From NCBI GenBank assembly GCA_037137395.1, contig JBAXKK010000002.1, positions 43,213 to 107,212 on the forward strand: a stretch of 64,000 bases of DNA, written 5' to 3'. The notes beneath the pieces are model-generated. The model saw nothing but the letters and a program-made list of their open reading frames with translations, had not been told where the DNA came from and did not search any database. This document shows, in pieces, positions 1 through 64,000 of the stretch (position 1 is its first letter; every line of letters begins with the position of its first letter). This DNA is from Elusimicrobiota bacterium. GTDB taxonomy: Bacteria > Elusimicrobiota > Elusimicrobia > Elusimicrobiales > UBA9959. A program made the position numbers and the translations under genes.

Positions 1-277
1 TTGCGTGACCGATGCCCCGAGGGCTAATGTAGAAATTGCAGCGGCCAAATCCAAAAAAATGGTAAAAGACATAGCGGCGGCCGCGGAAGCAACGCCGGTA
101 TTCACAGGAAAGATCGAAAGCAAACAAACCATCTGCCCTAAATGCGACAAACCCGCCGGTGAAGGTAAATTCTGCGGCAGTTGCGGGGCCACGCTAGCCA
201 TGCCAAAATGCCCTAAATGCGGCGCGCAGAGCCAGCGGGGAGTCAAATTCTGCGGTGAATGCGGCGGTAAGATATAA
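1..277 (+). CDS. 3' end of a double zinc-ribbon domain protein (probably starts before the window)
   Basis: Four CxxC motifs (CPKC, CGSC, CPKC, CGEC) in the C-terminal 50 aa. No convincing start in the window. Confidence 0.75.
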   Translation, partial: CVTDAPRANVEIAAAKSKKMVKDIAAAAEATPVFTGKIESKQTICPKCDKPAGEGKFCGSCGATLAMPKCPKCGAQSQRGVKFCGECGGKI

Positions 278-280
278 AGA

Positions 281-511
281 TTAACCTGAATCCTGCAGTT
301 GAAGATAGATTTTCCGCCACACAGCTTCGTCGGACCCGCCGGATTGTATTGGCGGGTATTGGGAAATCCGGGAACAGAATTATTCTGCAGGATTCCCCGC
401 ACAGCGGGCTGAAGGCCCAGCGCTATGCGCGCCCGGCCCGAAGAGGTGTATACCTCCCGAATGGGCGCCCGCTACGCGGGCGGAAAGTTGCAACTGCAAC
501 TTTCAGGTTAA
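281..511. mobile_element. MITE-like structured element, copy 1
   Basis: Bounded by TTAACCTGAA...TTCAGGTTAA. Aligns by eye to the reverse complement of 25400-25585 and contains several GC-rich hairpins. Confidence 0.7.
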
Positions 512-520
512 TACCGATTA

Positions 521-557
521 AAAAGCCCCGGTTTACCGCCGGGGTCTTTTATTTTTA
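521..557 (+). terminator. Intrinsic terminator
   Basis: AAAAG-CCCCGG-tttaccg-CCGGGG-t-CTTTT followed by a T-rich tail. Confidence 0.65.
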
Positions 558-581
558 TAAAATCCTCATACGGTTCAGCAT

Positions 582-1457
582 ATGTTTATAAGAAAAAACT
601 TCACGCGCCTAAATATCATTAAAACTCTGGCTGCGCTTACCGCGTCGATCGTCCTGGCGTCCGCCGCGTATATTTTCTGGCTGCCGGATGTCGCCCCCCT
701 CAAAAAAAAGAACCCCGCCGTCACCGCTTATATGCTGATAAAAGAGCGCCAGGCCGCGGCCGCCGGTAAAAAATTGGGCCGCAACCTTGTCTGGACGGGC
801 TGGGATGACATCTCGGAAAATTTGAAGCACGCCGTCCTGGTGGCGGAGGACGACACTTTTTACCGGCATAAAGGCGTTGAGTGGGAAAGCATGCGCCGCG
901 CGTTAAAGACCGACTGGAAAACAAGGACTCTCGCTAAGGGCGGCAGCACCATAACCCAGCAAGTGGCCAAGAATCTCTATTTGTCTCCGTCAAAGAATCC
1001 GCTGCGCAAAATTAAGGAGATCTTGATCGCCAAGAGGCTTGAACGCGCGCTTGGAAAAAGGCGCATTTTCGAGATTTACCTTAATATAGCGGAATGGGGA
1101 AAGGGAATATACGGGGCGCAGGCCGCTTCACAGGCCTATTTTGGCAAAAACGCTTCGGAGCTCAGCCCCGAAGAGGCCGCAGCGCTGGCAGCCGTCCTGC
1201 CCAGCCCACGCCGCTACAGCCCGACGAAAGGCACGAAATTTATGGAAAGAAGAAAAAACCAGATAGTCGGCAGGATGCGCGCTTCCGGCTACCTGCCTGA
1301 TGAAGCTGAAGAAGCGGACCTTGATGAAACCCTGGAAACGATAACCGCGAGCACTGATACCATTACGATGCCTCAGGATCCGGCAAACACTGTCCTGAGA
1401 AACGATCCATCAGTCATTGACCGCTCAACCGCCGCGACCGAAACATCCCCCCTTTAA
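582..1457 (+). CDS. mtgA: Monofunctional peptidoglycan transglycosylase
   Basis: GT51 motifs EDDTFYRHKG, GGSTITQQVAKNL, RKIKE and IFEIYLN, plus an N-terminal TM helix. Confidence 0.9.
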   Translation: MFIRKNFTRLNIIKTLAALTASIVLASAAYIFWLPDVAPLKKKNPAVTAYMLIKERQAAAAGKKLGRNLVWTGWDDISENLKHAVLVAEDDTFYRHKGVEWESMRRALKTDWKTRTLAKGGSTITQQVAKNLYLSPSKNPLRKIKEILIAKRLERALGKRRIFEIYLNIAEWGKGIYGAQAASQAYFGKNASELSPEEAAALAAVLPSPRRYSPTKGTKFMERRKNQIVGRMRASGYLPDEAEEADLDETLETITASTDTITMPQDPANTVLRNDPSVIDRSTAATETSPL

Positions 1458-1633
1458 AACACCGCGTAGAAGAACGGGATTAACACCGGCAGTTCTCCGA
1501 CAAAAAGCAAGAAAAGTATGACAATTATGGCCATGAATACGGGTATCATGAAGTAGAGCCGCCTGTCCCTTATCATCCGATAAAATTCCCCGGCCACGCC
1601 CATCCTCTTTTCAAAACCCGGAAACAATTTCAT
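1454..1633 (-). CDS. Small membrane protein, SxtK/DUF5989-like (59 aa; missing from the ORF track)
   Basis: Hand translation MKLFPGFEKRMGVAGEFYRMIRDRRLYFMIPVFMAIIVILFLLFVGELPVLIPFFYAVF*. ATGA overlap with the carbamoyltransferase stop. The PFFYAVF ending resembles the PFIYxLF terminus of this family. Confidence 0.8.
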   Translation of the reverse strand: MKLFPGFEKRMGVAGEFYRMIRDRRLYFMIPVFMAIIVILFLLFVGELPVLIPFFYAVF

Positions 1634-3324
1634 TGCGCTCTCCTTTTACCTACCAGGAACCGGTTTATAACCAGATAGTCCATATCGGTCCGCTGGAATG
1701 AGGAGATGGCGTTCTGCGGAGTGCAGACAATCGGTTCTCCTTTTACATTAAAAGACGTGTTGAGCACGACCGGCACGCCGGTTATCCGGCCGAATTCTTT
1801 TATGAGCGAGTGGAAAGCGGGATTATCCCGTTCAGCCACGGTCTGAAGCCGCGCGCTGCCGTCGACATGAGTGACGGCGGGGATTTCCCGTATTTTTTCC
1901 GGCTTTACCGCAAATGAAAGCGTCATGAACGGGCTGTCATGACGCAGGTCGAAATACTCGGCCGCGTTTTCGGCGCAGACTGCCGGCGCGAAAGGTCTGA
2001 AAGGCTCGCGGTGTTTTACGCGCGTATTGAGTATATCCTTCATTCCGGGTATGCGAGGGTCCGCCAGGATGCTGCGGTTTCCCAGCGCGCGCGGGCCGAA
2101 CTCCATCCTACCCTGAAACCAGCCCAGTATCTTACCTTCGCTTAAAAGTTTGGCGGCGCGCGAAGAGATCTCGCCATCCGCAAGCTTTTCATAATCCACC
2201 CGGCTCTGCTTTAAAACCGCTTCCACCTGCTCGTCCGTAAAAGAAGGTCCAAGGAATGCGTTTTCCATGCGCCAACGGTTTTTACCGCCGAACAGCTGCG
2301 TGTACGCGTAAAGCGCTGCCCCCATCGAACAGCCGTCGTCGCCGGCTGCCGGCTGAATGAATATTTTTTTGATCGGGGTTTTTTCAAGGATAAGCCCATT
2401 CGTGACGCAGTTAAGCCCGCAACCGCCAGCGACGCAAAGCGTGTCCGAACTATACCTGGCGCACAACCGGCGAACGAGCTTGATCACAATATCCTCAACC
2501 GCGGCCTGCAGAGCGGCGGCCAAGTCTTCATGCTCAGGGCGAATCTCAGAGCCGGCTTCCCTGGGAGGGAAGAAGAGGGCGGAGAATTTGGGGCTGGTCA
2601 TCACCAAGTCGTAGTGGAAAGCGAAATAATCCATGTTAAGGCGGAAACTACCGTCTTCCCTGACATCGATCAGTCTGGCAAATAGCTCTTTAAAGGCCGA
2701 TGGCCTGCCGTAGGCGGCAAGACCCATCACCTTACCCTCGCCACCATTCACCTTAAAACCCAGATGGGCTGTAACCGCGCTGTAGAGCAGACCGAGCGAA
2801 TGCGGAAAGCGCAGATCCTTTTCCAGCTTTATAACTGTCCCTTCCCCGATACCGAAAGCCAGCGTGGACCATTCGCCGGTACCATCCATGGTCAATATTA
2901 TCGCGCGCTCGAAAGGCGAGGGAAGAAAAGCGCTGGCTGCATGGGCGTAATGATGGTCGGTAAAATACACCGGACCTTTGTAGCCGGTTGTTTCGCGAAT
3001 AGTCTGCGGCACGCAAAGCTTGTAATTGAGCCACATCGGCAAAAAAGCCCTGAAACTTTTATATGAGTGCGGAAACATCTCGATATGGGTTTTTATGATG
3101 CGCTCGAATTTCAGAAACGGCTTTTCATAGAACACCATAGCGTCAAGATCATTAACAGTTGTCCCCCCCTCCAAAAGACAATAATTGATGGCCCGTACCG
3201 GGAAATCTATGGAATGTTTTATGCGGATGAAGCGTTCCTCTTCCGCCGCGGCCAAGACCACGCCGTCGCGCACAAGGCACGCCGACGAATCGTGGTACAT
3301 ATAGGAAAGCCCCAATAAATTCAT
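1630..3324 (-). CDS. O-carbamoyltransferase, NodU/CmcH/TobZ family
   Basis: Motifs HDSSACL, EEERF.R.KH, DHHYAHA, DGTGE, GKVMGLAAYG, GRMEFGPRALGNRSIL and LNTSFN. Confidence 0.93.
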   Translation of the reverse strand: MNLLGLSYMYHDSSACLVRDGVVLAAAEEERFIRIKHSIDFPVRAINYCLLEGGTTVNDLDAMVFYEKPFLKFERIIKTHIEMFPHSYKSFRAFLPMWLNYKLCVPQTIRETTGYKGPVYFTDHHYAHAASAFLPSPFERAIILTMDGTGEWSTLAFGIGEGTVIKLEKDLRFPHSLGLLYSAVTAHLGFKVNGGEGKVMGLAAYGRPSAFKELFARLIDVREDGSFRLNMDYFAFHYDLVMTSPKFSALFFPPREAGSEIRPEHEDLAAALQAAVEDIVIKLVRRLCARYSSDTLCVAGGCGLNCVTNGLILEKTPIKKIFIQPAAGDDGCSMGAALYAYTQLFGGKNRWRMENAFLGPSFTDEQVEAVLKQSRVDYEKLADGEISSRAAKLLSEGKILGWFQGRMEFGPRALGNRSILADPRIPGMKDILNTRVKHREPFRPFAPAVCAENAAEYFDLRHDSPFMTLSFAVKPEKIREIPAVTHVDGSARLQTVAERDNPAFHSLIKEFGRITGVPVVLNTSFNVKGEPIVCTPQNAISSFQRTDMDYLVINRFLVGKRRAQ

Positions 3325-3687
3325 TTAGTATTGTCTCCCGAATCTTTCCCGTGTAGAGTCTTCCGGTTCCTTCTCGGTAAAAAAAGAGCCTTCGTCCGCC
3401 GCGGCCGCGCCGGCTCCCCCCGAAATCCGTACGAACAGGGCAATGGGGCCCACCGCCAGATAGTAGGTCAGGAAAATAAGGGCTCCCGTAAATCGCCTGC
3501 CCAGAAAAGAGATTACGATGCGCGCCGTGGCCAGTATGTGATTATGCACGAAATTCACAAAAAACACGAAATAGACGCGCGCGCGGGGCGGAAGAAGGAT
3601 CGCGGCGGCACAGACGATAATTGACGGAACCAAGCCCAGCCTTTTCTTGGGTTTTCCACCTTCGATGGTTATAAGCGGCTGTTGCAC
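3325..3687 (-). CDS. SxtJ-like membrane protein
   Basis: TM segments, LTYYLAVGPIAL and a C-terminal RQY (family-like xxQF/Y end). Abuts the carbamoyltransferase start. Confidence 0.65.
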   Translation of the reverse strand: MQQPLITIEGGKPKKRLGLVPSIIVCAAAILLPPRARVYFVFFVNFVHNHILATARIVISFLGRRFTGALIFLTYYLAVGPIALFVRISGGAGAAAADEGSFFTEKEPEDSTRERFGRQY

Positions 3688-3689
3688 GG

Positions 3690-4523
3690 TTATTCCTTTA
3701 GAAGTTTAGCGACTCTGGTTTTCGCGGTAGGATTTTCAAGCCAGAGACGGGTTTCGCGCTTTATCACTTCCAATTTTTCGGAAAGATACGCCCGCGCCAG
3801 CCGCTCGTATTCGGCAAAAGAGCGCTTTTCAAGCAGGAGACGCATCATCATCGCGAACATTATCTGCTGACTGCATACCACCTGCATATCTTTGGCTGTC
3901 ATTTTTATTTTGGGCTGGGGACTGATTCCCAACTCATAAAGCGTCAGTTCGGTGGAAAGCCCTTCTTCATATACCGGGTGAAGGAGCGTTATCCCGAAGG
4001 CGGCGTAAAGGGCGGAGAGTTCCGGCATGAGTATGCGTGGATTCTGCTCAGCGAATTCCTCAGCGCCCACAACCGCGCCGTCCGCGGCGTATTTTATGCC
4101 GTTCTGCAGGCAAAAGATAAGGTTGCGCCAGTGAAGCGCCGTTTTACAGTGACCGCAGGAATTCAAGATAAGAAGACCATGCTTTTTAAACGCCTGCCAA
4201 CGACCTCTCCCCTCCACTTCGGCGTAAAATTTTCCCGCAGGGATAAGGCGGTGGAAGAACTCGGACTCAGGAAACCGTTCCCTCATACGCAAAAAATGCG
4301 CGTCTGAAAACCGGCAAGCCATAAAACCGGGGCGCGAAAAAGTGTTCAGGTGGACTTTTTTAAATGTTCCGGCAAGCGTACAGGCCGCCAGCGAAGAGTC
4401 CGCCCCGCCCGAATAAAGCAGCGCGACTTCCTCGCCTGACCCGACAGGGAATCCGGCCAACACCGACGAGAAATGGACATCGGAGCCCCGTACAGGTTCT
4501 GATCCGACAACTTTGGGAGACAT
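3690..4523 (-). CDS. PP-loop (adenine nucleotide alpha-hydrolase) ATPase-like protein
   Basis: LLYSGGADSS PP-loop and a CGHC motif. Confidence 0.7.
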   Translation of the reverse strand: MSPKVVGSEPVRGSDVHFSSVLAGFPVGSGEEVALLYSGGADSSLAACTLAGTFKKVHLNTFSRPGFMACRFSDAHFLRMRERFPESEFFHRLIPAGKFYAEVEGRGRWQAFKKHGLLILNSCGHCKTALHWRNLIFCLQNGIKYAADGAVVGAEEFAEQNPRILMPELSALYAAFGITLLHPVYEEGLSTELTLYELGISPQPKIKMTAKDMQVVCSQQIMFAMMMRLLLEKRSFAEYERLARAYLSEKLEVIKRETRLWLENPTAKTRVAKLLKE

Positions 4524-4628
4524 TATCCATATGTTACAATATTAGTTGGGAACGGAAAATTACTTTAATCTTACCTTAATCTTCCGCCGCGCGGACAGCC
4601 TCGCAAAAAACAGCATACCGGAACGATC

Positions 4629-6923
4629 ATGAAACCGATAAATCACGCCGCAATAAAAACTATATTTTTTATTTTTACCTGCCTGACTACGGCTTTTCCA
4701 GGTTTTACCGGGTTCTGCCTGGGAGGACAATCCTCTTTAAATACGCAACTATGCGAAGATGTGAAGATGCCTTTTTTCAGGCCGGGGAAAAAAGAGAATG
4801 GTAGTATTATATATGAACCCGCAAGACCAGGCGCGATAGAGAACAATAATTCTTTTATTGTGCCGAAACTTCCGGGCATGAAGTATATTTTCCTGATAGG
4901 AGAATCCAACGCGGCCAGCCTGGCGCGCGGGGCGGATGGTGACACTGTTTCAAGACTGGCTAAAGCTTTGGGCCATCCGGCAAAGGCCATAAACTGCGGC
5001 ATGGCCGCGTATGATTCCGAAAGGACATATGCCGTAATGAAAGAAGTGCTGCGGTATTCTCCGGATGCGATAGTGGTCATGGTAGGCAACAGCGAGAACT
5101 TCACAGCTTGTCCCGGTATCGGACGAAGACTGAAAGAGCGGTTCTATATGGCGATGAACTATCTCGTCTGGCATCTTTCTAGCGCGGAGGTCAGAAAAAA
5201 GTTCCTTCTGGACACTCAGGCCCATTTCTTCAGGAAAATGGCGCGTCTGGCCGCCAAAAATAAAATTCCGCTTGTTTTCTGCGCCCTTCCGGCGAATCTG
5301 GCGGATTTTCCACCCAGAGGTATCCTGCCCCTAAAGAGCCCCGTTTTCGCCAGGGGTTGGGAATCCTCCGCAGAAGGCGACTACACTGCGGCAAAGCATT
5401 CCTTCGCGAAATATGTTTCACAATGGCCGAAAGACGCCATGGGTCTGTATCATCTCGGCCAGACCCTCCTGAAACTGGGAGAAACGCCGGCCGCTCTTTT
5501 CGCCCTTAAAGCGGCGGCCGATAACGATATTCAGGACAGCCGCTGCCCCGGAGCGCGTAACGAAATGATCCGCAGGACCGCGCGCGAAACAAAAACTTTA
5601 CTAGCTGATATCGAGAACCGTTTTTACAGCGCCTCGCCGACCGGTATCCCCGGAGGTGACATGTTTGATGACAGGACGCACTGGTCTCATGACTACGATA
5701 TGCTTGCGGCTTGCACCATAATGGCTCCCCTGGCGGCAGCGGAGGGCCCGTTTTCTTTTCCGGGCGGCTCCATCTGGGAAACGCCGCTATGCAAATTTGC
5801 CGCAAGCCCAAGAGCGTCGCCGCTCTCTTCAGAAGAAAAGAAACACAAAAAAACCATTCTCGCTAAGTATCTGGCATTCAACATGAACGTCCTAAGCAAT
5901 TTTAATAAATCCGAATGGCTGATAACGGAAGAAATTGTCGTTTTCATGCGGAGGATATACACCCTTGACCGGGGATATCTGCTGAAGATATCCGGCTCTC
6001 CTGAGGCGCTGGCAGCCGCGACCTACACTGCCGGTGTCAAATGGCAGAATATACCGCTAAAAAACATAAAGCGCTTCTGGCCACATTATCTCGCCCATCT
6101 GGGGGAAGCACTGCGCCGCGAAGGAGAACCCGAGCTTTCCATACTATATTTTAACAGGGCCCTCGGATCGGAACCGCAGTGCCGCGACGCTTATTTCTAT
6201 CGTGGCCTGGCCTATTTAAAAGCAGGCGATATACAAAAATCCGTCTCCGATTTCGACCGTTCGCCCATGCCACATTCCCGCGTTTCAAACATCGCGGATA
6301 TTCATGGTTTCTCGGAAAAACTAAAAACCACAGCAACCATTTACCCTCCTGGTTTTGTCCAAAAAGAACTCCGGGGCCCGAAACGAGACGGCCTAGGGAA
6401 GATGTATTATGTTTACGGCGGCACCAGAGCCCTGTCAGGAACCGACGGTTTATACCCTAAAGATCACGGGTACATCCTTTTAGGATCCACTAGCACCGAA
6501 TCCACGATGTTATTCTCGGGAGCCTACTCTTATTATGTTATCGCAGTCTACGATAACGCTATGGTCAAAGTGGATGCCCTGCAACTCTCTGACGGTACGT
6601 ATTATATCGGGGGGTTCAGCACCTCAAACGTGACCAACTGGGACAACGCGAACGGCGCGCCGGACGGCAGATTCGCCATTGTAGGAAGAAGCGGAAGGTT
6701 TCTAAACCGCGGCAGCCTGGGATACCTGCTCGCGAGCCCCGGACCTGGATCGACCAGCATCAAAATTTATGTGACTGGCAGAAAACAGGTTAACCGATTT
6801 TTAAAATTTTTACATATTACTTCAGCAGTTCTGCCAGGGCAAGTCCGTATTTTTTGGCCGGGACCGGCCCGCTGGCGGTCACAAGTTTCCCATCCACTTC
6901 CAGATCTGTGCCGGTATACCTAG
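4629..6923 (+). CDS. SGNH/GDSL-hydrolase-like protein with TPR repeats and a C-terminal beta-rich domain (3' end uncertain)
   Basis: LIGESN, INCGMAAYDS, VMVGN and DDRTHW (DxxH), plus TPR-like segments. Overlaps the convergent DJ-1 gene by 107 bp. Confidence 0.65.
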   Translation: MKPINHAAIKTIFFIFTCLTTAFPGFTGFCLGGQSSLNTQLCEDVKMPFFRPGKKENGSIIYEPARPGAIENNNSFIVPKLPGMKYIFLIGESNAASLARGADGDTVSRLAKALGHPAKAINCGMAAYDSERTYAVMKEVLRYSPDAIVVMVGNSENFTACPGIGRRLKERFYMAMNYLVWHLSSAEVRKKFLLDTQAHFFRKMARLAAKNKIPLVFCALPANLADFPPRGILPLKSPVFARGWESSAEGDYTAAKHSFAKYVSQWPKDAMGLYHLGQTLLKLGETPAALFALKAAADNDIQDSRCPGARNEMIRRTARETKTLLADIENRFYSASPTGIPGGDMFDDRTHWSHDYDMLAACTIMAPLAAAEGPFSFPGGSIWETPLCKFAASPRASPLSSEEKKHKKTILAKYLAFNMNVLSNFNKSEWLITEEIVVFMRRIYTLDRGYLLKISGSPEALAAATYTAGVKWQNIPLKNIKRFWPHYLAHLGEALRREGEPELSILYFNRALGSEPQCRDAYFYRGLAYLKAGDIQKSVSDFDRSPMPHSRVSNIADIHGFSEKLKTTATIYPPGFVQKELRGPKRDGLGKMYYVYGGTRALSGTDGLYPKDHGYILLGSTSTESTMLFSGAYSYYVIAVYDNAMVKVDALQLSDGTYYIGGFSTSNVTNWDNANGAPDGRFAIVGRSGRFLNRGSLGYLLASPGPGSTSIKIYVTGRKQVNRFLKFLHITSAVLPGQVRIFWPGPARWRSQVSHPLPDLCRYT

Positions 6924-7323
6924 CTCCCGCCTTTTTTACCTCTTCAGCCCCGTCCGGGAAACATGTTACTGTTTTCCCCGTCAAAAGTCCGGCGTGCGCC
7001 AGCACTACAGGTGAAATACAGATAGCTCCTATAAGCTTCCCTTGTGTCACCGCCCGTTGAAAAATCTTATGGACCTTTTCGTTGTCCAGGTACTCCAGAG
7101 CTCCGGGCCCGCCCACCAGGGTCAAAGCGTCGTAATCGGCTGGGTTTATTTCATCAATGATATAGTCCACCTGGGCCGTGACACGAAATTTCCCCCGCGC
7201 CAAACCTATGGCGGTGGAAACCGTGTCCACTTTGATGCCGGCAGCCTCAAGGGCCTTTTTGGGCTCGGTATATTCCTCATCCCGAAACCCCTGAAAAGCA
7301 ATAAACATCGCTGCTTTTTTCAT
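6817..7323 (-). CDS. DJ-1/PfpI family protein
   Basis: GFRDEE, YDAL.LVGG and GAICISP with the nucleophilic Cys. Confidence 0.9.
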   Translation of the reverse strand: MKKAAMFIAFQGFRDEEYTEPKKALEAAGIKVDTVSTAIGLARGKFRVTAQVDYIIDEINPADYDALTLVGGPGALEYLDNEKVHKIFQRAVTQGKLIGAICISPVVLAHAGLLTGKTVTCFPDGAEEVKKAGARYTGTDLEVDGKLVTASGPVPAKKYGLALAELLK

Positions 7324-7514
7324 ATTATCTCCCATTTGCGGATACCGGCAAATAGATATCTCCTACCCTTTTCCACATCCCTATAACCGGCTTTAATAGG
7401 AGTATAATATTTATTTATGGGGGTATTCTTGCCGAAGCGTTATTATTTTGTTAAATTCTATAAAAGGACTTCCGCATTCAAGTTACTCCATAAACGAAAG
7501 CCCTCGGAGAAAAC

Positions 7515-8633
7515 ATGACTACCGCTGCTGCCGTAAGAAAAACAGTCTTAAACGAGACCATGAGCAAGGCCGGGGGCAAAATGGTGGATTTCCACGGCTG
7601 GGAACTACCTATACAGTTTGAAGGCATCCTGAAGGAGCACGCCGCCGTCCGGAACTCCGCCGGCATCTTCGATGTTTCCCACATGGGTCAGGTATTCGTC
7701 ACAGGCCCTGACAGCTTTAAACTACTGCAGAAGACCAACGCCAACGATCTGCGCAAGGCCACGGTTGGAAAGGGCGTCTATTCCCACCTGCTGAACGAGA
7801 ATGGCGGCCTGGTGGACGACATTATAGCTTTCTGCCTGGCGCTCAACCGCTATCTGGTTATAGTCAACGCCACCACCAGCACTAAAGATTTTAACTGGCT
7901 CTCCGCAAAAGCCGCCAAAATGAATGTCACGGTAGAAAACAAGAGCGATGATTATTCCATGGTAGCAGTGCAGGGCCCCAATGTACCTAAAATGATGGAA
8001 ATATTTGCTCCGGAAGCCGTAAAATTGCCGCGCTTCGGCATTGTTGAAAAGAAACTTTTCGGCGCAGACTGCTTCATCAGCCGCACCGGCTACACCGGCG
8101 AGGATGGCTTTGAGATTACCGCCCCCCACTCCGTGATAATCAATATCTGGAACAAGATGATGGAGCTGGGTAAACCCTACAATATTGTTCCCTGCGGCCT
8201 GGGCGCGCGCGACACGCTGCGCCTCGAATCCGGCTATCTCCTTTACGGACAGGATGTGGACGATGACCACACAACCTACGAGTCTAATTACGGCTGGGTG
8301 GTAGCCATGGATAAAGGCGACTTTACGGCTAAAGACATTCTACTAAAGCAAAAAGCTGAAGGCCTGAATAGGAAACTGACAGGTCTAACGCTCACAGCTG
8401 GCGGCGTACCCAGGCCCGGCTGCAAAGTTTTCAAGGACGGAAAAGAACTGGGCCAGCTTGCCAGCGCCACTTATTCCCCCACGCTCAAAAAAGGTATAGG
8501 CGTGGGATACCTGTCCGCCCCTGACCTCAAACCCGGGGAACCTCTGGAGGTGGAGATCCACGGCAAGCGCGTCCCGGCGATTGTGGCAAAAGTTCCCTTC
8601 CACAAGGGCACGGCTTTTACTTTCAAACTGTAG
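7515..8633 (+). CDS. gcvT: Glycine cleavage aminomethyltransferase T
   Basis: FDVSHMG, SRTGYTGEDGFE and GLGARDTLRLE. Confidence 0.95.
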   Translation: MTTAAAVRKTVLNETMSKAGGKMVDFHGWELPIQFEGILKEHAAVRNSAGIFDVSHMGQVFVTGPDSFKLLQKTNANDLRKATVGKGVYSHLLNENGGLVDDIIAFCLALNRYLVIVNATTSTKDFNWLSAKAAKMNVTVENKSDDYSMVAVQGPNVPKMMEIFAPEAVKLPRFGIVEKKLFGADCFISRTGYTGEDGFEITAPHSVIINIWNKMMELGKPYNIVPCGLGARDTLRLESGYLLYGQDVDDDHTTYESNYGWVVAMDKGDFTAKDILLKQKAEGLNRKLTGLTLTAGGVPRPGCKVFKDGKELGQLASATYSPTLKKGIGVGYLSAPDLKPGEPLEVEIHGKRVPAIVAKVPFHKGTAFTFKL

Positions 8634-8684
8634 CGCGACATACAAAACTTAGTTTCATTCAACTAGCCAGGAGATAATAAAAAT

Positions 8685-9074
8685 ATGCCTAAACAGGAAG
8701 AAGCGAAGTATACAAAAACGCATGAATGGATTTTAGTACAGGGGCAGGAAGCCACCGTGGGGCTGTCCGACCACGCCCAGCACGAGATGGGCGATATAGT
8801 GTTTGTGGAACTGCCAAAATCCGCACAGAAGGTTGAAAAGGAAAAGCCCTGCGCCGTGGTAGAATCGGTCAAGTCAGCCTTTGATATATACGCCCCCGTT
8901 TCCGGCCAGATTTCGGCCTTAAACGACGAAGTCACCAAGGATCCCGCCCTGATAAACCAATCTCCCATGGATAAAGCGTGGCTTTTCAAAATACAACTTT
9001 CTGACACCGATCAGGTCAAAGATCTGATGGACTGGCCCGCCTACCAGGAATTCATAAAGCAGGCAGCGCATTAG
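8685..9074 (+). CDS. gcvH: Glycine cleavage H protein
   Basis: THEW, GDIVFVELP and lipoyl-Lys motif VESVKS. Confidence 0.95.
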   Translation: MPKQEEAKYTKTHEWILVQGQEATVGLSDHAQHEMGDIVFVELPKSAQKVEKEKPCAVVESVKSAFDIYAPVSGQISALNDEVTKDPALINQSPMDKAWLFKIQLSDTDQVKDLMDWPAYQEFIKQAAH

Positions 9075-9096
9075 GACAGCGCTAAAGCGCTGTCCT

Positions 9097-9248
9097 GCCA
9101 TATGCCATAAGCTATAGGCCATACGCGGAAAGTACAATTATACGCCTTAAGCTTTATCGTATTATGAAGCGCATCATTGAAAGTCCTTTTACTACTTAAA
9201 TTTTAAGTTTCTGCGTATGGCCTATAGCGTATAGCTTATGGCAATAGC
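9097..9248. repeat. Inverted heptamer arrays, GCCATAN family
   Basis: gccataagctataggccatacgcggaa ... ttctgcgtatggcctatagcgtatagcttatggc. A perfect hairpin aggacagcgc-taaa-gcgctgtcct precedes it at 9073-9096. Confidence 0.8.
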
Positions 9249-9277
9249 AATAACCACACTAACTACAGGACCAAATT

Positions 9278-10615
9278 ATGTTCATCGCCAACACTCAAAA
9301 AGACCGCGAGGAGATGCTCCGAACCATCGGCGTTTCCTCCATTAAAGACCTCTTAAAACAGGTCCCAGAAAAATTCCTATACCCCGCCTTTAGCCTTCCG
9401 GAGACCTCTCTCGACGAGCAGCAGACCGCGCGCCGCATGAAAACTCTCGCCGCGGCTAACACGGCGCACCTAAGCTTCCTGGGCGCCGGCGCCTACGAAC
9501 GCTACATCCCCGCGGCGGTAAAGTCCCTCATCTCAAGGGGCGAATATCTTACCGCTTACACCCCATATCAGGCCGAAGCCAGCCAGGGCATACTGCAGAC
9601 CATATATGAATACCAGAGTTCAGTCTGCGCTCTTTACGCCATGGACTGCGCCAACGCTTCAATGTACGACGGAGCCAGCGCTTTCGGCGAGGCCGTGCGC
9701 GCAGCGGTTCGCATCACCGGCAAAAAAAAAGTGCTCTGCCAGGAAACCCTCAACCCTCAGTACCTGACTACGCTTAAAACCTATTTTTCCAATTCCAGCG
9801 ATTACCAGTTCATCACCATACCTGCCAGGGATGGTATTATGGACGCCGATAAGTTGGCTGTCCTCCTGGGCCCGGACACGGCCTGCGTGGCCTTCCAGAC
9901 ACCAAACTTCTTCGGCCTTATGGAAGACGCGCCGAAGATCTCGGAGATGGCGCATAAAACCGGCGCGCTTGTGGTGGCTGCGGCAGATCCGGCCAGCCTG
10001 GGCCTGTTTATCCCTCCGGGCGACTACGGGGCGGACTTCGCGGTTGGTGAAGGCCAGAGCCTCGGACTTCCTTTAAGCTACGGCGGCCCTTATCTCGGAA
10101 TTTTCGCGTGCAAAAAAGAATATGTGCGCCAGATGCCAGGCAGAATAGCCGGCATGACAAAAGATAAGGACGGCAAGCGCGGCTTCGTGCTTACCCTCCA
10201 GGCCAGGGAACAGCACATACGACGTGACAAGGCGGCTTCCAATATCTGTTCCAATGAAGCCCTCTGCGCTTTAAGCGCCACCATCTACCTGGCGCTCCTC
10301 GGTCCGGAAGGTCTGAAGGAACTGGCGCGCGCCAACGCCGCAGCCGCGGCTTTCACGGCGGAGAAGCTCTCCGGAGTAAAAGGCGCAAAGCTCAAGTTTA
10401 ACGGGACATTCTTCAATGAGTTCGTGCTGGAAATTAAAGGCGACGCCGCGGAACTCAGGGAGAAAGTGCTGATAAAGGAACATATAGACATCGGGCTGCC
10501 GCTCAAAGACCTTTACCCCGCCCTCGGCCCCGGCGCGCTGCTAGTATGCGCCACCGAGACCAAGACCGAAGCGGATATACTCAGGCTTGTGAAAGCGCTG
10601 GGAGAGAACATATGA
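9278..10615 (+). CDS. gcvPA: Glycine dehydrogenase subunit 1
   Basis: FLGAGAY, TAYTPYQAEASQG, NASMYDGASA and REQHIRRDKAASNICSN. Confidence 0.95.
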   Translation: MFIANTQKDREEMLRTIGVSSIKDLLKQVPEKFLYPAFSLPETSLDEQQTARRMKTLAAANTAHLSFLGAGAYERYIPAAVKSLISRGEYLTAYTPYQAEASQGILQTIYEYQSSVCALYAMDCANASMYDGASAFGEAVRAAVRITGKKKVLCQETLNPQYLTTLKTYFSNSSDYQFITIPARDGIMDADKLAVLLGPDTACVAFQTPNFFGLMEDAPKISEMAHKTGALVVAAADPASLGLFIPPGDYGADFAVGEGQSLGLPLSYGGPYLGIFACKKEYVRQMPGRIAGMTKDKDGKRGFVLTLQAREQHIRRDKAASNICSNEALCALSATIYLALLGPEGLKELARANAAAAAFTAEKLSGVKGAKLKFNGTFFNEFVLEIKGDAAELREKVLIKEHIDIGLPLKDLYPALGPGALLVCATETKTEADILRLVKALGENI

Positions 10616-12063
10616 ACGATATAACAAAACTCGATAACCGCTTAAGCATTGAAAGATCCGATCCGGGCCGGCGGGCCGTCAGATTTAATAATCTGCTGAA
10701 AGCAAAAGAGGCCCTCCCCGCCGGGCTGGCCAGAAAAGCCCCCCCGAAACTTCCGGAGCTTTCGGAATTAGACGTGGTGCGCCATTACACCGGACTTTCA
10801 AAAATTAACTTTTCGGTAGACACCCACTTTTATCCGCTGGGTTCCTGCACCATGAAGTACAATCCGAAGATCAACGAAGAGGCGGCGGCCCTGGAAGGTT
10901 TCGCAAATCTTCATCCGCTGGCTCACGACAAAACCTCGCAAGGCACGCTTGAGATGCTCTATGATCTGGAAAAACGCCTTTGCGCCCTGTGCGCGATGGA
11001 CGCCTTCACCCTCCAGCCGGCCGCCGGCGCGCACAGCGAATTTACCGGCCTGCTGATAGCCAAAGCCTACTTTGCTAAGAGAGGCGAAGATCAGCGCGTG
11101 GATATAATTTGTCCCGACTCCGCTCACGGCACCAACCCGGCCACAGCATCCATGCTGGGTTTCAACACGATAAACATCAAATCCGGTCCCGACGGCCGGG
11201 TAGACCCGGCAGACCTTAAAGCGCACCTGGGCGACAAGACAGCCGTGCTCATGCTGACCGTGCCCAACACGCTGGGGATCTTTGAGTCCCGCATAGAAGA
11301 AATAGCCGAAATGGCTCACAAAGCCGGCGCGCTCGTCTATATGGACGGGGCAAATTTCAACGCTCTGATCGGTATTGTGAAGCCGGGAGATCTAGGCGTA
11401 GATATTATGCACATCAACGCTCATAAAACCTTTTCCACACCGCACGGCGGAGGCGGACCAGGAGCGGGCGGCATCGGCGTCAAGCGGAGACTGGAGGAAT
11501 TTTTGCCGGTGCCCCGCGTGAGACTGGAAGACGGAATCTACCGGACCGATTTCTGCTGTCCGGATTCCATTGGCAAAGTAAAGGCTTTCTTCGGCAATGT
11601 GGGAGTGCTGACACGCGCCTACGCCTACTTGTTAATGCACTCGAAAAAGGAACTGGCCCAAATATCGGAAAACGCCATACTTAACGCCAATTATATGAAG
11701 AGCCGTCTTCAGAATATTTATCCGGCACACTCAGGCGACTACTGCATGCATGAGTGCGTCCTTACCCCTCCTGCGGCGCTGGCGGCCAAAGGACTGAAGA
11801 CCCTTGATATCGCCAAACGGCTGCTGGATTACGGATTTCACGCGCCGACAATCTACTTCCCGCTGATCGTACACGAAGCGATAATGATTGAACCCACCGA
11901 GACCGAATCCAGAGAAACCATGGACTCCTTCATAGAAACCATGCTCATAATAAACAACGAGGGCGCCGCGAACCCGCAGTTGCTGAAAGACGCGCCCCAC
12001 ACAATGCCGGTAAAACGACTGGACGAGGTTCAGGCCGCCAGGCAGCCAAATTTGCGGTGGTAA
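10612..12063 (+). CDS. gcvPB: Glycine dehydrogenase subunit 2
   Basis: YPLGSCTMKYNP and PLP-Lys motif HKTFSTPHGGGGPG. ATGA-coupled to gcvPA. Confidence 0.95.
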   Translation: MNDITKLDNRLSIERSDPGRRAVRFNNLLKAKEALPAGLARKAPPKLPELSELDVVRHYTGLSKINFSVDTHFYPLGSCTMKYNPKINEEAAALEGFANLHPLAHDKTSQGTLEMLYDLEKRLCALCAMDAFTLQPAAGAHSEFTGLLIAKAYFAKRGEDQRVDIICPDSAHGTNPATASMLGFNTINIKSGPDGRVDPADLKAHLGDKTAVLMLTVPNTLGIFESRIEEIAEMAHKAGALVYMDGANFNALIGIVKPGDLGVDIMHINAHKTFSTPHGGGGPGAGGIGVKRRLEEFLPVPRVRLEDGIYRTDFCCPDSIGKVKAFFGNVGVLTRAYAYLLMHSKKELAQISENAILNANYMKSRLQNIYPAHSGDYCMHECVLTPPAALAAKGLKTLDIAKRLLDYGFHAPTIYFPLIVHEAIMIEPTETESRETMDSFIETMLIINNEGAANPQLLKDAPHTMPVKRLDEVQAARQPNLRW

Positions 12064-12080
12064 GTAAGGGCGCCGCGCCC

Positions 12081-12185
12081 GCCATTAGCCATATGCTCTA
12101 GGCCATACGCAGAAACACTGTTAGTTGCCATAAGCATTCACTTCTAAACTTTTCTGCAAATGGCAAATGGCCAACGGCTTACAGC
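12081..12185. repeat. Inverted heptamer arrays, GCCATAN family
   Basis: gccattagccatatgctctaggccatacgcagaaa ... tttctgcaaatggcaaatggccaacggc. Confidence 0.7.
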
Positions 12186-12196
12186 AACAACGTAAT

Positions 12197-12895
12197 ATGA
12201 CTGAAGGCCTTATAATCGAAACTCATCCGCTCGACGCTTATCAACAAATGGCGGCGGATGAAGTCCTTTGCGACGCGCTGCTTTCCCCTTACACCCTGCG
12301 CTTTTACAACTGGAGCGGGCCGGCCGTAACCTTCGGATATTCACAGCGTATCTTATCGGTGCGCTCTGCGGTCGGCCCTGAGAAGGTCACCTGGCCCATG
12401 ACGCGCCGGCCTACCGGCGGCGGGATCGTCTTACATGAAAGCGATCTCACCTTCTCCTTCATCTTCCACCAGCCCGGAGCTTATTTCGAGCCGGCAAAAA
12501 CATATGACCGCCTGCACCGCGCCATAACCGGTGGCTACGCGGGAGCGGGAATCAGTTTTGATTTGCTTAAAGAAAACACCATTGACTACAAAACCAACAA
12601 CCCCGTAATGGACTGCTTCGCTAAGCCGGTAAATCTGGATATTATGTATAATAAGAAAAAAGTGCTTGGAGGAGCCCTGCGAAAATTCGGAGACTATATG
12701 CTTTATCAGGCTTCTTTTCAGGCTCCGGACGCAAGAAGCAAAGCGGCTTTTCACAGGGATATAATTGTTAACGCCTTTGGCCTGGAATTTGGCCTTTCGT
12801 GGCGCGGCGCCGAATTTTCAGATCGGGAAACGGATAAAGTAAAAGCCCTCGCGCTCACGAAGTACGCGTCCAGGGAATGGAACGAGCGGATATAA
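12197..12895 (+). CDS. Lipoate-protein ligase / octanoyltransferase (LplA/LipM family)
   Basis: MAADE, LRFYNW, RRPTGGG.VLH and KKVLGGA. Lies next to the gcv genes. Confidence 0.85.
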   Translation: MTEGLIIETHPLDAYQQMAADEVLCDALLSPYTLRFYNWSGPAVTFGYSQRILSVRSAVGPEKVTWPMTRRPTGGGIVLHESDLTFSFIFHQPGAYFEPAKTYDRLHRAITGGYAGAGISFDLLKENTIDYKTNNPVMDCFAKPVNLDIMYNKKKVLGGALRKFGDYMLYQASFQAPDARSKAAFHRDIIVNAFGLEFGLSWRGAEFSDRETDKVKALALTKYASREWNERI

Positions 12896-12900
12896 CAGCA

Positions 12901-12976
12901 ATGGCGAGTGATTAGTAACTAGTGGCGAGAAAGAAACCCCTTTACCAACAGCCACACGCTACTCACTGACCACTAG
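12901..12976. repeat. Inverted heptamer arrays, AGTGRYT/AGTGGCG family
   Basis: tggcgagtgattagtaactagtggcgag ... cacgctactcactgaccactag. Confidence 0.7.
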
Positions 12977-13006
12977 ACGATAGCGAAGTCCCAAGGAGAA
13001 AAACTT

Positions 13007-13237
13007 ATGATCGCATTCGTATTATGCAAACTGGTAGCCGGTCTTGAGCAGAAGGCCGTGCAACAAATAAAGAGCGTGCGCGGCGTAAAAGACGTATACC
13101 TGACCTTCGGCGGCTGGGACGCCGTCCTTGTGACGGAATCCGACACCATAGACAAACTCAGCGGCCTGATAGTGCGCGAGGTCCGCGGGATACATGGCGT
13201 GCAGACGACCGAAACCCTGGTCACAACCAACTTATAA
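13007..13237 (+). CDS. Stand-alone Lrp/AsnC ligand-binding domain protein
   Basis: 76 aa with GVKDVYLTFGGWD and VRGIHGVQTTETL. SD AAGGAG upstream; no HTH. Confidence 0.85.
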   Translation: MIAFVLCKLVAGLEQKAVQQIKSVRGVKDVYLTFGGWDAVLVTESDTIDKLSGLIVREVRGIHGVQTTETLVTTNL

Positions 13238-13279
13238 CCGCTAAAAATATTATTAAATTATCCCCAGAGGTAACATAAA

Positions 13280-13694
13280 ATGGAAAATTCCGGTTTCTCT
13301 AATCCTGCCGACAAACTCATACTGATAGCGGACGATGACGAGTCTGTCAGAGAACTCATTGAGTGCGTGGTGAAGAAAGAAGGCTTCAAGGTGGAGAAAG
13401 CCGGGGATGGTGAGGAAGCCCTTCAGAAAGCCCGGCAGGTTCATCCAGACCTCATCTTGTTGGATCTCATGATGCCAAAAATTCGGAGGGTTTGAGACGC
13501 TCCGCGAACTCCAGAGCGATGAAACCACCAGCATCCCAATAATTATCATTACCGGCCGTTACACAGATAGATCAACCTCGGAAATGATAAAACAGGAACC
13601 CAATGTCGTGGAATTTATTGAGAAACCTGTAAAGCCCCACGCTCTGACCGCGGCATTGCATAAAGTTCTAAAGACCCGGCCGATTCAAAAATAA
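13280..13694 (+). pseudogene. Response regulator receiver split by a one-base insertion
   Basis: ILIADDD...LLDLMMPK. Removing one A from the A5 run at 13477-13481 continues as FGGFETLRELQ...IPIIIITG...FIEKPV to a TAA at 13692-13694. Confidence 0.8.
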
Positions 13695-13719
13695 TATACC
13701 ATCTGACAGGATTGTCATC

Positions 13720-14412
13720 TTGAGTAAGGTAATGCTAGCCCTGCTGATTTCCCCACTGACCGCGGCTACGGCTTTCGCCACGGCCGCTCTGGCGTGTTCC
13801 GCCCTGGCGCGCCTTCAGGCAGCCCTCCCTCTTCTGCTGGGGGCGGCCCTTTACTGTCCTCTGCACTTCTATCTACCCCGAAACCGATTTTTTTATGTCC
13901 TCTCCCACGAATTAAGCCACGCTCTCGCGGCTTTGGCCAGCGGTGTTAAAGTGAGGAGGATAAACATCGGCAGGACCGGCGGCTTTGTGACATTGAACGC
14001 CACTAACGCGTTCATCTCGCTGGCGCCATATTTCATCCCTTTCTACGCGCTCGCGGCAGGGTTGACATACTGGCTGGCGGCCTATTTTTGCGATATGTCG
14101 CCCTACAGATCCGTTTTTATCGGCGCCACCGGTTTTTTTCTGACTTTCCATCTACTGAACACCGGCGACATTCTGACCGGGCCCGTACAGAGCGACCTAA
14201 AAAAGGCCGGGGGAGTTTTTTTTTCCGTCTCCATGGTGCTGCTGCTCAACAGCCTGTGCCTGGCCCTGGCGCTAAAAATGATATTTCCGGACCTCGTCTC
14301 GCTTAAGAGTTACGCCGCAGGAGTTTATAATGTGACCGGAGTTATAACCGGCTGGTTGTTCGCGGCCGCGTCTTACCTCTTTAATACTGCTAAAATATAT
14401 CTGCGTTCATGA
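13720..14412 (+). CDS. Membrane protein with an HExxH motif (M50B-like metallopeptidase)
   Basis: HELSH, ISLAPY and QSDL motifs; multiple TM helices. Confidence 0.7.
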   Translation: MSKVMLALLISPLTAATAFATAALACSALARLQAALPLLLGAALYCPLHFYLPRNRFFYVLSHELSHALAALASGVKVRRINIGRTGGFVTLNATNAFISLAPYFIPFYALAAGLTYWLAAYFCDMSPYRSVFIGATGFFLTFHLLNTGDILTGPVQSDLKKAGGVFFSVSMVLLLNSLCLALALKMIFPDLVSLKSYAAGVYNVTGVITGWLFAAASYLFNTAKIYLRS

Positions 14413-16613
14413 AACAGCCAAAAACCACCAGTCTGATTAAGCAGATAGCGCTGAGGATAATATTCCTCCCACTTATCTTCGCTTTTCTTTTTCTGGTGAC
14501 AGGCACCATAATCGTTAAGACCATGTTCACGCCCCGTGACCTTGAGGCGGTCGTCACGGACCAGCTCCAGGGGCTATTTAAAAGACCGGTCCAGATAGAC
14601 TCCGCCAGAATCTCGCTTACAGGTGAGATAAAGATCAAGGGGCTGAGGGTGATCGAGCCCGGACCGGAAGCTTTAAATTTTGTGACCGCCGACTATATTT
14701 TTGCCACCTATCGCCTGACCCCGCTTTTAAACCGCAGGATAGTAATAAACAGCATAATTCTGGTCTCACCTAAAATCGAGCTCATAAAAAAATCTTCCGG
14801 CAGCTGGAATTTTTCTGATATCCTGGAGGCTTATAGCCATCCTTCCGTTAAAAAAAACCGCCTGAATAAGATAGCCTCGGCCGAGATCCGGGAAGGAGTT
14901 ATAAACCTTCGCTACCCAGGGGAAAAAACCGCTTACTCGTTCGAGAACGTGAGCCTGACCCTTAAAGATTTTAAACCCGCCGCGGATACGCCCTTCTACC
15001 TGTCTGTTTTTTTTAAGCGGAAGGCGCTGGGCAGAGACCTGGCAGGGCGCATCTATGCCGAGGGGGTAGTAAACTTCAGCGATTTCAATATGGCGATGGC
15101 CGAAGCGAAGGATTTGGCGATAACTTTCTCGGTGTTGAACAAATCTTTCAAAGCCGAGGGTTCAATAAAGAATTTCAGAAGGCCCGCCATAGAACTGGTA
15201 ACCCGCGCCGAGAAACTCAACAGCTCTGACCTGTCTCCTTTTTTTAAAGGCCTGTACGATTTCGCTTTGCCACCAACTAAGTGGCAGTTGAAGGCGCAGA
15301 TGGCTGAAGACAAGACACTTAACATGTCCGTAAAAGTGGACCCGCTGGATCTCCGGGCCGACGGCTTTATTAAATTTACCAGCAGCCGCACGGCCTACGC
15401 CTTCACGATTTTCACCCCGCCTTTCAATCTGGCGGAACTAAAAAGGACAGCCCCCGATCTTCCGCTTAGCGAAGCCTCCGGAATCGCCCAGGTCAGACTG
15501 AGCGTCAACAACAAGTCCGGAAAGTTCGCCATATCAAAAGTGGTCCTGACCTCCAATAAGGCCAATTTCCTTTACAAAAATCTGCACTTTGACAGCCTGA
15601 ACCTCTCAGCCCTTTTTTCCGAGGGCTTTAAAAACAATTACCTCAACATTCAGGATGGAAAAATGGTGATGGACGGCTTCAGTCTCAAGGGGCTGAAAGT
15701 GACCACCCAACTGTCCCGCGAAAAATTTACCGGCGATTATTCGGCCCTCTGGGGCGACGACCCGATGAAAGGCCGTATCGTTATAGTTAACCCGCTGACC
15801 GACAAGAAAACCGCGGAGTTCACCGGTTATTCCCGACGCCTGGACCTTAAGGAAGGGCGCAACTTTCTACTGGAGCTGAAAAAAGTGAGGACCCCGGATA
15901 AGACCCGACGGAGCTACAAGGCAAACCTGGCCTGGGTCAGGACCGTTAAGAATTCAATCCCCACCGGGTTCGCGGATTTTCGCCTGCTTTATAAGGCCGA
16001 CTTTTTAAAGCACGAGTATATAGACGCACGCAATTTCTATCTGGCCGCCAATCTTAGAAATATAGCCGGACAGATAGAAAAGCTCAAGGGTGACGTTTCC
16101 ATCCGGTCCGGCGGCGGGACATTCTACGACGTGCAAAAAATGTCCGAGCAGGACCGCATATACTATATTTTTTCCCTGCCAATACTTACAATGTACCGCC
16201 TCAACAGGATGGGGGCTCTCAAGTTCGGCTACAAACTCAACGATGTTAATTTTAATTCTATAGGCGGTGACTACACGCTGGACTCCGGGAAGATTAATAT
16301 CCGCAATTTCTACATGGCCGGAAAAGAGTTTTCCATCTATACCACCGGCACTCTGGACCTCGCGAACGAGAATATTAAGTTAAAAGTTTATACAATATCA
16401 GATAAGTACTATTCCATGGGAAGCCTGCCGGAGACCCTTACAGACGCCAGCGGGAAACCGGCTCTCGCCTTCACAATAGAAGGCATGATGAATAAGCCTA
16501 CCATAACGATGATGAACCCTAGAGAAGCGGGCAGCATCATAGAGGAAGCGATAAAGAAAGGCGTCGAGATGGATCTGGCGAAGATAAATAATTTTGCGGC
16601 GGGAGGCAAGTAA
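14409..16613 (+). CDS. AsmA-family protein
   Basis: N-terminal TM anchor, V.PKIELIK..GSWNFSD and a beta-rich body ending FTIEGMMNKP. Confidence 0.75.
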   Translation: MKQPKTTSLIKQIALRIIFLPLIFAFLFLVTGTIIVKTMFTPRDLEAVVTDQLQGLFKRPVQIDSARISLTGEIKIKGLRVIEPGPEALNFVTADYIFATYRLTPLLNRRIVINSIILVSPKIELIKKSSGSWNFSDILEAYSHPSVKKNRLNKIASAEIREGVINLRYPGEKTAYSFENVSLTLKDFKPAADTPFYLSVFFKRKALGRDLAGRIYAEGVVNFSDFNMAMAEAKDLAITFSVLNKSFKAEGSIKNFRRPAIELVTRAEKLNSSDLSPFFKGLYDFALPPTKWQLKAQMAEDKTLNMSVKVDPLDLRADGFIKFTSSRTAYAFTIFTPPFNLAELKRTAPDLPLSEASGIAQVRLSVNNKSGKFAISKVVLTSNKANFLYKNLHFDSLNLSALFSEGFKNNYLNIQDGKMVMDGFSLKGLKVTTQLSREKFTGDYSALWGDDPMKGRIVIVNPLTDKKTAEFTGYSRRLDLKEGRNFLLELKKVRTPDKTRRSYKANLAWVRTVKNSIPTGFADFRLLYKADFLKHEYIDARNFYLAANLRNIAGQIEKLKGDVSIRSGGGTFYDVQKMSEQDRIYYIFSLPILTMYRLNRMGALKFGYKLNDVNFNSIGGDYTLDSGKINIRNFYMAGKEFSIYTTGTLDLANENIKLKVYTISDKYYSMGSLPETLTDASGKPALAFTIEGMMNKPTITMMNPREAGSIIEEAIKKGVEMDLAKINNFAAGGK

Positions 16614-16614
16614 T

Positions 16615-17211
16615 ATGTCTAAACTTGGAAAATTCGACGTGGTCGGGCTCCTTCAGGAGCACGGCGCCATTTTAAACGGACATTTCCAGCTTCCCTCCGG
16701 GTTCCATACCCAGACATACATACAGACTTCGCTGGTTATGCAGTACCCCAACCTCGCTCATAAGGTAGCCAAGGAGATGGCTTCTAAATTTGCCCAGGAG
16801 ATAAATGTAGTGATCTCCCCCTCCGTGGGGTCCATGGTTATAGGTCAGGAAGTGGCCCGCGTAAAAAAAGCCCGCTCAATTTTCACCGAGCGCATAAACG
16901 GAGTGATGGTCCTAAAAAGGGATTTTAAAATAGCGGAAGGCGAGCGCGTCCTAGTGGTGGACGATGTACTCAACACGGGACGCCTGTGCTCCGAAGCCAT
17001 AAATCTGGCCAGGGGTTACGGAGCCAAGGTAGTAGGCGTAGTTGCTATTGTTGACCGCTCCACCGCCGACCTAACCCTTAATGTGCCCGTCAGGGGTCTT
17101 ATCTCATATCCGCTTCAGCTTTTCACTCCCGACAACTGTCCGCTATGCAGGCAGAAAATGCCGCTGACCGTGCCGGGATCCACGATTCATCACGCTCACA
17201 ATCAGGAGTAG
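16615..17211 (+). CDS. pyrE: Orotate phosphoribosyltransferase
   Basis: GHFQLPSG, PRPP motif VLVVDDVLNTG, AIVDRS and a C-terminal CPLC. Confidence 0.8.
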   Translation: MSKLGKFDVVGLLQEHGAILNGHFQLPSGFHTQTYIQTSLVMQYPNLAHKVAKEMASKFAQEINVVISPSVGSMVIGQEVARVKKARSIFTERINGVMVLKRDFKIAEGERVLVVDDVLNTGRLCSEAINLARGYGAKVVGVVAIVDRSTADLTLNVPVRGLISYPLQLFTPDNCPLCRQKMPLTVPGSTIHHAHNQE

Positions 17212-17292
17212 GAAAAGCACAGAATTAGGACCAGAAGGCGGGAGAATTAACCATTTAGGGAAACTCCTTCCGGTTTCCTAATCCTCCGACTT

Positions 17293-18074
17293 ATGAAAAC
17301 CAGATTTATCGCGTTGCTTTCGGATTTCGGCACCAACGGCCCTTATGTCGGGGCGATGAAAGGAGTTATTCTCTCAAAAGCTCCGTCGTTGAAGATCATA
17401 GATATCACGCATCAGATACCACCGCAGGACATACACACGGCCGCTTTTTATCTTATGGCGTCAATGCCTTATATGCCTAAAGGCACGCTTTTTATAACGG
17501 TAGTGGACCCGACGGTCGGCACCGGGCGGGGCATACTATGGGCCAAGACGAAGAATTATCAGTTCATAGCCCCCGACAACGGCATTTTAAGCTGGGTGGA
17601 GGAGCATGAAAAAATAGAGGAAACCCGCTTTATAAATAACTCGAACCTCTTCATGCCGCATATCAGTTCAACCTTCCACGGACGGGACATCATGGCCCCC
17701 GTGGCGGCAGCCATAGCCAGAGGTCTTCCGGAAAAAAAGATAGGGCCTATATTGGAAGATTACAGAAAATTTCCTTTTCAGCGCCCTGAAAAGACCGGGA
17801 ACCGCGTCATGGGCCACATAATAGCATTGGACCATTTTGGCAACGCAATAACCAATATAACGCAGCAGTATGTAAACGCCGGTCTATTTTCACGGTATCG
17901 GACAGGATTATCACAGGGCTCAAACTCACTTACGCGTCCGTGACAGAAGGCGAACCACTGGCTTTGATCGGCTCGTTCGGCTTCCTGGAATTTTCCATCA
18001 GGAACGGGAATTTCGCCCAGACTTTCGGCGTAAAACCAGGCAGCGAAGTAGAAGTTATAACCTCACTGGAATAA
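17293..18074 (+). pseudogene. SAM hydroxide adenosyltransferase / chlorinase-fluorinase family (DUF62), frameshifted near 17881
   Basis: LLSDFG, DITHQI, VVDP.VGT.R, APDNG, STFHGRDI and DHFGNAITNI. The C-terminal domain (TYASV.EGEPLALIGSFGFLEFSIRNGN...) is in another frame ending at TAA 18072-18074. Confidence 0.8.
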
Positions 18075-18095
18075 CTAAAAAAGGACACATAATAT

Positions 18096-19286
18096 ATGCA
18101 AAAATCCACTCTCAAGACTCTTAAACTCAAGTTCTCCGGCGAACGGCGTCTCAAGCAGGGACACCCCTGGATATTTTCCAACGAACTTGAGAAGATAGAC
18201 AATACTATTACGCCCGGCGAGATCTGCAGCGTAATGCTTAATTCGGGCGCGCCCGCCGGCATCGGTTTTTTCAATCCCCACAGCCTGATCGCGGTCCGGC
18301 TTCTTAAAACCGGGTCACTGGAACTGGAGCAGGATTTTGTCCTAAGCCGGCTCAAAAAAGCGATGGAGTACCGCAAATCTATCGGGGTTATAGAGAACGG
18401 GCGGATGTTTTTCGGGGAATCGGACGGCCTGCCGGGCCTAGTGGTCGATAAATACGCGGATATCCTGGTGGTGGAGATAATCTCCGCCGGCACCGAACTG
18501 CTGAAGGACGAAATAACAAAACACCTGCGCTCGCTTTACAAACCCCGCGGCATCTTTTACCGCAACACGCACGAGTTCCGAAATCTCGAGGGACTTAAGC
18601 TTTACACGGAAACAGCTTACGGAGATGTCCCGGCGTCCGTCCAGATAACGGAAGACGGACTTAAATACGATGTCCCCCTCACCTCGGGTCAGAAGACGGG
18701 CTGGTATTTCGATCAGGCGGAGAACCGGACTTTCCTGAAGCCGTATTTCAAGGGGCGAAAGGTCCTGGACCTCTACACGTATCTGGGAGCTTTCGCGCTG
18801 ACGGCCGCGGCCGCCGGAGCCGAAATGGTCTGGGGCGTGGACTCATCTTCCGCCGCGGCGCAAGCCGCCGAACGCAACGCGAATCTTAACAACCTGCAAA
18901 AAAAAGTCATATTTAAAAAAGAAGATGCAGAGCGGGTATTAAGCGGACTTGCGACCGGAGAGATGCCGGAGCAGCCTGACTTTATACTTTTGGATCCGCC
19001 GAATTTCGTCAGAAGCAAGAAGAATCTGGTCCAAGCGGCGAAGCTGCTGGTGCGCCTGAACACCAGCGCCATGGCCGGCTTACCCGCCGGAGGACTGCTG
19101 GCATTCTCTTCCTGCTCCCACCACATTTCCCGGAGCATCTTTCTGGAGATCCTCAGTGAGGCCGCCGCGAAAGCCGGACGCATGGCCGTCCTGATGGAGC
19201 TGCGGGCCCAGGCCAAAGATCATCCGATACTGCTGAATATGCCGGAAACGGAATATCTGCACTTCGCTCTGGTAAAAGTCCTGTAA
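18096..19286 (+). CDS. PUA-domain SAM-dependent rRNA methyltransferase (RlmI-like)
   Basis: GHPWIF, ESDGLPGLVVD, GQKTGWYFDQ, LDPP and ETEYL. Confidence 0.88.
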   Translation: MQKSTLKTLKLKFSGERRLKQGHPWIFSNELEKIDNTITPGEICSVMLNSGAPAGIGFFNPHSLIAVRLLKTGSLELEQDFVLSRLKKAMEYRKSIGVIENGRMFFGESDGLPGLVVDKYADILVVEIISAGTELLKDEITKHLRSLYKPRGIFYRNTHEFRNLEGLKLYTETAYGDVPASVQITEDGLKYDVPLTSGQKTGWYFDQAENRTFLKPYFKGRKVLDLYTYLGAFALTAAAAGAEMVWGVDSSSAAAQAAERNANLNNLQKKVIFKKEDAERVLSGLATGEMPEQPDFILLDPPNFVRSKKNLVQAAKLLVRLNTSAMAGLPAGGLLAFSSCSHHISRSIFLEILSEAAAKAGRMAVLMELRAQAKDHPILLNMPETEYLHFALVKVL

Positions 19287-19298
19287 ATAAAAATCGGC

Positions 19299-19339
19299 AA
19301 TAAAAAAACGGCGGGGAATATTCCCGCCGTTTTTTATTT
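19299..19339. terminator. Bidirectional intrinsic terminator
   Basis: AAAAAAACGGCGGG...CCCGCCGTTTTTT between convergent genes. Confidence 0.85.
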
Positions 19340-19357
19340 GACCCCTTCAAGATCCGA

Positions 19358-19729
19358 TCAATATAAGATATTTTTCACAACTTTAAGGATTTCTTCCTTA
19401 CTGGAGGGCTTGGTGATATAAGTGCTGGCACCGTATCCTATCGCCTGCCGGATTTCGGCGATGCTCCCTTCCACCGTTAGCATGACCACAGGAATAGGTT
19501 TTGTGACCGGGTTGGACTTTATAGCCTTACAGGCCTTCAGCCCGTCCATCTTAGGCATGTGTATATCCAGCATTATAAGAGACGGCAACTCTTTGGCCGC
19601 CATTTCAACAGCCTCTTCCCCGTCCTCCGCCCTTATGACCTTATAGCCGGAGTCTTCCAACAAAGACGCGAGACTTTCGCGCATCTCACTATCATCATCC
19701 GCTATAAGGATCTTGTTCACGATGGGCAT
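19358..19729 (-). CDS. Single-domain response regulator
   Basis: ILIADDD, LDIHMPKMDG, VMLT and YITKP. Confidence 0.92.
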   Translation of the reverse strand: MPIVNKILIADDDSEMRESLASLLEDSGYKVIRAEDGEEAVEMAAKELPSLIMLDIHMPKMDGLKACKAIKSNPVTKPIPVVMLTVEGSIAEIRQAIGYGASTYITKPSSKEEILKVVKNILY

Positions 19730-19799
19730 TTATCTCCGAATCCGGCTCCCGCGCTTTTCATCAGGTGGTATTCTGGTGAGGCTTTCAGGCGTATAAAAA

Positions 19800-19871
19800 T
19801 GCCGCGAGTTGGGATCGAACCAACGACACCTGGTTTTTCAGACCAGTGCTCTACCACTGAGCTACCGCGGC
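19800..19871 (-). tRNA. tRNA-Phe (GAA), CCA not encoded
   Basis: Reverse complement GCCGCGGTAGCTCAGTGGTAGAGCACTGGTCT-GAA-AAACCAGGTGTCGTTGGTTCGATCCCAACTCGCGGCA folds into a cloverleaf. Confidence 0.96.
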
Positions 19872-19947
19872 ACCTGTGGTAATTCTACATTGATAATATT
19901 AGCATTTTTAGCAAAAGAGATTAAGGGTTCCGGACAAAAATCTTGTT

Positions 19948-20553
19948 TCAGTCTTTGCGCATGGAGTAAAACTTCTCTTGAGAATGGGCTACAGGCATCT
20001 CGCTGACAACCCTAAAACCCCAATGCTCATATTTCTGGACATTTTCCGCGCTCTGGGTGATCAGGGTGCAGGGAAGCCCTTCTTTTTCAGCTCTAGCCAG
20101 CATGGGCCTGATAAGCAGCGAGGAGAACTTCTTGTCCCTGAACTGAGGGCGCACGGCCACCAAGTGCAGATACCACTGAGGTTTTTGGCCGAGACGCGCC
20201 GTCAACGCGGAAATTACATCGTTAACTGCCTGCATCTTTTCCATAGTCCCTGGATCCGCGAAATCTTGCGCTCTGAAGGGGTCAGAATCAGTATCCTCCG
20301 AGTGGCCCATGCCGGGAGGGAACCAAATGCTCACCGCTTCCAGACTCGGGGATACCCCCTGTCTTACAGCCTTGGGAGAACAGGAGGTCACGAGTGAACG
20401 AAAAAATCGCTTCTTCAGGATGAGATGATCGGGTTCGTCCTGGAACATAAAATTCCCGATAGGGTCATTGGCGCCGATAAACGCGTCGACGGTTGCGTCG
20501 GCCGCCTCATTAATCCTGCTCAATGGTACTTCGTATAGATTTGTATTAAACAT
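19948..20553 (-). CDS. GNAT N-acetyltransferase
   Basis: WYLHLVAVRPQFRDK and NVQKYEHWGF; layout resembles puromycin acetyltransferase. Confidence 0.8.
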   Translation of the reverse strand: MFNTNLYEVPLSRINEAADATVDAFIGANDPIGNFMFQDEPDHLILKKRFFRSLVTSCSPKAVRQGVSPSLEAVSIWFPPGMGHSEDTDSDPFRAQDFADPGTMEKMQAVNDVISALTARLGQKPQWYLHLVAVRPQFRDKKFSSLLIRPMLARAEKEGLPCTLITQSAENVQKYEHWGFRVVSEMPVAHSQEKFYSMRKD

Positions 20554-20936
20554 AAGCAATTATTGTGAGAAATTAGCGCAAGCAACGATTACACACCCCT
20601 CTCACATGAACCTCCTGACGCTAAAAAGTAGAAAGCAATTTCTTATTCCTATTGTACAAAAGTCGCAACATTTTATGGAATTTTACGGGATTCCCGCTGG
20701 CCGGGCAGATGAGGCTGAGGGAAATTGACCGTTTCAGCCTTAAACCGGGAATGCTGCTGCGGTGCGGGAAGGCGTCTTTGTTTTGTGGTAGAATGTTTTC
20801 ATGACTTTACTCCTGAAACATGCCGGGGCAGCCGCCGCCTCCAGAACACTTCCGCCGAAAGCGGTTTACATTCCGGAAGTACAATTCATGATTACGCACT
20901 GTTTACCATTTATTACCTACTTTACCCCATACACAT

Positions 20937-21692
20937 ATGATAATCGATAAGAAACTTCTGGAAGCCACATACGACAGGTTCAACCATAAGGAATTCATAC
21001 ATCCTGACCCTCTTGAATTTGTTTACCGCTATAAGGCGCTCGGAGACCGGGAGGTGGCCGGCTTCATAGCCGCCGCGCTAGCCTATGGCAATGTGACGCA
21101 GATATTGAAAAGCGTGGAGAAGGTTTTGGCGCCCATGAAATCTTCGCCCAGCCGCTGGCTGATGAAAACCTCACCGCGTGAAATAACCCGAATATTCGCT
21201 CCGTTCAAACATCGTTTCACCACTGGTCGGGAACTGACGGCTTTCCTTATTAATATAAAAACCGCTCTGGAGAAGCACCGCTCGCTTGAAATCTGCTTTT
21301 TAAAACATTACAGGCCGGCCGAAGAAACCCTTGCCGGGGCAATTTACGCCTTCGTGAACGATTTTAATTCTAAAGCCTGCGCTCCAACTTTAACGCCCTG
21401 CCCGGAGAAAAAAAGCTCATTTAAACGCCTTAATCTTTTCCTGCGCTGGATGGTCAGGAGCGACGAGGTGGATCCTGGAGTCTGGAAACAAGTGTCCCCA
21501 GCAAAGCTGATAATCCCGCTGGATACGCATATGTTCCAAGTAGCGAAAACGATGGAGCTGACCGCAAGGAAGGACGCCTCCATGAAAACGGCTCTTGAGA
21601 TTACCGCCGCTTTCAGAAAAGTCAGCCCTTTGGACCCGGTCCGCTATGACTTTTCCCTTACCCGCGCGGGGATAAGGCGTAACAATATTTAA
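20937..21692 (+). CDS. TIGR02757 / DUF2400 family protein
   Basis: DP near the N-terminus, LAYG, KRLNLFLRWMVR, VDPGVW, IPLDTH and DPVRYDF. Confidence 0.88.
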   Translation: MIIDKKLLEATYDRFNHKEFIHPDPLEFVYRYKALGDREVAGFIAAALAYGNVTQILKSVEKVLAPMKSSPSRWLMKTSPREITRIFAPFKHRFTTGRELTAFLINIKTALEKHRSLEICFLKHYRPAEETLAGAIYAFVNDFNSKACAPTLTPCPEKKSSFKRLNLFLRWMVRSDEVDPGVWKQVSPAKLIIPLDTHMFQVAKTMELTARKDASMKTALEITAAFRKVSPLDPVRYDFSLTRAGIRRNNI

Positions 21693-21737
21693 GCTCTGTA
21701 TATTTGTTAGAATACTCACAGTGATTGGGAGGAAATA

Positions 21738-22310
21738 ATGAAACTAAAAGGCACGCAGACTGAAAAAAACCTGCTCACGGCTTTCGCCGGAGAGTCGCAG
21801 GCTAGAAACCGTTATACCTACTTCGCGGGCATCGCGAAAAAGGAAGGTTACATACAGATATTTAAAATATTTGAAGAAACAGCTGAGCAGGAAAAAGAGC
21901 ACGCCAAAAGATTCTTCAAGTTCCTGGAAGGCGGAGAGGTCATGGTGGAAGCCGCTTTCCCCGCCGGCGTCCTAGGCACGACCAAAGACAATCTTAAAGC
22001 CTCAGCCGACGGCGAGGCTTTTGAGTGGGGCAACCTTTACCCGAACTTCGCCAAAAAAGCGAGGGAGGAGGGTTTTGAGGCCGTCGCCAAAGTATTTGAA
22101 GATATCTCGGTAGCGGAAAAGCAGCACGAAAAAAGGTACCGCGGCCTGCACAAGAATCTTTTGGACGGTAAAGTCTTCAAGAAGGACCATAAAACAGTCT
22201 GGCGCTGCATCAACTGCGGTTACACACATGAGGGAGAGCACGCCCCGGAAAACTGTCCGGCCTGCGCACACCCCAAAGCTTATTTTGAAGTACTCGCGGA
22301 GAACTGGTAG
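21738..22310 (+). CDS. rbr: Rubrerythrin
   Basis: AFAGESQARNRY, EKEHAK, EKQHE and C-terminal CINCG...CPAC. Confidence 0.95.
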   Translation: MKLKGTQTEKNLLTAFAGESQARNRYTYFAGIAKKEGYIQIFKIFEETAEQEKEHAKRFFKFLEGGEVMVEAAFPAGVLGTTKDNLKASADGEAFEWGNLYPNFAKKAREEGFEAVAKVFEDISVAEKQHEKRYRGLHKNLLDGKVFKKDHKTVWRCINCGYTHEGEHAPENCPACAHPKAYFEVLAENW

Positions 22311-22318
22311 GAAAAACC

Positions 22319-22396
22319 GCCATAGGCCTTAAGCCATACGCCATAAGCAGAGCGGCTGCCAAGGTATAATATGGCCTAAAGCATACGGCATATGGC
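22319..22396. repeat. Inverted heptamer arrays, GCCATAN family
   Basis: gccatag gccttaa gccatac gccataa gc ... atggcctaaagcatacggcatatggc. Confidence 0.8.
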
Positions 22397-22430
22397 AATA
22401 ATTCACCTCTGTAATATTTAGGAGACATTT

Positions 22431-22988
22431 ATGGACGAAAACATCAACGAATTAAACGCGGAAGAAAAAAGTGAAACTGTAAAGCGCACCGTGACCATGC
22501 AGGGCAGGCCCATGACACTTGCGGGAGATGAAATTAAAGTCGGAATGCCGGCCCCGGATTTCAAGGCAACCAACAACGATATGCTGCCGATGAAATTTTC
22601 CAGAACCTACAGCGGTAAGATATCAATCATCTCCGCGGTCCCCTCGCTGGACACCCCAGTCTGTGACCTGGAAACCCGCCGTTTCAACAAAGAGGCCGAA
22701 CTCCTGGGCCCGGAAGTGAACGTGCTGACCATAAGCATGGACCTGCCATTCGCCCAGAAGCGCTGGTGCGGAGCCGCCGCCGTAAAAGCCGTACATACTT
22801 ATTCAGACTACCAGAAAGCGGATTTCGGCAAGTCCTACGGAGTGCTTATAAAAGACCTGCGACTCCTGGCACGCGCGATCTTCATAGTGGACAAGGACGG
22901 TATAGTGAAATACGTGCAGATAGTGCCGGAAGTTTCCAAAGAGCCTGATTATGAGTCTGTTCTAACCGCGCTGAAAGCTTTAGTATAG
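22431..22988 (+). CDS. tpx: Thiol peroxidase
   Basis: VPSLDTPVC and SMDLPFAQKRWC. Confidence 0.95.
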   Translation: MDENINELNAEEKSETVKRTVTMQGRPMTLAGDEIKVGMPAPDFKATNNDMLPMKFSRTYSGKISIISAVPSLDTPVCDLETRRFNKEAELLGPEVNVLTISMDLPFAQKRWCGAAAVKAVHTYSDYQKADFGKSYGVLIKDLRLLARAIFIVDKDGIVKYVQIVPEVSKEPDYESVLTALKALV

Positions 22989-23136
22989 AGCCTCGCCTAT
23001 AACAAGTGTTAATGGCGAGTGAAAGCCGCAGTAATTAATGGATAATGGCTGGGCACGGAAGTATCCGGAACTGCCGCGCTGTCTTACTGCCGTACTGTCA
23101 CACTGACGACTAAGCTGTATCAAGGAGAATATAAAT

Positions 23137-23517
23137 ATGGCTGAGATGAAAGAGATCTACAAATGCGACGCCTGCGGCAACATAGTCGAAGTCCTGCATG
23201 GGGGTCCGGGCGGCCTGGTCTGCTGCGGAGCGGACATGAGGCTGTTTTTTGAAAACACGACCGACGCTTCAAAAGAAAAACATGTGCCCGTCATAGAAAA
23301 AACAGCGACAAGCTACAAAGTTAAAGTGGGCAGCGTCCCCCATCCAATGGATGATAAGCATTACATAGAGTGGATAGAGCTGGTGGCCGACGGTAAATCG
23401 TTCAGGGAGTTCCTGAAACCCGGCGCCGAGCCCCAAGCCGTGTTCTGCCTGTGCTTTGAGCCTAAAGAGCTATATGCACGGGAATACTGCAACCTGCACG
23501 GGCTATGGAAAGCATAA
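23137..23517 (+). CDS. dfx: Desulfoferrodoxin (2Fe superoxide reductase)
   Basis: YKC..CGN, CCG, EKHVP, HPM...HYIEWI and YCNLHGLW. Confidence 0.95.
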
Positions 23518-23554
23518 ACGCGGTGGATACGCGAGAGAGTTTAAGGAGATTATT

Positions 23555-23716
23555 ATGAAAAAATATGTATGCAAACTTTGCGGCTACATCTACGACCCGC
23601 AACTTGGAGATCCGGACAATAATGTCCCCCCCGGCACTCCTTTTGAAAAAGTACCGGCCACCTGGGTCTGCCCCCTCTGCGGGGCCGGCAAGGATGAGTT
23701 TGAACCGGAAAACTGA
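23555..23716 (+). CDS. Rubredoxin
   Basis: [15 protein letters not shown]...WVCPLCG with SD AAGGAG. Confidence 0.95.
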
Positions 23717-23787
23717 TGGCTGAGGCCGGAGCGCCCGGATCAAAAAGATTGCCGCCAGCCGGGATGAGAAATACAGGGTGATCCCTG

Positions 23788-23824
23788 GAAACCCCCTTTT
23801 TTAAGAAAAGGGGGTTTTTATTTT
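23788..23824 (+). terminator. Intrinsic terminator
   Basis: AAACCCCCTTTT-ttaag-AAAAGGGGGTTT followed by a T-rich tail. Confidence 0.8.
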
Positions 23825-23951
23825 GACCTAATTTTTAATAAACATTTGGAATAATAGTAAATATATCAGTTTTTATATTATACATTTTGTTTTTTAAATT
23901 AGTTTTTGCTATATTTATACTAATATCAATTTGCATCAAAGGAGCAAATCC

Positions 23952-25403
23952 ATGCCCATAACGAAATCTACCGGAGCGGTAATCCTAAAAAATTTCCTTG
24001 AAATACCCTATGACGAATTAGAGGCGATAAATCTTGAAGCGGCGGAAGCGGCTGAAACACTCCCCCCCGCGGAACTTGAAAAAAAATACCGCTCGTATCT
24101 GCACAAAGAAAAACGCATCAAAGCGGTAACGCTTTGTTTCTCAGATATAGAAGGGCGCTTCCATATGCTCGACTATGATAAGCAGTATTTTTTAAAAGCG
24201 GATGACAACCTGACCTTTGACGGCTCATCCATCCGCGGTTTTTCCGCGCAAAAGGAGTCCGATCTCAGACTCGGGATCGACTGGAGCAGCATCTTCTGGC
24301 TCCCCTCCGATGTGTTCGGTCCGGGCAAGGTAATTCTTTTCGCCACGGTCCTAAACCGGGACAAGACCCCCTACGAATCCGATTTCCGTGCGCATCTGGC
24401 CGAACTCGCAAGGGAAATGAAAAAAACGCGAGGCATCACCGCGAATGTCGCCGCCGAAGTGGAAGGCTTCCTAGTAAACGGGCTCAATGCCGAACAAATC
24501 TACGATAAAGTGAAGGGGTTTGACCTCATTTCTACCGGCGGCTATTTTCACTCCCTGCCTCTGGACCGCCTAAAAATATTCATAGACACCGCCGCCGAGT
24601 CACAAAGGGCTATGGGATTCAAGAACGAAAAGGACCATCCGGAAGTGGCGCCCTCACAGTTCGAACTCAACTTTTCTTACGCTAATGCTGTACGAGCCTG
24701 TGACATGATCCAGCTGTATAAACTCGTCTGCCGCCAGGTGGCCGCGAACATGGGAATGACCGCGACATTTCTTCCAAAGCCGGTTTCCGGAGTGAATGGC
24801 AGCGGCATGCATCTTAATCTCTCTTTTTTTAAGGGCGGACAGAATATTTTCTACGATAAGAAAGGGGAGGACGGCCTGTCAGCGATAGCCTGGAACGCTA
24901 TTTCACGGATACTTAATAACGCTCAGGAACTTTCGCTTATCTTAAATTCAAGCGTGAACGCCTACCGGCGCCTGGATCCGCGCTTTGAAGCTCCGAACCA
25001 GATCAAGGTCTCCTCCGTTGACCGCGGAGCCATGATACGCATCCCTGCCGGGAACGAAACATCCGCCCGCATAGAGATCCGCTCAGTCGGTCCGGACGCA
25101 AATCCGTACCTCGCTTTATACGCGCTCCTTCGCACAGTCCTGGAAGGATCGCCTCTCACGAAAGATAAAAGCAAGCGCGACCGCGTACGGTGCCTTCCGG
25201 GGAATATCTATGACGCCATACGAATATTCCGCGCAAGCGAATTTATAAAGGCGGTTATGGGCGCGGCGTCGCACGAAAAGTACGCGTCGCACAAGCAGGC
25301 TGCCGCGGATCGCAGTCCGAAAGAGTTGGGAATGATAGTAAAGTCGGCGGAAGTCCTATTCCACCACGAAGTGACAAATCAAATGCTCTGGCACAAGTTT
25401 TAA
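23952..25403 (+). CDS. glnA: Glutamine synthetase (type I-like)
   Basis: FDGSSI.GF, HPEVAPSQFE, TATFLPKP..GVNGSGMH, NAYRRL.P.FEAP and IEIRS..PDANPYL. Confidence 0.88.
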   Translation: MPITKSTGAVILKNFLEIPYDELEAINLEAAEAAETLPPAELEKKYRSYLHKEKRIKAVTLCFSDIEGRFHMLDYDKQYFLKADDNLTFDGSSIRGFSAQKESDLRLGIDWSSIFWLPSDVFGPGKVILFATVLNRDKTPYESDFRAHLAELAREMKKTRGITANVAAEVEGFLVNGLNAEQIYDKVKGFDLISTGGYFHSLPLDRLKIFIDTAAESQRAMGFKNEKDHPEVAPSQFELNFSYANAVRACDMIQLYKLVCRQVAANMGMTATFLPKPVSGVNGSGMHLNLSFFKGGQNIFYDKKGEDGLSAIAWNAISRILNNAQELSLILNSSVNAYRRLDPRFEAPNQIKVSSVDRGAMIRIPAGNETSARIEIRSVGPDANPYLALYALLRTVLEGSPLTKDKSKRDRVRCLPGNIYDAIRIFRASEFIKAVMGAASHEKYASHKQAAADRSPKELGMIVKSAEVLFHHEVTNQMLWHKF

Positions 25404-25585
25404 CCTGAAAACTTTAGTTGAAGTTTTCCGCCCGCATAGCGGGCGCCCTTCGGGAGGAATACACCCGTCGGGCCTGTCGCGCATAGCGCTTGGCCCTCCG
25501 CCCGCTTCGCGGTGAATCCTGCAGAATAATCCTGTTCCCCTGATTTCTCTATGGGAATCATTCTGAACTGCAGGATTCGGGTTAA
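25400..25585. mobile_element. MITE-like structured element, copy 2 (inverted relative to copy 1)
   Basis: Bounded by TTAACCTGAA...TTCGGGTTAA. The left TTAA contains the glnA stop codon. Confidence 0.7.
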
Positions 25586-25592
25586 AAAACGC

Positions 25593-25676
25593 AAACAGTG
25601 AAACGTAAAGAGTAAAGAGTTATAAGACATGAACTTTTTGCTCTTTACGATTTACGATTCCCGCTTTACGCTCTTT
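25593..25676. repeat. Inverted heptamer arrays, GTAAAGA/TTTACGN family
   Basis: gtgaaac gtaaaga gtaaaga g ... ctctttacgatttacgattcccgctttacgc. Overlaps the last codons of the Mo-subunit gene. Confidence 0.65.
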
Positions 25677-27973
25677 ATCGCCGCAAGAACTTTCTCGGGA
25701 GTGAACGGCGAAGAAAACAGCCGCGCGCCCACGGCGTCACGCACTGCGTTGGCCACCGCGGGCAGCGGGCCGTTGATGCCTATCTCAGAAACAGACTTGG
25801 CTCCAAAAGGCCCGTTGGGCTCAAACGTAGGAATAAGGATGGTTTTAATAGGCGGCATATCGGCGGTGTTAAATATTTTATAGCGCCGGAAGCTGGCGTT
25901 AAGCGGCGTGCCATTCGAGGAGAACTCCATCTCTTCCGAGAGGGTGTGGCCTATCCCGTTCAGCACGGCCCCGTCGTTCTGGCCTTCAGCCAGTTCCGGA
26001 TTTATGGCGGTGCCGCAGTCTACGCAGGAAATATAATTAAGTATCGTTATCTTGCCTGTCCCCGTATCAACTTCCACTTCCACGAAATTGGCCGCGAAAG
26101 GCGGCGGAGAAGTGTGGGCGTAATGGGAGGCTGAAGCCACGATCTGGTGCTGGTCATAATAATAAAGCGAGGTATTGGCCACCTCGGAAAGGCCGCAGGC
26201 CGCTCCGTCTTTCGCTAAAACCTTTCCACCCTCAAGGCGCAGGTCATCAGGCTTCCTGTCAAGGATCTTCGCCGCCACCGCTATAATCATTTCGCGGACC
26301 TTTTCCGCCGTCTTCTTTACGGCGTTGCCGGAAATGAACGTAGTTGATGAGGCGTAAGCCCCCACATCGAAGGGCGTGAGATCAGTGTCGGATGAATAAA
26401 CTATGACATCTTCGGCTTTTACTCCGAGGACCTCGGCCGCTATCTGGGCGAGGATGGTGTCGGACCCGGTGCCAAGATCCGCGGCGCCTACCATCAGGTT
26501 GAAGGAACCGTCCTCGTTCATCTTAAGCGTGGCGCTGGCCATGTCTACCTCGGGGATGCCGGAGCCCTGCATCATACAGGCCATACCGAGCCCGCGCCTC
26601 AATTGACCGCTCTGGTTTTTATATTTTTTCTTTTTCTCGTGCCACTTTATAGCCTTAAGCCCCGCCTCTATGCCGTCATAAAGACCGATAGACGTGATGA
26701 CCTGCTCAACGCCCTCACGGCCCTCCCCCATGGCTTTAAACACCGGCGAGCCCTCGCCCAGGCGTATGTAGTTTTTTTTGCGGAACTCCACGGGGTCCAT
26801 GCCGATCTTTTCCGCCATTATATCCATCTGCGACTCCCAAGCGAAGAAACCCTGTGTAGCGCCGTAGCCGCGGTAAGCGCCGGAAACCGGCAGATTGGTA
26901 TAAACGCTCTTGCCTATGAATTTTATATTGTTCGCCACCCTGTACATCGGCAGGGTGTGGGATCCCGAGCACATCATAACTGTCAGCGCGTGCGAGCCAT
27001 AGGCGCCGGTATTGAGCGTTATGTCCATCTCGGCGTCTGTTATCGTACCGTCTTTACGAACCCCTGTCTTTAGCCGCACGATGGCGGGATGTCGCGTGCG
27101 CGATGAAATAAAAGTTTCCCTGCGCGTGTATTCAATTTTAACAGGCTTCCCGGTTTTAAGCGTAAGGGCGGCCGTAATATCTTCAAGCAGAACTTCCTGC
27201 TTGGAGCCGAAGCCGCCGCCGATGCGCGGCTTTATAACCCGGATCTTCTTGACGGGCATCCTGAGCGCCTGGGCCACGATGCGCCGGACGTGAAACGGGA
27301 CCTGCGTTGAAGTCCTGATGACCAGGCGGCCAAAATGGTCGAAACTTGTTATAACCGTATGCGGCTCGATGGCGCAATGCTGGAGATAGGGCATTTTATA
27401 GGTATGCTCTATCACAAAATCGGCGTCCTTAAACCAATCTCCGTTCCTGACTTCAAAATCAAATTTGGCGGCGATATTATGCTTCGCGTCCGGAATATTT
27501 TTCGCGTCTTCCTCGTCATGAATTACGGGCGCGCCGTCCTTAACGGCCTCAAAAACATCAAAGACGGCCGGCAGGATCTCGTAGTCAACCTTTATCAGCT
27601 TCAGCGCCGCGTCCGCGGCCTCGGGAGTCTCGGCGGCCACGGCGGCCACCCGGTCGCCAACGAAGCGCACCTTGCTGTCAAGCACATATGAATCGTAAGG
27701 TGAAGGCTCAGGATACCCCTGACCGGCCGTAGTGTGCGGCACCCGGGGAACGTTCTTATAGGTAAGAACGGCTTTCACCCCAGGGACCTTTTCGGCCTCC
27801 CTGGTGTCTATTTTTTTGATCCGGGCATGGGCGTAATGGCTCCACAGGATACGGCCGTAAAGCATCCCGTTGATGTCCACATCGTCGGTGAAGACCGGTT
27901 CGCCGCAGGCCAGGCCCAAAGCGTCCATCTTCAGCACGCGCTTGTTAACTACTTTCAAATTTTCAGTTTCCAT
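25652..27973 (-). CDS. Xanthine dehydrogenase family molybdopterin-binding subunit (XdhD-like)
   Basis: STQVPF, GGGFGSK, AYRGYG..Q, ASST and GPFGAKSVSE with the catalytic Glu. Confidence 0.92.
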   Translation of the reverse strand: METENLKVVNKRVLKMDALGLACGEPVFTDDVDINGMLYGRILWSHYAHARIKKIDTREAEKVPGVKAVLTYKNVPRVPHTTAGQGYPEPSPYDSYVLDSKVRFVGDRVAAVAAETPEAADAALKLIKVDYEILPAVFDVFEAVKDGAPVIHDEEDAKNIPDAKHNIAAKFDFEVRNGDWFKDADFVIEHTYKMPYLQHCAIEPHTVITSFDHFGRLVIRTSTQVPFHVRRIVAQALRMPVKKIRVIKPRIGGGFGSKQEVLLEDITAALTLKTGKPVKIEYTRRETFISSRTRHPAIVRLKTGVRKDGTITDAEMDITLNTGAYGSHALTVMMCSGSHTLPMYRVANNIKFIGKSVYTNLPVSGAYRGYGATQGFFAWESQMDIMAEKIGMDPVEFRKKNYIRLGEGSPVFKAMGEGREGVEQVITSIGLYDGIEAGLKAIKWHEKKKKYKNQSGQLRRGLGMACMMQGSGIPEVDMASATLKMNEDGSFNLMVGAADLGTGSDTILAQIAAEVLGVKAEDVIVYSSDTDLTPFDVGAYASSTTFISGNAVKKTAEKVREMIIAVAAKILDRKPDDLRLEGGKVLAKDGAACGLSEVANTSLYYYDQHQIVASASHYAHTSPPPFAANFVEVEVDTGTGKITILNYISCVDCGTAINPELAEGQNDGAVLNGIGHTLSEEMEFSSNGTPLNASFRRYKIFNTADMPPIKTILIPTFEPNGPFGAKSVSEIGINGPLPAVANAVRDAVGARLFSSPFTPEKVLAAIKSVKRES

Positions 27974-27987
27974 AAAATTATCTCCGA

Positions 27988-28066
27988 TTTTCAGGTTACA
28001 GGGGTCAGGTTTCAGGCTACAGATAAAAAATTCCGCCTGCTACCTGCCACCTGTTACCTGGCGCCT
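27988..28066. repeat. Inverted heptamer arrays, CAGGNNN/ACCTGNN family
   Basis: tttcaggttacaggggtcaggtttcaggctacag ... cctgctacctgccacctgttacctgg. Confidence 0.75.
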
Positions 28067-28563
28067 TTTAACTTTTTCGCGGCGGCTTTTACCGCCGCGA
28101 TCTGTTTTACATAGCCGGTGCAGCGGCATAGATTTCCATCAAGATATTTCCGGATTTCCTCTTCGGACGGTTCGGGATTGGCGTCCAGCAGATGTTTAGA
28201 GGACAGGATCATGCCCGGAATACAAAAGCCGCACTGCACAGCCCCGGCTTCAACAAAAGCTTCCTGGAGCGGATGGGGGTTCTGGACCGTGCCCAAGCCC
28301 TCTATCGTTGTGATCTCACTTCCATGAGCGGCGAACGCCGGTATAAGACAGGCAAGCGCCGGCTTACCGTTAAAAATAACGGTACATGAGCCGCAGTCGC
28401 CGGTATCGCAGCCTTTCTTTACGCTCTTGTAGCCGTGGCGCCGCAGGGCGTCCAGCAGAAATTCGGTATTCTTCACGCTGAAACTTTTTTTTACGCCGTT
28501 AATTCCCAGGCATATCTCAAAGATCCCATTAACGGCTTCGAGTCTGGCGTTCTCTTTTTTCAT
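28054..28563 (-). CDS. Mo-hydroxylase [2Fe-2S] subunit
   Basis: GCDTGDCGSC, QCGFC and GNLCRCTGY. Confidence 0.93.
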   Translation of the reverse strand: MKKENARLEAVNGIFEICLGINGVKKSFSVKNTEFLLDALRRHGYKSVKKGCDTGDCGSCTVIFNGKPALACLIPAFAAHGSEITTIEGLGTVQNPHPLQEAFVEAGAVQCGFCIPGMILSSKHLLDANPEPSEEEIRKYLDGNLCRCTGYVKQIAAVKAAAKKLKGAR

Positions 28564-28572
28564 TTTGTCCTC

Positions 28573-29400
28573 TCAGATACCGTTTAAAAATCTTTTGAAG
28601 AGGCTGGAGGCCGCTTCTTTCTTAAATTCGCTCGCGCGGGCGCCGTCCAGGTCGCGCGCAAATTCCAGCGCGGCCGAATCTATGGTTCCGGAGGTGAGCT
28701 TAACTCCGGACAAGGCCTTCTCAGCGGCCAGGGCACGGAACGGCTTTGGCGAGAGCGCCCCCACGGAGATACGGATTTCTTTTACCACCCCCCCCTTCAC
28801 CGAAGCCGCCATAAAAAGCGTCAGATAGGCTTCCCAGCTGGCCTCAGTTTTGGCGAGTTTCTCGAACCGGCAGATCCAGTTCCGGGTTTTACCCGGGATA
28901 ATTATGTCAAGGATCAGACAGTCGCGCCCCGGCTTGAACTTAAAATCCCCGCCATAGATATCGGAGAACAGATATGTCTTCACACCGATTTTGGAGAGTA
29001 CCCTAACCTTGGCGTCCAGTCCGATCAGCACTGCCGGAAAAATATTAAAGGAATGCGGCCTGGCGATATTGCCGCCTATGGTGGCCATATTGCGGATGAG
29101 TTGGCTTGAGCACCGGGCCGCCGCGCCTGAGATAGTCCCGCCGGCCCACCCCCTGACCAGTTTTGAATTATCTATGTCGTCAAAGGTCGCCATCGCGCCG
29201 ATTACAAGGTCAGCCCCATGCTTTTTAATATAGCCCAGAGGCAGGTTTTTAAGGTTGACGAAATTTTCCACTGTTTCAGGCAGGGTTTTAGCCACCAGAG
29301 TCCCTCCGGCCACGGCCAGAGCTTCAGCTTTACGGCTTAAAAGCCAGGCTAGCGCGGCCTGGGGCGTTTCGGGAAAACTGCAATACTTAATGTTGTTCAT
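28573..29400 (-). CDS. Mo-hydroxylase FAD-binding subunit
   Basis: AGGT and IRNMATIGGN. Confidence 0.88.
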   Translation of the reverse strand: MNNIKYCSFPETPQAALAWLLSRKAEALAVAGGTLVAKTLPETVENFVNLKNLPLGYIKKHGADLVIGAMATFDDIDNSKLVRGWAGGTISGAAARCSSQLIRNMATIGGNIARPHSFNIFPAVLIGLDAKVRVLSKIGVKTYLFSDIYGGDFKFKPGRDCLILDIIIPGKTRNWICRFEKLAKTEASWEAYLTLFMAASVKGGVVKEIRISVGALSPKPFRALAAEKALSGVKLTSGTIDSAALEFARDLDGARASEFKKEAASSLFKRFLNGI

Positions 29401-29410
29401 GATATATCCT

Positions 29411-30283
29411 CTATTCGGTCACTTGCGACATGCCACCGGTCAGAATCATGGAGTTCAGAGCCCTCTCAAGCAGTACGCCGGACATCTCTCTGCGGTAAGC
29501 GGCTTCGGACCGGGCGTCAGTGATGGGCGAGACCTCGGTTTTAACCAGCGCCGCGGCCGTGCGTGCGTTCTCTTTATTAAGTACGCGCCCCGTCAGATAG
29601 TTTGCGGTTTTTACAGCCATGAGCGGCACTGGCGCCACTGAAGCGAGAGCTATGGAGGCGGACCGCACTTTCTCCCCGTCAAGCTCCAGGGCGACAGCCA
29701 CCGACGCCTTGGCAATGCCGAAATACGCCCTGGGACCGAGTTTCAAATAAGCGCCGGAGTGCTTCCACTTGGGAACTTCAAAAGCCGTTATCAATTCATC
29801 CCTGCGCAGCACGGTCTGTTTGGGCCCGCTAAAAAAATTCCGCAGCGGTATTTTGCGCTTTTTGCCTCTGAGCTCAAGCCAGACATCGGCTCTTTCCGCG
29901 CAAAGGGCGCAGGCGCCGTCCGCGCAGGGGCTGGCGGTGGCGGCGTTACCGCCGATGGTAGCCATGTTCCTTAAAGAGGGGCTGGCAAAATGCGGTATGG
30001 CGGATCGGAGGGCGGGAAGCCACCGGCTTATAAGTTCGGAACCGCCTAATTCCGATATCTTGACTCCGGAACCGATAATCAGGGAGGTTTTTGTTTCTCT
30101 TATCCCTTTCAATTCTTTGATATCGCTTATATCCACCCAAACTCGCGAAGCGTCCAGGCCAGCGTTAGCTCCGGACACAAGGTCGGTACCGCCAGCCAGG
30201 TATTTTCTGGAACCGCCGTGAGAGGGCGGCAGCAGCCAGAGCTCTTTCAATGTCGCGGGTTTTACAATGTAGGCGTTGGGCAT
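29411..30283 (-). CDS. Mo-hydroxylase FAD-binding subunit (second)
   Basis: LAGGTDL, LRNMATIGGN..ASPCAD and PITDARS..YRR. Confidence 0.9.
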   Translation of the reverse strand: MPNAYIVKPATLKELWLLPPSHGGSRKYLAGGTDLVSGANAGLDASRVWVDISDIKELKGIRETKTSLIIGSGVKISELGGSELISRWLPALRSAIPHFASPSLRNMATIGGNAATASPCADGACALCAERADVWLELRGKKRKIPLRNFFSGPKQTVLRRDELITAFEVPKWKHSGAYLKLGPRAYFGIAKASVAVALELDGEKVRSASIALASVAPVPLMAVKTANYLTGRVLNKENARTAAALVKTEVSPITDARSEAAYRREMSGVLLERALNSMILTGGMSQVTE

Positions 30284-30295
30284 AGTGATTAAGTC

Positions 30296-30401
30296 AATTC
30301 AAGATTCAAGATTCAAGAGATGCCAGCAATTTTTAATCCGCACTTTTAAACTTCAAATCCTTAGTCCCAAATCTTCAATCTGGAATCTTGAATCTTCAAT
30401 C
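30296..30401. repeat. Inverted heptamer arrays, ATTCAAG/CTTGAAT family
   Basis: attcaag attcaag attcaag ... atcttcaatctggaatcttgaatcttcaat. Confidence 0.8.
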
Positions 30402-30902
30402 CTATATATCTGTTTTGGCTTTTTCCACGGCGCTTATTACCTTTTCGTAGCCGGTACAGCGGCACAGATTGCCGGTCAGTCCGCGCTTGATATCTTCCAC
30501 TGTAGCGTGAGGATTTTCTTTTAAAAGCGCTTCCGACGCAATAATCAGGCCGGGCGTGCAGAAGCCGCACTGCACGGCGCCTTCTTCCATAAAAGTTTTC
30601 TGCAGGGGATGCAAGCCGCCGTCACGGCCTTTAAGTCCTTCTATAGTGATTAAACGCTTGCCCTGCAGCTGAACAGCCATCATCAGGCAGGAGTTGACGG
30701 CTTTGCCGTCAACGAGCACCAGACAGGCGCCGCACTCACCTTCACCGCAGCCCTCCTTAGTCCCTTTAAGACCGAGGTCCAGGCGAATAAATTCGATAAG
30801 GGACCTGGAGGAATCCAGGTCCCGTTCCACCTTTTCTCCATTCACAAAACATTTGAGGGAGAACTTAGCGCGGTGCGTTATTTTTTTATTCTTTTCGGTC
30901 AC
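30402..30902 (-). CDS. Mo-hydroxylase [2Fe-2S] subunit (second; start uncertain)
   Basis: GTKEGCGEGECGAC, QCGFC and GNLCRCTGY. Confidence 0.92.
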   Translation of the reverse strand: MTEKNKKITHRAKFSLKCFVNGEKVERDLDSSRSLIEFIRLDLGLKGTKEGCGEGECGACLVLVDGKAVNSCLMMAVQLQGKRLITIEGLKGRDGGLHPLQKTFMEEGAVQCGFCTPGLIIASEALLKENPHATVEDIKRGLTGNLCRCTGYEKVISAVEKAKTDI

Positions 30903-30915
30903 GCGTATGCCTGTC

Positions 30916-32241
30916 CTAAAAATCAAAGCCCATTCCGACCAGGAACTTCACGCCGCTCAGCGTCAATGTGTCGGCTTCGCCGGCTATGCCGCCGCGCGTA
31001 AAGTTCATAGTATTCATTTCGTAGCGCAGTTCGGCCACGAGTTGTGTCTTGTCCGCTATCCGTATCCTCAAGCCTACGGGTACGCGGACCATTAAGCCCA
31101 GCGCTAATTCCTCCGTGGGCTTAACAAAGGAGCCATTGGTATAGCCCTTTACATAAGGCAGCGTGAGCGAGTTGAGCGACATCCCAATTCCAAGTCCGAA
31201 ATAGGGGTCGACCTTCTCGCCGGGATGTCTGATAAGCAGATCGCCGCTGATACCGAAGGTTTTGACTGTGGCGTAATCGTTGGTATAAAACTCCATACTC
31301 CCGGGAGCGGCGCCGTTGAGGCTCCAGGTGGTCTTCTGAGCCGCTATATTGCGTTTCTCATAAGAGAATTCCAGATCTCCGCCCAGGGCGCCGTTTCCGA
31401 AGCCGCCGACGCGGAAAGCGATCGGGCCGAAGCCTTCGGTAACGAGTTTTTCGAATTTAACGCTTCTGTAATTGCTGGAAGCATAAGGCGACAGGGGATT
31501 ACCGAGAGAAATACCAAGGGCGTTACTATAGGTGTTATCAAGCTGTATATTCCCTTTGGAATTAGAAAATTCCAGGTCCATTTTAGGAGAACCGAAACCC
31601 ATAAACACGTCAAAGAAGCCATACTGATGTTTTCCGCGCGGCTTCCTGACGGCGGCTGTCTGCTTCATGGCTGGCTGCTCATAAGCAGGCTGCTCATACG
31701 GCTGCGCGTACGCGGACTGCTGTGACTGGCCCGGCTGCGTGGCCGCGTCGCCCACCCAGTCCTTTTCCAGATCCACCTGAGAAGCGCCTATGGCTTGCGC
31801 GGTTTCGGTTTTTATAAGACGGGCGTTAACCTCTATCTTGCCGGCCTGCATTTCCACCAGGGTGCCGGTAACAATGGCCTGCACGCCCAGGAGTTTCCCA
31901 AGTTGCTGAGTCGAAGTGGCGTCCATCATGCCGGTGGACTGGAGCTTGAGCTCACCCATAACCTTATCCAGCATGCTGCGCTCCACAACTTCAAATTTCC
32001 GCTGTTTTATCAGGCGCATAGTTATGCGTTCCGACACTATAGCCCCGTCCTTAGTCGCAACCCGGCCGTCCGCGTAGGAGAAGGGCAGAATTGCGATCTT
32101 CTTATTGGTCAGGGTGGTTCCCGCCTCGCTTATCTCCCGGGCTATCTGATCGTACTTGTCCTCAGCGAAAACTACGCCGTTAAAATTTAAAAACAAAGCG
32201 CCTAATATAAGAACTCCGGCAATTTTAAATCTGCTCATCAT
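30916..32241 (-). CDS. Secreted protein with a CsgG/FlgO-like N-domain, Q/P-rich linker and outer-membrane beta-barrel C-domain
   Basis: Signal peptide; KIAILPF...FEVVERS.LDKV..E...GKLLGV.AIVTG; amphipathic strands (PYFGLGIG) ending in a terminal Phe (GMGFDF). Confidence 0.75.
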   Translation of the reverse strand: MMSRFKIAGVLILGALFLNFNGVVFAEDKYDQIAREISEAGTTLTNKKIAILPFSYADGRVATKDGAIVSERITMRLIKQRKFEVVERSMLDKVMGELKLQSTGMMDATSTQQLGKLLGVQAIVTGTLVEMQAGKIEVNARLIKTETAQAIGASQVDLEKDWVGDAATQPGQSQQSAYAQPYEQPAYEQPAMKQTAAVRKPRGKHQYGFFDVFMGFGSPKMDLEFSNSKGNIQLDNTYSNALGISLGNPLSPYASSNYRSVKFEKLVTEGFGPIAFRVGGFGNGALGGDLEFSYEKRNIAAQKTTWSLNGAAPGSMEFYTNDYATVKTFGISGDLLIRHPGEKVDPYFGLGIGMSLNSLTLPYVKGYTNGSFVKPTEELALGLMVRVPVGLRIRIADKTQLVAELRYEMNTMNFTRGGIAGEADTLTLSGVKFLVGMGFDF

Positions 32242-32287
32242 TCCACCCTCCTAAAGTTCAACCTGCGTTTTTAAAAAGATTTTTGAT

Positions 32288-34576
32288 TTATTTTTTCTTA
32301 AGCCCGCCCCAAACCTTTTCAGGCAGGATGGGAACGCTTTTCACCCTGACACCGGAAGCGTTCCTGACCGCGTTTGCGATAGCCGGGGCCACGCCAATTA
32401 AGGGGACTTCGCCCATGCCTTTAGCCTTATACGGGCCTTCGGCATAGGGCTTCTCTATAAAAGTTATATCATATTCCGGTTTGTCGGCGGTAGTGGCCAT
32501 CACGTAGTCGGTGAAATTAGGATTGAGCATGATGCCGTTCTTGTACAGCAGGTTCTCATAAACGGCCCAGCTCATGCCCTGCAGTATGCCGCCCTGCGCC
32601 TGGCCCTCCGCGAGTCTCGGGTTTATGATCTTGCCTACGTCATATGCCGCGCAGATCTTAAGCACCCTGGTCACGCCTGTCTTCAGGTCCACCTCAACCT
32701 CCGCCACATCTGCGGAGTAGGAATAAGTCACGTAGGCGTCGCCCTGACCGTCGCCCATGTTGTAAGAGGTGTGCGGCGACACATACCAGCCCTGCTCGCC
32801 CATTTTCATGCGGAGGTTCCAGCATTCTTTAACAACTTCGGCAAAAGTAACCGACACTTCGCCTATATAGAAGACGCCCTGGAAGGCGCTCATGGGTTTA
32901 GAGCCTTCAGCGCCCTTGGCCAAAAGAAGATTAAAAGCGGTCTTAAAGATGTTCGCCCTCATCGGCGCGGCGGCTTCTATGATGGCGTTGCCGCTCATCA
33001 GAGTGGTACGGCTTGCCACGGTGGGGCCGGAGTCCGACACCTTGGAAGTATCCACTTCCTCCAGTTTTATATTCTCATAAGGGGCGTTAAGGGTCTCGGC
33101 ACAGATCTGGCTGAGCACGGTCAAGGCGCCCTGACCCATCTCTGCGTTGCCGACATTTACTCCGACGGTAGCGTCTTTATAAATATTGACATACGCGCCG
33201 GCTCGGTCAAGGTAACGCCCTTTGGCGCCAAGGCCCACGCCGTAATACGCCACGGAAACGCCCATGCCCCTCACAACATCACCTTTAGACTTCAGCATTA
33301 AGCCTTCAGCCTTTCGACTGTCCCAGCCGGATTTATTCTTCACGGTTTCAAGAAGCTCTTCAAGCCCGCAGGAAGCCCCGATTATCTGACCGGTGGCGGT
33401 TTTATCTCCAGTGCGCAGAATGTTTTTCATGCGCAGCGCTACCGGATCAATTTTCAGCTTGTGCGCCAATTCATCCACCAGCGATTCCTGCGCGAAACAG
33501 ATCTGCGGCTGCCCGAAACCGCGGAAAGCGCCGCAAGGCACCTTATTGGTGGCCGCGGCATAGGCTTCTATGCGGATATTATCTATCTTGTAAGGCCCGG
33601 CGGCGTGCACTGCGCCCCGCCAGAGAACTATTGGTGACAGGGTGGCGTAAGCGCCCCCGTCCAGAACATATTTCACCACGCAGCCGGTGATCTTCCCGCT
33701 CTTGTCGGCAGCATACGTAACCTTGGACCACGACGGATGCCTCTTGGACATGGAGTTAAAATCTTCTTTGCGGTCGTAAATGAGTTTGACCGGACGGCCG
33801 GTCTTAAGGGCGCACAGGGCCGCGTGCGCCGCCACAAGCGCCGGGACATCTTCTTTGCCTCCAAAACCGCCGCCGGTCACGGTTTGTATGACCTTCACTT
33901 TGTGATAGCCAAGGCTGGCGGCGGCCGCGACTCCGTCGAGAACATAGAACGGACACTGGGTGGAACTGTATATGGTCAGGCCGCCGTCGGATTCCGGAAC
34001 GGCGACAACGCCCTGGGTTTCAAGATAAGCGTGAACCTGGTAATTAGTGGTAAATTCATCTTCCACCACGGCATAAGCTTCTTTAATGGCTTTATCCGGG
34101 TCGCCTTTCTTAATGATAAATTTGGCAAAAATATTGTCGTCGCCGTGAAGTTTTATTGACTTTTTTTCCAGAGACTTCAGCGGGTCCTCGATGAACGGGA
34201 GTTCTTTATACTTCAGCTCCATAAGCCGGGCCGCTTTCTTAGCGGCATTTTGAGTCTCCGCCACCGCAAGCGCCACGGTTTCGCCCTGAAACCGCGCTTC
34301 CTTCTCAGGCAGAAAAGGATAATCGTTCACTACCAGCGGCCATTTATTTACGCCTCGCACGTCCTTGTATGTAACTAAAGTCACATAGCCGGGAACTTGC
34401 CGGGCTTTGGCGTCGGAAATGGACAGGATTTTTATGCGGGGTTTTGGGCAACGCACAGCTGCCGCGTACAGCATACCGGAGAATTCCTGATCGGCGGCGT
34501 ATTTAGCCCGTCCAGTCGCCTTTATAAGCGCGTCTTTCCTGGGCAATGATTTTCCTACATAAGAAAGGTTATCCAT
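32288..34576 (-). CDS. Xanthine dehydrogenase molybdopterin-binding subunit (XdhA/PucD-like)
   Basis: HAYLE, STQCPF, GGGFGGKE, AFRGFG.PQ, GPTVASR and AKGMGE. Confidence 0.93.
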   Translation of the reverse strand: MDNLSYVGKSLPRKDALIKATGRAKYAADQEFSGMLYAAAVRCPKPRIKILSISDAKARQVPGYVTLVTYKDVRGVNKWPLVVNDYPFLPEKEARFQGETVALAVAETQNAAKKAARLMELKYKELPFIEDPLKSLEKKSIKLHGDDNIFAKFIIKKGDPDKAIKEAYAVVEDEFTTNYQVHAYLETQGVVAVPESDGGLTIYSSTQCPFYVLDGVAAAASLGYHKVKVIQTVTGGGFGGKEDVPALVAAHAALCALKTGRPVKLIYDRKEDFNSMSKRHPSWSKVTYAADKSGKITGCVVKYVLDGGAYATLSPIVLWRGAVHAAGPYKIDNIRIEAYAAATNKVPCGAFRGFGQPQICFAQESLVDELAHKLKIDPVALRMKNILRTGDKTATGQIIGASCGLEELLETVKNKSGWDSRKAEGLMLKSKGDVVRGMGVSVAYYGVGLGAKGRYLDRAGAYVNIYKDATVGVNVGNAEMGQGALTVLSQICAETLNAPYENIKLEEVDTSKVSDSGPTVASRTTLMSGNAIIEAAAPMRANIFKTAFNLLLAKGAEGSKPMSAFQGVFYIGEVSVTFAEVVKECWNLRMKMGEQGWYVSPHTSYNMGDGQGDAYVTYSYSADVAEVEVDLKTGVTRVLKICAAYDVGKIINPRLAEGQAQGGILQGMSWAVYENLLYKNGIMLNPNFTDYVMATTADKPEYDITFIEKPYAEGPYKAKGMGEVPLIGVAPAIANAVRNASGVRVKSVPILPEKVWGGLKKK

Positions 34577-34615
34577 AAATTTACCCGCTATATCTAAAAC
34601 GGAAAGAAAGTTGCT

Positions 34616-35452
34616 TTACCCTTTCCGCTTCCCGTTTTCCGCTTTACGACTTTCCGCCACCCTCATATGCTTGCCGTCTTTTTTGTAATGCAGCATTATT
34701 ATCTGGGCCATCACCGAAACTGCTATCTCGCCAGGCGTCTTGCCGCCCAGATTGAGACCGATGGGCGAATAAACCCGCTTGTCCTTGAGCGGATAAAGCT
34801 TTTTCTTACCTGCCAGACGGAATATTTCCCGCACTTTATCGGCGCTGCCTATCATTCCGATATAAGCCGCCTTTGTCCGCATAACCGCTTCAAGGCATTC
34901 CCTGTCCAGGGCGTGGCCCCGCGTGACAATGACCGCATAGGTATTCTCGTCCACTCCGGCGCGTGCTACGGCTTCATGCGGCCTTTCAAGAATGATATCG
35001 GAGGCGTGTGGGAATCTTTCTTTGTTGGCGAATTCCGGCCTATCGTCGGCGACAAGGTACGGGTAGCCGGCCATATCCGCGGCAGCGGCTATCTTCATTC
35101 CCACATGGCCCGCGCCCAGTATCAATATTTTAAGCGGGCTCTTGTATACATCTATAAATATTTCCACGCGGCCCATGCATATCATGCCGGTATTGCCTTT
35201 GGGTTTGAGGTCGAAAACAAATTTGCCCCCGACGCCTTTCTTAATGCAGGCCACGGCCTGTTTTATCGCCAGAGCCTCCAGGGTCCCCCCGCCGACCGTA
35301 CCCTCTATAGAACCGTTCTCGAACACCAGCATTTTGGCGCCGGCCTCGCGCGGTGTGGAACCATCCACGTCAATGACGATCACGAAAGCGGCGTTCTTCC
35401 CTCCGTCCACCGCTTCGCCCAGCATTTTGATAAGATTCCTGGATTCCTTCAT
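34616..35452 (-). CDS. XdhC/CoxI Moco-insertion accessory protein
   Basis: GSTPREAGAKM, GTVGGG.LE, GAGHVG, VTRGH..D, YIGMIGS and PIGL..GG.TP.EIA. Confidence 0.92.
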   Translation of the reverse strand: MKESRNLIKMLGEAVDGGKNAAFVIVIDVDGSTPREAGAKMLVFENGSIEGTVGGGTLEALAIKQAVACIKKGVGGKFVFDLKPKGNTGMICMGRVEIFIDVYKSPLKILILGAGHVGMKIAAAADMAGYPYLVADDRPEFANKERFPHASDIILERPHEAVARAGVDENTYAVIVTRGHALDRECLEAVMRTKAAYIGMIGSADKVREIFRLAGKKKLYPLKDKRVYSPIGLNLGGKTPGEIAVSVMAQIIMLHYKKDGKHMRVAESRKAENGKRKG

Positions 35453-35979
35453 TATTTCACCACCCACTCGTCAATTTTTTTATCCGTGCCGTACTCAACG
35501 ATCTCAACCGCGGCTGAATCCTTTCCCAGGGCTTTAGCCCAATCGTTGGCCACTATCTTCACCAATTGTTCCTGCTGGGATCTTTCAAGGCTATTGAAAC
35601 GCTGATCCACATAAACACGCAGCGCGTCATCCTTATAACCGATATCATCCACGCCCAGATTACTCAGCTCGCCAGCCCCTTTTTCCTTTATCGCCCGTAT
35701 CAGTCCGTCTTTTACATCATTAGTGATTGCGCCTGTTTTAACCGGCGCGTCCGGCACTTTGGCGGAAAACGAACTATCCACAAGCTTGCCGGTTATGGCA
35801 AGAGAAAGAATCACAAAGAGTATTTTTAATCGCGGCGAGCTTTTTTTTTCAACTTTCAGAGACTTCGGTCCAGCGTTGAGCTTCACACCGTATGACGGGC
35901 ACATATTCGCGTTCCCGCGCGCTTGCAATAAAGCCCTGTAATACCTGTTAATACCGCCCATACTCGTCACCTCACTCAT
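35452..35979 (-). CDS. Hypothetical single-pass membrane protein
   Basis: One TM helix; TAATG-coupled to the XdhC gene. Confidence 0.6.
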   Translation of the reverse strand: MSEVTSMGGINRYYRALLQARGNANMCPSYGVKLNAGPKSLKVEKKSSPRLKILFVILSLAITGKLVDSSFSAKVPDAPVKTGAITNDVKDGLIRAIKEKGAGELSNLGVDDIGYKDDALRVYVDQRFNSLERSQQEQLVKIVANDWAKALGKDSAAVEIVEYGTDKKIDEWVVK

Positions 35980-36020
35980 GTTGTAATCGTAGAATCCAGA
36001 ATATTATATAACTTATGTGA

Positions 36021-37250
36021 CTACAGAAAAATCCAGTATATTATCCCATTTATCAGGGTCAGCGGCACTCCGGCCTTCGCGAATTCTGTAAAGGTCAGGG
36101 TCTCCCCGGCTTTTTTCTCTGCGTTCTGGATAATGATGACATTGCTGGCCGCGCCCAGGATGAACATATTACCCGCGATAGTTGAGCCGGCGGCCAAAGC
36201 CATAAGCTGCGGGGTCCCGGCTCCGGCGTGCGCAATCGCCGGCATATAAAGAGCGACCAGCGGCACATTGGAAATCAGCTGGCTCACGACCACGCTCACG
36301 GAGAGTATCATAGGCGTGGAGGCGATTTCAAGGCCGGAGCTCGCTATTGCTTCCTGAAAGAATCCGATGTCCCAAACGCTTTTCATCAGGATGAACATAG
36401 CCGCGAAAAAAACAAGCGTGCTCCAGTCCGTCTTTTTCAGCAGTTCCGTCCTTCGCGAACTAAAAACGAGCGGCGGCAGCATGGCCGCCAACGCGATATA
36501 GGTGAGTTTTAAATTCGCAGCGGGAACTAAATAAACAGCCAGAATCTTAACGGCAACCATGACACCCATAACGATAAGCGAGACCTTGGAAAGAAAACTG
36601 AGGTAATGATCCTTTATAGGCTCCTGGGAATGCACGAGCGCACCTTTAGAAAAATGCCCGCGGTACATAATTCTCAGCAGTAAAAAAGCGAAAACCAGAT
36701 TCAGAACCGTGGGAAGGAAAAGATATCTTAAGAAGGTAATAAAAGGCGCCGCCACGCCGCCGTTCACGGCCACCAGAAGATTCTGCGGATTGCCGATAGG
36801 GCTCATTACGCTGCCCGTGGTAATGCCGAACGCCAGAGTCAGCAACAGAAGCTTCGGGGACATTTTGTGCTTTTTGGCCAACAGCAGGACCACTGGCGTA
36901 CCGATAATAGCCAATGTATCGTTCATCAGAGCGGCGGAAGCGAAGGCTGAGCCAAAAAGAACAAAGAACACCAGCTGACCAAGCGACTTGGCCCGCTTGA
37001 AGAAGGAATACTCCAAATGTGCCAGATAACCACTCATTTCAAGCGCGGCCCCGACCACGAACATGCCGAACAGGAAAAAGATAACATCAAAATCTATCGC
37101 TCGCAGAGCCGCCGCCGGACCGATATCTCCCGATAGCAGCACCGCGGCCGCGCCCGCGAACATCACCTGCCAGATCTCAACCCGGAAACGCCCCACCCGA
37201 CGGACGGCAATCAGCACAAAAACAATAATGAGGACGATTATGGGAAACAT
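36021..37250 (-). CDS. ArsB/NhaD (SLC13-like) anion permease
   Basis: Many TM helices; SAALMND, SPIGNPQN, ISNVP and STIAGN...GAASN. Confidence 0.88.
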   Translation of the reverse strand: MFPIIVLIIVFVLIAVRRVGRFRVEIWQVMFAGAAAVLLSGDIGPAAALRAIDFDVIFFLFGMFVVGAALEMSGYLAHLEYSFFKRAKSLGQLVFFVLFGSAFASAALMNDTLAIIGTPVVLLLAKKHKMSPKLLLLTLAFGITTGSVMSPIGNPQNLLVAVNGGVAAPFITFLRYLFLPTVLNLVFAFLLLRIMYRGHFSKGALVHSQEPIKDHYLSFLSKVSLIVMGVMVAVKILAVYLVPAANLKLTYIALAAMLPPLVFSSRRTELLKKTDWSTLVFFAAMFILMKSVWDIGFFQEAIASSGLEIASTPMILSVSVVVSQLISNVPLVALYMPAIAHAGAGTPQLMALAAGSTIAGNMFILGAASNVIIIQNAEKKAGETLTFTEFAKAGVPLTLINGIIYWIFL

Positions 37251-37325
37251 AATGTAGCGCGATAGCACGACAGCAAGATGGCACGTCAGATAGCAACGAG
37301 ATTTTAAGTCAGGCGGATTTACTAC

Positions 37326-38015
37326 CTACCAGTTGCGACCAAGTAGTTGTTGGTACTCCTCTGGCGTGTCAAAATCGCGGATAACACCTGCATCTGCCAC
37401 CACGAGATCCAGAACTTTCACCGACTGGTGATGCGTGACCCAATGCAGGCCCTTGTCATTGGGGCCTTCAAAACAAAGCTGAAAATATTTTCGCGGAATA
37501 ATTATTGGATGCCCGCGTTTGAAGGAAAGAGGATTAACGCCAGCTGGAGGCACCACGCTATCTTGCTGTCGTACTGTCTTGCTGTCGTACTGTCCTGCTG
37601 TCGCGCTTTCCGGGGCCTCGTCACGCCGGCACTTGGGAATAACAAGGAAATCTCTGCTGGATCGCCAAAAATCGGCTATCAGTTTATAGGTTTCCGGCTT
37701 TATTAGGGGCTGGTCAACCAGACAGATCATCACGGCTTCGGACCGGTAACTGACAAGTTTAAGGGCCGCCCTGACCGAAGCTATCTGCCCCAATTCCGGA
37801 GTCTCATTGAAAGCAACTCTTATCTCACCGGGGTTCCAGGCGGCAAGAACTTCCGCGCGGCTGGCGCCGAGAACAACAATAGTCTCCGTTACGCCCGCGG
37901 CATTGACTCCCGCGCAGACCGATTCCAGAAAATTACGCCCGTCATACTCAAGCAGCGCTTTTGTCCGCCCCATTCTGGAGGAATCCCCACCGGCCAGCAC
38001 TAAAGCGCTTATCAT
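37326..38015 (-). CDS. Molybdenum cofactor cytidylyltransferase (MocA-like) with a ~35 aa repeat-containing insertion
   Basis: LAGGDSSRMG.TKALL, LVDQP, RGHP and DFDTPEEY. Confidence 0.85.
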   Translation of the reverse strand: MISALVLAGGDSSRMGRTKALLEYDGRNFLESVCAGVNAAGVTETIVVLGASRAEVLAAWNPGEIRVAFNETPELGQIASVRAALKLVSYRSEAVMICLVDQPLIKPETYKLIADFWRSSRDFLVIPKCRRDEAPESATAGQYDSKTVRQQDSVVPPAGVNPLSFKRGHPIIIPRKYFQLCFEGPNDKGLHWVTHHQSVKVLDLVVADAGVIRDFDTPEEYQQLLGRNW

Positions 38016-39388
38016 CTAGCAGCCTTTTCAACCAGCTTCCTGGAAAGCTTATTGGCTCGTTCCGCAAGCATGAACTCATCGACATTGACGAGTCGGCCGT
38101 TCTTGACCACGATCTTGCCGTTCACGATCGTATACTTGGTCCTGTGCCCGGCCCCGCAGAAGAGCAGCGAAGCCAGCGGATCCGAACCTGAACCGGCGAA
38201 ATCCAGTCCGCTCACGTCGAAAACAGCCAGATCGGCGGCCTTACCGGGCTCTATGGAACCGATGTCGTTGCGGCCCAGCACTTTTGCGCCGCCCAAAGTT
38301 GCTATTTTAAAAACATCTCTCGCCGGCATGGACTCCGCGCCGGACTTCACGCGGTTAACCAACATGCACTGGCGCAGCTCGCCCAGCATATCCGAAGAGT
38401 CGTTGGAGGCAGAGCCGTCCACTGCCAGTCCTACCGGCACTTTGTTATCCAGGAACATTCGCACAGGCGCTATGCCGGAGCCTAAACGCAGATTGGAGGA
38501 CGGGCAATGAGCCACCCCCGTTCCGGTAGCCCCCATCCTTTTGGCCTCACACTCGTTTATATAAACGCAATGGGCGAACCAGGCGTTCCCCTCGGAAACC
38601 CAGCCCACTGATTCCATATAATCAAGCGGGCGCATCTTGAAAAGTTTAAGGCAGAAAGCTTCTTCATCTATAGTTTCGGCCAGATGAGTATGCATCCTGA
38701 CGCCCCATTTTTTGGCCATTTCAGCGGTAAGCTTCAGGAGTTCGGTGGTCACGGAAAAAGGCGAGCAGGGCGCCATAACCATCTGCGTCATGGGGAATTT
38801 ATTTTTATCGTGGAATTTATGGACCAGGCGCTCGCAGTCCTTCATGATAAAATCCTCGCTCTGCACAACAGAGTCGGGCGGCAACCCTCCCTTTGAACGG
38901 CCGCGTGACATTGAGCCGCGGGTCGGGTGGAAGCGCATACCTATTTCCCGCGCGGCTTCCACCTGCGTATCAATAAAAAATCCGCTGTTCTTTCTGGGGA
39001 AAAGATAAAGGTGGTCGGTACTGGTCGTACAACCGGTTAAAAGCAGTTCGCCCAGGCCGACCTGAGTGCTGGCGTAAACAGACTCAGGTGAGATATGCCG
39101 CCATATTTCATAGAGGTAAAGGAGCCAGTCAAAAAGCTTGGCGTCCTGCACTGCGGGTAGGTTGCGCGTCAGTGTTTGATAAAGGTGATGATGTGTATTC
39201 ACGAAGCCGGGCAGGACCACGCAGTTTTTAGCGTCTATAACAGTATCGGCCTTCACTCTGAGACCTTTGCCGATCTTCTTTATCTCGGGGCCCTCTATAT
39301 AAATATCGCCGCCCTTAATTTCCCGGCCTTCGCCGTCCATGGTCGCCAGGACCAAAGCGTTCTTTACGAGTATAGACTTATAAGCCAT
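38012..39388 (-). CDS. Amidohydrolase, 8-oxoguanine/isoxanthopterin deaminase-like
   Basis: NTHHHLYQTLTR, APCSPFSV, HTHLAE, HCPSSNLRLGSG and VDGSASND. Confidence 0.85.
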   Translation of the reverse strand: MAYKSILVKNALVLATMDGEGREIKGGDIYIEGPEIKKIGKGLRVKADTVIDAKNCVVLPGFVNTHHHLYQTLTRNLPAVQDAKLFDWLLYLYEIWRHISPESVYASTQVGLGELLLTGCTTSTDHLYLFPRKNSGFFIDTQVEAAREIGMRFHPTRGSMSRGRSKGGLPPDSVVQSEDFIMKDCERLVHKFHDKNKFPMTQMVMAPCSPFSVTTELLKLTAEMAKKWGVRMHTHLAETIDEEAFCLKLFKMRPLDYMESVGWVSEGNAWFAHCVYINECEAKRMGATGTGVAHCPSSNLRLGSGIAPVRMFLDNKVPVGLAVDGSASNDSSDMLGELRQCMLVNRVKSGAESMPARDVFKIATLGGAKVLGRNDIGSIEPGKAADLAVFDVSGLDFAGSGSDPLASLLFCGAGHRTKYTIVNGKIVVKNGRLVNVDEFMLAERANKLSRKLVEKAAR

Positions 39389-39495
39389 GATCGCTCCTTA
39401 TAAAAACCCACCACCCTTATATTATCCAAAATTTGTTCATCGGATAACCATATGTTTGTATCGCGTCCGTTTTTGTGGAATAATATCAGAAGGTT

Positions 39496-40437
39496 ATGTC
39501 TTTTCTCAAATTAAGAAAGCCTCTTAACGGTCTTAAGGAACTCCGGGACTTTGATCCCGGCCTCTCCGATCTTGCCGCCCTGCTGATAGGCGCCAAGCCG
39601 GTGCTTTACACGGATTTCTCCGCCGCCGGTTGGCCCTATATAAAAGAACTGTGCGAAGCGCTGAAACTAAAGTACCTTATGCCTGAACCCGTTTACGGAA
39701 CGGCGGGCTTCAAAGCTGTACCGGATTCCGGAAAACGGATGCTGCTTATAGGTAAAAATCAGAAAACCCTGAAAGACGCCGCCAAAAGTTGGCATCGCTC
39801 CCCCACCGATCCGGCCTGGGGCCTCCTGCTCGGCTATCCGGAATGCTGCGTTAAGGCTTATATAGAATGGCGTTCGGTGGCGGACAAAACCGACCTTGTT
39901 AATTTCACCCTGAGCAGGACCCGGAAAAAAGAACGATATCACTTCGGCCTAAACAACATCTTTAATTATTTCTCGCGGCTGACAGGAAAGCCGGCCGACA
40001 TGGAAGGTTTCGCGCGCATAAGAGCAGCCAATAAAGACCTGGATATTTCAACTTTGCAGATAATCAGCTGGCACCCCTGCGCCTATGACTGCGGCCCCAG
40101 CGGGAAACTTGCCAAAGAGATCTTCTCATTCCTTCAACATTATCTGCCCGGGCGCGCGGCGGAACTAAAAAGCCGACTTGCAAAACCTGTTCTCTTCCGG
40201 GATAAATACGAGTACCTGCTTTTGGATGGTCTGGCAAAGGGCGCTGAAGTCCGCTACCGAGGCATAACCAAACCCGAAGGCCTGCTGCCTAAAGAACTAA
40301 CGCGCAAGATAGCGGCCGGAAATTCACTTCGCGCGGAAAAAGGCCGCGTCACGGTATTTAAAGGTTCCAAACCTCTTTACGAAATAGTCTCAGACAGGCC
40401 TTTTTCGCTGTTAAACTTTACGGTTTCACAACGATAA
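39496..40437 (+). CDS. Uncharacterised protein, DUF483-like
   Basis: GLLLGYPECC and WHPCAYDC Cys motifs. Confidence 0.6.
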   Translation: MSFLKLRKPLNGLKELRDFDPGLSDLAALLIGAKPVLYTDFSAAGWPYIKELCEALKLKYLMPEPVYGTAGFKAVPDSGKRMLLIGKNQKTLKDAAKSWHRSPTDPAWGLLLGYPECCVKAYIEWRSVADKTDLVNFTLSRTRKKERYHFGLNNIFNYFSRLTGKPADMEGFARIRAANKDLDISTLQIISWHPCAYDCGPSGKLAKEIFSFLQHYLPGRAAELKSRLAKPVLFRDKYEYLLLDGLAKGAEVRYRGITKPEGLLPKELTRKIAAGNSLRAEKGRVTVFKGSKPLYEIVSDRPFSLLNFTVSQR

Positions 40438-40467
40438 TGCTAAAAATTATAGAATCTATTGTAATCC

Positions 40468-40559
40468 GGGCTGTTTGATGAGCATAGCTCTTGATACGGC
40501 ACCGGCATAGCCTGGGCCGTTTGATGAGCATAGCTCTTGATACGGCACCGGCATAGCCT
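40468..40559 (+). repeat. Two tandem 46-bp direct repeats in the operon leader
   Basis: GGGC(T/C)GTTTGATGAGCATAGCTCTTGATACGGCACCGGCATAGCCT x2 with one mismatch. Confidence 0.9.
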
Positions 40560-40569
40560 GGAGAAAAAT

Positions 40570-43017
40570 ATGTCAGAAAAAATAAATTTCCTGTCAGACG
40601 CTCAGCTTAAATCGGAGGCAGAGCGCTGTCTCTATTGCGAAGAAAAACCATGCAAGGCAGCCTGTCCCGCGGATTGCTCCCCGGCCGACTTCATAATGGC
40701 GGTACGTCAAATGGAAAAATCAGACTTCAAGAGGGCTGCCAAGCTGATAATGGGTCACAATACTTTCGGCGGGGTCTGCGGAGCCGTCTGCCCCGACTGG
40801 TTCTGCGTGAAAGCCTGCTCTAGAAAACTTTTCGACAATCCGATCAATATTCCCGCCGTCCAAGCCGCAATTGTGCAGAAGGCTAAAAAAATGGGAGTGA
40901 TGCCAAAGTTTAAGAAGGCCGGTTCCACCGGTAAAAAGGTCGCCGTAATAGGCGCGGGACCGGCGGGCTTCGCCGCGGCCGCGACCCTCGCCCAGCTGGG
41001 CTATAAAGTGGATGTTTTCGAGAAGGATAAAAAGGCGGGCGGCGCCTGCAATCTGATACCGGACGCTCGCTTCCCCAAGGAAGTCCTACGCACTGAAATA
41101 GAATTTGTAAAAACTCTGGGCGATATCCGTGTTAAAACAGGTGCGGCCGTCAAAAACCCCGCTTCCCTGCTTAAGAAGTATGACGCGATTATAGTCACCG
41201 CAGGGGTGGAAAAGCAGATAAAACTGAACATCGAGAACGAAAACCTCGGTGTGGAAGGCCTGGAATACCTTCGCAACACCTCCAAATACAAAGTAAAGGG
41301 CAAAAATGTGGGCGTAATAGGCGGCGGCGCCGTAGCAGCCGACTGCGCCATGAAGGCGCTGGAACTGGGCGCGGCCAAGGCGGAGATTTTCACCCGCAAG
41401 AATATAGGCGATATACAGCTGCCGGAACGGGAATTGCGCGACATACTCAAGGCAGGGATCAACATAAACGCCAAGAGCCGCCTCACGGGGATACTAAAAG
41501 CCGGGAAAGGAATAAGAGTTGTGCGCCTCGACAACAAGGCTAAAGATATCCCGGGCACTGAACAGGCACGCGCGGATATAAACTTTGTTGTGCTAGCCAT
41601 AAAAAACACACCTGTCTTTGACGACCAAAAGCAGAAGGGAGTGTTTCTCGCCGGCGACTGCCGCAATGGGGCCGCGACCGTGGTGGAGGGCGTCGCTTCC
41701 GGCAAGAACGCCGCCATGGAAGCCCATACTTTTATGCAAGGCAAGAAACCCCCATCTATTCCCAACAACCTTAAAAGCGTTACTATTCTTAAGGGCAGAG
41801 ATATGCTGCCGGTTGATCTGACCACGGACTTTTTCGGCCGCAAGATCCGTTCCCCCTTCATCATCTCAGCCTCTCCCCATTCCGACGGCTACGACCAGGT
41901 GAAGCTGGCCTACGAGGCAGGTTGGCCCGGCGTGGTGATGAAAACCGCCTTCGACGGCCTGGATATACATATTCCTGCGGAGTACATGGTCACGTTCAGC
42001 GATTCAACTTACGGTAATTCCGACAATGTTTCAGGCCACGCGCTTGACCGCGTGTGCCGGGAAGTGGCGAAACTCGTAAAAGAATATCCGGATCGCCTGA
42101 CTGCGGCTTCCACAGGCGGACCTGTTACCGGCAACGACGAAGCTGACCGCAAGGTCTGGCAGTCCAACACGTTAAAGCTTGAGCGCGCCGGCGCTATGGC
42201 TGTTGAATATTCTTTATCCTGCCCGCAGGGCGGAGACGGAACAAAAGGCGACATCGTCTCCCAGGACCCGGAATTGGCTGCCAAGATTATCGGCTGGGTT
42301 ATGGAAGTCTCAGACCCGGAAGTTCCAAAATTATTTAAACTGACCGGAGCCGTAACCGCCATCTACCAGATAGTGGACGCCATACGCAAAGTCTACGATA
42401 AATATCCGCACAAGAAGGCCGGCATCACGCTGGCCAACTCCTTCCCGGCGCTCGCTTTCCGAAAAGGCGTCGGCACATGGGACGAAGGAATGATAGTGGG
42501 GATGAGCGGCGATGGCGTAACGCCCATCAGCAATCTGACTATTTCCAAGGCTTCAAAGCTCAATGTTCCGATTTCCGGTAACGGCGGGCCCATGGATTAC
42601 AAAGCCGCGGCCCACTTTCTGGCCCTGGGCGCCAGGTCAGTGCAGTTCTGCACTATCGTGATGAAGTACGGCTTTGGGATAATTGATGAACTGAACTGGG
42701 GCCTCAGCCACCTGCTTGAGGAAAAGGGCCTTAAATCTGTGGACGAGCTTATCGGCATAGCGCTGCCAAAACCCGTCACGGACTTTATGGATCTGTCTCC
42801 GGTAAAGGGCATTCCGGAGTCCGACGGAGAGCTCTGCATGCACTGCGGAAATTGTCTCCGCTGCGGCTACCTGGCAATAAGCCTCGACGGCAAGAAGGTC
42901 CCCAAGGCTGACGCCTCAAAATGCGTAGGGTGTTCCCTTTGCGTTAAAAAGTGCTTCGCCGGCGCGCTGAAGATGCGAAAGCGCACCCCGGCCGAACAGG
43001 CGCGGACGCCTGAATAA
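40570..43017 (+). CDS. Fused dihydropyrimidine-dehydrogenase-like oxidoreductase (GltD/PreT-like, DHOD/PreA-like, 2x[4Fe-4S])
   Basis: RCLYC..PC..ACP, CGAVCP...C...C, GAGPAG, GGGAVAAD, FLAGD, LSCP, KLT, VQFCT, CMHCGNC and CVGCSLC. Confidence 0.85.
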   Translation: MSEKINFLSDAQLKSEAERCLYCEEKPCKAACPADCSPADFIMAVRQMEKSDFKRAAKLIMGHNTFGGVCGAVCPDWFCVKACSRKLFDNPINIPAVQAAIVQKAKKMGVMPKFKKAGSTGKKVAVIGAGPAGFAAAATLAQLGYKVDVFEKDKKAGGACNLIPDARFPKEVLRTEIEFVKTLGDIRVKTGAAVKNPASLLKKYDAIIVTAGVEKQIKLNIENENLGVEGLEYLRNTSKYKVKGKNVGVIGGGAVAADCAMKALELGAAKAEIFTRKNIGDIQLPERELRDILKAGININAKSRLTGILKAGKGIRVVRLDNKAKDIPGTEQARADINFVVLAIKNTPVFDDQKQKGVFLAGDCRNGAATVVEGVASGKNAAMEAHTFMQGKKPPSIPNNLKSVTILKGRDMLPVDLTTDFFGRKIRSPFIISASPHSDGYDQVKLAYEAGWPGVVMKTAFDGLDIHIPAEYMVTFSDSTYGNSDNVSGHALDRVCREVAKLVKEYPDRLTAASTGGPVTGNDEADRKVWQSNTLKLERAGAMAVEYSLSCPQGGDGTKGDIVSQDPELAAKIIGWVMEVSDPEVPKLFKLTGAVTAIYQIVDAIRKVYDKYPHKKAGITLANSFPALAFRKGVGTWDEGMIVGMSGDGVTPISNLTISKASKLNVPISGNGGPMDYKAAAHFLALGARSVQFCTIVMKYGFGIIDELNWGLSHLLEEKGLKSVDELIGIALPKPVTDFMDLSPVKGIPESDGELCMHCGNCLRCGYLAISLDGKKVPKADASKCVGCSLCVKKCFAGALKMRKRTPAEQARTPE

Positions 43018-43054
43018 TGAAAAGGACCAATCCTCTTATCTGTAAGGATTTATT

Positions 43055-44380
43055 ATGAAAAAAAATATCCTGATTAAAAATGCGACAATAGCCACGCTGG
43101 GCGCGACCAACAGGCTGCTTAAAAACCACGCCATCCTGGTGGAAGACGGCCTGATAAAAAAAATAGCCCCGCAGAAGTCTTTTAAAGGAAAATACTCGAA
43201 AGTTATAGACGGCGCCGGCAAGCTGGCCATGCCGGGTTTTATCAACGCCCACATGCACTTCTATAGCACCTTCGCCAGAGGGCTCGGCAAGGCCGCTCCT
43301 TCCAGGAACTTCACCGAGATACTTGAGAATCTCTGGTGGCGCCTGGACAAGAAACTTACCAATGCCGATTCATATTATAGCGCGGTCATCCCGCTCATGG
43401 ACGCCGTGAGGAAAGGCACTACCACGCTGATAGATCATCACGCCAGCCCTTTCGCGGTAAAAGGCTCGCTTAAAGCCATAGAAAAAGCCGTAAGGGAAAC
43501 CGGCCTGAGAGCCTCGCTCTGCTACGAGCTTTCCGACCGGGACGGCAAGGATATCGCGCAGGCGGGGCTTGAAGAGAACACTGAATTCATAAAATACGCC
43601 GCCTCTCTAGACGACAACACCATTAAGGCGATGTTCGGCCTGCATGCTTCCTTTACCGTGACCGACGCCACGCTTGAAGAAGCCGCCTATCGCGGCCACA
43701 CTTTAAAAGCCGGCTTCCATATCCACACGGCCGAGTCTCAGGCCGACCAGCTCTACGCAGAAGCGCATTACAAGATGCGGGTGGTTGAACGTCTGGAGGG
43801 TTTCGGCATCCTGGGCCCCAAGTCAATCGCCGCACATTGCGTACACATAAACGAAAAAGAAATGGAGATCCTGGCCCGCACGCATACCGCGGTGGTCCAC
43901 AATCCCCAGTCCAACGCCAACAACGCGGTAGGCATCGCGGATATAGTCGCCATGGCGGGGAAGGGCGTGCTGGTAGGGCTGGGAACAGACGCGATGACGG
44001 TCAACATGCTGGAAGAGGTCCGCGCGGCGGTGTGGCTGCAGCACCTGAAACGCGACCCCTCGCAGGGGTTTGCGGAATCCGTGTCAGCACTGCTCATGAA
44101 CAACACAGAAATAGCAAACCGGCAGTTCAAGGATGTGGGAATACTTAAAGAAGGATACTGCGCGGACATCATACTGCTGGACTACTACCCGCCAACCCCG
44201 CTTGAAGCTGATAATTTCTACGGCCATTTGGTGTTCGGCCTTTCCCAAAGCGCCGTGGACACCACCATAGCCGCGGGTCGCGTTCTGATGGAGAATAAAA
44301 AGCTCAAGCTGGACATAGACGAAGAAGAAGTTTCAAGAAAATCGGCGGAGCTGGCCAAAAAACTCTGGAGCAGGTTTTAG
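43055..44380 (+). CDS. ssnA: Aminohydrolase SsnA
   Basis: NAHMHFYSTFARG, LENLWWRLD, IDHHASP, CYELSDRDG, FGLHASFT and HNPQSNANNAVG. Confidence 0.88.
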   Translation: MKKNILIKNATIATLGATNRLLKNHAILVEDGLIKKIAPQKSFKGKYSKVIDGAGKLAMPGFINAHMHFYSTFARGLGKAAPSRNFTEILENLWWRLDKKLTNADSYYSAVIPLMDAVRKGTTTLIDHHASPFAVKGSLKAIEKAVRETGLRASLCYELSDRDGKDIAQAGLEENTEFIKYAASLDDNTIKAMFGLHASFTVTDATLEEAAYRGHTLKAGFHIHTAESQADQLYAEAHYKMRVVERLEGFGILGPKSIAAHCVHINEKEMEILARTHTAVVHNPQSNANNAVGIADIVAMAGKGVLVGLGTDAMTVNMLEEVRAAVWLQHLKRDPSQGFAESVSALLMNNTEIANRQFKDVGILKEGYCADIILLDYYPPTPLEADNFYGHLVFGLSQSAVDTTIAAGRVLMENKKLKLDIDEEEVSRKSAELAKKLWSRF

Positions 44381-44418
44381 CTCTAATTACCACGCCCCCC
44401 GGCCCGAAACCTTTTCGC

Positions 44419-45423
44419 CTAAAATGTCTGGGTAACTTTGTTCAGACCTTTGGGATTGTCGGGGTTCAGGCCTTTTGCGATGGCCAGGTGCAGGGCTATG
44501 AGTTTTATTTCTATGTCGGCCAACAGGCAGTTAAAAGGAAAATTTCCCTTCGACGGCGCTATAACATGGTAAGGTGTATTTCTGTCGTTTAACGCCATCC
44601 TCACCTTCTCAACATCGTCCGGCAGCTCTCTGGAGGGGCTGAGGAGAAACACAAAATCTTTTGAAGTATAGGCGCCGACCGGCCCATGCAGGAACTCAGC
44701 TGCAGAATAGCCTAAGGCGTGCGCCTTGGCCATTTCCCTGAACTTCAGAGCTGAATCGTCAGCCACGGCGTTATACGGCCCGCGCCCGACGAAGCCTATC
44801 ACTCCGGCTTTTCTGAGCTTTGGCCAGAAGTTCTCTGCCGACGGATCAAAACCAGAGGCTAGGAACTCCCGGATGAGCGAGATTGTGCCGCTGAAATCTC
44901 TGGCTTTGAAACAGCCGGTCCAAAGTTGCGCCGTCCACAAAACAACCCAGAGCTGCAGAATAAAACTCTTTGTAGCCGCCACGGGAACCTCTTTCGAGCT
45001 TGAAAGAAGAATATGGGTATCGGCCAGCCGGGCAAGCGGGTTAGCCTTCAGGTCAGCCTCGTTGGTAACAGCCACACCTTTCGCCCCCCAGGTTATCAGT
45101 TTTTTAAGGACCGCGATTATATCCGAACTTTTGCCGGACTGCGAAAAAGCCCACACTGCCTGATTGCTGAAATGCAGGGGAACTTTCGCCTCAAAGATGG
45201 AATGCGGGTGGATGAAATTAGTGATTACGCCTGAATATCCCTCCCAGATATACTTGGCGAAAAGGGTGGCGTTGCCGGAAGACCCGCGGCCCGCCAAATA
45301 TACAACCTTGTCTTTAGACCTTAAGACGGCAGCCTGAAGTCCGGGCGCACGCCTGGAAAAATCCTCCAGCAGGGCCGGAATTTCCATTATATCTTTATAG
45401 GTCAGCGTATCCTGATATTTCAT
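44419..45423 (-). CDS. Double SIS-domain protein (GlmS C-terminal-like)
   Basis: AGRGSSGNA, SQSGKS, VAATKSF, LKFRE, AEFLHGP and NPDNP.GLNKVT. Confidence 0.85.
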   Translation of the reverse strand: MKYQDTLTYKDIMEIPALLEDFSRRAPGLQAAVLRSKDKVVYLAGRGSSGNATLFAKYIWEGYSGVITNFIHPHSIFEAKVPLHFSNQAVWAFSQSGKSSDIIAVLKKLITWGAKGVAVTNEADLKANPLARLADTHILLSSSKEVPVAATKSFILQLWVVLWTAQLWTGCFKARDFSGTISLIREFLASGFDPSAENFWPKLRKAGVIGFVGRGPYNAVADDSALKFREMAKAHALGYSAAEFLHGPVGAYTSKDFVFLLSPSRELPDDVEKVRMALNDRNTPYHVIAPSKGNFPFNCLLADIEIKLIALHLAIAKGLNPDNPKGLNKVTQTF

Positions 45424-46265
45424 TCGCCTGTCACCTTGCGCTTCATTTCCCTCAGCGCTCGCATATTATCTTCGATGTCCTTTAGATCCATTCCCGTGCG
45501 GCCGTAATGGGCGTGCTCTATAGGGGAATCCGGGCAGATGTAGGTGCCGCGCCGCACCCCCTTGGAATCCTTCTCAAGCCCCAGCCAGATAAGCCAGGGG
45601 TAAAGATCCTTAAAATCTTTCACTATCAATTCGGCGCCGCTGCGCGCCAGAAGATTCTGATCTCCGAAACCGTCCATAACGGCGGCGGAATGGTAGCCCG
45701 CGTCTTTGGCAGCAAAAACATCCAGATGCGTGTCGCCTATCACATAAACATCGGCCGGCCTTATCTTGGCACGCAGCAGCTTTTCCGCCCGCTCTACGGC
45801 TTTCACAAGGACCCGACTCCTGATATGAGAATCGCAGCCGTACCCGCCGAAGGCGAAGTACTTCTTTAAACCGGAGGGTTCAAGCTTTATAAACGCTCCC
45901 TCGCGCAGGTTGCCGGTCCCAAGGCCCACCATAACGTCCTTACGCTTAGAAAGCAGCACCAACAGCTTTTCCACACCGTTTAGCTTGGAATAATTTTTAG
46001 ATTTTATAGACTGCTTCACTTCCGCAGGCAGGAAACCGAGATATTTAAGTTCCAGGTCCCGAAATTGTTTGGCGGTAGGCTTTTTACCGCAAGCATGTTT
46101 AAAGGCCGTGGTGAAATTTTCCTTATCAGTAGCGCCCTGCAGCGAAAACTTGTCGCAGATATTATCCGCGCCGCACATTTCCTTTACCGCTTTATTGAGA
46201 CCTCTGGCCCCGGCTCCGCCGGCCTTTATAAGCGTGCCGTCAATGTCAAAAAGAACTATTTTCAT
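45420..46265 (-). CDS. HAD-family hydrolase
   Basis: LFDIDGTL, TGN and IGDT..D. Confidence 0.88.
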   Translation of the reverse strand: MKIVLFDIDGTLIKAGGAGARGLNKAVKEMCGADNICDKFSLQGATDKENFTTAFKHACGKKPTAKQFRDLELKYLGFLPAEVKQSIKSKNYSKLNGVEKLLVLLSKRKDVMVGLGTGNLREGAFIKLEPSGLKKYFAFGGYGCDSHIRSRVLVKAVERAEKLLRAKIRPADVYVIGDTHLDVFAAKDAGYHSAAVMDGFGDQNLLARSGAELIVKDFKDLYPWLIWLGLEKDSKGVRRGTYICPDSPIEHAHYGRTGMDLKDIEDNMRALREMKRKVTGE

Positions 46266-47499
46266 AAGCAATGCTTCCTTTTTTTATAGTCATCTTATTC
46301 AAATTCGCTCCAAAATAATAGCATAACTCACGGTAATCCGAAGCGTCAAAGACTGCGATGTCGGCCTGTTTGCCGGATTCTATTGACCCCAGACGGTTCC
46401 CGGCCTTCAGGGCGCAGGCCCCATTGATCGTAGCGGCGCAAAGCGCCTGCTCCGGAGTCATTTGCATATGGGTGCAGGCCGCGGAAAGCACCATCTGCAT
46501 GTTCCAGCAGGGAGAGGTGCCGGGATTAAAATCAGTGGCCAGAGCCACCGGCACGCCTTCAGATATAAAAGTTCTCGCGTCCGGATATTTTGAAAGCCCC
46601 AGAAAAAAATTGGAAGCAGGCAGCAGCGTGGCGACAGCTCCGGCGCGGCGCATAGCCCGCATATCCTTCTTTCGCGCATAGTCAACGTGATCCGCACTTA
46701 CGACCCCCGCCTTTGCTCCTGCGATGGCGCCGCCGGAATTAGAGAGCTGTTCGGCGTGGATCTTGGGGATAAGACCGGCGGCCTTGCAGGCGTTAAGATA
46801 CTTCAGGCTTTCTTCAGGTGTGAAATATCCTTTTTCGCAAAACATGTCGGCAAAAATCGCCAGCTTATTTAAAACAACCTCCGGAACTATTTCAGCGAGC
46901 ACATACCGCAAATATTTTCCCGAATCTCCGAATTCCGGCGGCACCGCGTGCGCGGACATTAGAGTCGGCAGCATCTCCAAGGGTGTGCGGGCGCAAGCGG
47001 CTTTTACAGCCTTAAGGGTTTTGAGCTCCGAAGCTTTATTCAGGCCGTAACCTGTCTTCACTTCTATCGTGCCTGTGCCGCATTCGAGAAACCGCGATGC
47101 GCGCTCCACCAGTTGCGAAACCATCTTTGCAGGAGACTGATTACGCACGGCCCGAACGCTTGAGAGTATCCCCCCGCCCCGCGCCTTTATCTCGGAGTAG
47201 GTAGAGCCCTGAGTGCGCAGCGAAAAATCCCGCAGCCGCGGTTCGGCGAAAACGGCGTGAGTGTGGCTGTCCACGAAGGCTGGCAGGGCCACGCCTCCAA
47301 CTTTTCTGGCGCGGGCCTTGTTTGCAAGCGGATGGCGCATAACCTCTTTTTCCGTACCGGCGGACCTGATAAGCCCGTTCTCGATGAGAATAGCGCCGTT
47401 CCGGACGAGACCGATAGCGCACTGTTCTCTGCCTGAACGCGGCGCGGCGGCACCCTTGAAGGTTAGAAGCTGTTTGAAACCGGTGAGGAGTAATGCCAT
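46246..47499 (-). CDS. hutI: Imidazolonepropionase
   Basis: DSHTHAVF, EVKTGYGL, AHAVP, DMFCE, HAEQL and ATDFNPG. Confidence 0.93.
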   Translation of the reverse strand: MALLLTGFKQLLTFKGAAAPRSGREQCAIGLVRNGAILIENGLIRSAGTEKEVMRHPLANKARARKVGGVALPAFVDSHTHAVFAEPRLRDFSLRTQGSTYSEIKARGGGILSSVRAVRNQSPAKMVSQLVERASRFLECGTGTIEVKTGYGLNKASELKTLKAVKAACARTPLEMLPTLMSAHAVPPEFGDSGKYLRYVLAEIVPEVVLNKLAIFADMFCEKGYFTPEESLKYLNACKAAGLIPKIHAEQLSNSGGAIAGAKAGVVSADHVDYARKKDMRAMRRAGAVATLLPASNFFLGLSKYPDARTFISEGVPVALATDFNPGTSPCWNMQMVLSAACTHMQMTPEQALCAATINGACALKAGNRLGSIESGKQADIAVFDASDYRELCYYFGANLNKMTIKKGSIAYENSSF

Positions 47500-47505
47500 A
47501 TAAAA

Positions 47506-47606
47506 AGTGGTTAGTGACTAGTGGCGAGTGTCAGTATTTGCAATCCAAATGTGAAGATAGCTGTCATGAAGAATACCCGAACCGACCGCTGTCCACTATA
47601 ACGCTT
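47506..47606. repeat. Inverted heptamer arrays, AGTGRYT family
   Basis: agtggtt agtgact agtggcg agtgtc agt, with a degenerate reverse arm. Confidence 0.6.
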
Positions 47607-48103
47607 TATCTGAAGTTATCGAACTGCAGGGCTATGCCGAAGTCCTGTCCGCGCAGAATGGCCATCACATTCTGCAGCTCATCCTTGGACTTGGATGTTA
47701 CGCGCAGCGTGTCGCCCTGTATTGAGATGTTAGCTTTTAATTTCTGTTCCTTCATGGCCTTAACTATTTCTTTCGCCTTGTCCTGCGGTATGCCCTGCTG
47801 TATCTTAACCGCCTGCTTGGCCGTCCCGCCAAGAGCGCTCTCTACTTTCTGCGGCTCGAAGTTTTTTAGCGGCAGGCCACGCTTTGAAAGCTTGGTGAGC
47901 AGCACATCATAAAGCGCTTTTACTTTATAATCGTCGCACGACTGCAGCATTATGCTGTTGTTTTTTTTATCGAAGTTGATCTCCGACTTGGAATCTTTGA
48001 AGTCGTATCTGTTTATCACTTCCTTCATCGCGATCGCGATAGCCTCATCCACCACGGTGTACTCCACCTTTGAAACCACATCAAAACTGAATTCAGAAGC
48101 CAT
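47606..48103 (-). CDS. yajQ: YajQ family nucleotide-binding protein
   Basis: SFDVVS, RYDFK, IQGD.LRVT.K.KDELQ and LQFDNFR. Confidence 0.93.
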   Translation of the reverse strand: MASEFSFDVVSKVEYTVVDEAIAIAMKEVINRYDFKDSKSEINFDKKNNSIMLQSCDDYKVKALYDVLLTKLSKRGLPLKNFEPQKVESALGGTAKQAVKIQQGIPQDKAKEIVKAMKEQKLKANISIQGDTLRVTSKSKDELQNVMAILRGQDFGIALQFDNFR

Positions 48104-48117
48104 TATTTTTCTCCTTT

Positions 48118-48723
48118 TTATTTCTCAAGTTTTCTCTTTATCGATCGGGCCATGTCTGACAGCGCCTTGCTGACAGATTCCGCACTGTAATCTTTTTCGG
48201 AAGAGCAGCTAAGCAACACCCGCCCTGTGTTCACATCCACGAATTTAACAGTAAGCCCGCTGAAAATAGTGTTGGACTCCACTCTTATTTCGCCCGGAAC
48301 CTGCCTGCCGCCCGTTTGAGGGCGGCGGCTCGCCTTGAAAGACCCGCGTGGCAATTTTACGCGCGGCGTTACCGTACGGATATTTTCCTGGCGCACGCGG
48401 TACGACCCCGTAACTACAGCGCTTACCCCGGCCAGCTTTCCCACCTGCGCGATAGCCTCCGGAGCCATGGCCCCGGAAAGAGAAACTTTTTGTTCTTTAA
48501 GCACATTCTCCAGCTGCGCCCGCTCTGTTACTTCAAAACCGGCGTCCATCAGATAGGTGGTAAAAACTTCCGCCAGCGAGAGCCCGGTTTCTTCGTCCTT
48601 ACCGCTGAACGGCATTACAGCCACGCGCCCTGACGCATCAAAATCCCCACGGATAACGGTCTTGACGCCGGCACCGCAGCCGGAAAAAAAGACTGCGGTT
48701 AAAACCAGCATAAAAACCTTCAT
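48118..48723 (-). CDS. CsgG/HfaB-like lipoprotein
   Basis: Lipobox [25 protein letters not shown] and [12 protein letters not shown]. Confidence 0.75.
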
Positions 48724-50387
48724 CGTCTTTCCCCCCGCATTGGTATTTTTACGCCGCTCTTTTCAGCGAAATCCGAGGCAAGTTTATAGCCCGCGTCGGC
48801 ATGGCGCAGCACGCCCATGGCCGGATCGTTGGTGAGCACGCGCTCTAGGCGCAGGTCCATTTCTTTCGTGCCGTCCGCAACTATCACCTGGCCCGCGTGC
48901 AGGGAGTAGCCCATCCCCACTCCGCCGCCATGGTGAAAAGAAACCCAGCTGGCGCCCGAAGCCGTGTTCACAAGAGCGTTGAGTATAGGCCAGTCGGCTA
49001 TGGCGTCGGAGCCGTCTTTCATGGCCTCGGTCTCGCGGTAGGGGCTGGCCACTGAGCCGGAGTCCAGGTGGTCGCGTCCTATAACGATCGGGGCCGAAAT
49101 TTTACCGGAGCGCACCAGCTTATTAAGCTCCATGCCGAAGAGATGCCTCTCGCCGTAGCCAAGCCAGCAGATGCGGGAAGGGTAACCCTGAAATCTTACT
49201 TTTTTTGAAGCCATGTCTATCCAGCGCTTAAGGCCCTGGTTTTTTGGGAACATGTCCAGCGCCAGTTTATCGGTTACGGCGATATCCTTAGGGTCGCCAG
49301 AAAGCGCCACCCAGCGGAACGGACCTTTTCCCTCGCAGAAAAGGTCACGGATATAGGCCGGCACAAAACCGGGGAAATCATAGGCGTTCTTAACGCCCTG
49401 CTTAAAAGCCATGGTGCGGATATTGTTGCCGTAGTCAAAAGTTACGGCGCCCGCTTTCTGCAGCGCGAGCATCGCTTCCACATGTATGGCAATTGACTCC
49501 ATAGCCAGGGCCGTATATCCTTTGGGGTCCTTGCGTCGCATTTCCACGGCGTCCTTCATGCTGAAACCCTTGGGCACATAGCCGTTAAGCGGATCATGCG
49601 CCGAGGTCTGATCCGTCAGAACGTCCACCTGAACCTTTCGCCTGACCATCTCCGGCAGAATTTCGGCGCAATTGCCCAGCAGCGCGATGGATAGGGGTTT
49701 TTTTTCTTTTATCGCTTTGCCGGCCATGGCCAAAGCCTCATCCAGCGAGGTCGCCATTACATCCACATATTTAGTATCCAGCCGCCGCCTGATCCGGGTC
49801 TCGTCAACCTCTATGATTATGGCCACGCCGTTATTCATGGTGATAGACAGCGGCTGGGCCCCGCTCATGCCGCCAAGGCCGCCTGACACCACCAACTTTC
49901 CGGTCAGGTCGCTTTTAAAATGCTTTCTGGCGCAGGCCGCGAAAGTTTCATAAGTCCCCTGAAGTATTCCCTGCGTGCCGATATAGATCCACGAGCCGGC
50001 CGTCATCTGGCCGTACATCATCAGACCTTTCTTCTCCAGCTCGTCGAAAACTTCCCAGCTTGCCCAGTTGCCCACGAGATTGGAATTAGCCAGCAGCACT
50101 CGCGGCGCGTGCTCATGCGTCCTTACCACGCCAACCGGCTTGCCGGACTGCACCAGAAGGGTCTCGTCGTTCTCCAGAGCAGTCAGCGAACTGACTATGG
50201 CCCTGTAGCAGTCCCAGTTGCGCGCCGCTTTGCCGCGACCGCCATAGACCACCAGATCCTCCGGGCGTTCGGCCACATCCGGATCCAGATTATTCATAAG
50301 CATGCGCAAAGCCGCTTCCTGCTGCCAGCCCTTACATGTGATTTTGTTGCCTCTGGGGCCCCTGATGTTTTTAACCGGTGAACTCAT
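48720..50387 (-). CDS. hutU: Urocanate hydratase
   Basis: [23 protein letters not shown] and [16 protein letters not shown]. Confidence 0.97.
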
Positions 50388-50465
50388 ATTTCTCCCTGAA
50401 ACTGCACAATATTTATGCCTGCACTTTACACTTTTAACAACATCCCCTATCCCTTAAGGAACTAT

Positions 50466-51998
50466 CTACCAGGAACTTTTAAGTTCGCCGATTTCGTTCA
50501 GAACCGCGTCAAGGACCTCACACCGCGCAACTGCCTCGGTCATGGCGTTGTGATCCGTAAAAAGCGGGCGGTCCACTTCAAGATGCTCTACCACTTTGCG
50601 TATGGCGCCGTGCGCGGCGCGCGTGCCTTTACCTACGGCAAAGTCCCTGAAATCAACGGCCTGCGCGGCGGCTATCATTTCAATAGCCAGAACGCTTTGG
50701 GCGTTGTCCAGTATCTGCCTGGTTTTAAGCGCAGCGTTCATCCCCATGCTGACAAAATCCTCCTGGTCGGCGGCGGCGGGGATGGACTGTATGCAGGAAG
50801 GCGCGCTGAGTATGCGCTGCTCGACTATCAGCATGTCCGCGGTATACTGGCTGAGCATTAATCCTGAAAACATCCCGGCGCCTTTGGTTAAAAATGCCGG
50901 CAGCCCCACGCTTAAGGCCGGATTCAACAGACGGTTCAGCCGTCTTTCGGACAGCACGCAGACCATGGTAACGCCAGCGCCCACCATGTCAAGCGGCATA
51001 CTGACAGGCGTTCCCTGGAAATTGGCGCCGGTAAGCACCGTGTCGCTTTCCGCCAGAAAGATGGGATTGTCGGCCACGCCGTTAATTTCAATTTCAAACT
51101 GTTTGCGGGCGTAAGCGAGATGGTCCCTGAAAGCGCCTATGACCTGGGGCGTTGACCGCATGGAATACGCGTCCTGCACTTTAACCCTCAGCTTCCCGGT
51201 TACAAGATCGGAACCGGCCACCACGGAACGGATGTTGGCCGCGGAGGTTACGGCGCCTTTAAACCCTCTAAGCTCGTGAAGACGGCTGTCATACGGCTTC
51301 ATATTGGCCATAAGCGCTTCAAGCGTCATCGCCGCCGTTATTTCCGCCTGTTTAACCCAGCGCTCGGCGTCGTAAATCTCAAGACAGCCCATGCCCGTTA
51401 GCAGATTGGAGCCGTTTATGGCGGCAAGGCCGTCGCGCGCCTGTAAGCCCGGAACGGGGATGCCCGCTTTTTCCAGCGCCGCTTTGGTGGGCATGCGTTC
51501 ACCTTTATAAAAGCTTTCACCTTCCCCCATAAGAGAAAGAGCTATTTGGCTCATGGGGGCCAGATCGCCGCAGGCGCCGACGCTGCCCTTTTCGCAAACC
51601 ACCGGAGTAACTCCCTTATTAAGCATCTCGACATAGGTCAGCGTTATTTCCGGTCGGCAGCCCGAACAGCCCCTCGCATGAACATTTATACGGCCCAGCA
51701 TCGCCGCGCGCACATGCTCTATAGGGCATGGCTTTCCTATCCCGGCAGCGTGGTTATATATCAGATATCGCTGAAATTGCTTGACCTGTTCGTCATTAAG
51801 CACCATTTCCGAAAATTCGCCTATTCCCGTGTTGACGCCGTACATTATTTCATGAGCCGCGATCTTTTTCTCGATCATGCCGCGGCATTTCCTGATACGC
51901 TCAACAGCCGAAGAGCATAATTCAACTTTCTCTCCCAGCCGCGCCACTTTAACCACATCCTCAATTGTTAGGGAGCCCTCGCCCACTTTGATAGCCAT
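50466..51998 (-). CDS. hutH: Histidine ammonia-lyase (MIO tripeptide is Ala-Cys-Gly)
   Basis: YGVNTG.G, GSVGACGDLAP, INGS, QDAYSMR, DNP, NFQG and QEDFVSMG. Strong SD; next to hutU. Confidence 0.88.
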   Translation of the reverse strand: MAIKVGEGSLTIEDVVKVARLGEKVELCSSAVERIRKCRGMIEKKIAAHEIMYGVNTGIGEFSEMVLNDEQVKQFQRYLIYNHAAGIGKPCPIEHVRAAMLGRINVHARGCSGCRPEITLTYVEMLNKGVTPVVCEKGSVGACGDLAPMSQIALSLMGEGESFYKGERMPTKAALEKAGIPVPGLQARDGLAAINGSNLLTGMGCLEIYDAERWVKQAEITAAMTLEALMANMKPYDSRLHELRGFKGAVTSAANIRSVVAGSDLVTGKLRVKVQDAYSMRSTPQVIGAFRDHLAYARKQFEIEINGVADNPIFLAESDTVLTGANFQGTPVSMPLDMVGAGVTMVCVLSERRLNRLLNPALSVGLPAFLTKGAGMFSGLMLSQYTADMLIVEQRILSAPSCIQSIPAAADQEDFVSMGMNAALKTRQILDNAQSVLAIEMIAAAQAVDFRDFAVGKGTRAAHGAIRKVVEHLEVDRPLFTDHNAMTEAVARCEVLDAVLNEIGELKSSW

Positions 51999-52074
51999 AA
52001 ACACCTCCTCCTTGAATCCCGTAGTTCTCTTTTTTCACACTGCTTTGCTGTAACACTTATCTGATCTCACACTA

Positions 52075-52653
52075 TCACGCTCTTTTAAGCAGGTCCGCCA
52101 CCGTGACCGCGCCTTCTTTTCTGAACACCAGCATGAAATGCTCAAATATCTTGCGCGTCATCTCCACATCGCTGAGCGCGCGGTGCCAATTCTCGGCCGA
52201 GATATCCAGCTCTTTTGCTATGGTGCCCAGGCGGTTGTTTGTAAATATGCCAAGACTCCGGGCGATGCGCAGCGTGTCTATGACCGGCAGTTCCGGCAGC
52301 TTAAGGCCGGCGCGGACAAACTCCATTTCAATAAAAGACAGGTCGAATTCCGCGTTATGCGCCACTATGACCGAACCCTCCAACAGCGTGATCAGCCTGG
52401 GGATAAGCGCCGAAAAAGCGGGGCTGCTGCGGACCATATCGTCGGTTATACCGTGGATCTTGGAGCTTTCCGGCGGTATCGGCAGCCCCGGATTCACCAG
52501 GGAGCTGAAATGACTGACCCTGCAGTTGCCCTGAAAAGCTACCAGCGCCACTTCGCATACCCGCGAAGTCCGCGGCGAAAGCCCCGTGGTCTCCACATCA
52601 ATAAAAGTGAACACGGCGTCGTCAATGGAGCGGTGCAACACGCGCGGATTCAT
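52075..52653 (-). CDS. DEDDh 3'-5' exonuclease (DnaQ-like)
   Basis: IDVETTGL, IHGI, AHNA.FD and HRALSD. Confidence 0.92.
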   Translation of the reverse strand: MNPRVLHRSIDDAVFTFIDVETTGLSPRTSRVCEVALVAFQGNCRVSHFSSLVNPGLPIPPESSKIHGITDDMVRSSPAFSALIPRLITLLEGSVIVAHNAEFDLSFIEMEFVRAGLKLPELPVIDTLRIARSLGIFTNNRLGTIAKELDISAENWHRALSDVEMTRKIFEHFMLVFRKEGAVTVADLLKRA

Positions 52654-52665
52654 AACATTAGATCC

Positions 52666-53379
52666 TTAAAATGAACCAAAATAGATGTACCGCGCCCAGA
52701 GTCCCAATAGCGAGGTCATAACAAGACTCAGTAGAATATTGGTGAGCGACAAGTCCATAATCCGCTTCCAGCGGATATAGAAAAGCTGGACTGCCCAGGC
52801 CGCAGCGAACGGCAGCCACCACCAACCGGCCGTAAAAAAGAAGGACCACAGGACAATGCGCTCGAAAATCAGGAAGTATTTCTCGTCGGAGCTGGGGTAT
52901 TCACTGCCGAAGAGGTCTTTTTCCACAAAATAAACCATCACCGTAGTAACATGCGTGACCAGGACGAAGATAGAGGCTATCCCCACCCATTTCTCCGCCA
53001 TAAAAAAGCCGCTGCCAGTCGCGAATATAGGCGAGATCATGAAAAGGACATAGACATGCAGGAACTGATCTATAATGATGCTGACGGTGCCGTCCCGGTA
53101 GCCCAGCCGCTTCATGCCGTAGATGCGCAGTTCGTCTATGATGAAATGAAAAACCAGCATCAGGCCAAGGGCCGTCCATCCGGTCACCGCAACCGGGCCG
53201 AGAGAGAACCAGACATCGCCCAGATAATTATAAGCAAGCGCGACGGAAACGACAAAATGCGTCAGGCAGTGCAGAAGCATCCCCCCGACATGCTGGCGCT
53301 TAAGTTTGTTGACGACATTAAACTGCAGCGTAAAATCAGCCAGCAGATGAGAAAGAAGAAGTCTCCAGAATATTACCAT
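52666..53379 (-). CDS. DUF3307 membrane protein
   Basis: HLLADF.LQ, LLH..H, HFIID, DQFLH and ER motif; multiple TM helices. Confidence 0.8.
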   Translation of the reverse strand: MVIFWRLLLSHLLADFTLQFNVVNKLKRQHVGGMLLHCLTHFVVSVALAYNYLGDVWFSLGPVAVTGWTALGLMLVFHFIIDELRIYGMKRLGYRDGTVSIIIDQFLHVYVLFMISPIFATGSGFFMAEKWVGIASIFVLVTHVTTVMVYFVEKDLFGSEYPSSDEKYFLIFERIVLWSFFFTAGWWWLPFAAAWAVQLFYIRWKRIMDLSLTNILLSLVMTSLLGLWARYIYFGSF

Positions 53380-53389
53380 GATGTTTCCT

Positions 53390-55549
53390 TTACTTTGAAG
53401 TAAGGTTAAAAGTCCCGTCCCAGTCCTTGGGCGTTTCCACCGCGTATTTAGCAGCCAGATCGAGGTAGAACTTTGAAGGGCCGTCCGCGGGAGCTATGGC
53501 AAGCGCGGCTTCAAAAGCTTTTTTTGCCGGGCCGTAGGCGCCCTTAAAGAAGGCCTCATGGCCCTCGTTATACGCCGCCAGCAACTTCTGCCCTTCTTCC
53601 GTAAGTTTACCTTTGTGCGCCAGCAGTTCATAAACCTTAACCGGTATAGCCTTGCCAACCACTCTTATCTGACCTAGCAGCCTGGATTCGACAAAGTCTT
53701 TGGCCTCTTCGTAAGTGTATTCGCTCACCATTATCTTTGAGTGGAAATATTTATTGGCGCCTTCAAGACGGGAGGCGAGGTTCACAGCGTCACCCATGAC
53801 CGTATAAGATAACCGCATTTTGGAACCCATGTTGCCAACTACCATGGGGCCGGAGTTCAGGCCTATGCGGGCCGAGGGCTTGATTGAGTATTCCGTAAGC
53901 TCCTGATTTAAACGGTTTATCTCGGCCATGCAATCCACCGCCGCCAGGCAGGCGAGTTTGCGGTGGTCCTTCTGGTCCAGCGGCGCGTTCCAGAAAGCCA
54001 TCACGCAGTCGCCGATATACTTGTCCACCACGCCATCATGCCGGAGGATAACATCGGTGAGGCCTGAAAGATAATTGTTAAGCATCTTAGTTAGTTGCTC
54101 GGGCGTCATCTTTTCCGACATAGTGGTAAACCCGGCTATATCGAGAAAGAAAGCCGTCATATCGCGCTTTTCGCCGCCCAGGGAAAGTTTGGACGGATCC
54201 TTGGTGATGAGTTCGACAACCTTAGGCGACAGGTACTGCCCGAAAGTGTTCTTGATCCACTTCTTCTCCCGGCCCTCGACAAGGGCTTTATTAACTGAAA
54301 CATAAATGAACGGTATAAAAATGCCTGTCGCTATGGTCATAAAACCAAGGTCATAGAATCTGCAGAGCAGGTAATAATCAACTAGTATGAAAAAAGCCAG
54401 CAAACCAAGGGTGGAGAAAACTATACACTGCGTAGAGAACCTGCGCAGAAAGATTACCAGCCATATACAAATCGTTAGTAGTATAGCTATCAGCATCGAA
54501 CTTACCGGGCGCACAAGGTCATTATTGAGTATATTATCCGCTGCGTTGGCATGAACTTCTACCCCGGGAAGAGGTGTCATAAAAACCGAAGGATAATGGT
54601 CAAAAGCACCCATGGCGGTTGAACCGACGAATATAATGCCGCCCTTTATCGCCTCACGCTCCTCACTGGAAAGCTTGTTTTCAATTATATCAAGCACCGA
54701 AATATACCTATGGATTGAATAATTAGTGGCTTTATCTTTTGACCATCCAGGATGGGACTTTCGCGAAACCGGATACCGGAAATTTAGAGAATAAAGGCCG
54801 TCATAATCAATCCATAATTTCGGCAGCGGCGTGCCAGAATAAACGGCATATGCGGCAGCAGAAAGGCCAGGAAGACCGACAAGCCCGCACTCGGTCTTCG
54901 GGCAGGATAATTTCAACCCTGTTATGTCTGAGTATCTTAAGTCTTGATCGAACAGGTAAAGACGTCTGACTTGGCCATCAGAATCCAGTGCCTGCTCCAC
55001 ATTAGGTATAGCCACATAACGGCTGCTTTCCGCAAGACCGCTTATCGGGAGTGAGAACTTCGCATTATCCCTGTCAGTATTTACTAGGTTTATAACATTC
55101 CCGGCCTTTCTGACCGCCTCTACAAAAGCACGATCACTCTGCACATCTCTTTTGTCTGGATCAAGTATAAAAATATCCATGGCTATTACTTTGGCGCCCA
55201 ACTTATTCAAATTCTCTATCATACGAGCATAATGCTTTCGTGGGAAAGGGTAGCCTAAATTATTAAGCGTATGTTCGTCTATCGCGGCTATACTTATACG
55301 GCTATCAGCTGCTTTATTAAAGGGCCTACCGAAAGCATATGAGTAATTCTGGGGATTATCCGTTATAATTGAGGAAACGACTCCCGGAAATTTTTTCCTG
55401 AAATCACTCCATGAGTTATTAATATTCCTAAGCCAGCCACCGGTACGGATAACCCCTCCAACCACCATGCTTATAAGCATAAAAGAAGTGAACACCACAC
55501 CAAAAACAAAAATCAGCTTTGAACTTTCTTTAGCGCCATTGTTTTTCAT
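53390..55549 (-). CDS. CHASE2-domain class III adenylate/guanylate cyclase
   Basis: AIDE, PFPR, D.DG.VRR and PGVEVHAN (CHASE2); three TM helices; FLDIAGFT..SE, DKYIGD and YTVMGDAVNLASRLE. Confidence 0.93.
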   Translation of the reverse strand: MKNNGAKESSKLIFVFGVVFTSFMLISMVVGGVIRTGGWLRNINNSWSDFRKKFPGVVSSIITDNPQNYSYAFGRPFNKAADSRISIAAIDEHTLNNLGYPFPRKHYARMIENLNKLGAKVIAMDIFILDPDKRDVQSDRAFVEAVRKAGNVINLVNTDRDNAKFSLPISGLAESSRYVAIPNVEQALDSDGQVRRLYLFDQDLRYSDITGLKLSCPKTECGLVGLPGLSAAAYAVYSGTPLPKLWIDYDGLYSLNFRYPVSRKSHPGWSKDKATNYSIHRYISVLDIIENKLSSEEREAIKGGIIFVGSTAMGAFDHYPSVFMTPLPGVEVHANAADNILNNDLVRPVSSMLIAILLTICIWLVIFLRRFSTQCIVFSTLGLLAFFILVDYYLLCRFYDLGFMTIATGIFIPFIYVSVNKALVEGREKKWIKNTFGQYLSPKVVELITKDPSKLSLGGEKRDMTAFFLDIAGFTTMSEKMTPEQLTKMLNNYLSGLTDVILRHDGVVDKYIGDCVMAFWNAPLDQKDHRKLACLAAVDCMAEINRLNQELTEYSIKPSARIGLNSGPMVVGNMGSKMRLSYTVMGDAVNLASRLEGANKYFHSKIMVSEYTYEEAKDFVESRLLGQIRVVGKAIPVKVYELLAHKGKLTEEGQKLLAAYNEGHEAFFKGAYGPAKKAFEAALAIAPADGPSKFYLDLAAKYAVETPKDWDGTFNLTSK

Positions 55550-55594
55550 AAAAACCTCTCTCTCAATTGAAACAGCATTAATCTAACTGCGCCC

Positions 55595-57640
55595 TTAAGC
55601 CGGCAGCGTGAGCACGAATCTGCTGCCGCCGGACGGGACGGCTTCCGCGTGTATCTTTCCTTTATGCATCTCTACTATTTTTTTCGCGATGGCTAGCCCC
55701 AGGCCAAAGCCCTGTTCCGTGCCCTCTACCCCATTCAACTGTTTATACTTTTCAAAAATGGCTTCGCGTTGCCCTTCGGGAATACCGGGGCCGGTATCCT
55801 CAATATTAAAAACCACCAGACCAGCTTCGGCCCCGGCGCGCATTGAGACGGTGCCGCCGGAAGGCGTGAATTTATAGGCGTTCGAAAGTATATTTTCCAG
55901 CACCCGCCGAAGCAGCCGTTCGTCGCCCTTGAAGGTCAGGTTTGAAGCGGCGGCAGAATCAAGCCTGAATTTTACGCCTTTCTCATCAAACAACGCCTTG
56001 AAACTTTCAAAAACAGCGGCGGCAATTTTTTCGGCGTCTATGGGCGCGATATGCGGCTTGAGGTTGCCCGCCTCCATCCGCGCGATATCAAGAATATTTT
56101 CAAGCATCTCAAAAAGACGAGTGCTGGAATCCTTTATGTTGGAAAGGTACCCCGCATTTTTCTCGGTTGCGGCGCAGGAATGCTCCAGTAGTTTAATATA
56201 GCCCTGCATGGTCAAAAGCGGGGCGCGCAGATCATGGGCGACCGCGTGAAAAAAGTCCTCTTTCATGCGCTGCATTTCCTGTTCAAGGGTAACATCCCTT
56301 AGCACCATAAAAATGCCGGGGCTGCTGGTCTTGGGCGAAAGCACCTGCATACTCATGCGATAATATTTTTTTCGGCCGCGGGATCCGGCCAGTTCGATGA
56401 TCTCGCCGGGCGTGTTAGCTTTAAGTTTGACCAGTCCGGACACCCTGCGCCTGAGTACTTCATTTTCCGGCTCCAGCTTCTCATCCTTCTTAACGCCCAG
56501 GAGGCCGCGCGCGGCGGCGTTGGCATAGAGAAGTTCGCCTCTGAAATCGCTAAGTATGATGGAGTCGTGGATAAGACCTATAAGGAGGTCAACCTTCTGC
56601 TTCTCCTCCAGCATCTTCTCCACCTGCAGGCCGTGATACCGGTCCACCTCGGTCATCATGGCGTTGAAAGATCTTAAAAGAGCCGACATCTCGGTGATGT
56701 CCGCGTCCTCGTTTACCGGCTGCTTGAAATTCAGGTCCGCCACGCGGCGGGCGCCTTCAATAAGCCCGCTTACCGGATTTATCAGCCTCCGGCTCAGGAT
56801 GAGGGCGGAAAAATAAAACACCGTGGATATGCCCAGCAGGAAGAAAGCTATCAGGGAGGTTATGAGATTTATGCCTTTAAAAGCTTCCCAGCGGTCCTGG
56901 AGAGTCAGGGCATAAAGTTCAAAATCCGGGACTTCCGAGTAGGAGGCCAGGTAATAATTTCCTCCAGTGCCGGCAAGCTCACGGGAACTTTTGACGGTGC
57001 CGGAAAAAAGGCGCTTAAGGCCCTCGCGGCTTACTGGCTGAGTCTCGCCGCGAAGCGAGAATACCCGTCCTTCCGGGTCTGCGATGAACACGCCGCCTGT
57101 CCGCCCCATCTTCTGCATCTCAAGCTTAACCATCAAATCTCTCAGATTGATCACGGCAAAAGCGTAATGTCCGCTTTCCATGGGGTATACCAGACGGCAG
57201 ATGGGCAGGTTGTAGATAAGTTCAAACCCTCCCAGCTGGGAGTGGCCGGTTTTTGCCGCCTTTTTGAATAAAGGGTCCCGTGACAGATCCACATAGCCGA
57301 AAAGACGTTTTATTTCCGGCGTGCCCGCGCTGAACACCTGCCGTCCGTCCGGACCGGTGAAAGCCATGAACAGGAATTCCGGATTACGGGCGAGAGTTTT
57401 TTTAAGATTGGACGCGGTGATATAATCGGTACCCGGCTCCCACATGTTATAGAGCCGGCGGTCCAGCTCATCGGTCTTCTGGCTTATCATCAGCGAAGCC
57501 ATCTGTGCGATATTCTCGTGCAGGTTCTGAACATTGCTCTTAGCCACGGACTGGTAATAAAAAAGGAAACCGGCCGTCGGGATGATGGGGATCAGTCCGG
57601 TGCCAAAGATAATAAGTAATAATCGGTTAAATAAAGTCAT
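55595..57640 (-). CDS. Membrane sensor histidine kinase (Cache-HAMP-PAS-HisKA-HATPase)
   Basis: AHDLRAPL, NILSNAYKF, DTGPGI and GFGLGLAI; two TM helices. Confidence 0.92.
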   Translation of the reverse strand: MTLFNRLLLIIFGTGLIPIIPTAGFLFYYQSVAKSNVQNLHENIAQMASLMISQKTDELDRRLYNMWEPGTDYITASNLKKTLARNPEFLFMAFTGPDGRQVFSAGTPEIKRLFGYVDLSRDPLFKKAAKTGHSQLGGFELIYNLPICRLVYPMESGHYAFAVINLRDLMVKLEMQKMGRTGGVFIADPEGRVFSLRGETQPVSREGLKRLFSGTVKSSRELAGTGGNYYLASYSEVPDFELYALTLQDRWEAFKGINLITSLIAFFLLGISTVFYFSALILSRRLINPVSGLIEGARRVADLNFKQPVNEDADITEMSALLRSFNAMMTEVDRYHGLQVEKMLEEKQKVDLLIGLIHDSIILSDFRGELLYANAAARGLLGVKKDEKLEPENEVLRRRVSGLVKLKANTPGEIIELAGSRGRKKYYRMSMQVLSPKTSSPGIFMVLRDVTLEQEMQRMKEDFFHAVAHDLRAPLLTMQGYIKLLEHSCAATEKNAGYLSNIKDSSTRLFEMLENILDIARMEAGNLKPHIAPIDAEKIAAAVFESFKALFDEKGVKFRLDSAAASNLTFKGDERLLRRVLENILSNAYKFTPSGGTVSMRAGAEAGLVVFNIEDTGPGIPEGQREAIFEKYKQLNGVEGTEQGFGLGLAIAKKIVEMHKGKIHAEAVPSGGSRFVLTLPA

Positions 57641-57648
57641 AATAAAAC

Positions 57649-57745
57649 AGTGGTTAGTGATCAGTGGCGAGTAAAAAAGACAATGTTAAATATTAGTTAG
57701 CGGCAAAATTAAAATCCCTCACTAACCACTATTCACTAATCACTT
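57649..57745. repeat. Inverted heptamer arrays, AGTGRYT family
   Basis: agtggtt agtgatc agtggcg agt ... ctcactaaccactattcactaatcact. Confidence 0.8.
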
Positions 57746-58936
57746 CTTCTTGAGCGCTTCTATAAGTTTCGGCGCTATCTCGTGCGCGTCGCCGACTACT
57801 CCGTATTTAGCCACGCCAAAGATCGGGGCGTTGGGGTCCTTGTTCACGGCCACGATCACATCCGACGACTTCATACCCACGATGTGCTGCACGGCTCCAG
57901 ATATCCCGAAAGACAGATACAGCTTCGGGGAAACAGTGGCACCGCTCTGCCCCACCTGGTGCGACTTATCCTTTAAGCCCAGGTCCACGGCCGCGCGCGA
58001 CGCGCCGACCACTCCGCCCAACAGGCGGCTGAGCTCTTCAAGAACCTTAAACTTCTCTTTGGTCTTCATGCCGCGGCCGCCGGACACTATGATCTTAGCG
58101 TCCTCTATCTTCACGCCGCCCTTGTCGCGGATCAGATGCCGCTCAAGGACTTTCACGCGCCGCAGGTTTTTGTCAATCTTGATATCTTCCCTTACTGTCA
58201 TGGCGACTTTGCCATAGATGGGTTCGGCCAGTTTCATGACGTTCGGACGGACGGTAGCCATCTGGGGCCGGGAGTTGGGGCTCAGGATGTCGGCCATGAT
58301 GTTCCCCCCGAAAGCTGGACGGGATTGAAGCAGGAGGCCGTCCTTTATGGCGAGGGCCGTGCAGTCGGCCGTGAGGCCGGTGTAAAGGCAGGAAGCCACT
58401 CTGGGGGCGAGGTCGCGGCCCATTATGGTGGCGCCGTAAAGCATGGCGGCGGGCTTATGCTTGTTGACGAGGGCTATTATGGCGGTTGCGAAAATATCCG
58501 TATTGTATTCGTATAGCTCCGGGTTTTCCGCCAGGTACATTTTATCGGCGCCGTAAGCTCCAAGCTCTTTTTCAAAGCCGTAATTTTTATCGGTCAGCAG
58601 AACGGCTGACAGATCTTCGCCCAGTTCGTCGGCGAGCCTGCGTCCGACTGACAGAAGCTCAAAGGTGACCGGCTTTATCCGTGGGCGCTTCGCATCATCA
58701 GGACTCTCCATAAGTTCCACGAAAACCCACACGCCCTTGTATCCGGAAAGATCCCGAGCCGAGGCCTCTTCCCGCGTTATCTCTATCGCGCTCACCGGGC
58801 AGACCTGCACGCAGGCGCCGCACAAAGTGCAGGCTTCGTTGATGACGGCCTTTTTATCGATCAGTTGGATGGCCGCAAAAGGGCAGACCGGCACGCATTT
58901 GTTGCAGCCTATACACTTTGGCGAAACATTTATCAT
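57740..58936 (-). CDS. etfA: Electron transfer flavoprotein alpha subunit with an N-terminal 2x[4Fe-4S] ferredoxin
   Basis: CIGCNKC...CP and CTLCGAC...CP; GLTADCT, RPAFGGN, QVGQSG and GISGAVQH. Confidence 0.93.
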   Translation of the reverse strand: MINVSPKCIGCNKCVPVCPFAAIQLIDKKAVINEACTLCGACVQVCPVSAIEITREEASARDLSGYKGVWVFVELMESPDDAKRPRIKPVTFELLSVGRRLADELGEDLSAVLLTDKNYGFEKELGAYGADKMYLAENPELYEYNTDIFATAIIALVNKHKPAAMLYGATIMGRDLAPRVASCLYTGLTADCTALAIKDGLLLQSRPAFGGNIMADILSPNSRPQMATVRPNVMKLAEPIYGKVAMTVREDIKIDKNLRRVKVLERHLIRDKGGVKIEDAKIIVSGGRGMKTKEKFKVLEELSRLLGGVVGASRAAVDLGLKDKSHQVGQSGATVSPKLYLSFGISGAVQHIVGMKSSDVIVAVNKDPNAPIFGVAKYGVVGDAHEIAPKLIEALKKK

Positions 58937-58980
58937 TGTCAATCTCCTAAAAAGTTCAAAAACTATCTCCGCGGCCCGCG

Positions 58981-59772
58981 CTACTCCGCGATGAAATGCT
59001 CTTTGCGCATGATCTCCAAAATTTTCTCTACGGCCTCCTGAGCGCTTCCGTTTGTCATCAAAGCTTTCCCGCGCTGAGGAGGCGGGTATATTTTAGCCAC
59101 CTGCGTGGGCGAACCCTTGAGCCCCAAGTACTGCGTCTCCGCGCCGATGTCCGAGGCTGACCAGACATAGTACGGCTTTTTCAAAGAGGCGTGCGTTTCC
59201 AAAAACGAGGGATACCGCGGAACATAATCCTTGGGCATGATCATAGTGAACAGGACAGGGGCTTTGACCTCCACCACCTCATATCCGCCGTCTATAAGTT
59301 TGCGGGCGATAATTTTCTTGCCGTCAACTTCAATATTTTCGCAGAAAGTCACCTGGGGGATGCCCAGCTGCTGCGCCACTCCGGGGCCGGTCTGGGCGGT
59401 GTCTCCGTCGATAGCCTGCATTCCGGCAAGGACAATATCCGCCTTGCCCAGCTTTTTCACGGCCTTGGCGAGGGCGTAGGAAGTGGCCCAGGTGTCCGAA
59501 CCGGCAAAAGCCATGTCGGACAGAAGCACGCCGTCGTCTGCGCCGAGCGCCAGGCCCATCTGGACCACGCTCTTTGCCTGGGGCGGCCCCATGGAGATGA
59601 CGGTAACGCGGCATCCGTGGACCCGCTTGAGCTCCATCGCCGTCTGAAGCGCGAAATGGTCGTAAGGGTTGATGATGCTGGGCACCCCCGTCCTGATGAG
59701 CGTGCCTGTTTCCGGATTGATCTTAACTTCCGTTGTGTCCGGCACCTGTTTAACGCATACGGCTATGTGCAT
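58981..59772 (-). CDS. etfB: Electron transfer flavoprotein beta subunit
   Basis: VCVKQVPD, INPYD, FAGSDTWATS, DGDTAQTGP and GLKGSPT.V. Confidence 0.95.
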   Translation of the reverse strand: MHIAVCVKQVPDTTEVKINPETGTLIRTGVPSIINPYDHFALQTAMELKRVHGCRVTVISMGPPQAKSVVQMGLALGADDGVLLSDMAFAGSDTWATSYALAKAVKKLGKADIVLAGMQAIDGDTAQTGPGVAQQLGIPQVTFCENIEVDGKKIIARKLIDGGYEVVEVKAPVLFTMIMPKDYVPRYPSFLETHASLKKPYYVWSASDIGAETQYLGLKGSPTQVAKIYPPPQRGKALMTNGSAQEAVEKILEIMRKEHFIAE

Positions 59773-59889
59773 AAACGATCTCCTTAAAATTACAGTGCAG
59801 AGTCTAAAGTCCGGAGTCTGCAGGCAAGATGCTTAGAGTAAACCCGGACTTTTCAAGCTATAGACTCATGACTATCCACCCAACGCTTC

Positions 59890-61530
59890 CTACCTGGCCT
59901 TAAAAGTCTGCTTAAGTTTGACGGCAACCAAGTCCATATCTGCCGTCATACCCTTCTGAGCCGCCTGTACGGCATCCATATTGACGGCGGCGGCGAGGTT
60001 GCCCGCGCTATCCACGCACCCCAGAACCATGGCCAAGCCTTCCGAGGCTATCAGCAACGCGGCTTCACGCGCGTAGACGCGGGCCATAGCCTGCCAGGCC
60101 TGTGCGTCAAACCGCACCGACTCGCTGTATTTTCCCTTAGCCGCGGATCTCGCGAATACATAAGCCAGCTCCGCCATGGATATAAGCCTGCCCAATTTAA
60201 AAGTGACAGTCTGGTGACGGGTGAGCTTAGCCAGCCGGCATTCTTCCAGCACCGCGGCCAGAGCCCTGAGAGCGAGACCGGCGGCCTGAGCCCCCACATC
60301 AGGATTCTCCGCGTGCAAAGCGTCCATCTCTTCCGCGATATCGAAGTAGTAGCGCCCCCTGGTCTTTAAATGTTCCTGCCAGCGGCCCCTGTAGATTGTC
60401 ATTTCCAGAACTTCGCTGGTGCCTTCGTAGATACAGGTTATCTTCACATCCCGTTTTATTTTTTCAACCGGGAAATCATGGGTATAGCCATAGCCGCCGA
60501 ACGCCTGAATAGCGTCCTCCGCGGCCCTGTTGCCATATTCCGAAGCGGAATACTTGGCTATCGCGCCTTCCGTCTGGAGGCCGTGCTCTCCGCCGTCAAG
60601 CCGGTAAGCGGTTTCTTCGATATAAGCCCGGGAGGCCTCCAATCTTACCGCGTGCGGCACGATAAGCTTATGGGTATAGCCCTGTTTATCGCAAAGCGGA
60701 CTGCCGGCCTGTATGCGCTGCTGGCTATAGCGAATAGCCTGCTCCACCGCCTCCCAGCCGGCGCCGAGCCCGAAGGCAGCGACCATGAGCCGGGTGTAGC
60801 CAAAAACAGCCTGGGCCTGCACGAGGCCCTGCCCCTCGGCCTCGCCGATAAGATTTTCTTTGGGAACATAGACATTGTCCAGTGACAGGCCTGCGGTGTT
60901 GGAAAGTCTTATGCCGTGTTTATCCTCGTGCTTATTCGGGGAAAAGCCCTCCATATCTTTTTCCACAAGAAACCAGCAGGGCCCGCCGGGAGCCATGGCC
61001 AGAACCGTATAAAGGTCGGCTACTCCTCCGTTGGAGATCCACTGCTTGTTGCCGGTCAGGCGGTAACCAGTCAGCTGTCCGTTCTTTAAAACATGTTCCG
61101 CGCGGGTGCGCAGGTTGAGCAGATCGGATCCGGCGTCGGCTTCGGTGGCGGCGTAGGCCACCATAAGATTTTCTTTAGCGATGCGCTCCAGCCACTTCTT
61201 CTTCTGATCCAGAGTTCCACCGACATTAAGCGGATCGGTGCCCAGGAAAGTGGCGAACACCGAGGTCGCGATGCCAAGGTCGATATGCGCCAAAACCTCA
61301 CAGATGCGGTAAATATCATAGGTGCCGCCGGCAACCCCGCCGTACTCCTCAGGTATCATCAGCAGATGCACGCCCAATATGGAATGGTCGTACATGTCCT
61401 TCAGTATTTCGGCCGGAAACTCGTTGGCCTGGTCTTTCTCCCTTATAAAATCATTTGTGATATGCTTTTTAGCGTAGGCCTTTAAGCTGTCCAGCATCAG
61501 ATTTCGTGAAATGGGGTCCATACTAGGCAT
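59890..61530 (-). CDS. Acyl-CoA dehydrogenase with a C-terminal extension
   Basis: IPEEYGG, AYAATE..AGSD, GNKQWISNG, FGGYGY and IYEGTSE. Confidence 0.9.
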   Translation of the reverse strand: MPSMDPISRNLMLDSLKAYAKKHITNDFIREKDQANEFPAEILKDMYDHSILGVHLLMIPEEYGGVAGGTYDIYRICEVLAHIDLGIATSVFATFLGTDPLNVGGTLDQKKKWLERIAKENLMVAYAATEADAGSDLLNLRTRAEHVLKNGQLTGYRLTGNKQWISNGGVADLYTVLAMAPGGPCWFLVEKDMEGFSPNKHEDKHGIRLSNTAGLSLDNVYVPKENLIGEAEGQGLVQAQAVFGYTRLMVAAFGLGAGWEAVEQAIRYSQQRIQAGSPLCDKQGYTHKLIVPHAVRLEASRAYIEETAYRLDGGEHGLQTEGAIAKYSASEYGNRAAEDAIQAFGGYGYTHDFPVEKIKRDVKITCIYEGTSEVLEMTIYRGRWQEHLKTRGRYYFDIAEEMDALHAENPDVGAQAAGLALRALAAVLEECRLAKLTRHQTVTFKLGRLISMAELAYVFARSAAKGKYSESVRFDAQAWQAMARVYAREAALLIASEGLAMVLGCVDSAGNLAAAVNMDAVQAAQKGMTADMDLVAVKLKQTFKAR

Positions 61531-61549
61531 AAGTGCTCTCCTCTTAAAA

Positions 61550-63043
61550 TCAGGGTTTAGACCCGTCTGTTTCCAGCGCTGAAAGATAACCTTTTATCCC
61601 GCCCAGTAATTTAGCGGCGAGGGCCTTATCTTCCAGACCTTCGGCGTTGATAAAAACATTCTCGGCCGCGCAGCGGACCGCGGCCTCCAGTAGATAGCGG
61701 GCGCTCTTATAGTCGGACATGACCTGCGCCGAGATGCCGTCGCCGCCCGAAAGAGCCGCAAGAGCCTGCGACGCGAGTCCGGCTGTCTCTAGAGGAACCA
61801 GGGCCGCGTGCGCCAGAGCCGCCTGCATGGCTGGTTTGCGGGCAGGGTTATCCTTGGGAATCTTCATAGCGACCATGAAGGCGTCAAAGGCCGCGGCATC
61901 CGAACTAACGCAATTTTGAATGGCGGTCTTCAGCGTTCCGAGTTTTTCGTTTAGCGATCTTAGCGGCGGTTTTTTAGCTTCGTCCAGCTTCTTACTCCGC
62001 AGACTCACGCCTACAGCCATCTGGCCGAGAGCGCAACCCATGGCGCCGCTTATGCCGGCCGCGGACCCGCCGCCGGGGGTGGGATCGGTGTTGGCAAGCG
62101 CATCAATAAAAAGATTGGCGCCGGCCTGCCATGAGCCCAGAAGCTTCAGCAGCTTGGTTTCAAGCACCTGCGCTTCGGGATTGAAATCTTTAACCTTGAG
62201 CGCCTCTATGGCGTAACCGGTAAGAGCTTCCTGGGTTGTCAGGCCGATGAGTTCGGTGCTGACAATATTAATCCCCTTCGGCTTTATCTCTTTCTCTATC
62301 TCGTCGAGAGCCCGCTTGATGGAAGTGACATGGTAATCGGTGAGCACGGTTGACATCTGCACCTGATTTTTGGACTCCAGAAAGATTTCTTTCGCCCGCA
62401 GGTTGGGCAGCCCGCCGCCGGAGGTGCGGATCTTCTTGGCCAGACTTTTAGCGAATTCCATGTCGGTGGTGTCAAGGTTGACGTTAAAATTAACTATCTG
62501 CCTGCGGGCGCCCACAGCGATGGCGCCGGCGGTAGGATGGATTTTGTTGGGGCCGTAATCGGGAACACGGTCGGGATTTTTACCTATTTCTTCCCTTAGA
62601 CCTTCGAACTGGCCCTTTCTGACCTTGGCCAGGTCTTTGCGGTCGTCCTTCCTGGCGGCGAGATCGTAGAGATATACGGGGATGTCCAGTTCCCGGCCTA
62701 TGCGCTCCGCCAGCGTCCCGGCCAGTTTGACACACTCCTCAACCGGAGTATCCATGATAGGAATAAAAGGGGCAACGTCCAGGGCGCCCATGCGCGGGTG
62801 TTCGCCTTTATGGTAATTGAGATCTATAAGCTCGGCGGCTTTTTTGGCCGTCTGGAACATTCCTTCAACAGCCGTCTCAAGCGGGGCGATAAAAGTAAGC
62901 ACGGTCCTGTTATGATCGGCGTCCTTCTCCACGTCTAATATCAGGACGCCGGGCACGGCAGCCGCGGCCTGAACTATCGCGGCAATTTTGGCGGCGTCTT
63001 TACCTTCGCTGAAATTGGGGACGCATTCCACAAATTTGCTCAT
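61550..63043 (-). CDS. ftcD: Glutamate formiminotransferase-cyclodeaminase fusion (FTCD)
   Basis: ECVPNFSEG, DHNRTV and HKGEHPRMGA.D, plus a C-terminal PTPGGGSAA cyclodeaminase domain. Confidence 0.92.
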   Translation of the reverse strand: MSKFVECVPNFSEGKDAAKIAAIVQAAAAVPGVLILDVEKDADHNRTVLTFIAPLETAVEGMFQTAKKAAELIDLNYHKGEHPRMGALDVAPFIPIMDTPVEECVKLAGTLAERIGRELDIPVYLYDLAARKDDRKDLAKVRKGQFEGLREEIGKNPDRVPDYGPNKIHPTAGAIAVGARRQIVNFNVNLDTTDMEFAKSLAKKIRTSGGGLPNLRAKEIFLESKNQVQMSTVLTDYHVTSIKRALDEIEKEIKPKGINIVSTELIGLTTQEALTGYAIEALKVKDFNPEAQVLETKLLKLLGSWQAGANLFIDALANTDPTPGGGSAAGISGAMGCALGQMAVGVSLRSKKLDEAKKPPLRSLNEKLGTLKTAIQNCVSSDAAAFDAFMVAMKIPKDNPARKPAMQAALAHAALVPLETAGLASQALAALSGGDGISAQVMSDYKSARYLLEAAVRCAAENVFINAEGLEDKALAAKLLGGIKGYLSALETDGSKP

Positions 63044-63211
63044 AGTATACCTCTGGTGAGTCGCGGGGCGAGACATTGGCCAAAAATACTGAACCCCGCT
63101 TAATTATATATATAAATTATACTAATTTAATTTTGGCGTTTTTAAAGGGAAAATAAAACTGCGGCCCGTGTCAGCAATATGATTCGGGTTCAGGCAAATG
63201 GGGTATAAATA

Positions 63212-63238
63212 CGAAAACCCGCTTTTGGCGGGTTTTCG
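63212..63238. terminator. Intrinsic terminator hairpin
   Basis: CGAAAACCCGC-ttttg-GCGGGTTTTCG. Confidence 0.75.
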
Positions 63239-63293
63239 CTTCCCCTTATTCGGGGAGTTCTCATTCAGCGGCTCATATAGAGCAACTAAATAG

Positions 63294-63322
63294 AGTATAG
63301 CACAGGCTTATTGACTTGTCAA
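63294..63322 (-). promoter_or_regulatory. Near-consensus sigma70 promoter
   Basis: Minus strand TTGACA-17 bp-TATACT with an extended -10 TG. Confidence 0.8.
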
Positions 63323-63388
63323 GGGGGTGCAGGATTATTGGGCAGACTGTTCCCGGACCATTTGGAACTAAGACCGTTTTAACAACAT

Positions 63389-64000
63389 TCATTGCAGTTT
63401 CTTTAATAAAAAAACTATCCCTTTGGTATATGCGGCCTTGCAATACCAATTCAGTCCCTTAGCCCAGTCTTTTGCAACACCTTCGCCGCGATAGTACATG
63501 CCCGCAAGATCATATTGCGCATCAGCATATCCTTGTTCTGCAGCCTTGCGATACCAGTTCACAGCCTCAGCCCAATCTTTTGCAACACCTTCGCCGCGAT
63601 AGTACATAACCCCAAGACCAAATTGCGCAGGAGCATGTCCTTGTTCCGCGGCCTTGCGATACCAGTTCACCGCCTTAACCCAATCTTTTGCAACACCTTC
63701 GCCGCTATAGTACATGTCCCCAAGGATATATTGCGCTTCAGCATATCCTTGTTCTGCGGCCTTGCGAACCCACTTCACTGCCTCACCCGGGTCTTTTGCA
63801 ACACCTTTACCGTTATAGTACATGACCCCAAGATGACATTGCGCTTTAGCAAGCCCTTGTTCTGCAGCCTTGCGATACCAATTCACAGCCTCAGCCCAAT
63901 CTTTTGTAACACCTTCGCCGCGATAGTACATTAACCCAAGACCAAATTGCGCTTCAGCATTTCCTTGTTCTGCGGCCTTGCGAACCCACTTCACTGCCTC
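63389..64000 (-). CDS. Sel1-like repeat protein, 3' part (starts beyond the window)
   Basis: 36-aa repeats AQ..LG.MYY.GEGV.KD..EAV.WYRKAAEQG, visible as 108-bp DNA repeats. Confidence 0.92.
   Translation of the reverse strand, partial: EAVKWVRKAAEQGNAEAQFGLGLMYYRGEGVTKDWAEAVNWYRKAAEQGLAKAQCHLGVMYYNGKGVAKDPGEAVKWVRKAAEQGYAEAQYILGDMYYSGEGVAKDWVKAVNWYRKAAEQGHAPAQFGLGVMYYRGEGVAKDWAEAVNWYRKAAEQGYADAQYDLAGMYYRGEGVAKDWAKGLNWYCKAAYTKGIVFLLKKLQ

Follow-up and report, generated by a model that had tools for sequence, protein, structure and literature searches.

Short multicopy intergenic hairpins are familiar from REP/REPIN sequences with their RAYT genes and from MITEs, in which a gene-bearing form carries the same flanking repeats.

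Inverted heptamer pairs (Xanthomonas, Geobacter) and a heptamer stem in the Coxiella intervening sequence (IVS) are already in print. The helix 45 IVS of Coxiella burnetii has terminal inverted repeats, a stem of about 28 bp with GACAGAT heptamers in the 5' arm and an S23p/four-helix-bundle ORF in the loop, and its horizontal acquisition has been proposed (PMC4990558). The elements described here likewise have terminal inverted repeats and tandem heptamers forming a stem, but they lie in mRNA junctions, number hundreds of copies, fall into several word families and are nearly all without an ORF. The Xanthomonas GGGAATC and Nostoc GGGGAYT repeats, studied as G-quadruplex sequences, form intergenic arrays of about four units, mostly between aligned and rarely between divergent ORFs, and each genome has 70-75 pairs in convergent inverted orientation (Rehm et al. 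2015, PMC4692102). In Geobacter metallireducens, paired tandem hepta- or octanucleotides were described as 'putative global regulator binding sites', and class 1 was tied to ISGme8/9 insertions (PMC2700814). Our elements resemble both types in being intergenic, convergent inverted pairs of 3-5 tandem heptamers (PMC4692102, PMC2700814), and the Geobacter sites also in having several classes per genome, opposite-strand pairs and variable distance. In contrast, Xanthomonas and Nostoc have one G-rich word per genome, whereas the commonest words here contain no GGG and no quadruplex tract, and the Xanthomonas arrays keep fairly stable positions between Xcc and Xac (90 %), whereas ours are swapped between sister genomes. 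In the parts cited, the cassette gene is not discussed for Xanthomonas and Nostoc (PMC4692102), and the Geobacter repeats are interpreted as regulator sites with no link to four-helix-bundle genes (PMC2700814). The TAACTGA repeats of Beggiatoaceae, cyanobacteria and Bacteroidetes have been described as direct repeats, and a role in translation has been proposed for them (PMC4679880). They resemble the present arrays in lying just 5' of start codons, in overlapping ORF ends and in patchy distribution; inverted partners or a cargo gene are not described in the cited parts, and 'four helix' has no occurrence in the main text (PMC4679880). A literature search, which covered few subscription journals and not the supplement of the Geobacter article, uncovered no publication connecting heptamer arms to four-helix-bundle genes other than those in rRNA.

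We analysed a window of 64,000 nucleotides from an Elusimicrobiota bacterium (contig JBAXKK010000002.1) together with its source genome (G000, 2.7 Mb, an incomplete assembly of 174 contigs) and related genomes. A sequence-only reading of the window had reported inverted heptamer arrays at gene junctions and had proposed them to be empty landing sites or scars of a small-cassette insertion system, or register-shifting mRNA stems. Overall, this interpretation was partly supported.

Results

The inverted period-7 arrays in the gene junctions of the window are genuine. For each site, the best inverted period-7 arm pair was compared with 60 base shuffles of the same site. Nine of the 13 sites showed the reported architecture of 3-5 inverted heptamers clearly, their scores being reached in 0/60 shuffles (sites 9097, 12081, 22319, 12901, 57649, 25593, 27988, 30296 and 34597), while two were borderline and two broken. 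The GCCATAN family is found at 9097..9248 in the gcvH-gcvPA gap (arms 9097-9126 and 9213-9242, fold z -9.1), at 12081..12185 in the gcvPB-lplA gap and at 22319..22396 between the rubrerythrin and peroxiredoxin genes; no strand is assigned to these or the other elements. AGTGRYT elements lie at 12901..12976, 3' of lplA, at 57649..57745 in the etfA-sensor kinase gap, overlapping the etfA stop, and at 47504..47606 in the yajQ-amidohydrolase (hutI-like) gap, the last with one good and one decayed arm (8/60 shuffles). The remaining clear sites are a GCGTAAA-family element at 25586..25672, which overlaps the xdh stop, a CAGGTNN element at 27988..28066 between a 2Fe-2S gene and xdh, an ATTCAAG element at 30297..30401 and a GCGGAAA element at 34596..34660. 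Borderline scores were obtained for a degenerate element at 17221..17290 (2/60) and for an AGTCTNN element at 59791..59875 in the acyl-CoA dehydrogenase-etfB gap (1/60). The site at 23010..23110 is a broken composite with an AGTG-type left half and an octamer (CTGTCGTA-type) right half; its score was reached in 48/60 shuffles and it was rejected as an inverted heptamer pair. The co-oriented setting claimed earlier was found at 12 of the 13 sites, the exception being 25593 between the convergent genes glnA and xdh. The claimed overlap with final codons was also verified, as the first arm of 34596..34660 codes for the XdhC tail AESRKAENGKRKG up to the stop, and the xdh, etfA and 2Fe-2S tails enter arms as well. 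All window sites sit between protein genes and none within a 23S rRNA gene; an Rfam scan of the window gave tRNA-Phe alone and no 23S rRNA. An S23p/TIGR02436 ORF between the arms was absent from every window element.

The genome-wide period-7 inverted scan that had been suggested as a check gave 182 elements in G000, compared with 25 in a control with the partner reversed but not complemented, and the shuffled-intergenic frequency was exceeded: 167 of 1327 intergenic segments contain an element, compared with 0 in each of 10 dinucleotide shuffles. With the same control there was no excess at period 5 (84 vs 88) or period 6 (72 vs 75) and a small one at period 8 (13 vs 4). Chance and an assembly artefact were rejected as sources on the basis of the period-7 excess, the shuffles, the site tests and the same design in many separate genomes. 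Several arm families occur on one contig, and the contamination figure of 7.7 % therefore does not explain the elements. Relaxed instead of strict calling raised the copy number from 182 to 277. By our crude in-house gene calls, 148 of the 182 lie between co-oriented genes, 15 between convergent and 8 between divergent genes, 7 inside ORFs and 4 at contig edges; the elements start at the preceding gene's stop codon, and few lie between divergent genes. Median arms are 30 and 31 bp, or about 4-5 units, and the median spacer is 30 bp (10-90 %: 9-67), with some arms expanded to 8-14 units. Polarity is fixed, the first-arm unit containing AG without CT in 132/182 and CT without AG in 4/182. At least seven arm families were found; the commonest units (GCGTAAA, AGGATTA, GCCATAN, AGATTCA and AGTGRYT) lack GGG, which occurs only in the AGGGTNN family.

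The occupants of the junctions turn over rapidly. Between G000 and its sister genome G001, whose genes are 92 % identical in nucleotides, element junctions had a median identity of 0.44 (n=11) compared with 0.79 (n=14) for other junctions, and the sister has different arm families at the same junctions. The swaps have sharp boundaries, and three out of five also replaced the last ~10 codons of the upstream gene. Long homologous tracts from distant donors were rejected as their source, since gene identity to G001 was near normal at more than ~33 nt from the swapped junctions (0.86-0.93, n=5). In the window, G001 has an AGGGTAN element in place of 12081..12185, another family at 27988 and a junction replaced together with the terminal codons at 30297..30401, and both the XdhC tail and the arms of 34596..34660 differ in G001 and G016. 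Relatives have other arm families or a 5-bp gap at gcvH-gcvPA, other families at the rubrerythrin-peroxiredoxin junction (G001, G016, G032, G019 and G010) and at 59791..59875, and an AGGCTGA element at 17221..17290 (G016). A gene-sized gap, sought at the four junctions named earlier, was found in 0/29 relatives at gcvH-gcvPA, 0/28 at rbr-tpx, 0/29 at yajQ-hutI and 0/28 at etfA-kinase. One insert between arms was found at a window junction, 27988, in 1 of 16 relatives: in G004, of the same genus, a four-helix-bundle gene stands there between AGGCTGA arms, the gap being 8 bp in G002. Long gaps at the FAD-2Fe-2S junction in L114 and L116 were rejected as inserts, being a paralogue match at 23 % identity. 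No target-site duplication was apparent by eye in the G000/G001 alignments, which included no clean tight-vs-occupied pair of close strains. Unrelated palindromic repeats occupy the same slots in relatives, and the post-stop position may therefore reflect tolerance rather than targeting.

These results bear on whether the elements are selected mRNA structures, i.e. RNase III or other processing sites, or register-shifting switches tuning operon expression. The mostly co-oriented setting, the median stem of 24 bp, the RNase III gene of the genome and the cutting of the Coxiella IVS heptamer stem by RNase III at the first repeat, as described in the cited part of PMC4990558, would fit this reading, and the sense strand folds slightly better (83/143, p 0.017). 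Pairing statistics, however, give no support to register-shifting stems: G-T and A-C mismatches are equally frequent (147 vs 136, p 0.55), and arms match their own partner no better than they match the rest of their family (mean percentile 0.41, n=87). The swapping of arm families between sister genomes is likewise at odds with it, many relatives have gaps of less than 45 bp at the same junctions (5-23 of 16-29), and occupancy is similar at convergent and co-oriented junctions (13/119 vs 143/879, p 0.14). A U-tail follows in only 18/148 (at least 5 T among the 8 nt 3' of arm 2), by which intrinsic terminators were also rejected. We consider selected mRNA structures very unlikely.

The tie to small four-helix-bundle genes, raised in the sequence-only reading, was borne out by the filled G004 allele of 27988 and by one intact gene of G000 (TIGR02436/S23p, contig C76), which lies between GCGTAAA arms of the same family as window element 25586..25672. 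Among 23 arm-flanked candidates it was the sole one with AG-first arms not belonging to closed empty elements. Its protein is homologous to the pentamer 2gsc (E 1e-30), a likeness which suggests that the cassette protein forms a pentameric ring. Two cassettes of G000 are decayed, with 21 codons left between AGGGTAT arms (C4:24627-24846) and with the 3' half and stop left (C8:18542-18678). In G000 and relatives both arms were called around 37 of 65 four-helix-bundle genes and no arm pair around 28, and filled cassettes are co-oriented with the transcript in 41 of 42 cases. The cassette gene is under purifying selection (dN/dS 0.05-0.17 in 6 of 9 pairs, the other three being saturated). Elements occurred in the sampled loci of 13/20 genomes with a strong gene match, compared with 1/10 genomes without. 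In the control set, a TIGR02436 match was obtained in Bacteroides thetaiotaomicron. The only arm-bracketed cargo found was this gene. The cassette protein matched no integrase, transposase or reverse-transcriptase family. A DGR Avd module was rejected, as scores on NF033474 were 32-40 bits (cut-off 80) and the DGR-like locus of the genome on C52 is separate and without arms. No GxxExxY gene above the cut-off was found in G000; GxxExxY was rejected as cargo, with one weak sub-cut-off match outside any tested element.

The arm word follows the protein clade. Clades share a word at different junctions, e.g. AGGCTGA/AGGCGAA (G004, G012 and G007), AGGCCAT (G001 and G016), AGACGGT (two G038 copies), AGTGGTS, AGAAGYC and AGTCACA; one G021 row with a wrong junction label was left out of these claims. 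Across 37 genes protein identity correlated with word match (rho 0.15, p 0.002 with 500 permutations). Among metagenome relatives of the G004 protein (54-68 % identical), the word matched AGGCTGA at 6-7 of 7 positions in 15/17 armed loci compared with 2/36 in the background, the 17 loci not being independent, as about 10 belong to a single CRISPR-lodged lineage and another is apparently the G012 locus. Gene and arms could also match through being inherited together, with no binding involved.

Pre-existing att-like landing sites that receive a gene between their arms are scarcely probable in the light of this match. Some junctions have been filled repeatedly by proteins of different clades, and several that are filled in relatives carry an empty element in G000, as such sites would predict. 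The arms, however, travel with the gene: at window site 27988, and at the five junctions of this kind for which the detector made a call, G000 and the filled relative have different arm families, and 3 of 17 such junctions are tight (at most 9 bp) in G000. Because the word follows the protein clade and not the site, and the families at given junctions differ in the sister genome, the elements are very probably not landing sites in waiting.

Period-7 slippage microsatellites, inverted by local template switching and with the small gene riding along, would account for the arms of 8-14 units, and variation in unit number is described for the Coxiella IVS (in the cited part of PMC4990558) and in cyanobacteria. 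We regard this origin as highly improbable, since arm 2 is not copied from its own arm 1, the polarity is fixed, the word tracks the protein clade across hosts and whole junctions are replaced by another family.

Some gene-less copies share an asymmetric centre, TAAGGA-NN-TCCTTA. All 17 near-exact G000 sites adjoin arrays, compared with 23 % of intergenic DNA. One centre is common to several arm families; it is present in 13/51 genomes with up to 39 copies per genome, and in G000 it occurs in both orientations relative to the mRNA (7:4). Near-identical gene-less copies with this centre lie at many G008 and G019 junctions in both directions. The centre is present in only 18/182 G000 elements and above threshold in 0/13 window sites, with a faint trace at 12930 in the element 12901..12976 (score 2.0, under threshold). 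Beyond this group, 7 of at least 120 loci listed have clear heptamer arms, the other listed loci looking like chance matches; the two of the 7 that have titles are Elusimicrobia. The single asymmetric centre in both orientations indicates that gene-less copies likely spread as units.

That each empty element is instead an immobile scar, left by a full cassette that inserted separately and then lost its gene, is unlikely as a general account. The two decayed cassettes show that this part of the earlier proposal holds for a few elements, the spacers vary in length and sequence, and in L436 an empty copy adjoins a filled one with the same 5' end. For most elements it probably does not hold: a gene remnant was found in only 1 of 154 spacers of at least 30 bp, compared with 0-1 in shuffles, the G008 and G019 copies are near-identical, and gene-less copies, unlike the co-oriented filled cassettes, are found facing either way relative to the mRNA.

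Discussion

On balance we favour, by a modest degree of confidence, the explanation that the elements are gene-less (non-autonomous) copies of a small heptamer-armed S23p cassette, which overwrite post-stop slots. In this scheme the pentameric ring proteins of each clade would recognize their cognate heptamer, with roughly one unit for each subunit. They would direct a copy of any element, filled or empty, that bears these arms into a position at a stop codon or immediately before it, where the incoming copy would overwrite the prior content. The DNA-level step may be carried out by a putative host repair or recombination enzyme, and slippage and deletion would afterwards erode the arms and the gene. 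RNase III cutting of the mRNA hairpin, if it occurs, would be a by-product and not the purpose. Given at least seven arm families, one intact gene and an incomplete 174-contig assembly, the cognate proteins were presumably present formerly or are unassembled.

The elements resemble the autonomous/non-autonomous pairs of REP/REPIN-RAYT and MITEs, and are MITE-like in being short, non-coding and multicopy with inverted ends. Unlike in REP/REPIN-RAYT, the arms are tandem heptamer arrays and the cargo protein has no transposase family match. A RAYT or reverse transcriptase was rejected as partner, as no heptamer element lies within 1.5 kb of the four Y1_Tnp genes and one reverse transcriptase of G000, one Y1_Tnp having its own palindrome.

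Elements occupy roughly one-sixth of the mid-sized co-oriented junctions in G000; they turn over more rapidly than the genes diverge, and an exchange at times includes the final codons of the protein encoded upstream. Tentatively, and with appreciable doubt, we suggest a new class of mobile element, in which a catalytically bare pentameric ring protein would recognize a cognate 7-base word, with a unit for each subunit, and promote the copy-and-overwrite insertion of filled and empty hairpin cassettes at stop codons, rewriting C-termini and signal peptides. If the cassette protein is not a mobility factor, the elements stay a known, unexplained repeat class. If it is a word-specific mobility factor, a large protein family without an assigned function and the heptamer repeats of many bacteria become one testable system, for which matched protein-word pairs are at hand (GCGTAAA, AGGCTGA and AGGCCAT). 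The link between heptamer arrays and four-helix-bundle genes would join two old puzzles, the excess of 7-base repeats and the '23S intervening-sequence' protein: if the proposal is true, the S23p family would gain a function, the 23S rRNA IVS would be a special case and the heptamer excess of bacteria would be explained.

Results

The sequence-only reading had named 13 sites in the window at which tandem 7-base units form inverted arms around a spacer, and these heptamer arrays are real: at nine of the sites the arm pair was unmatched by any of 60 shuffles per site. In the same test sites 59795 and 17221 (cited by start coordinate) were borderline, site 47506 had one good arm only and site 23010 was a mismatched composite. 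Across the window's own genome (G000) the detector called 182 inverted period-7 elements, compared to 25 in a reversed-not-complemented control, while periods 5 and 6 showed no excess over the control and period 8 a small one. Elements occurred in 167 of 1327 intergenic segments, and in none in ten dinucleotide shuffles, the gene positions being those of a crude in-house caller (2376 genes, 88 % coding) and the gene names those of Pfam.

The G000 elements have arms of ~30 bp (4-5 units) and spacers of 9-67 bp, and at least seven families of unit sequence (words) coexist. Polarity is fixed, with AG but not CT in the first-arm unit of 132 elements and the reverse in 4. Read in the sense of transcription, arm 1 starts a median of 5 nt past the stop codon and in 38 of 148 cases runs over the end of the ORF, and arm 2 ends a median of 20 nt ahead of the next start codon. 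Since 143 of 879 co-oriented, 13 of 119 convergent and 3 of 131 divergent G000 junctions of 50-300 bp are occupied, the factor common to them is the upstream stop codon, not the operon.

Other repeats were also seen. An octamer/16-mer family (CTGTCGTA / CTGTCTTG type) is found at window positions 23070-23105, about 37290-37320 and 37561-37607, with one array inside a MobA-like ORF. Tiny palindromes (GGGCGCCGCGCCC; a CAGCGC-N4-GCGCTG hairpin) at window 12069-12081 and 9075-9096, on G000 contigs C8 and C27 and at locus L151 lie within or adjoin GCCATAN arms at several loci. One intergenic gap (40468-40561) contains a 46-bp sequence duplicated head to tail, which is retained in the sister genome G001. 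For a weak period-7 run inside a xanthine-dehydrogenase-like ORF (33282-33313) no partner arm was called, and the run may have arisen by chance. The tRNA-Phe (19799-19872) and the 108-bp repeats of a Sel1-repeat protein (63431-64000) are ordinary. The G001 junction (contig C72) orthologous to 35961-36020 has an extra ~430-bp ORF, with no heptamer arms called.

The link to small four-helix-bundle genes, which the sequence-only reading had proposed, was borne out. G000 carries one TIGR02436 gene (contig C76) between GCGTAAA arms in an operon, the only self-contained arm-bracketed gene out of 23 candidates; its protein is homologous to the pentamer Xcc0516 (2gsc). The family was present in 25 of 61 genomes searched. 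Both arms were called for 37 of 65 four-helix-bundle genes (from 70 loci examined), and the cassette was co-oriented with its neighbours in 41 of 42 cases having both assigned. The cassette gene is under purifying selection, dN/dS being 0.05-0.17 in six pairs, with three pairs saturated. At the junctions that the sequence-only reading had named for comparison with relatives, none was filled. The 2Fe-2S-xdh gap, corresponding to window site 27988, is filled in one of 16 relatives: in G004, of the same genus, it spans 404 bp and holds a four-helix-bundle gene between AGGCTGA arms.

Two decayed cassettes were found in G000. In one (C4:24627-24846) the next gene has a signal-peptide-like start, part of which is the second arm read in frame. 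In the other (C8:18542-18678) the four-helix-bundle gene is reduced to its 3' half, stop included; this remnant directly follows a large gene and precedes an octamer arm, and the octamer arrays are thus linked to the same cassette. At L035 (genome G008) and L044 (G032) an intact gene is fused in frame through an arm to the downstream protein.

Discussion

Gene and word travel together. In a tree of 65 proteins, having few columns and many open forks, members of supported clades were read as sharing one arm word although they came from different junctions and genomes, and some junctions were occupied by proteins of different clades. In a forward test on 47 metagenome loci coding for relatives of the G004 protein (41 analysed and 6 fragments excluded; 32 non-duplicates besides the query), AGGCTGA was matched at 6-7 of 7 positions in 15 of 17 armed loci compared to 2 of 36 in the background, about 10 of the 17 being a single lineage lodged in CRISPR arrays and the rest at unrelated sites. 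In one CRISPR array (L436) an empty, gene-less copy adjoins a filled one with an identical 5' end. Cassettes within CRISPR-like arrays (L434, L436, L439, L441, L444, L445, L447, L449, L451, L467, L472) are preceded by a repeat shortened at its 3' end, and a full repeat usually comes after them; spacer slots of such arrays also hold empty copies. In sampled loci, elements were seen in 13 of the 20 genomes that have the gene and in 1 of the 10 that lack it, the genomes being kin and the samples small. The earlier suggestion that the arrays are empty landing sites is very improbable, because the words differ at junctions that are filled in a relative and hold an empty element called by the detector in G000.

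That the empty elements are only scars of lost cassettes is supported by the two decayed copies, but gene sequence is retained in just 1 of 154 spacers, and we consider this reading unlikely. A palindromic centre, TAAGGA-NN-TCCTTA, adjoins arrays at all 17 near-exact G000 sites and was found by profile in 18 of 182 elements, with no window site above threshold in the profile scan. It is present in 13 of 51 genomes, in up to 39 copies, and among 37 genomes searched for both is confined to those with a family match (13 of 23, versus 0 of 14 without). The centre is combined with arms of different words and, relative to the mRNA, occurs in either orientation (7:4 in G000), which points to a step at the DNA level. 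The empty elements thus probably spread on their own.

Turnover between relatives is extensive. In 29 relatives the gcvH-gcvPA junction holds one of several different arm words or a hairpin of unrelated type, or is down to a gap of 5 bp, and the remaining junctions likewise had other words, hairpins or short gaps. In G001, whose genes are 92 % identical to those of G000, the junctions gcvPB-lplA, rbr-tpx, 2Fe-2S-xdh, 30296 and XdhC carry another family or have been replaced. Identity was 0.44 for flagged junctions (n 11) and 0.79 for others (n 14; p 0.046), two of the latter being low for other reasons. The swaps have sharp boundaries and in three of five extend over the last ~10 codons, so that the XdhC tail derives from the element. 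In relatives, other palindromic repeat types also occupy these slots; REP-like hairpins, 9-mer inverted arrays and long GC-rich hairpins were seen in post-stop slots at L195, L197, L204, L170, L236 and L142-L154.

In mRNA the elements must fold into hairpins, the sense strand being slightly more stable than the antisense. Selection as register-shifting or processing stems, as had been suggested, would fit the RNase III gene of G000 and the Coxiella intervening sequence (IVS), whose tandem-heptamer stem occurs together with S23p and is cleaved by RNase III (PMC4990558). However, pairing statistics of the element stems showed neither G-U bias nor own-arm mirroring, a U-tail is mostly absent and the elements turn over between relatives, making such selection quite improbable; incidental cutting by RNase III may occur. 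Origin by slippage is a little less probable still.

Inverted heptamer pairs of the same kind have been described, though not explained, in Xanthomonas (PMC4692102) and Geobacter (PMC2700814), and heptamer arrays in Beggiatoaceae (PMC4679880). A literature search covering few of the subscription journals found no published link of inverted heptamer arrays to S23p genes outside rRNA. G000 also has a Y1_Tnp (RAYT-like) gene (C17:9634-10276, L275), with many copies of a REP-like palindrome of its own on both sides, and a DGR-like locus (C52:11795-13994; L002, L277) with an Avd-like four-helix gene, a reverse transcriptase and AAC-rich template/variable-like repeats, at which heptamer arms were not found. 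Neither the Y1_Tnp genes nor the reverse transcriptase showed a tie to the arms in G000 as possible partners.

The elements are very probably kin to the S23p cassette, and the cassette protein could well be a mobility or specificity factor. The protein would read its own word, a putative host enzyme would carry out the movement with it, and the moved element would overwrite a post-stop slot. We lean towards regarding the window elements as non-autonomous partners of the heptamer-armed cassette, moved in this way; they would work like gene-less relatives of the Coxiella S23p IVS, while not themselves being rRNA IVSs.
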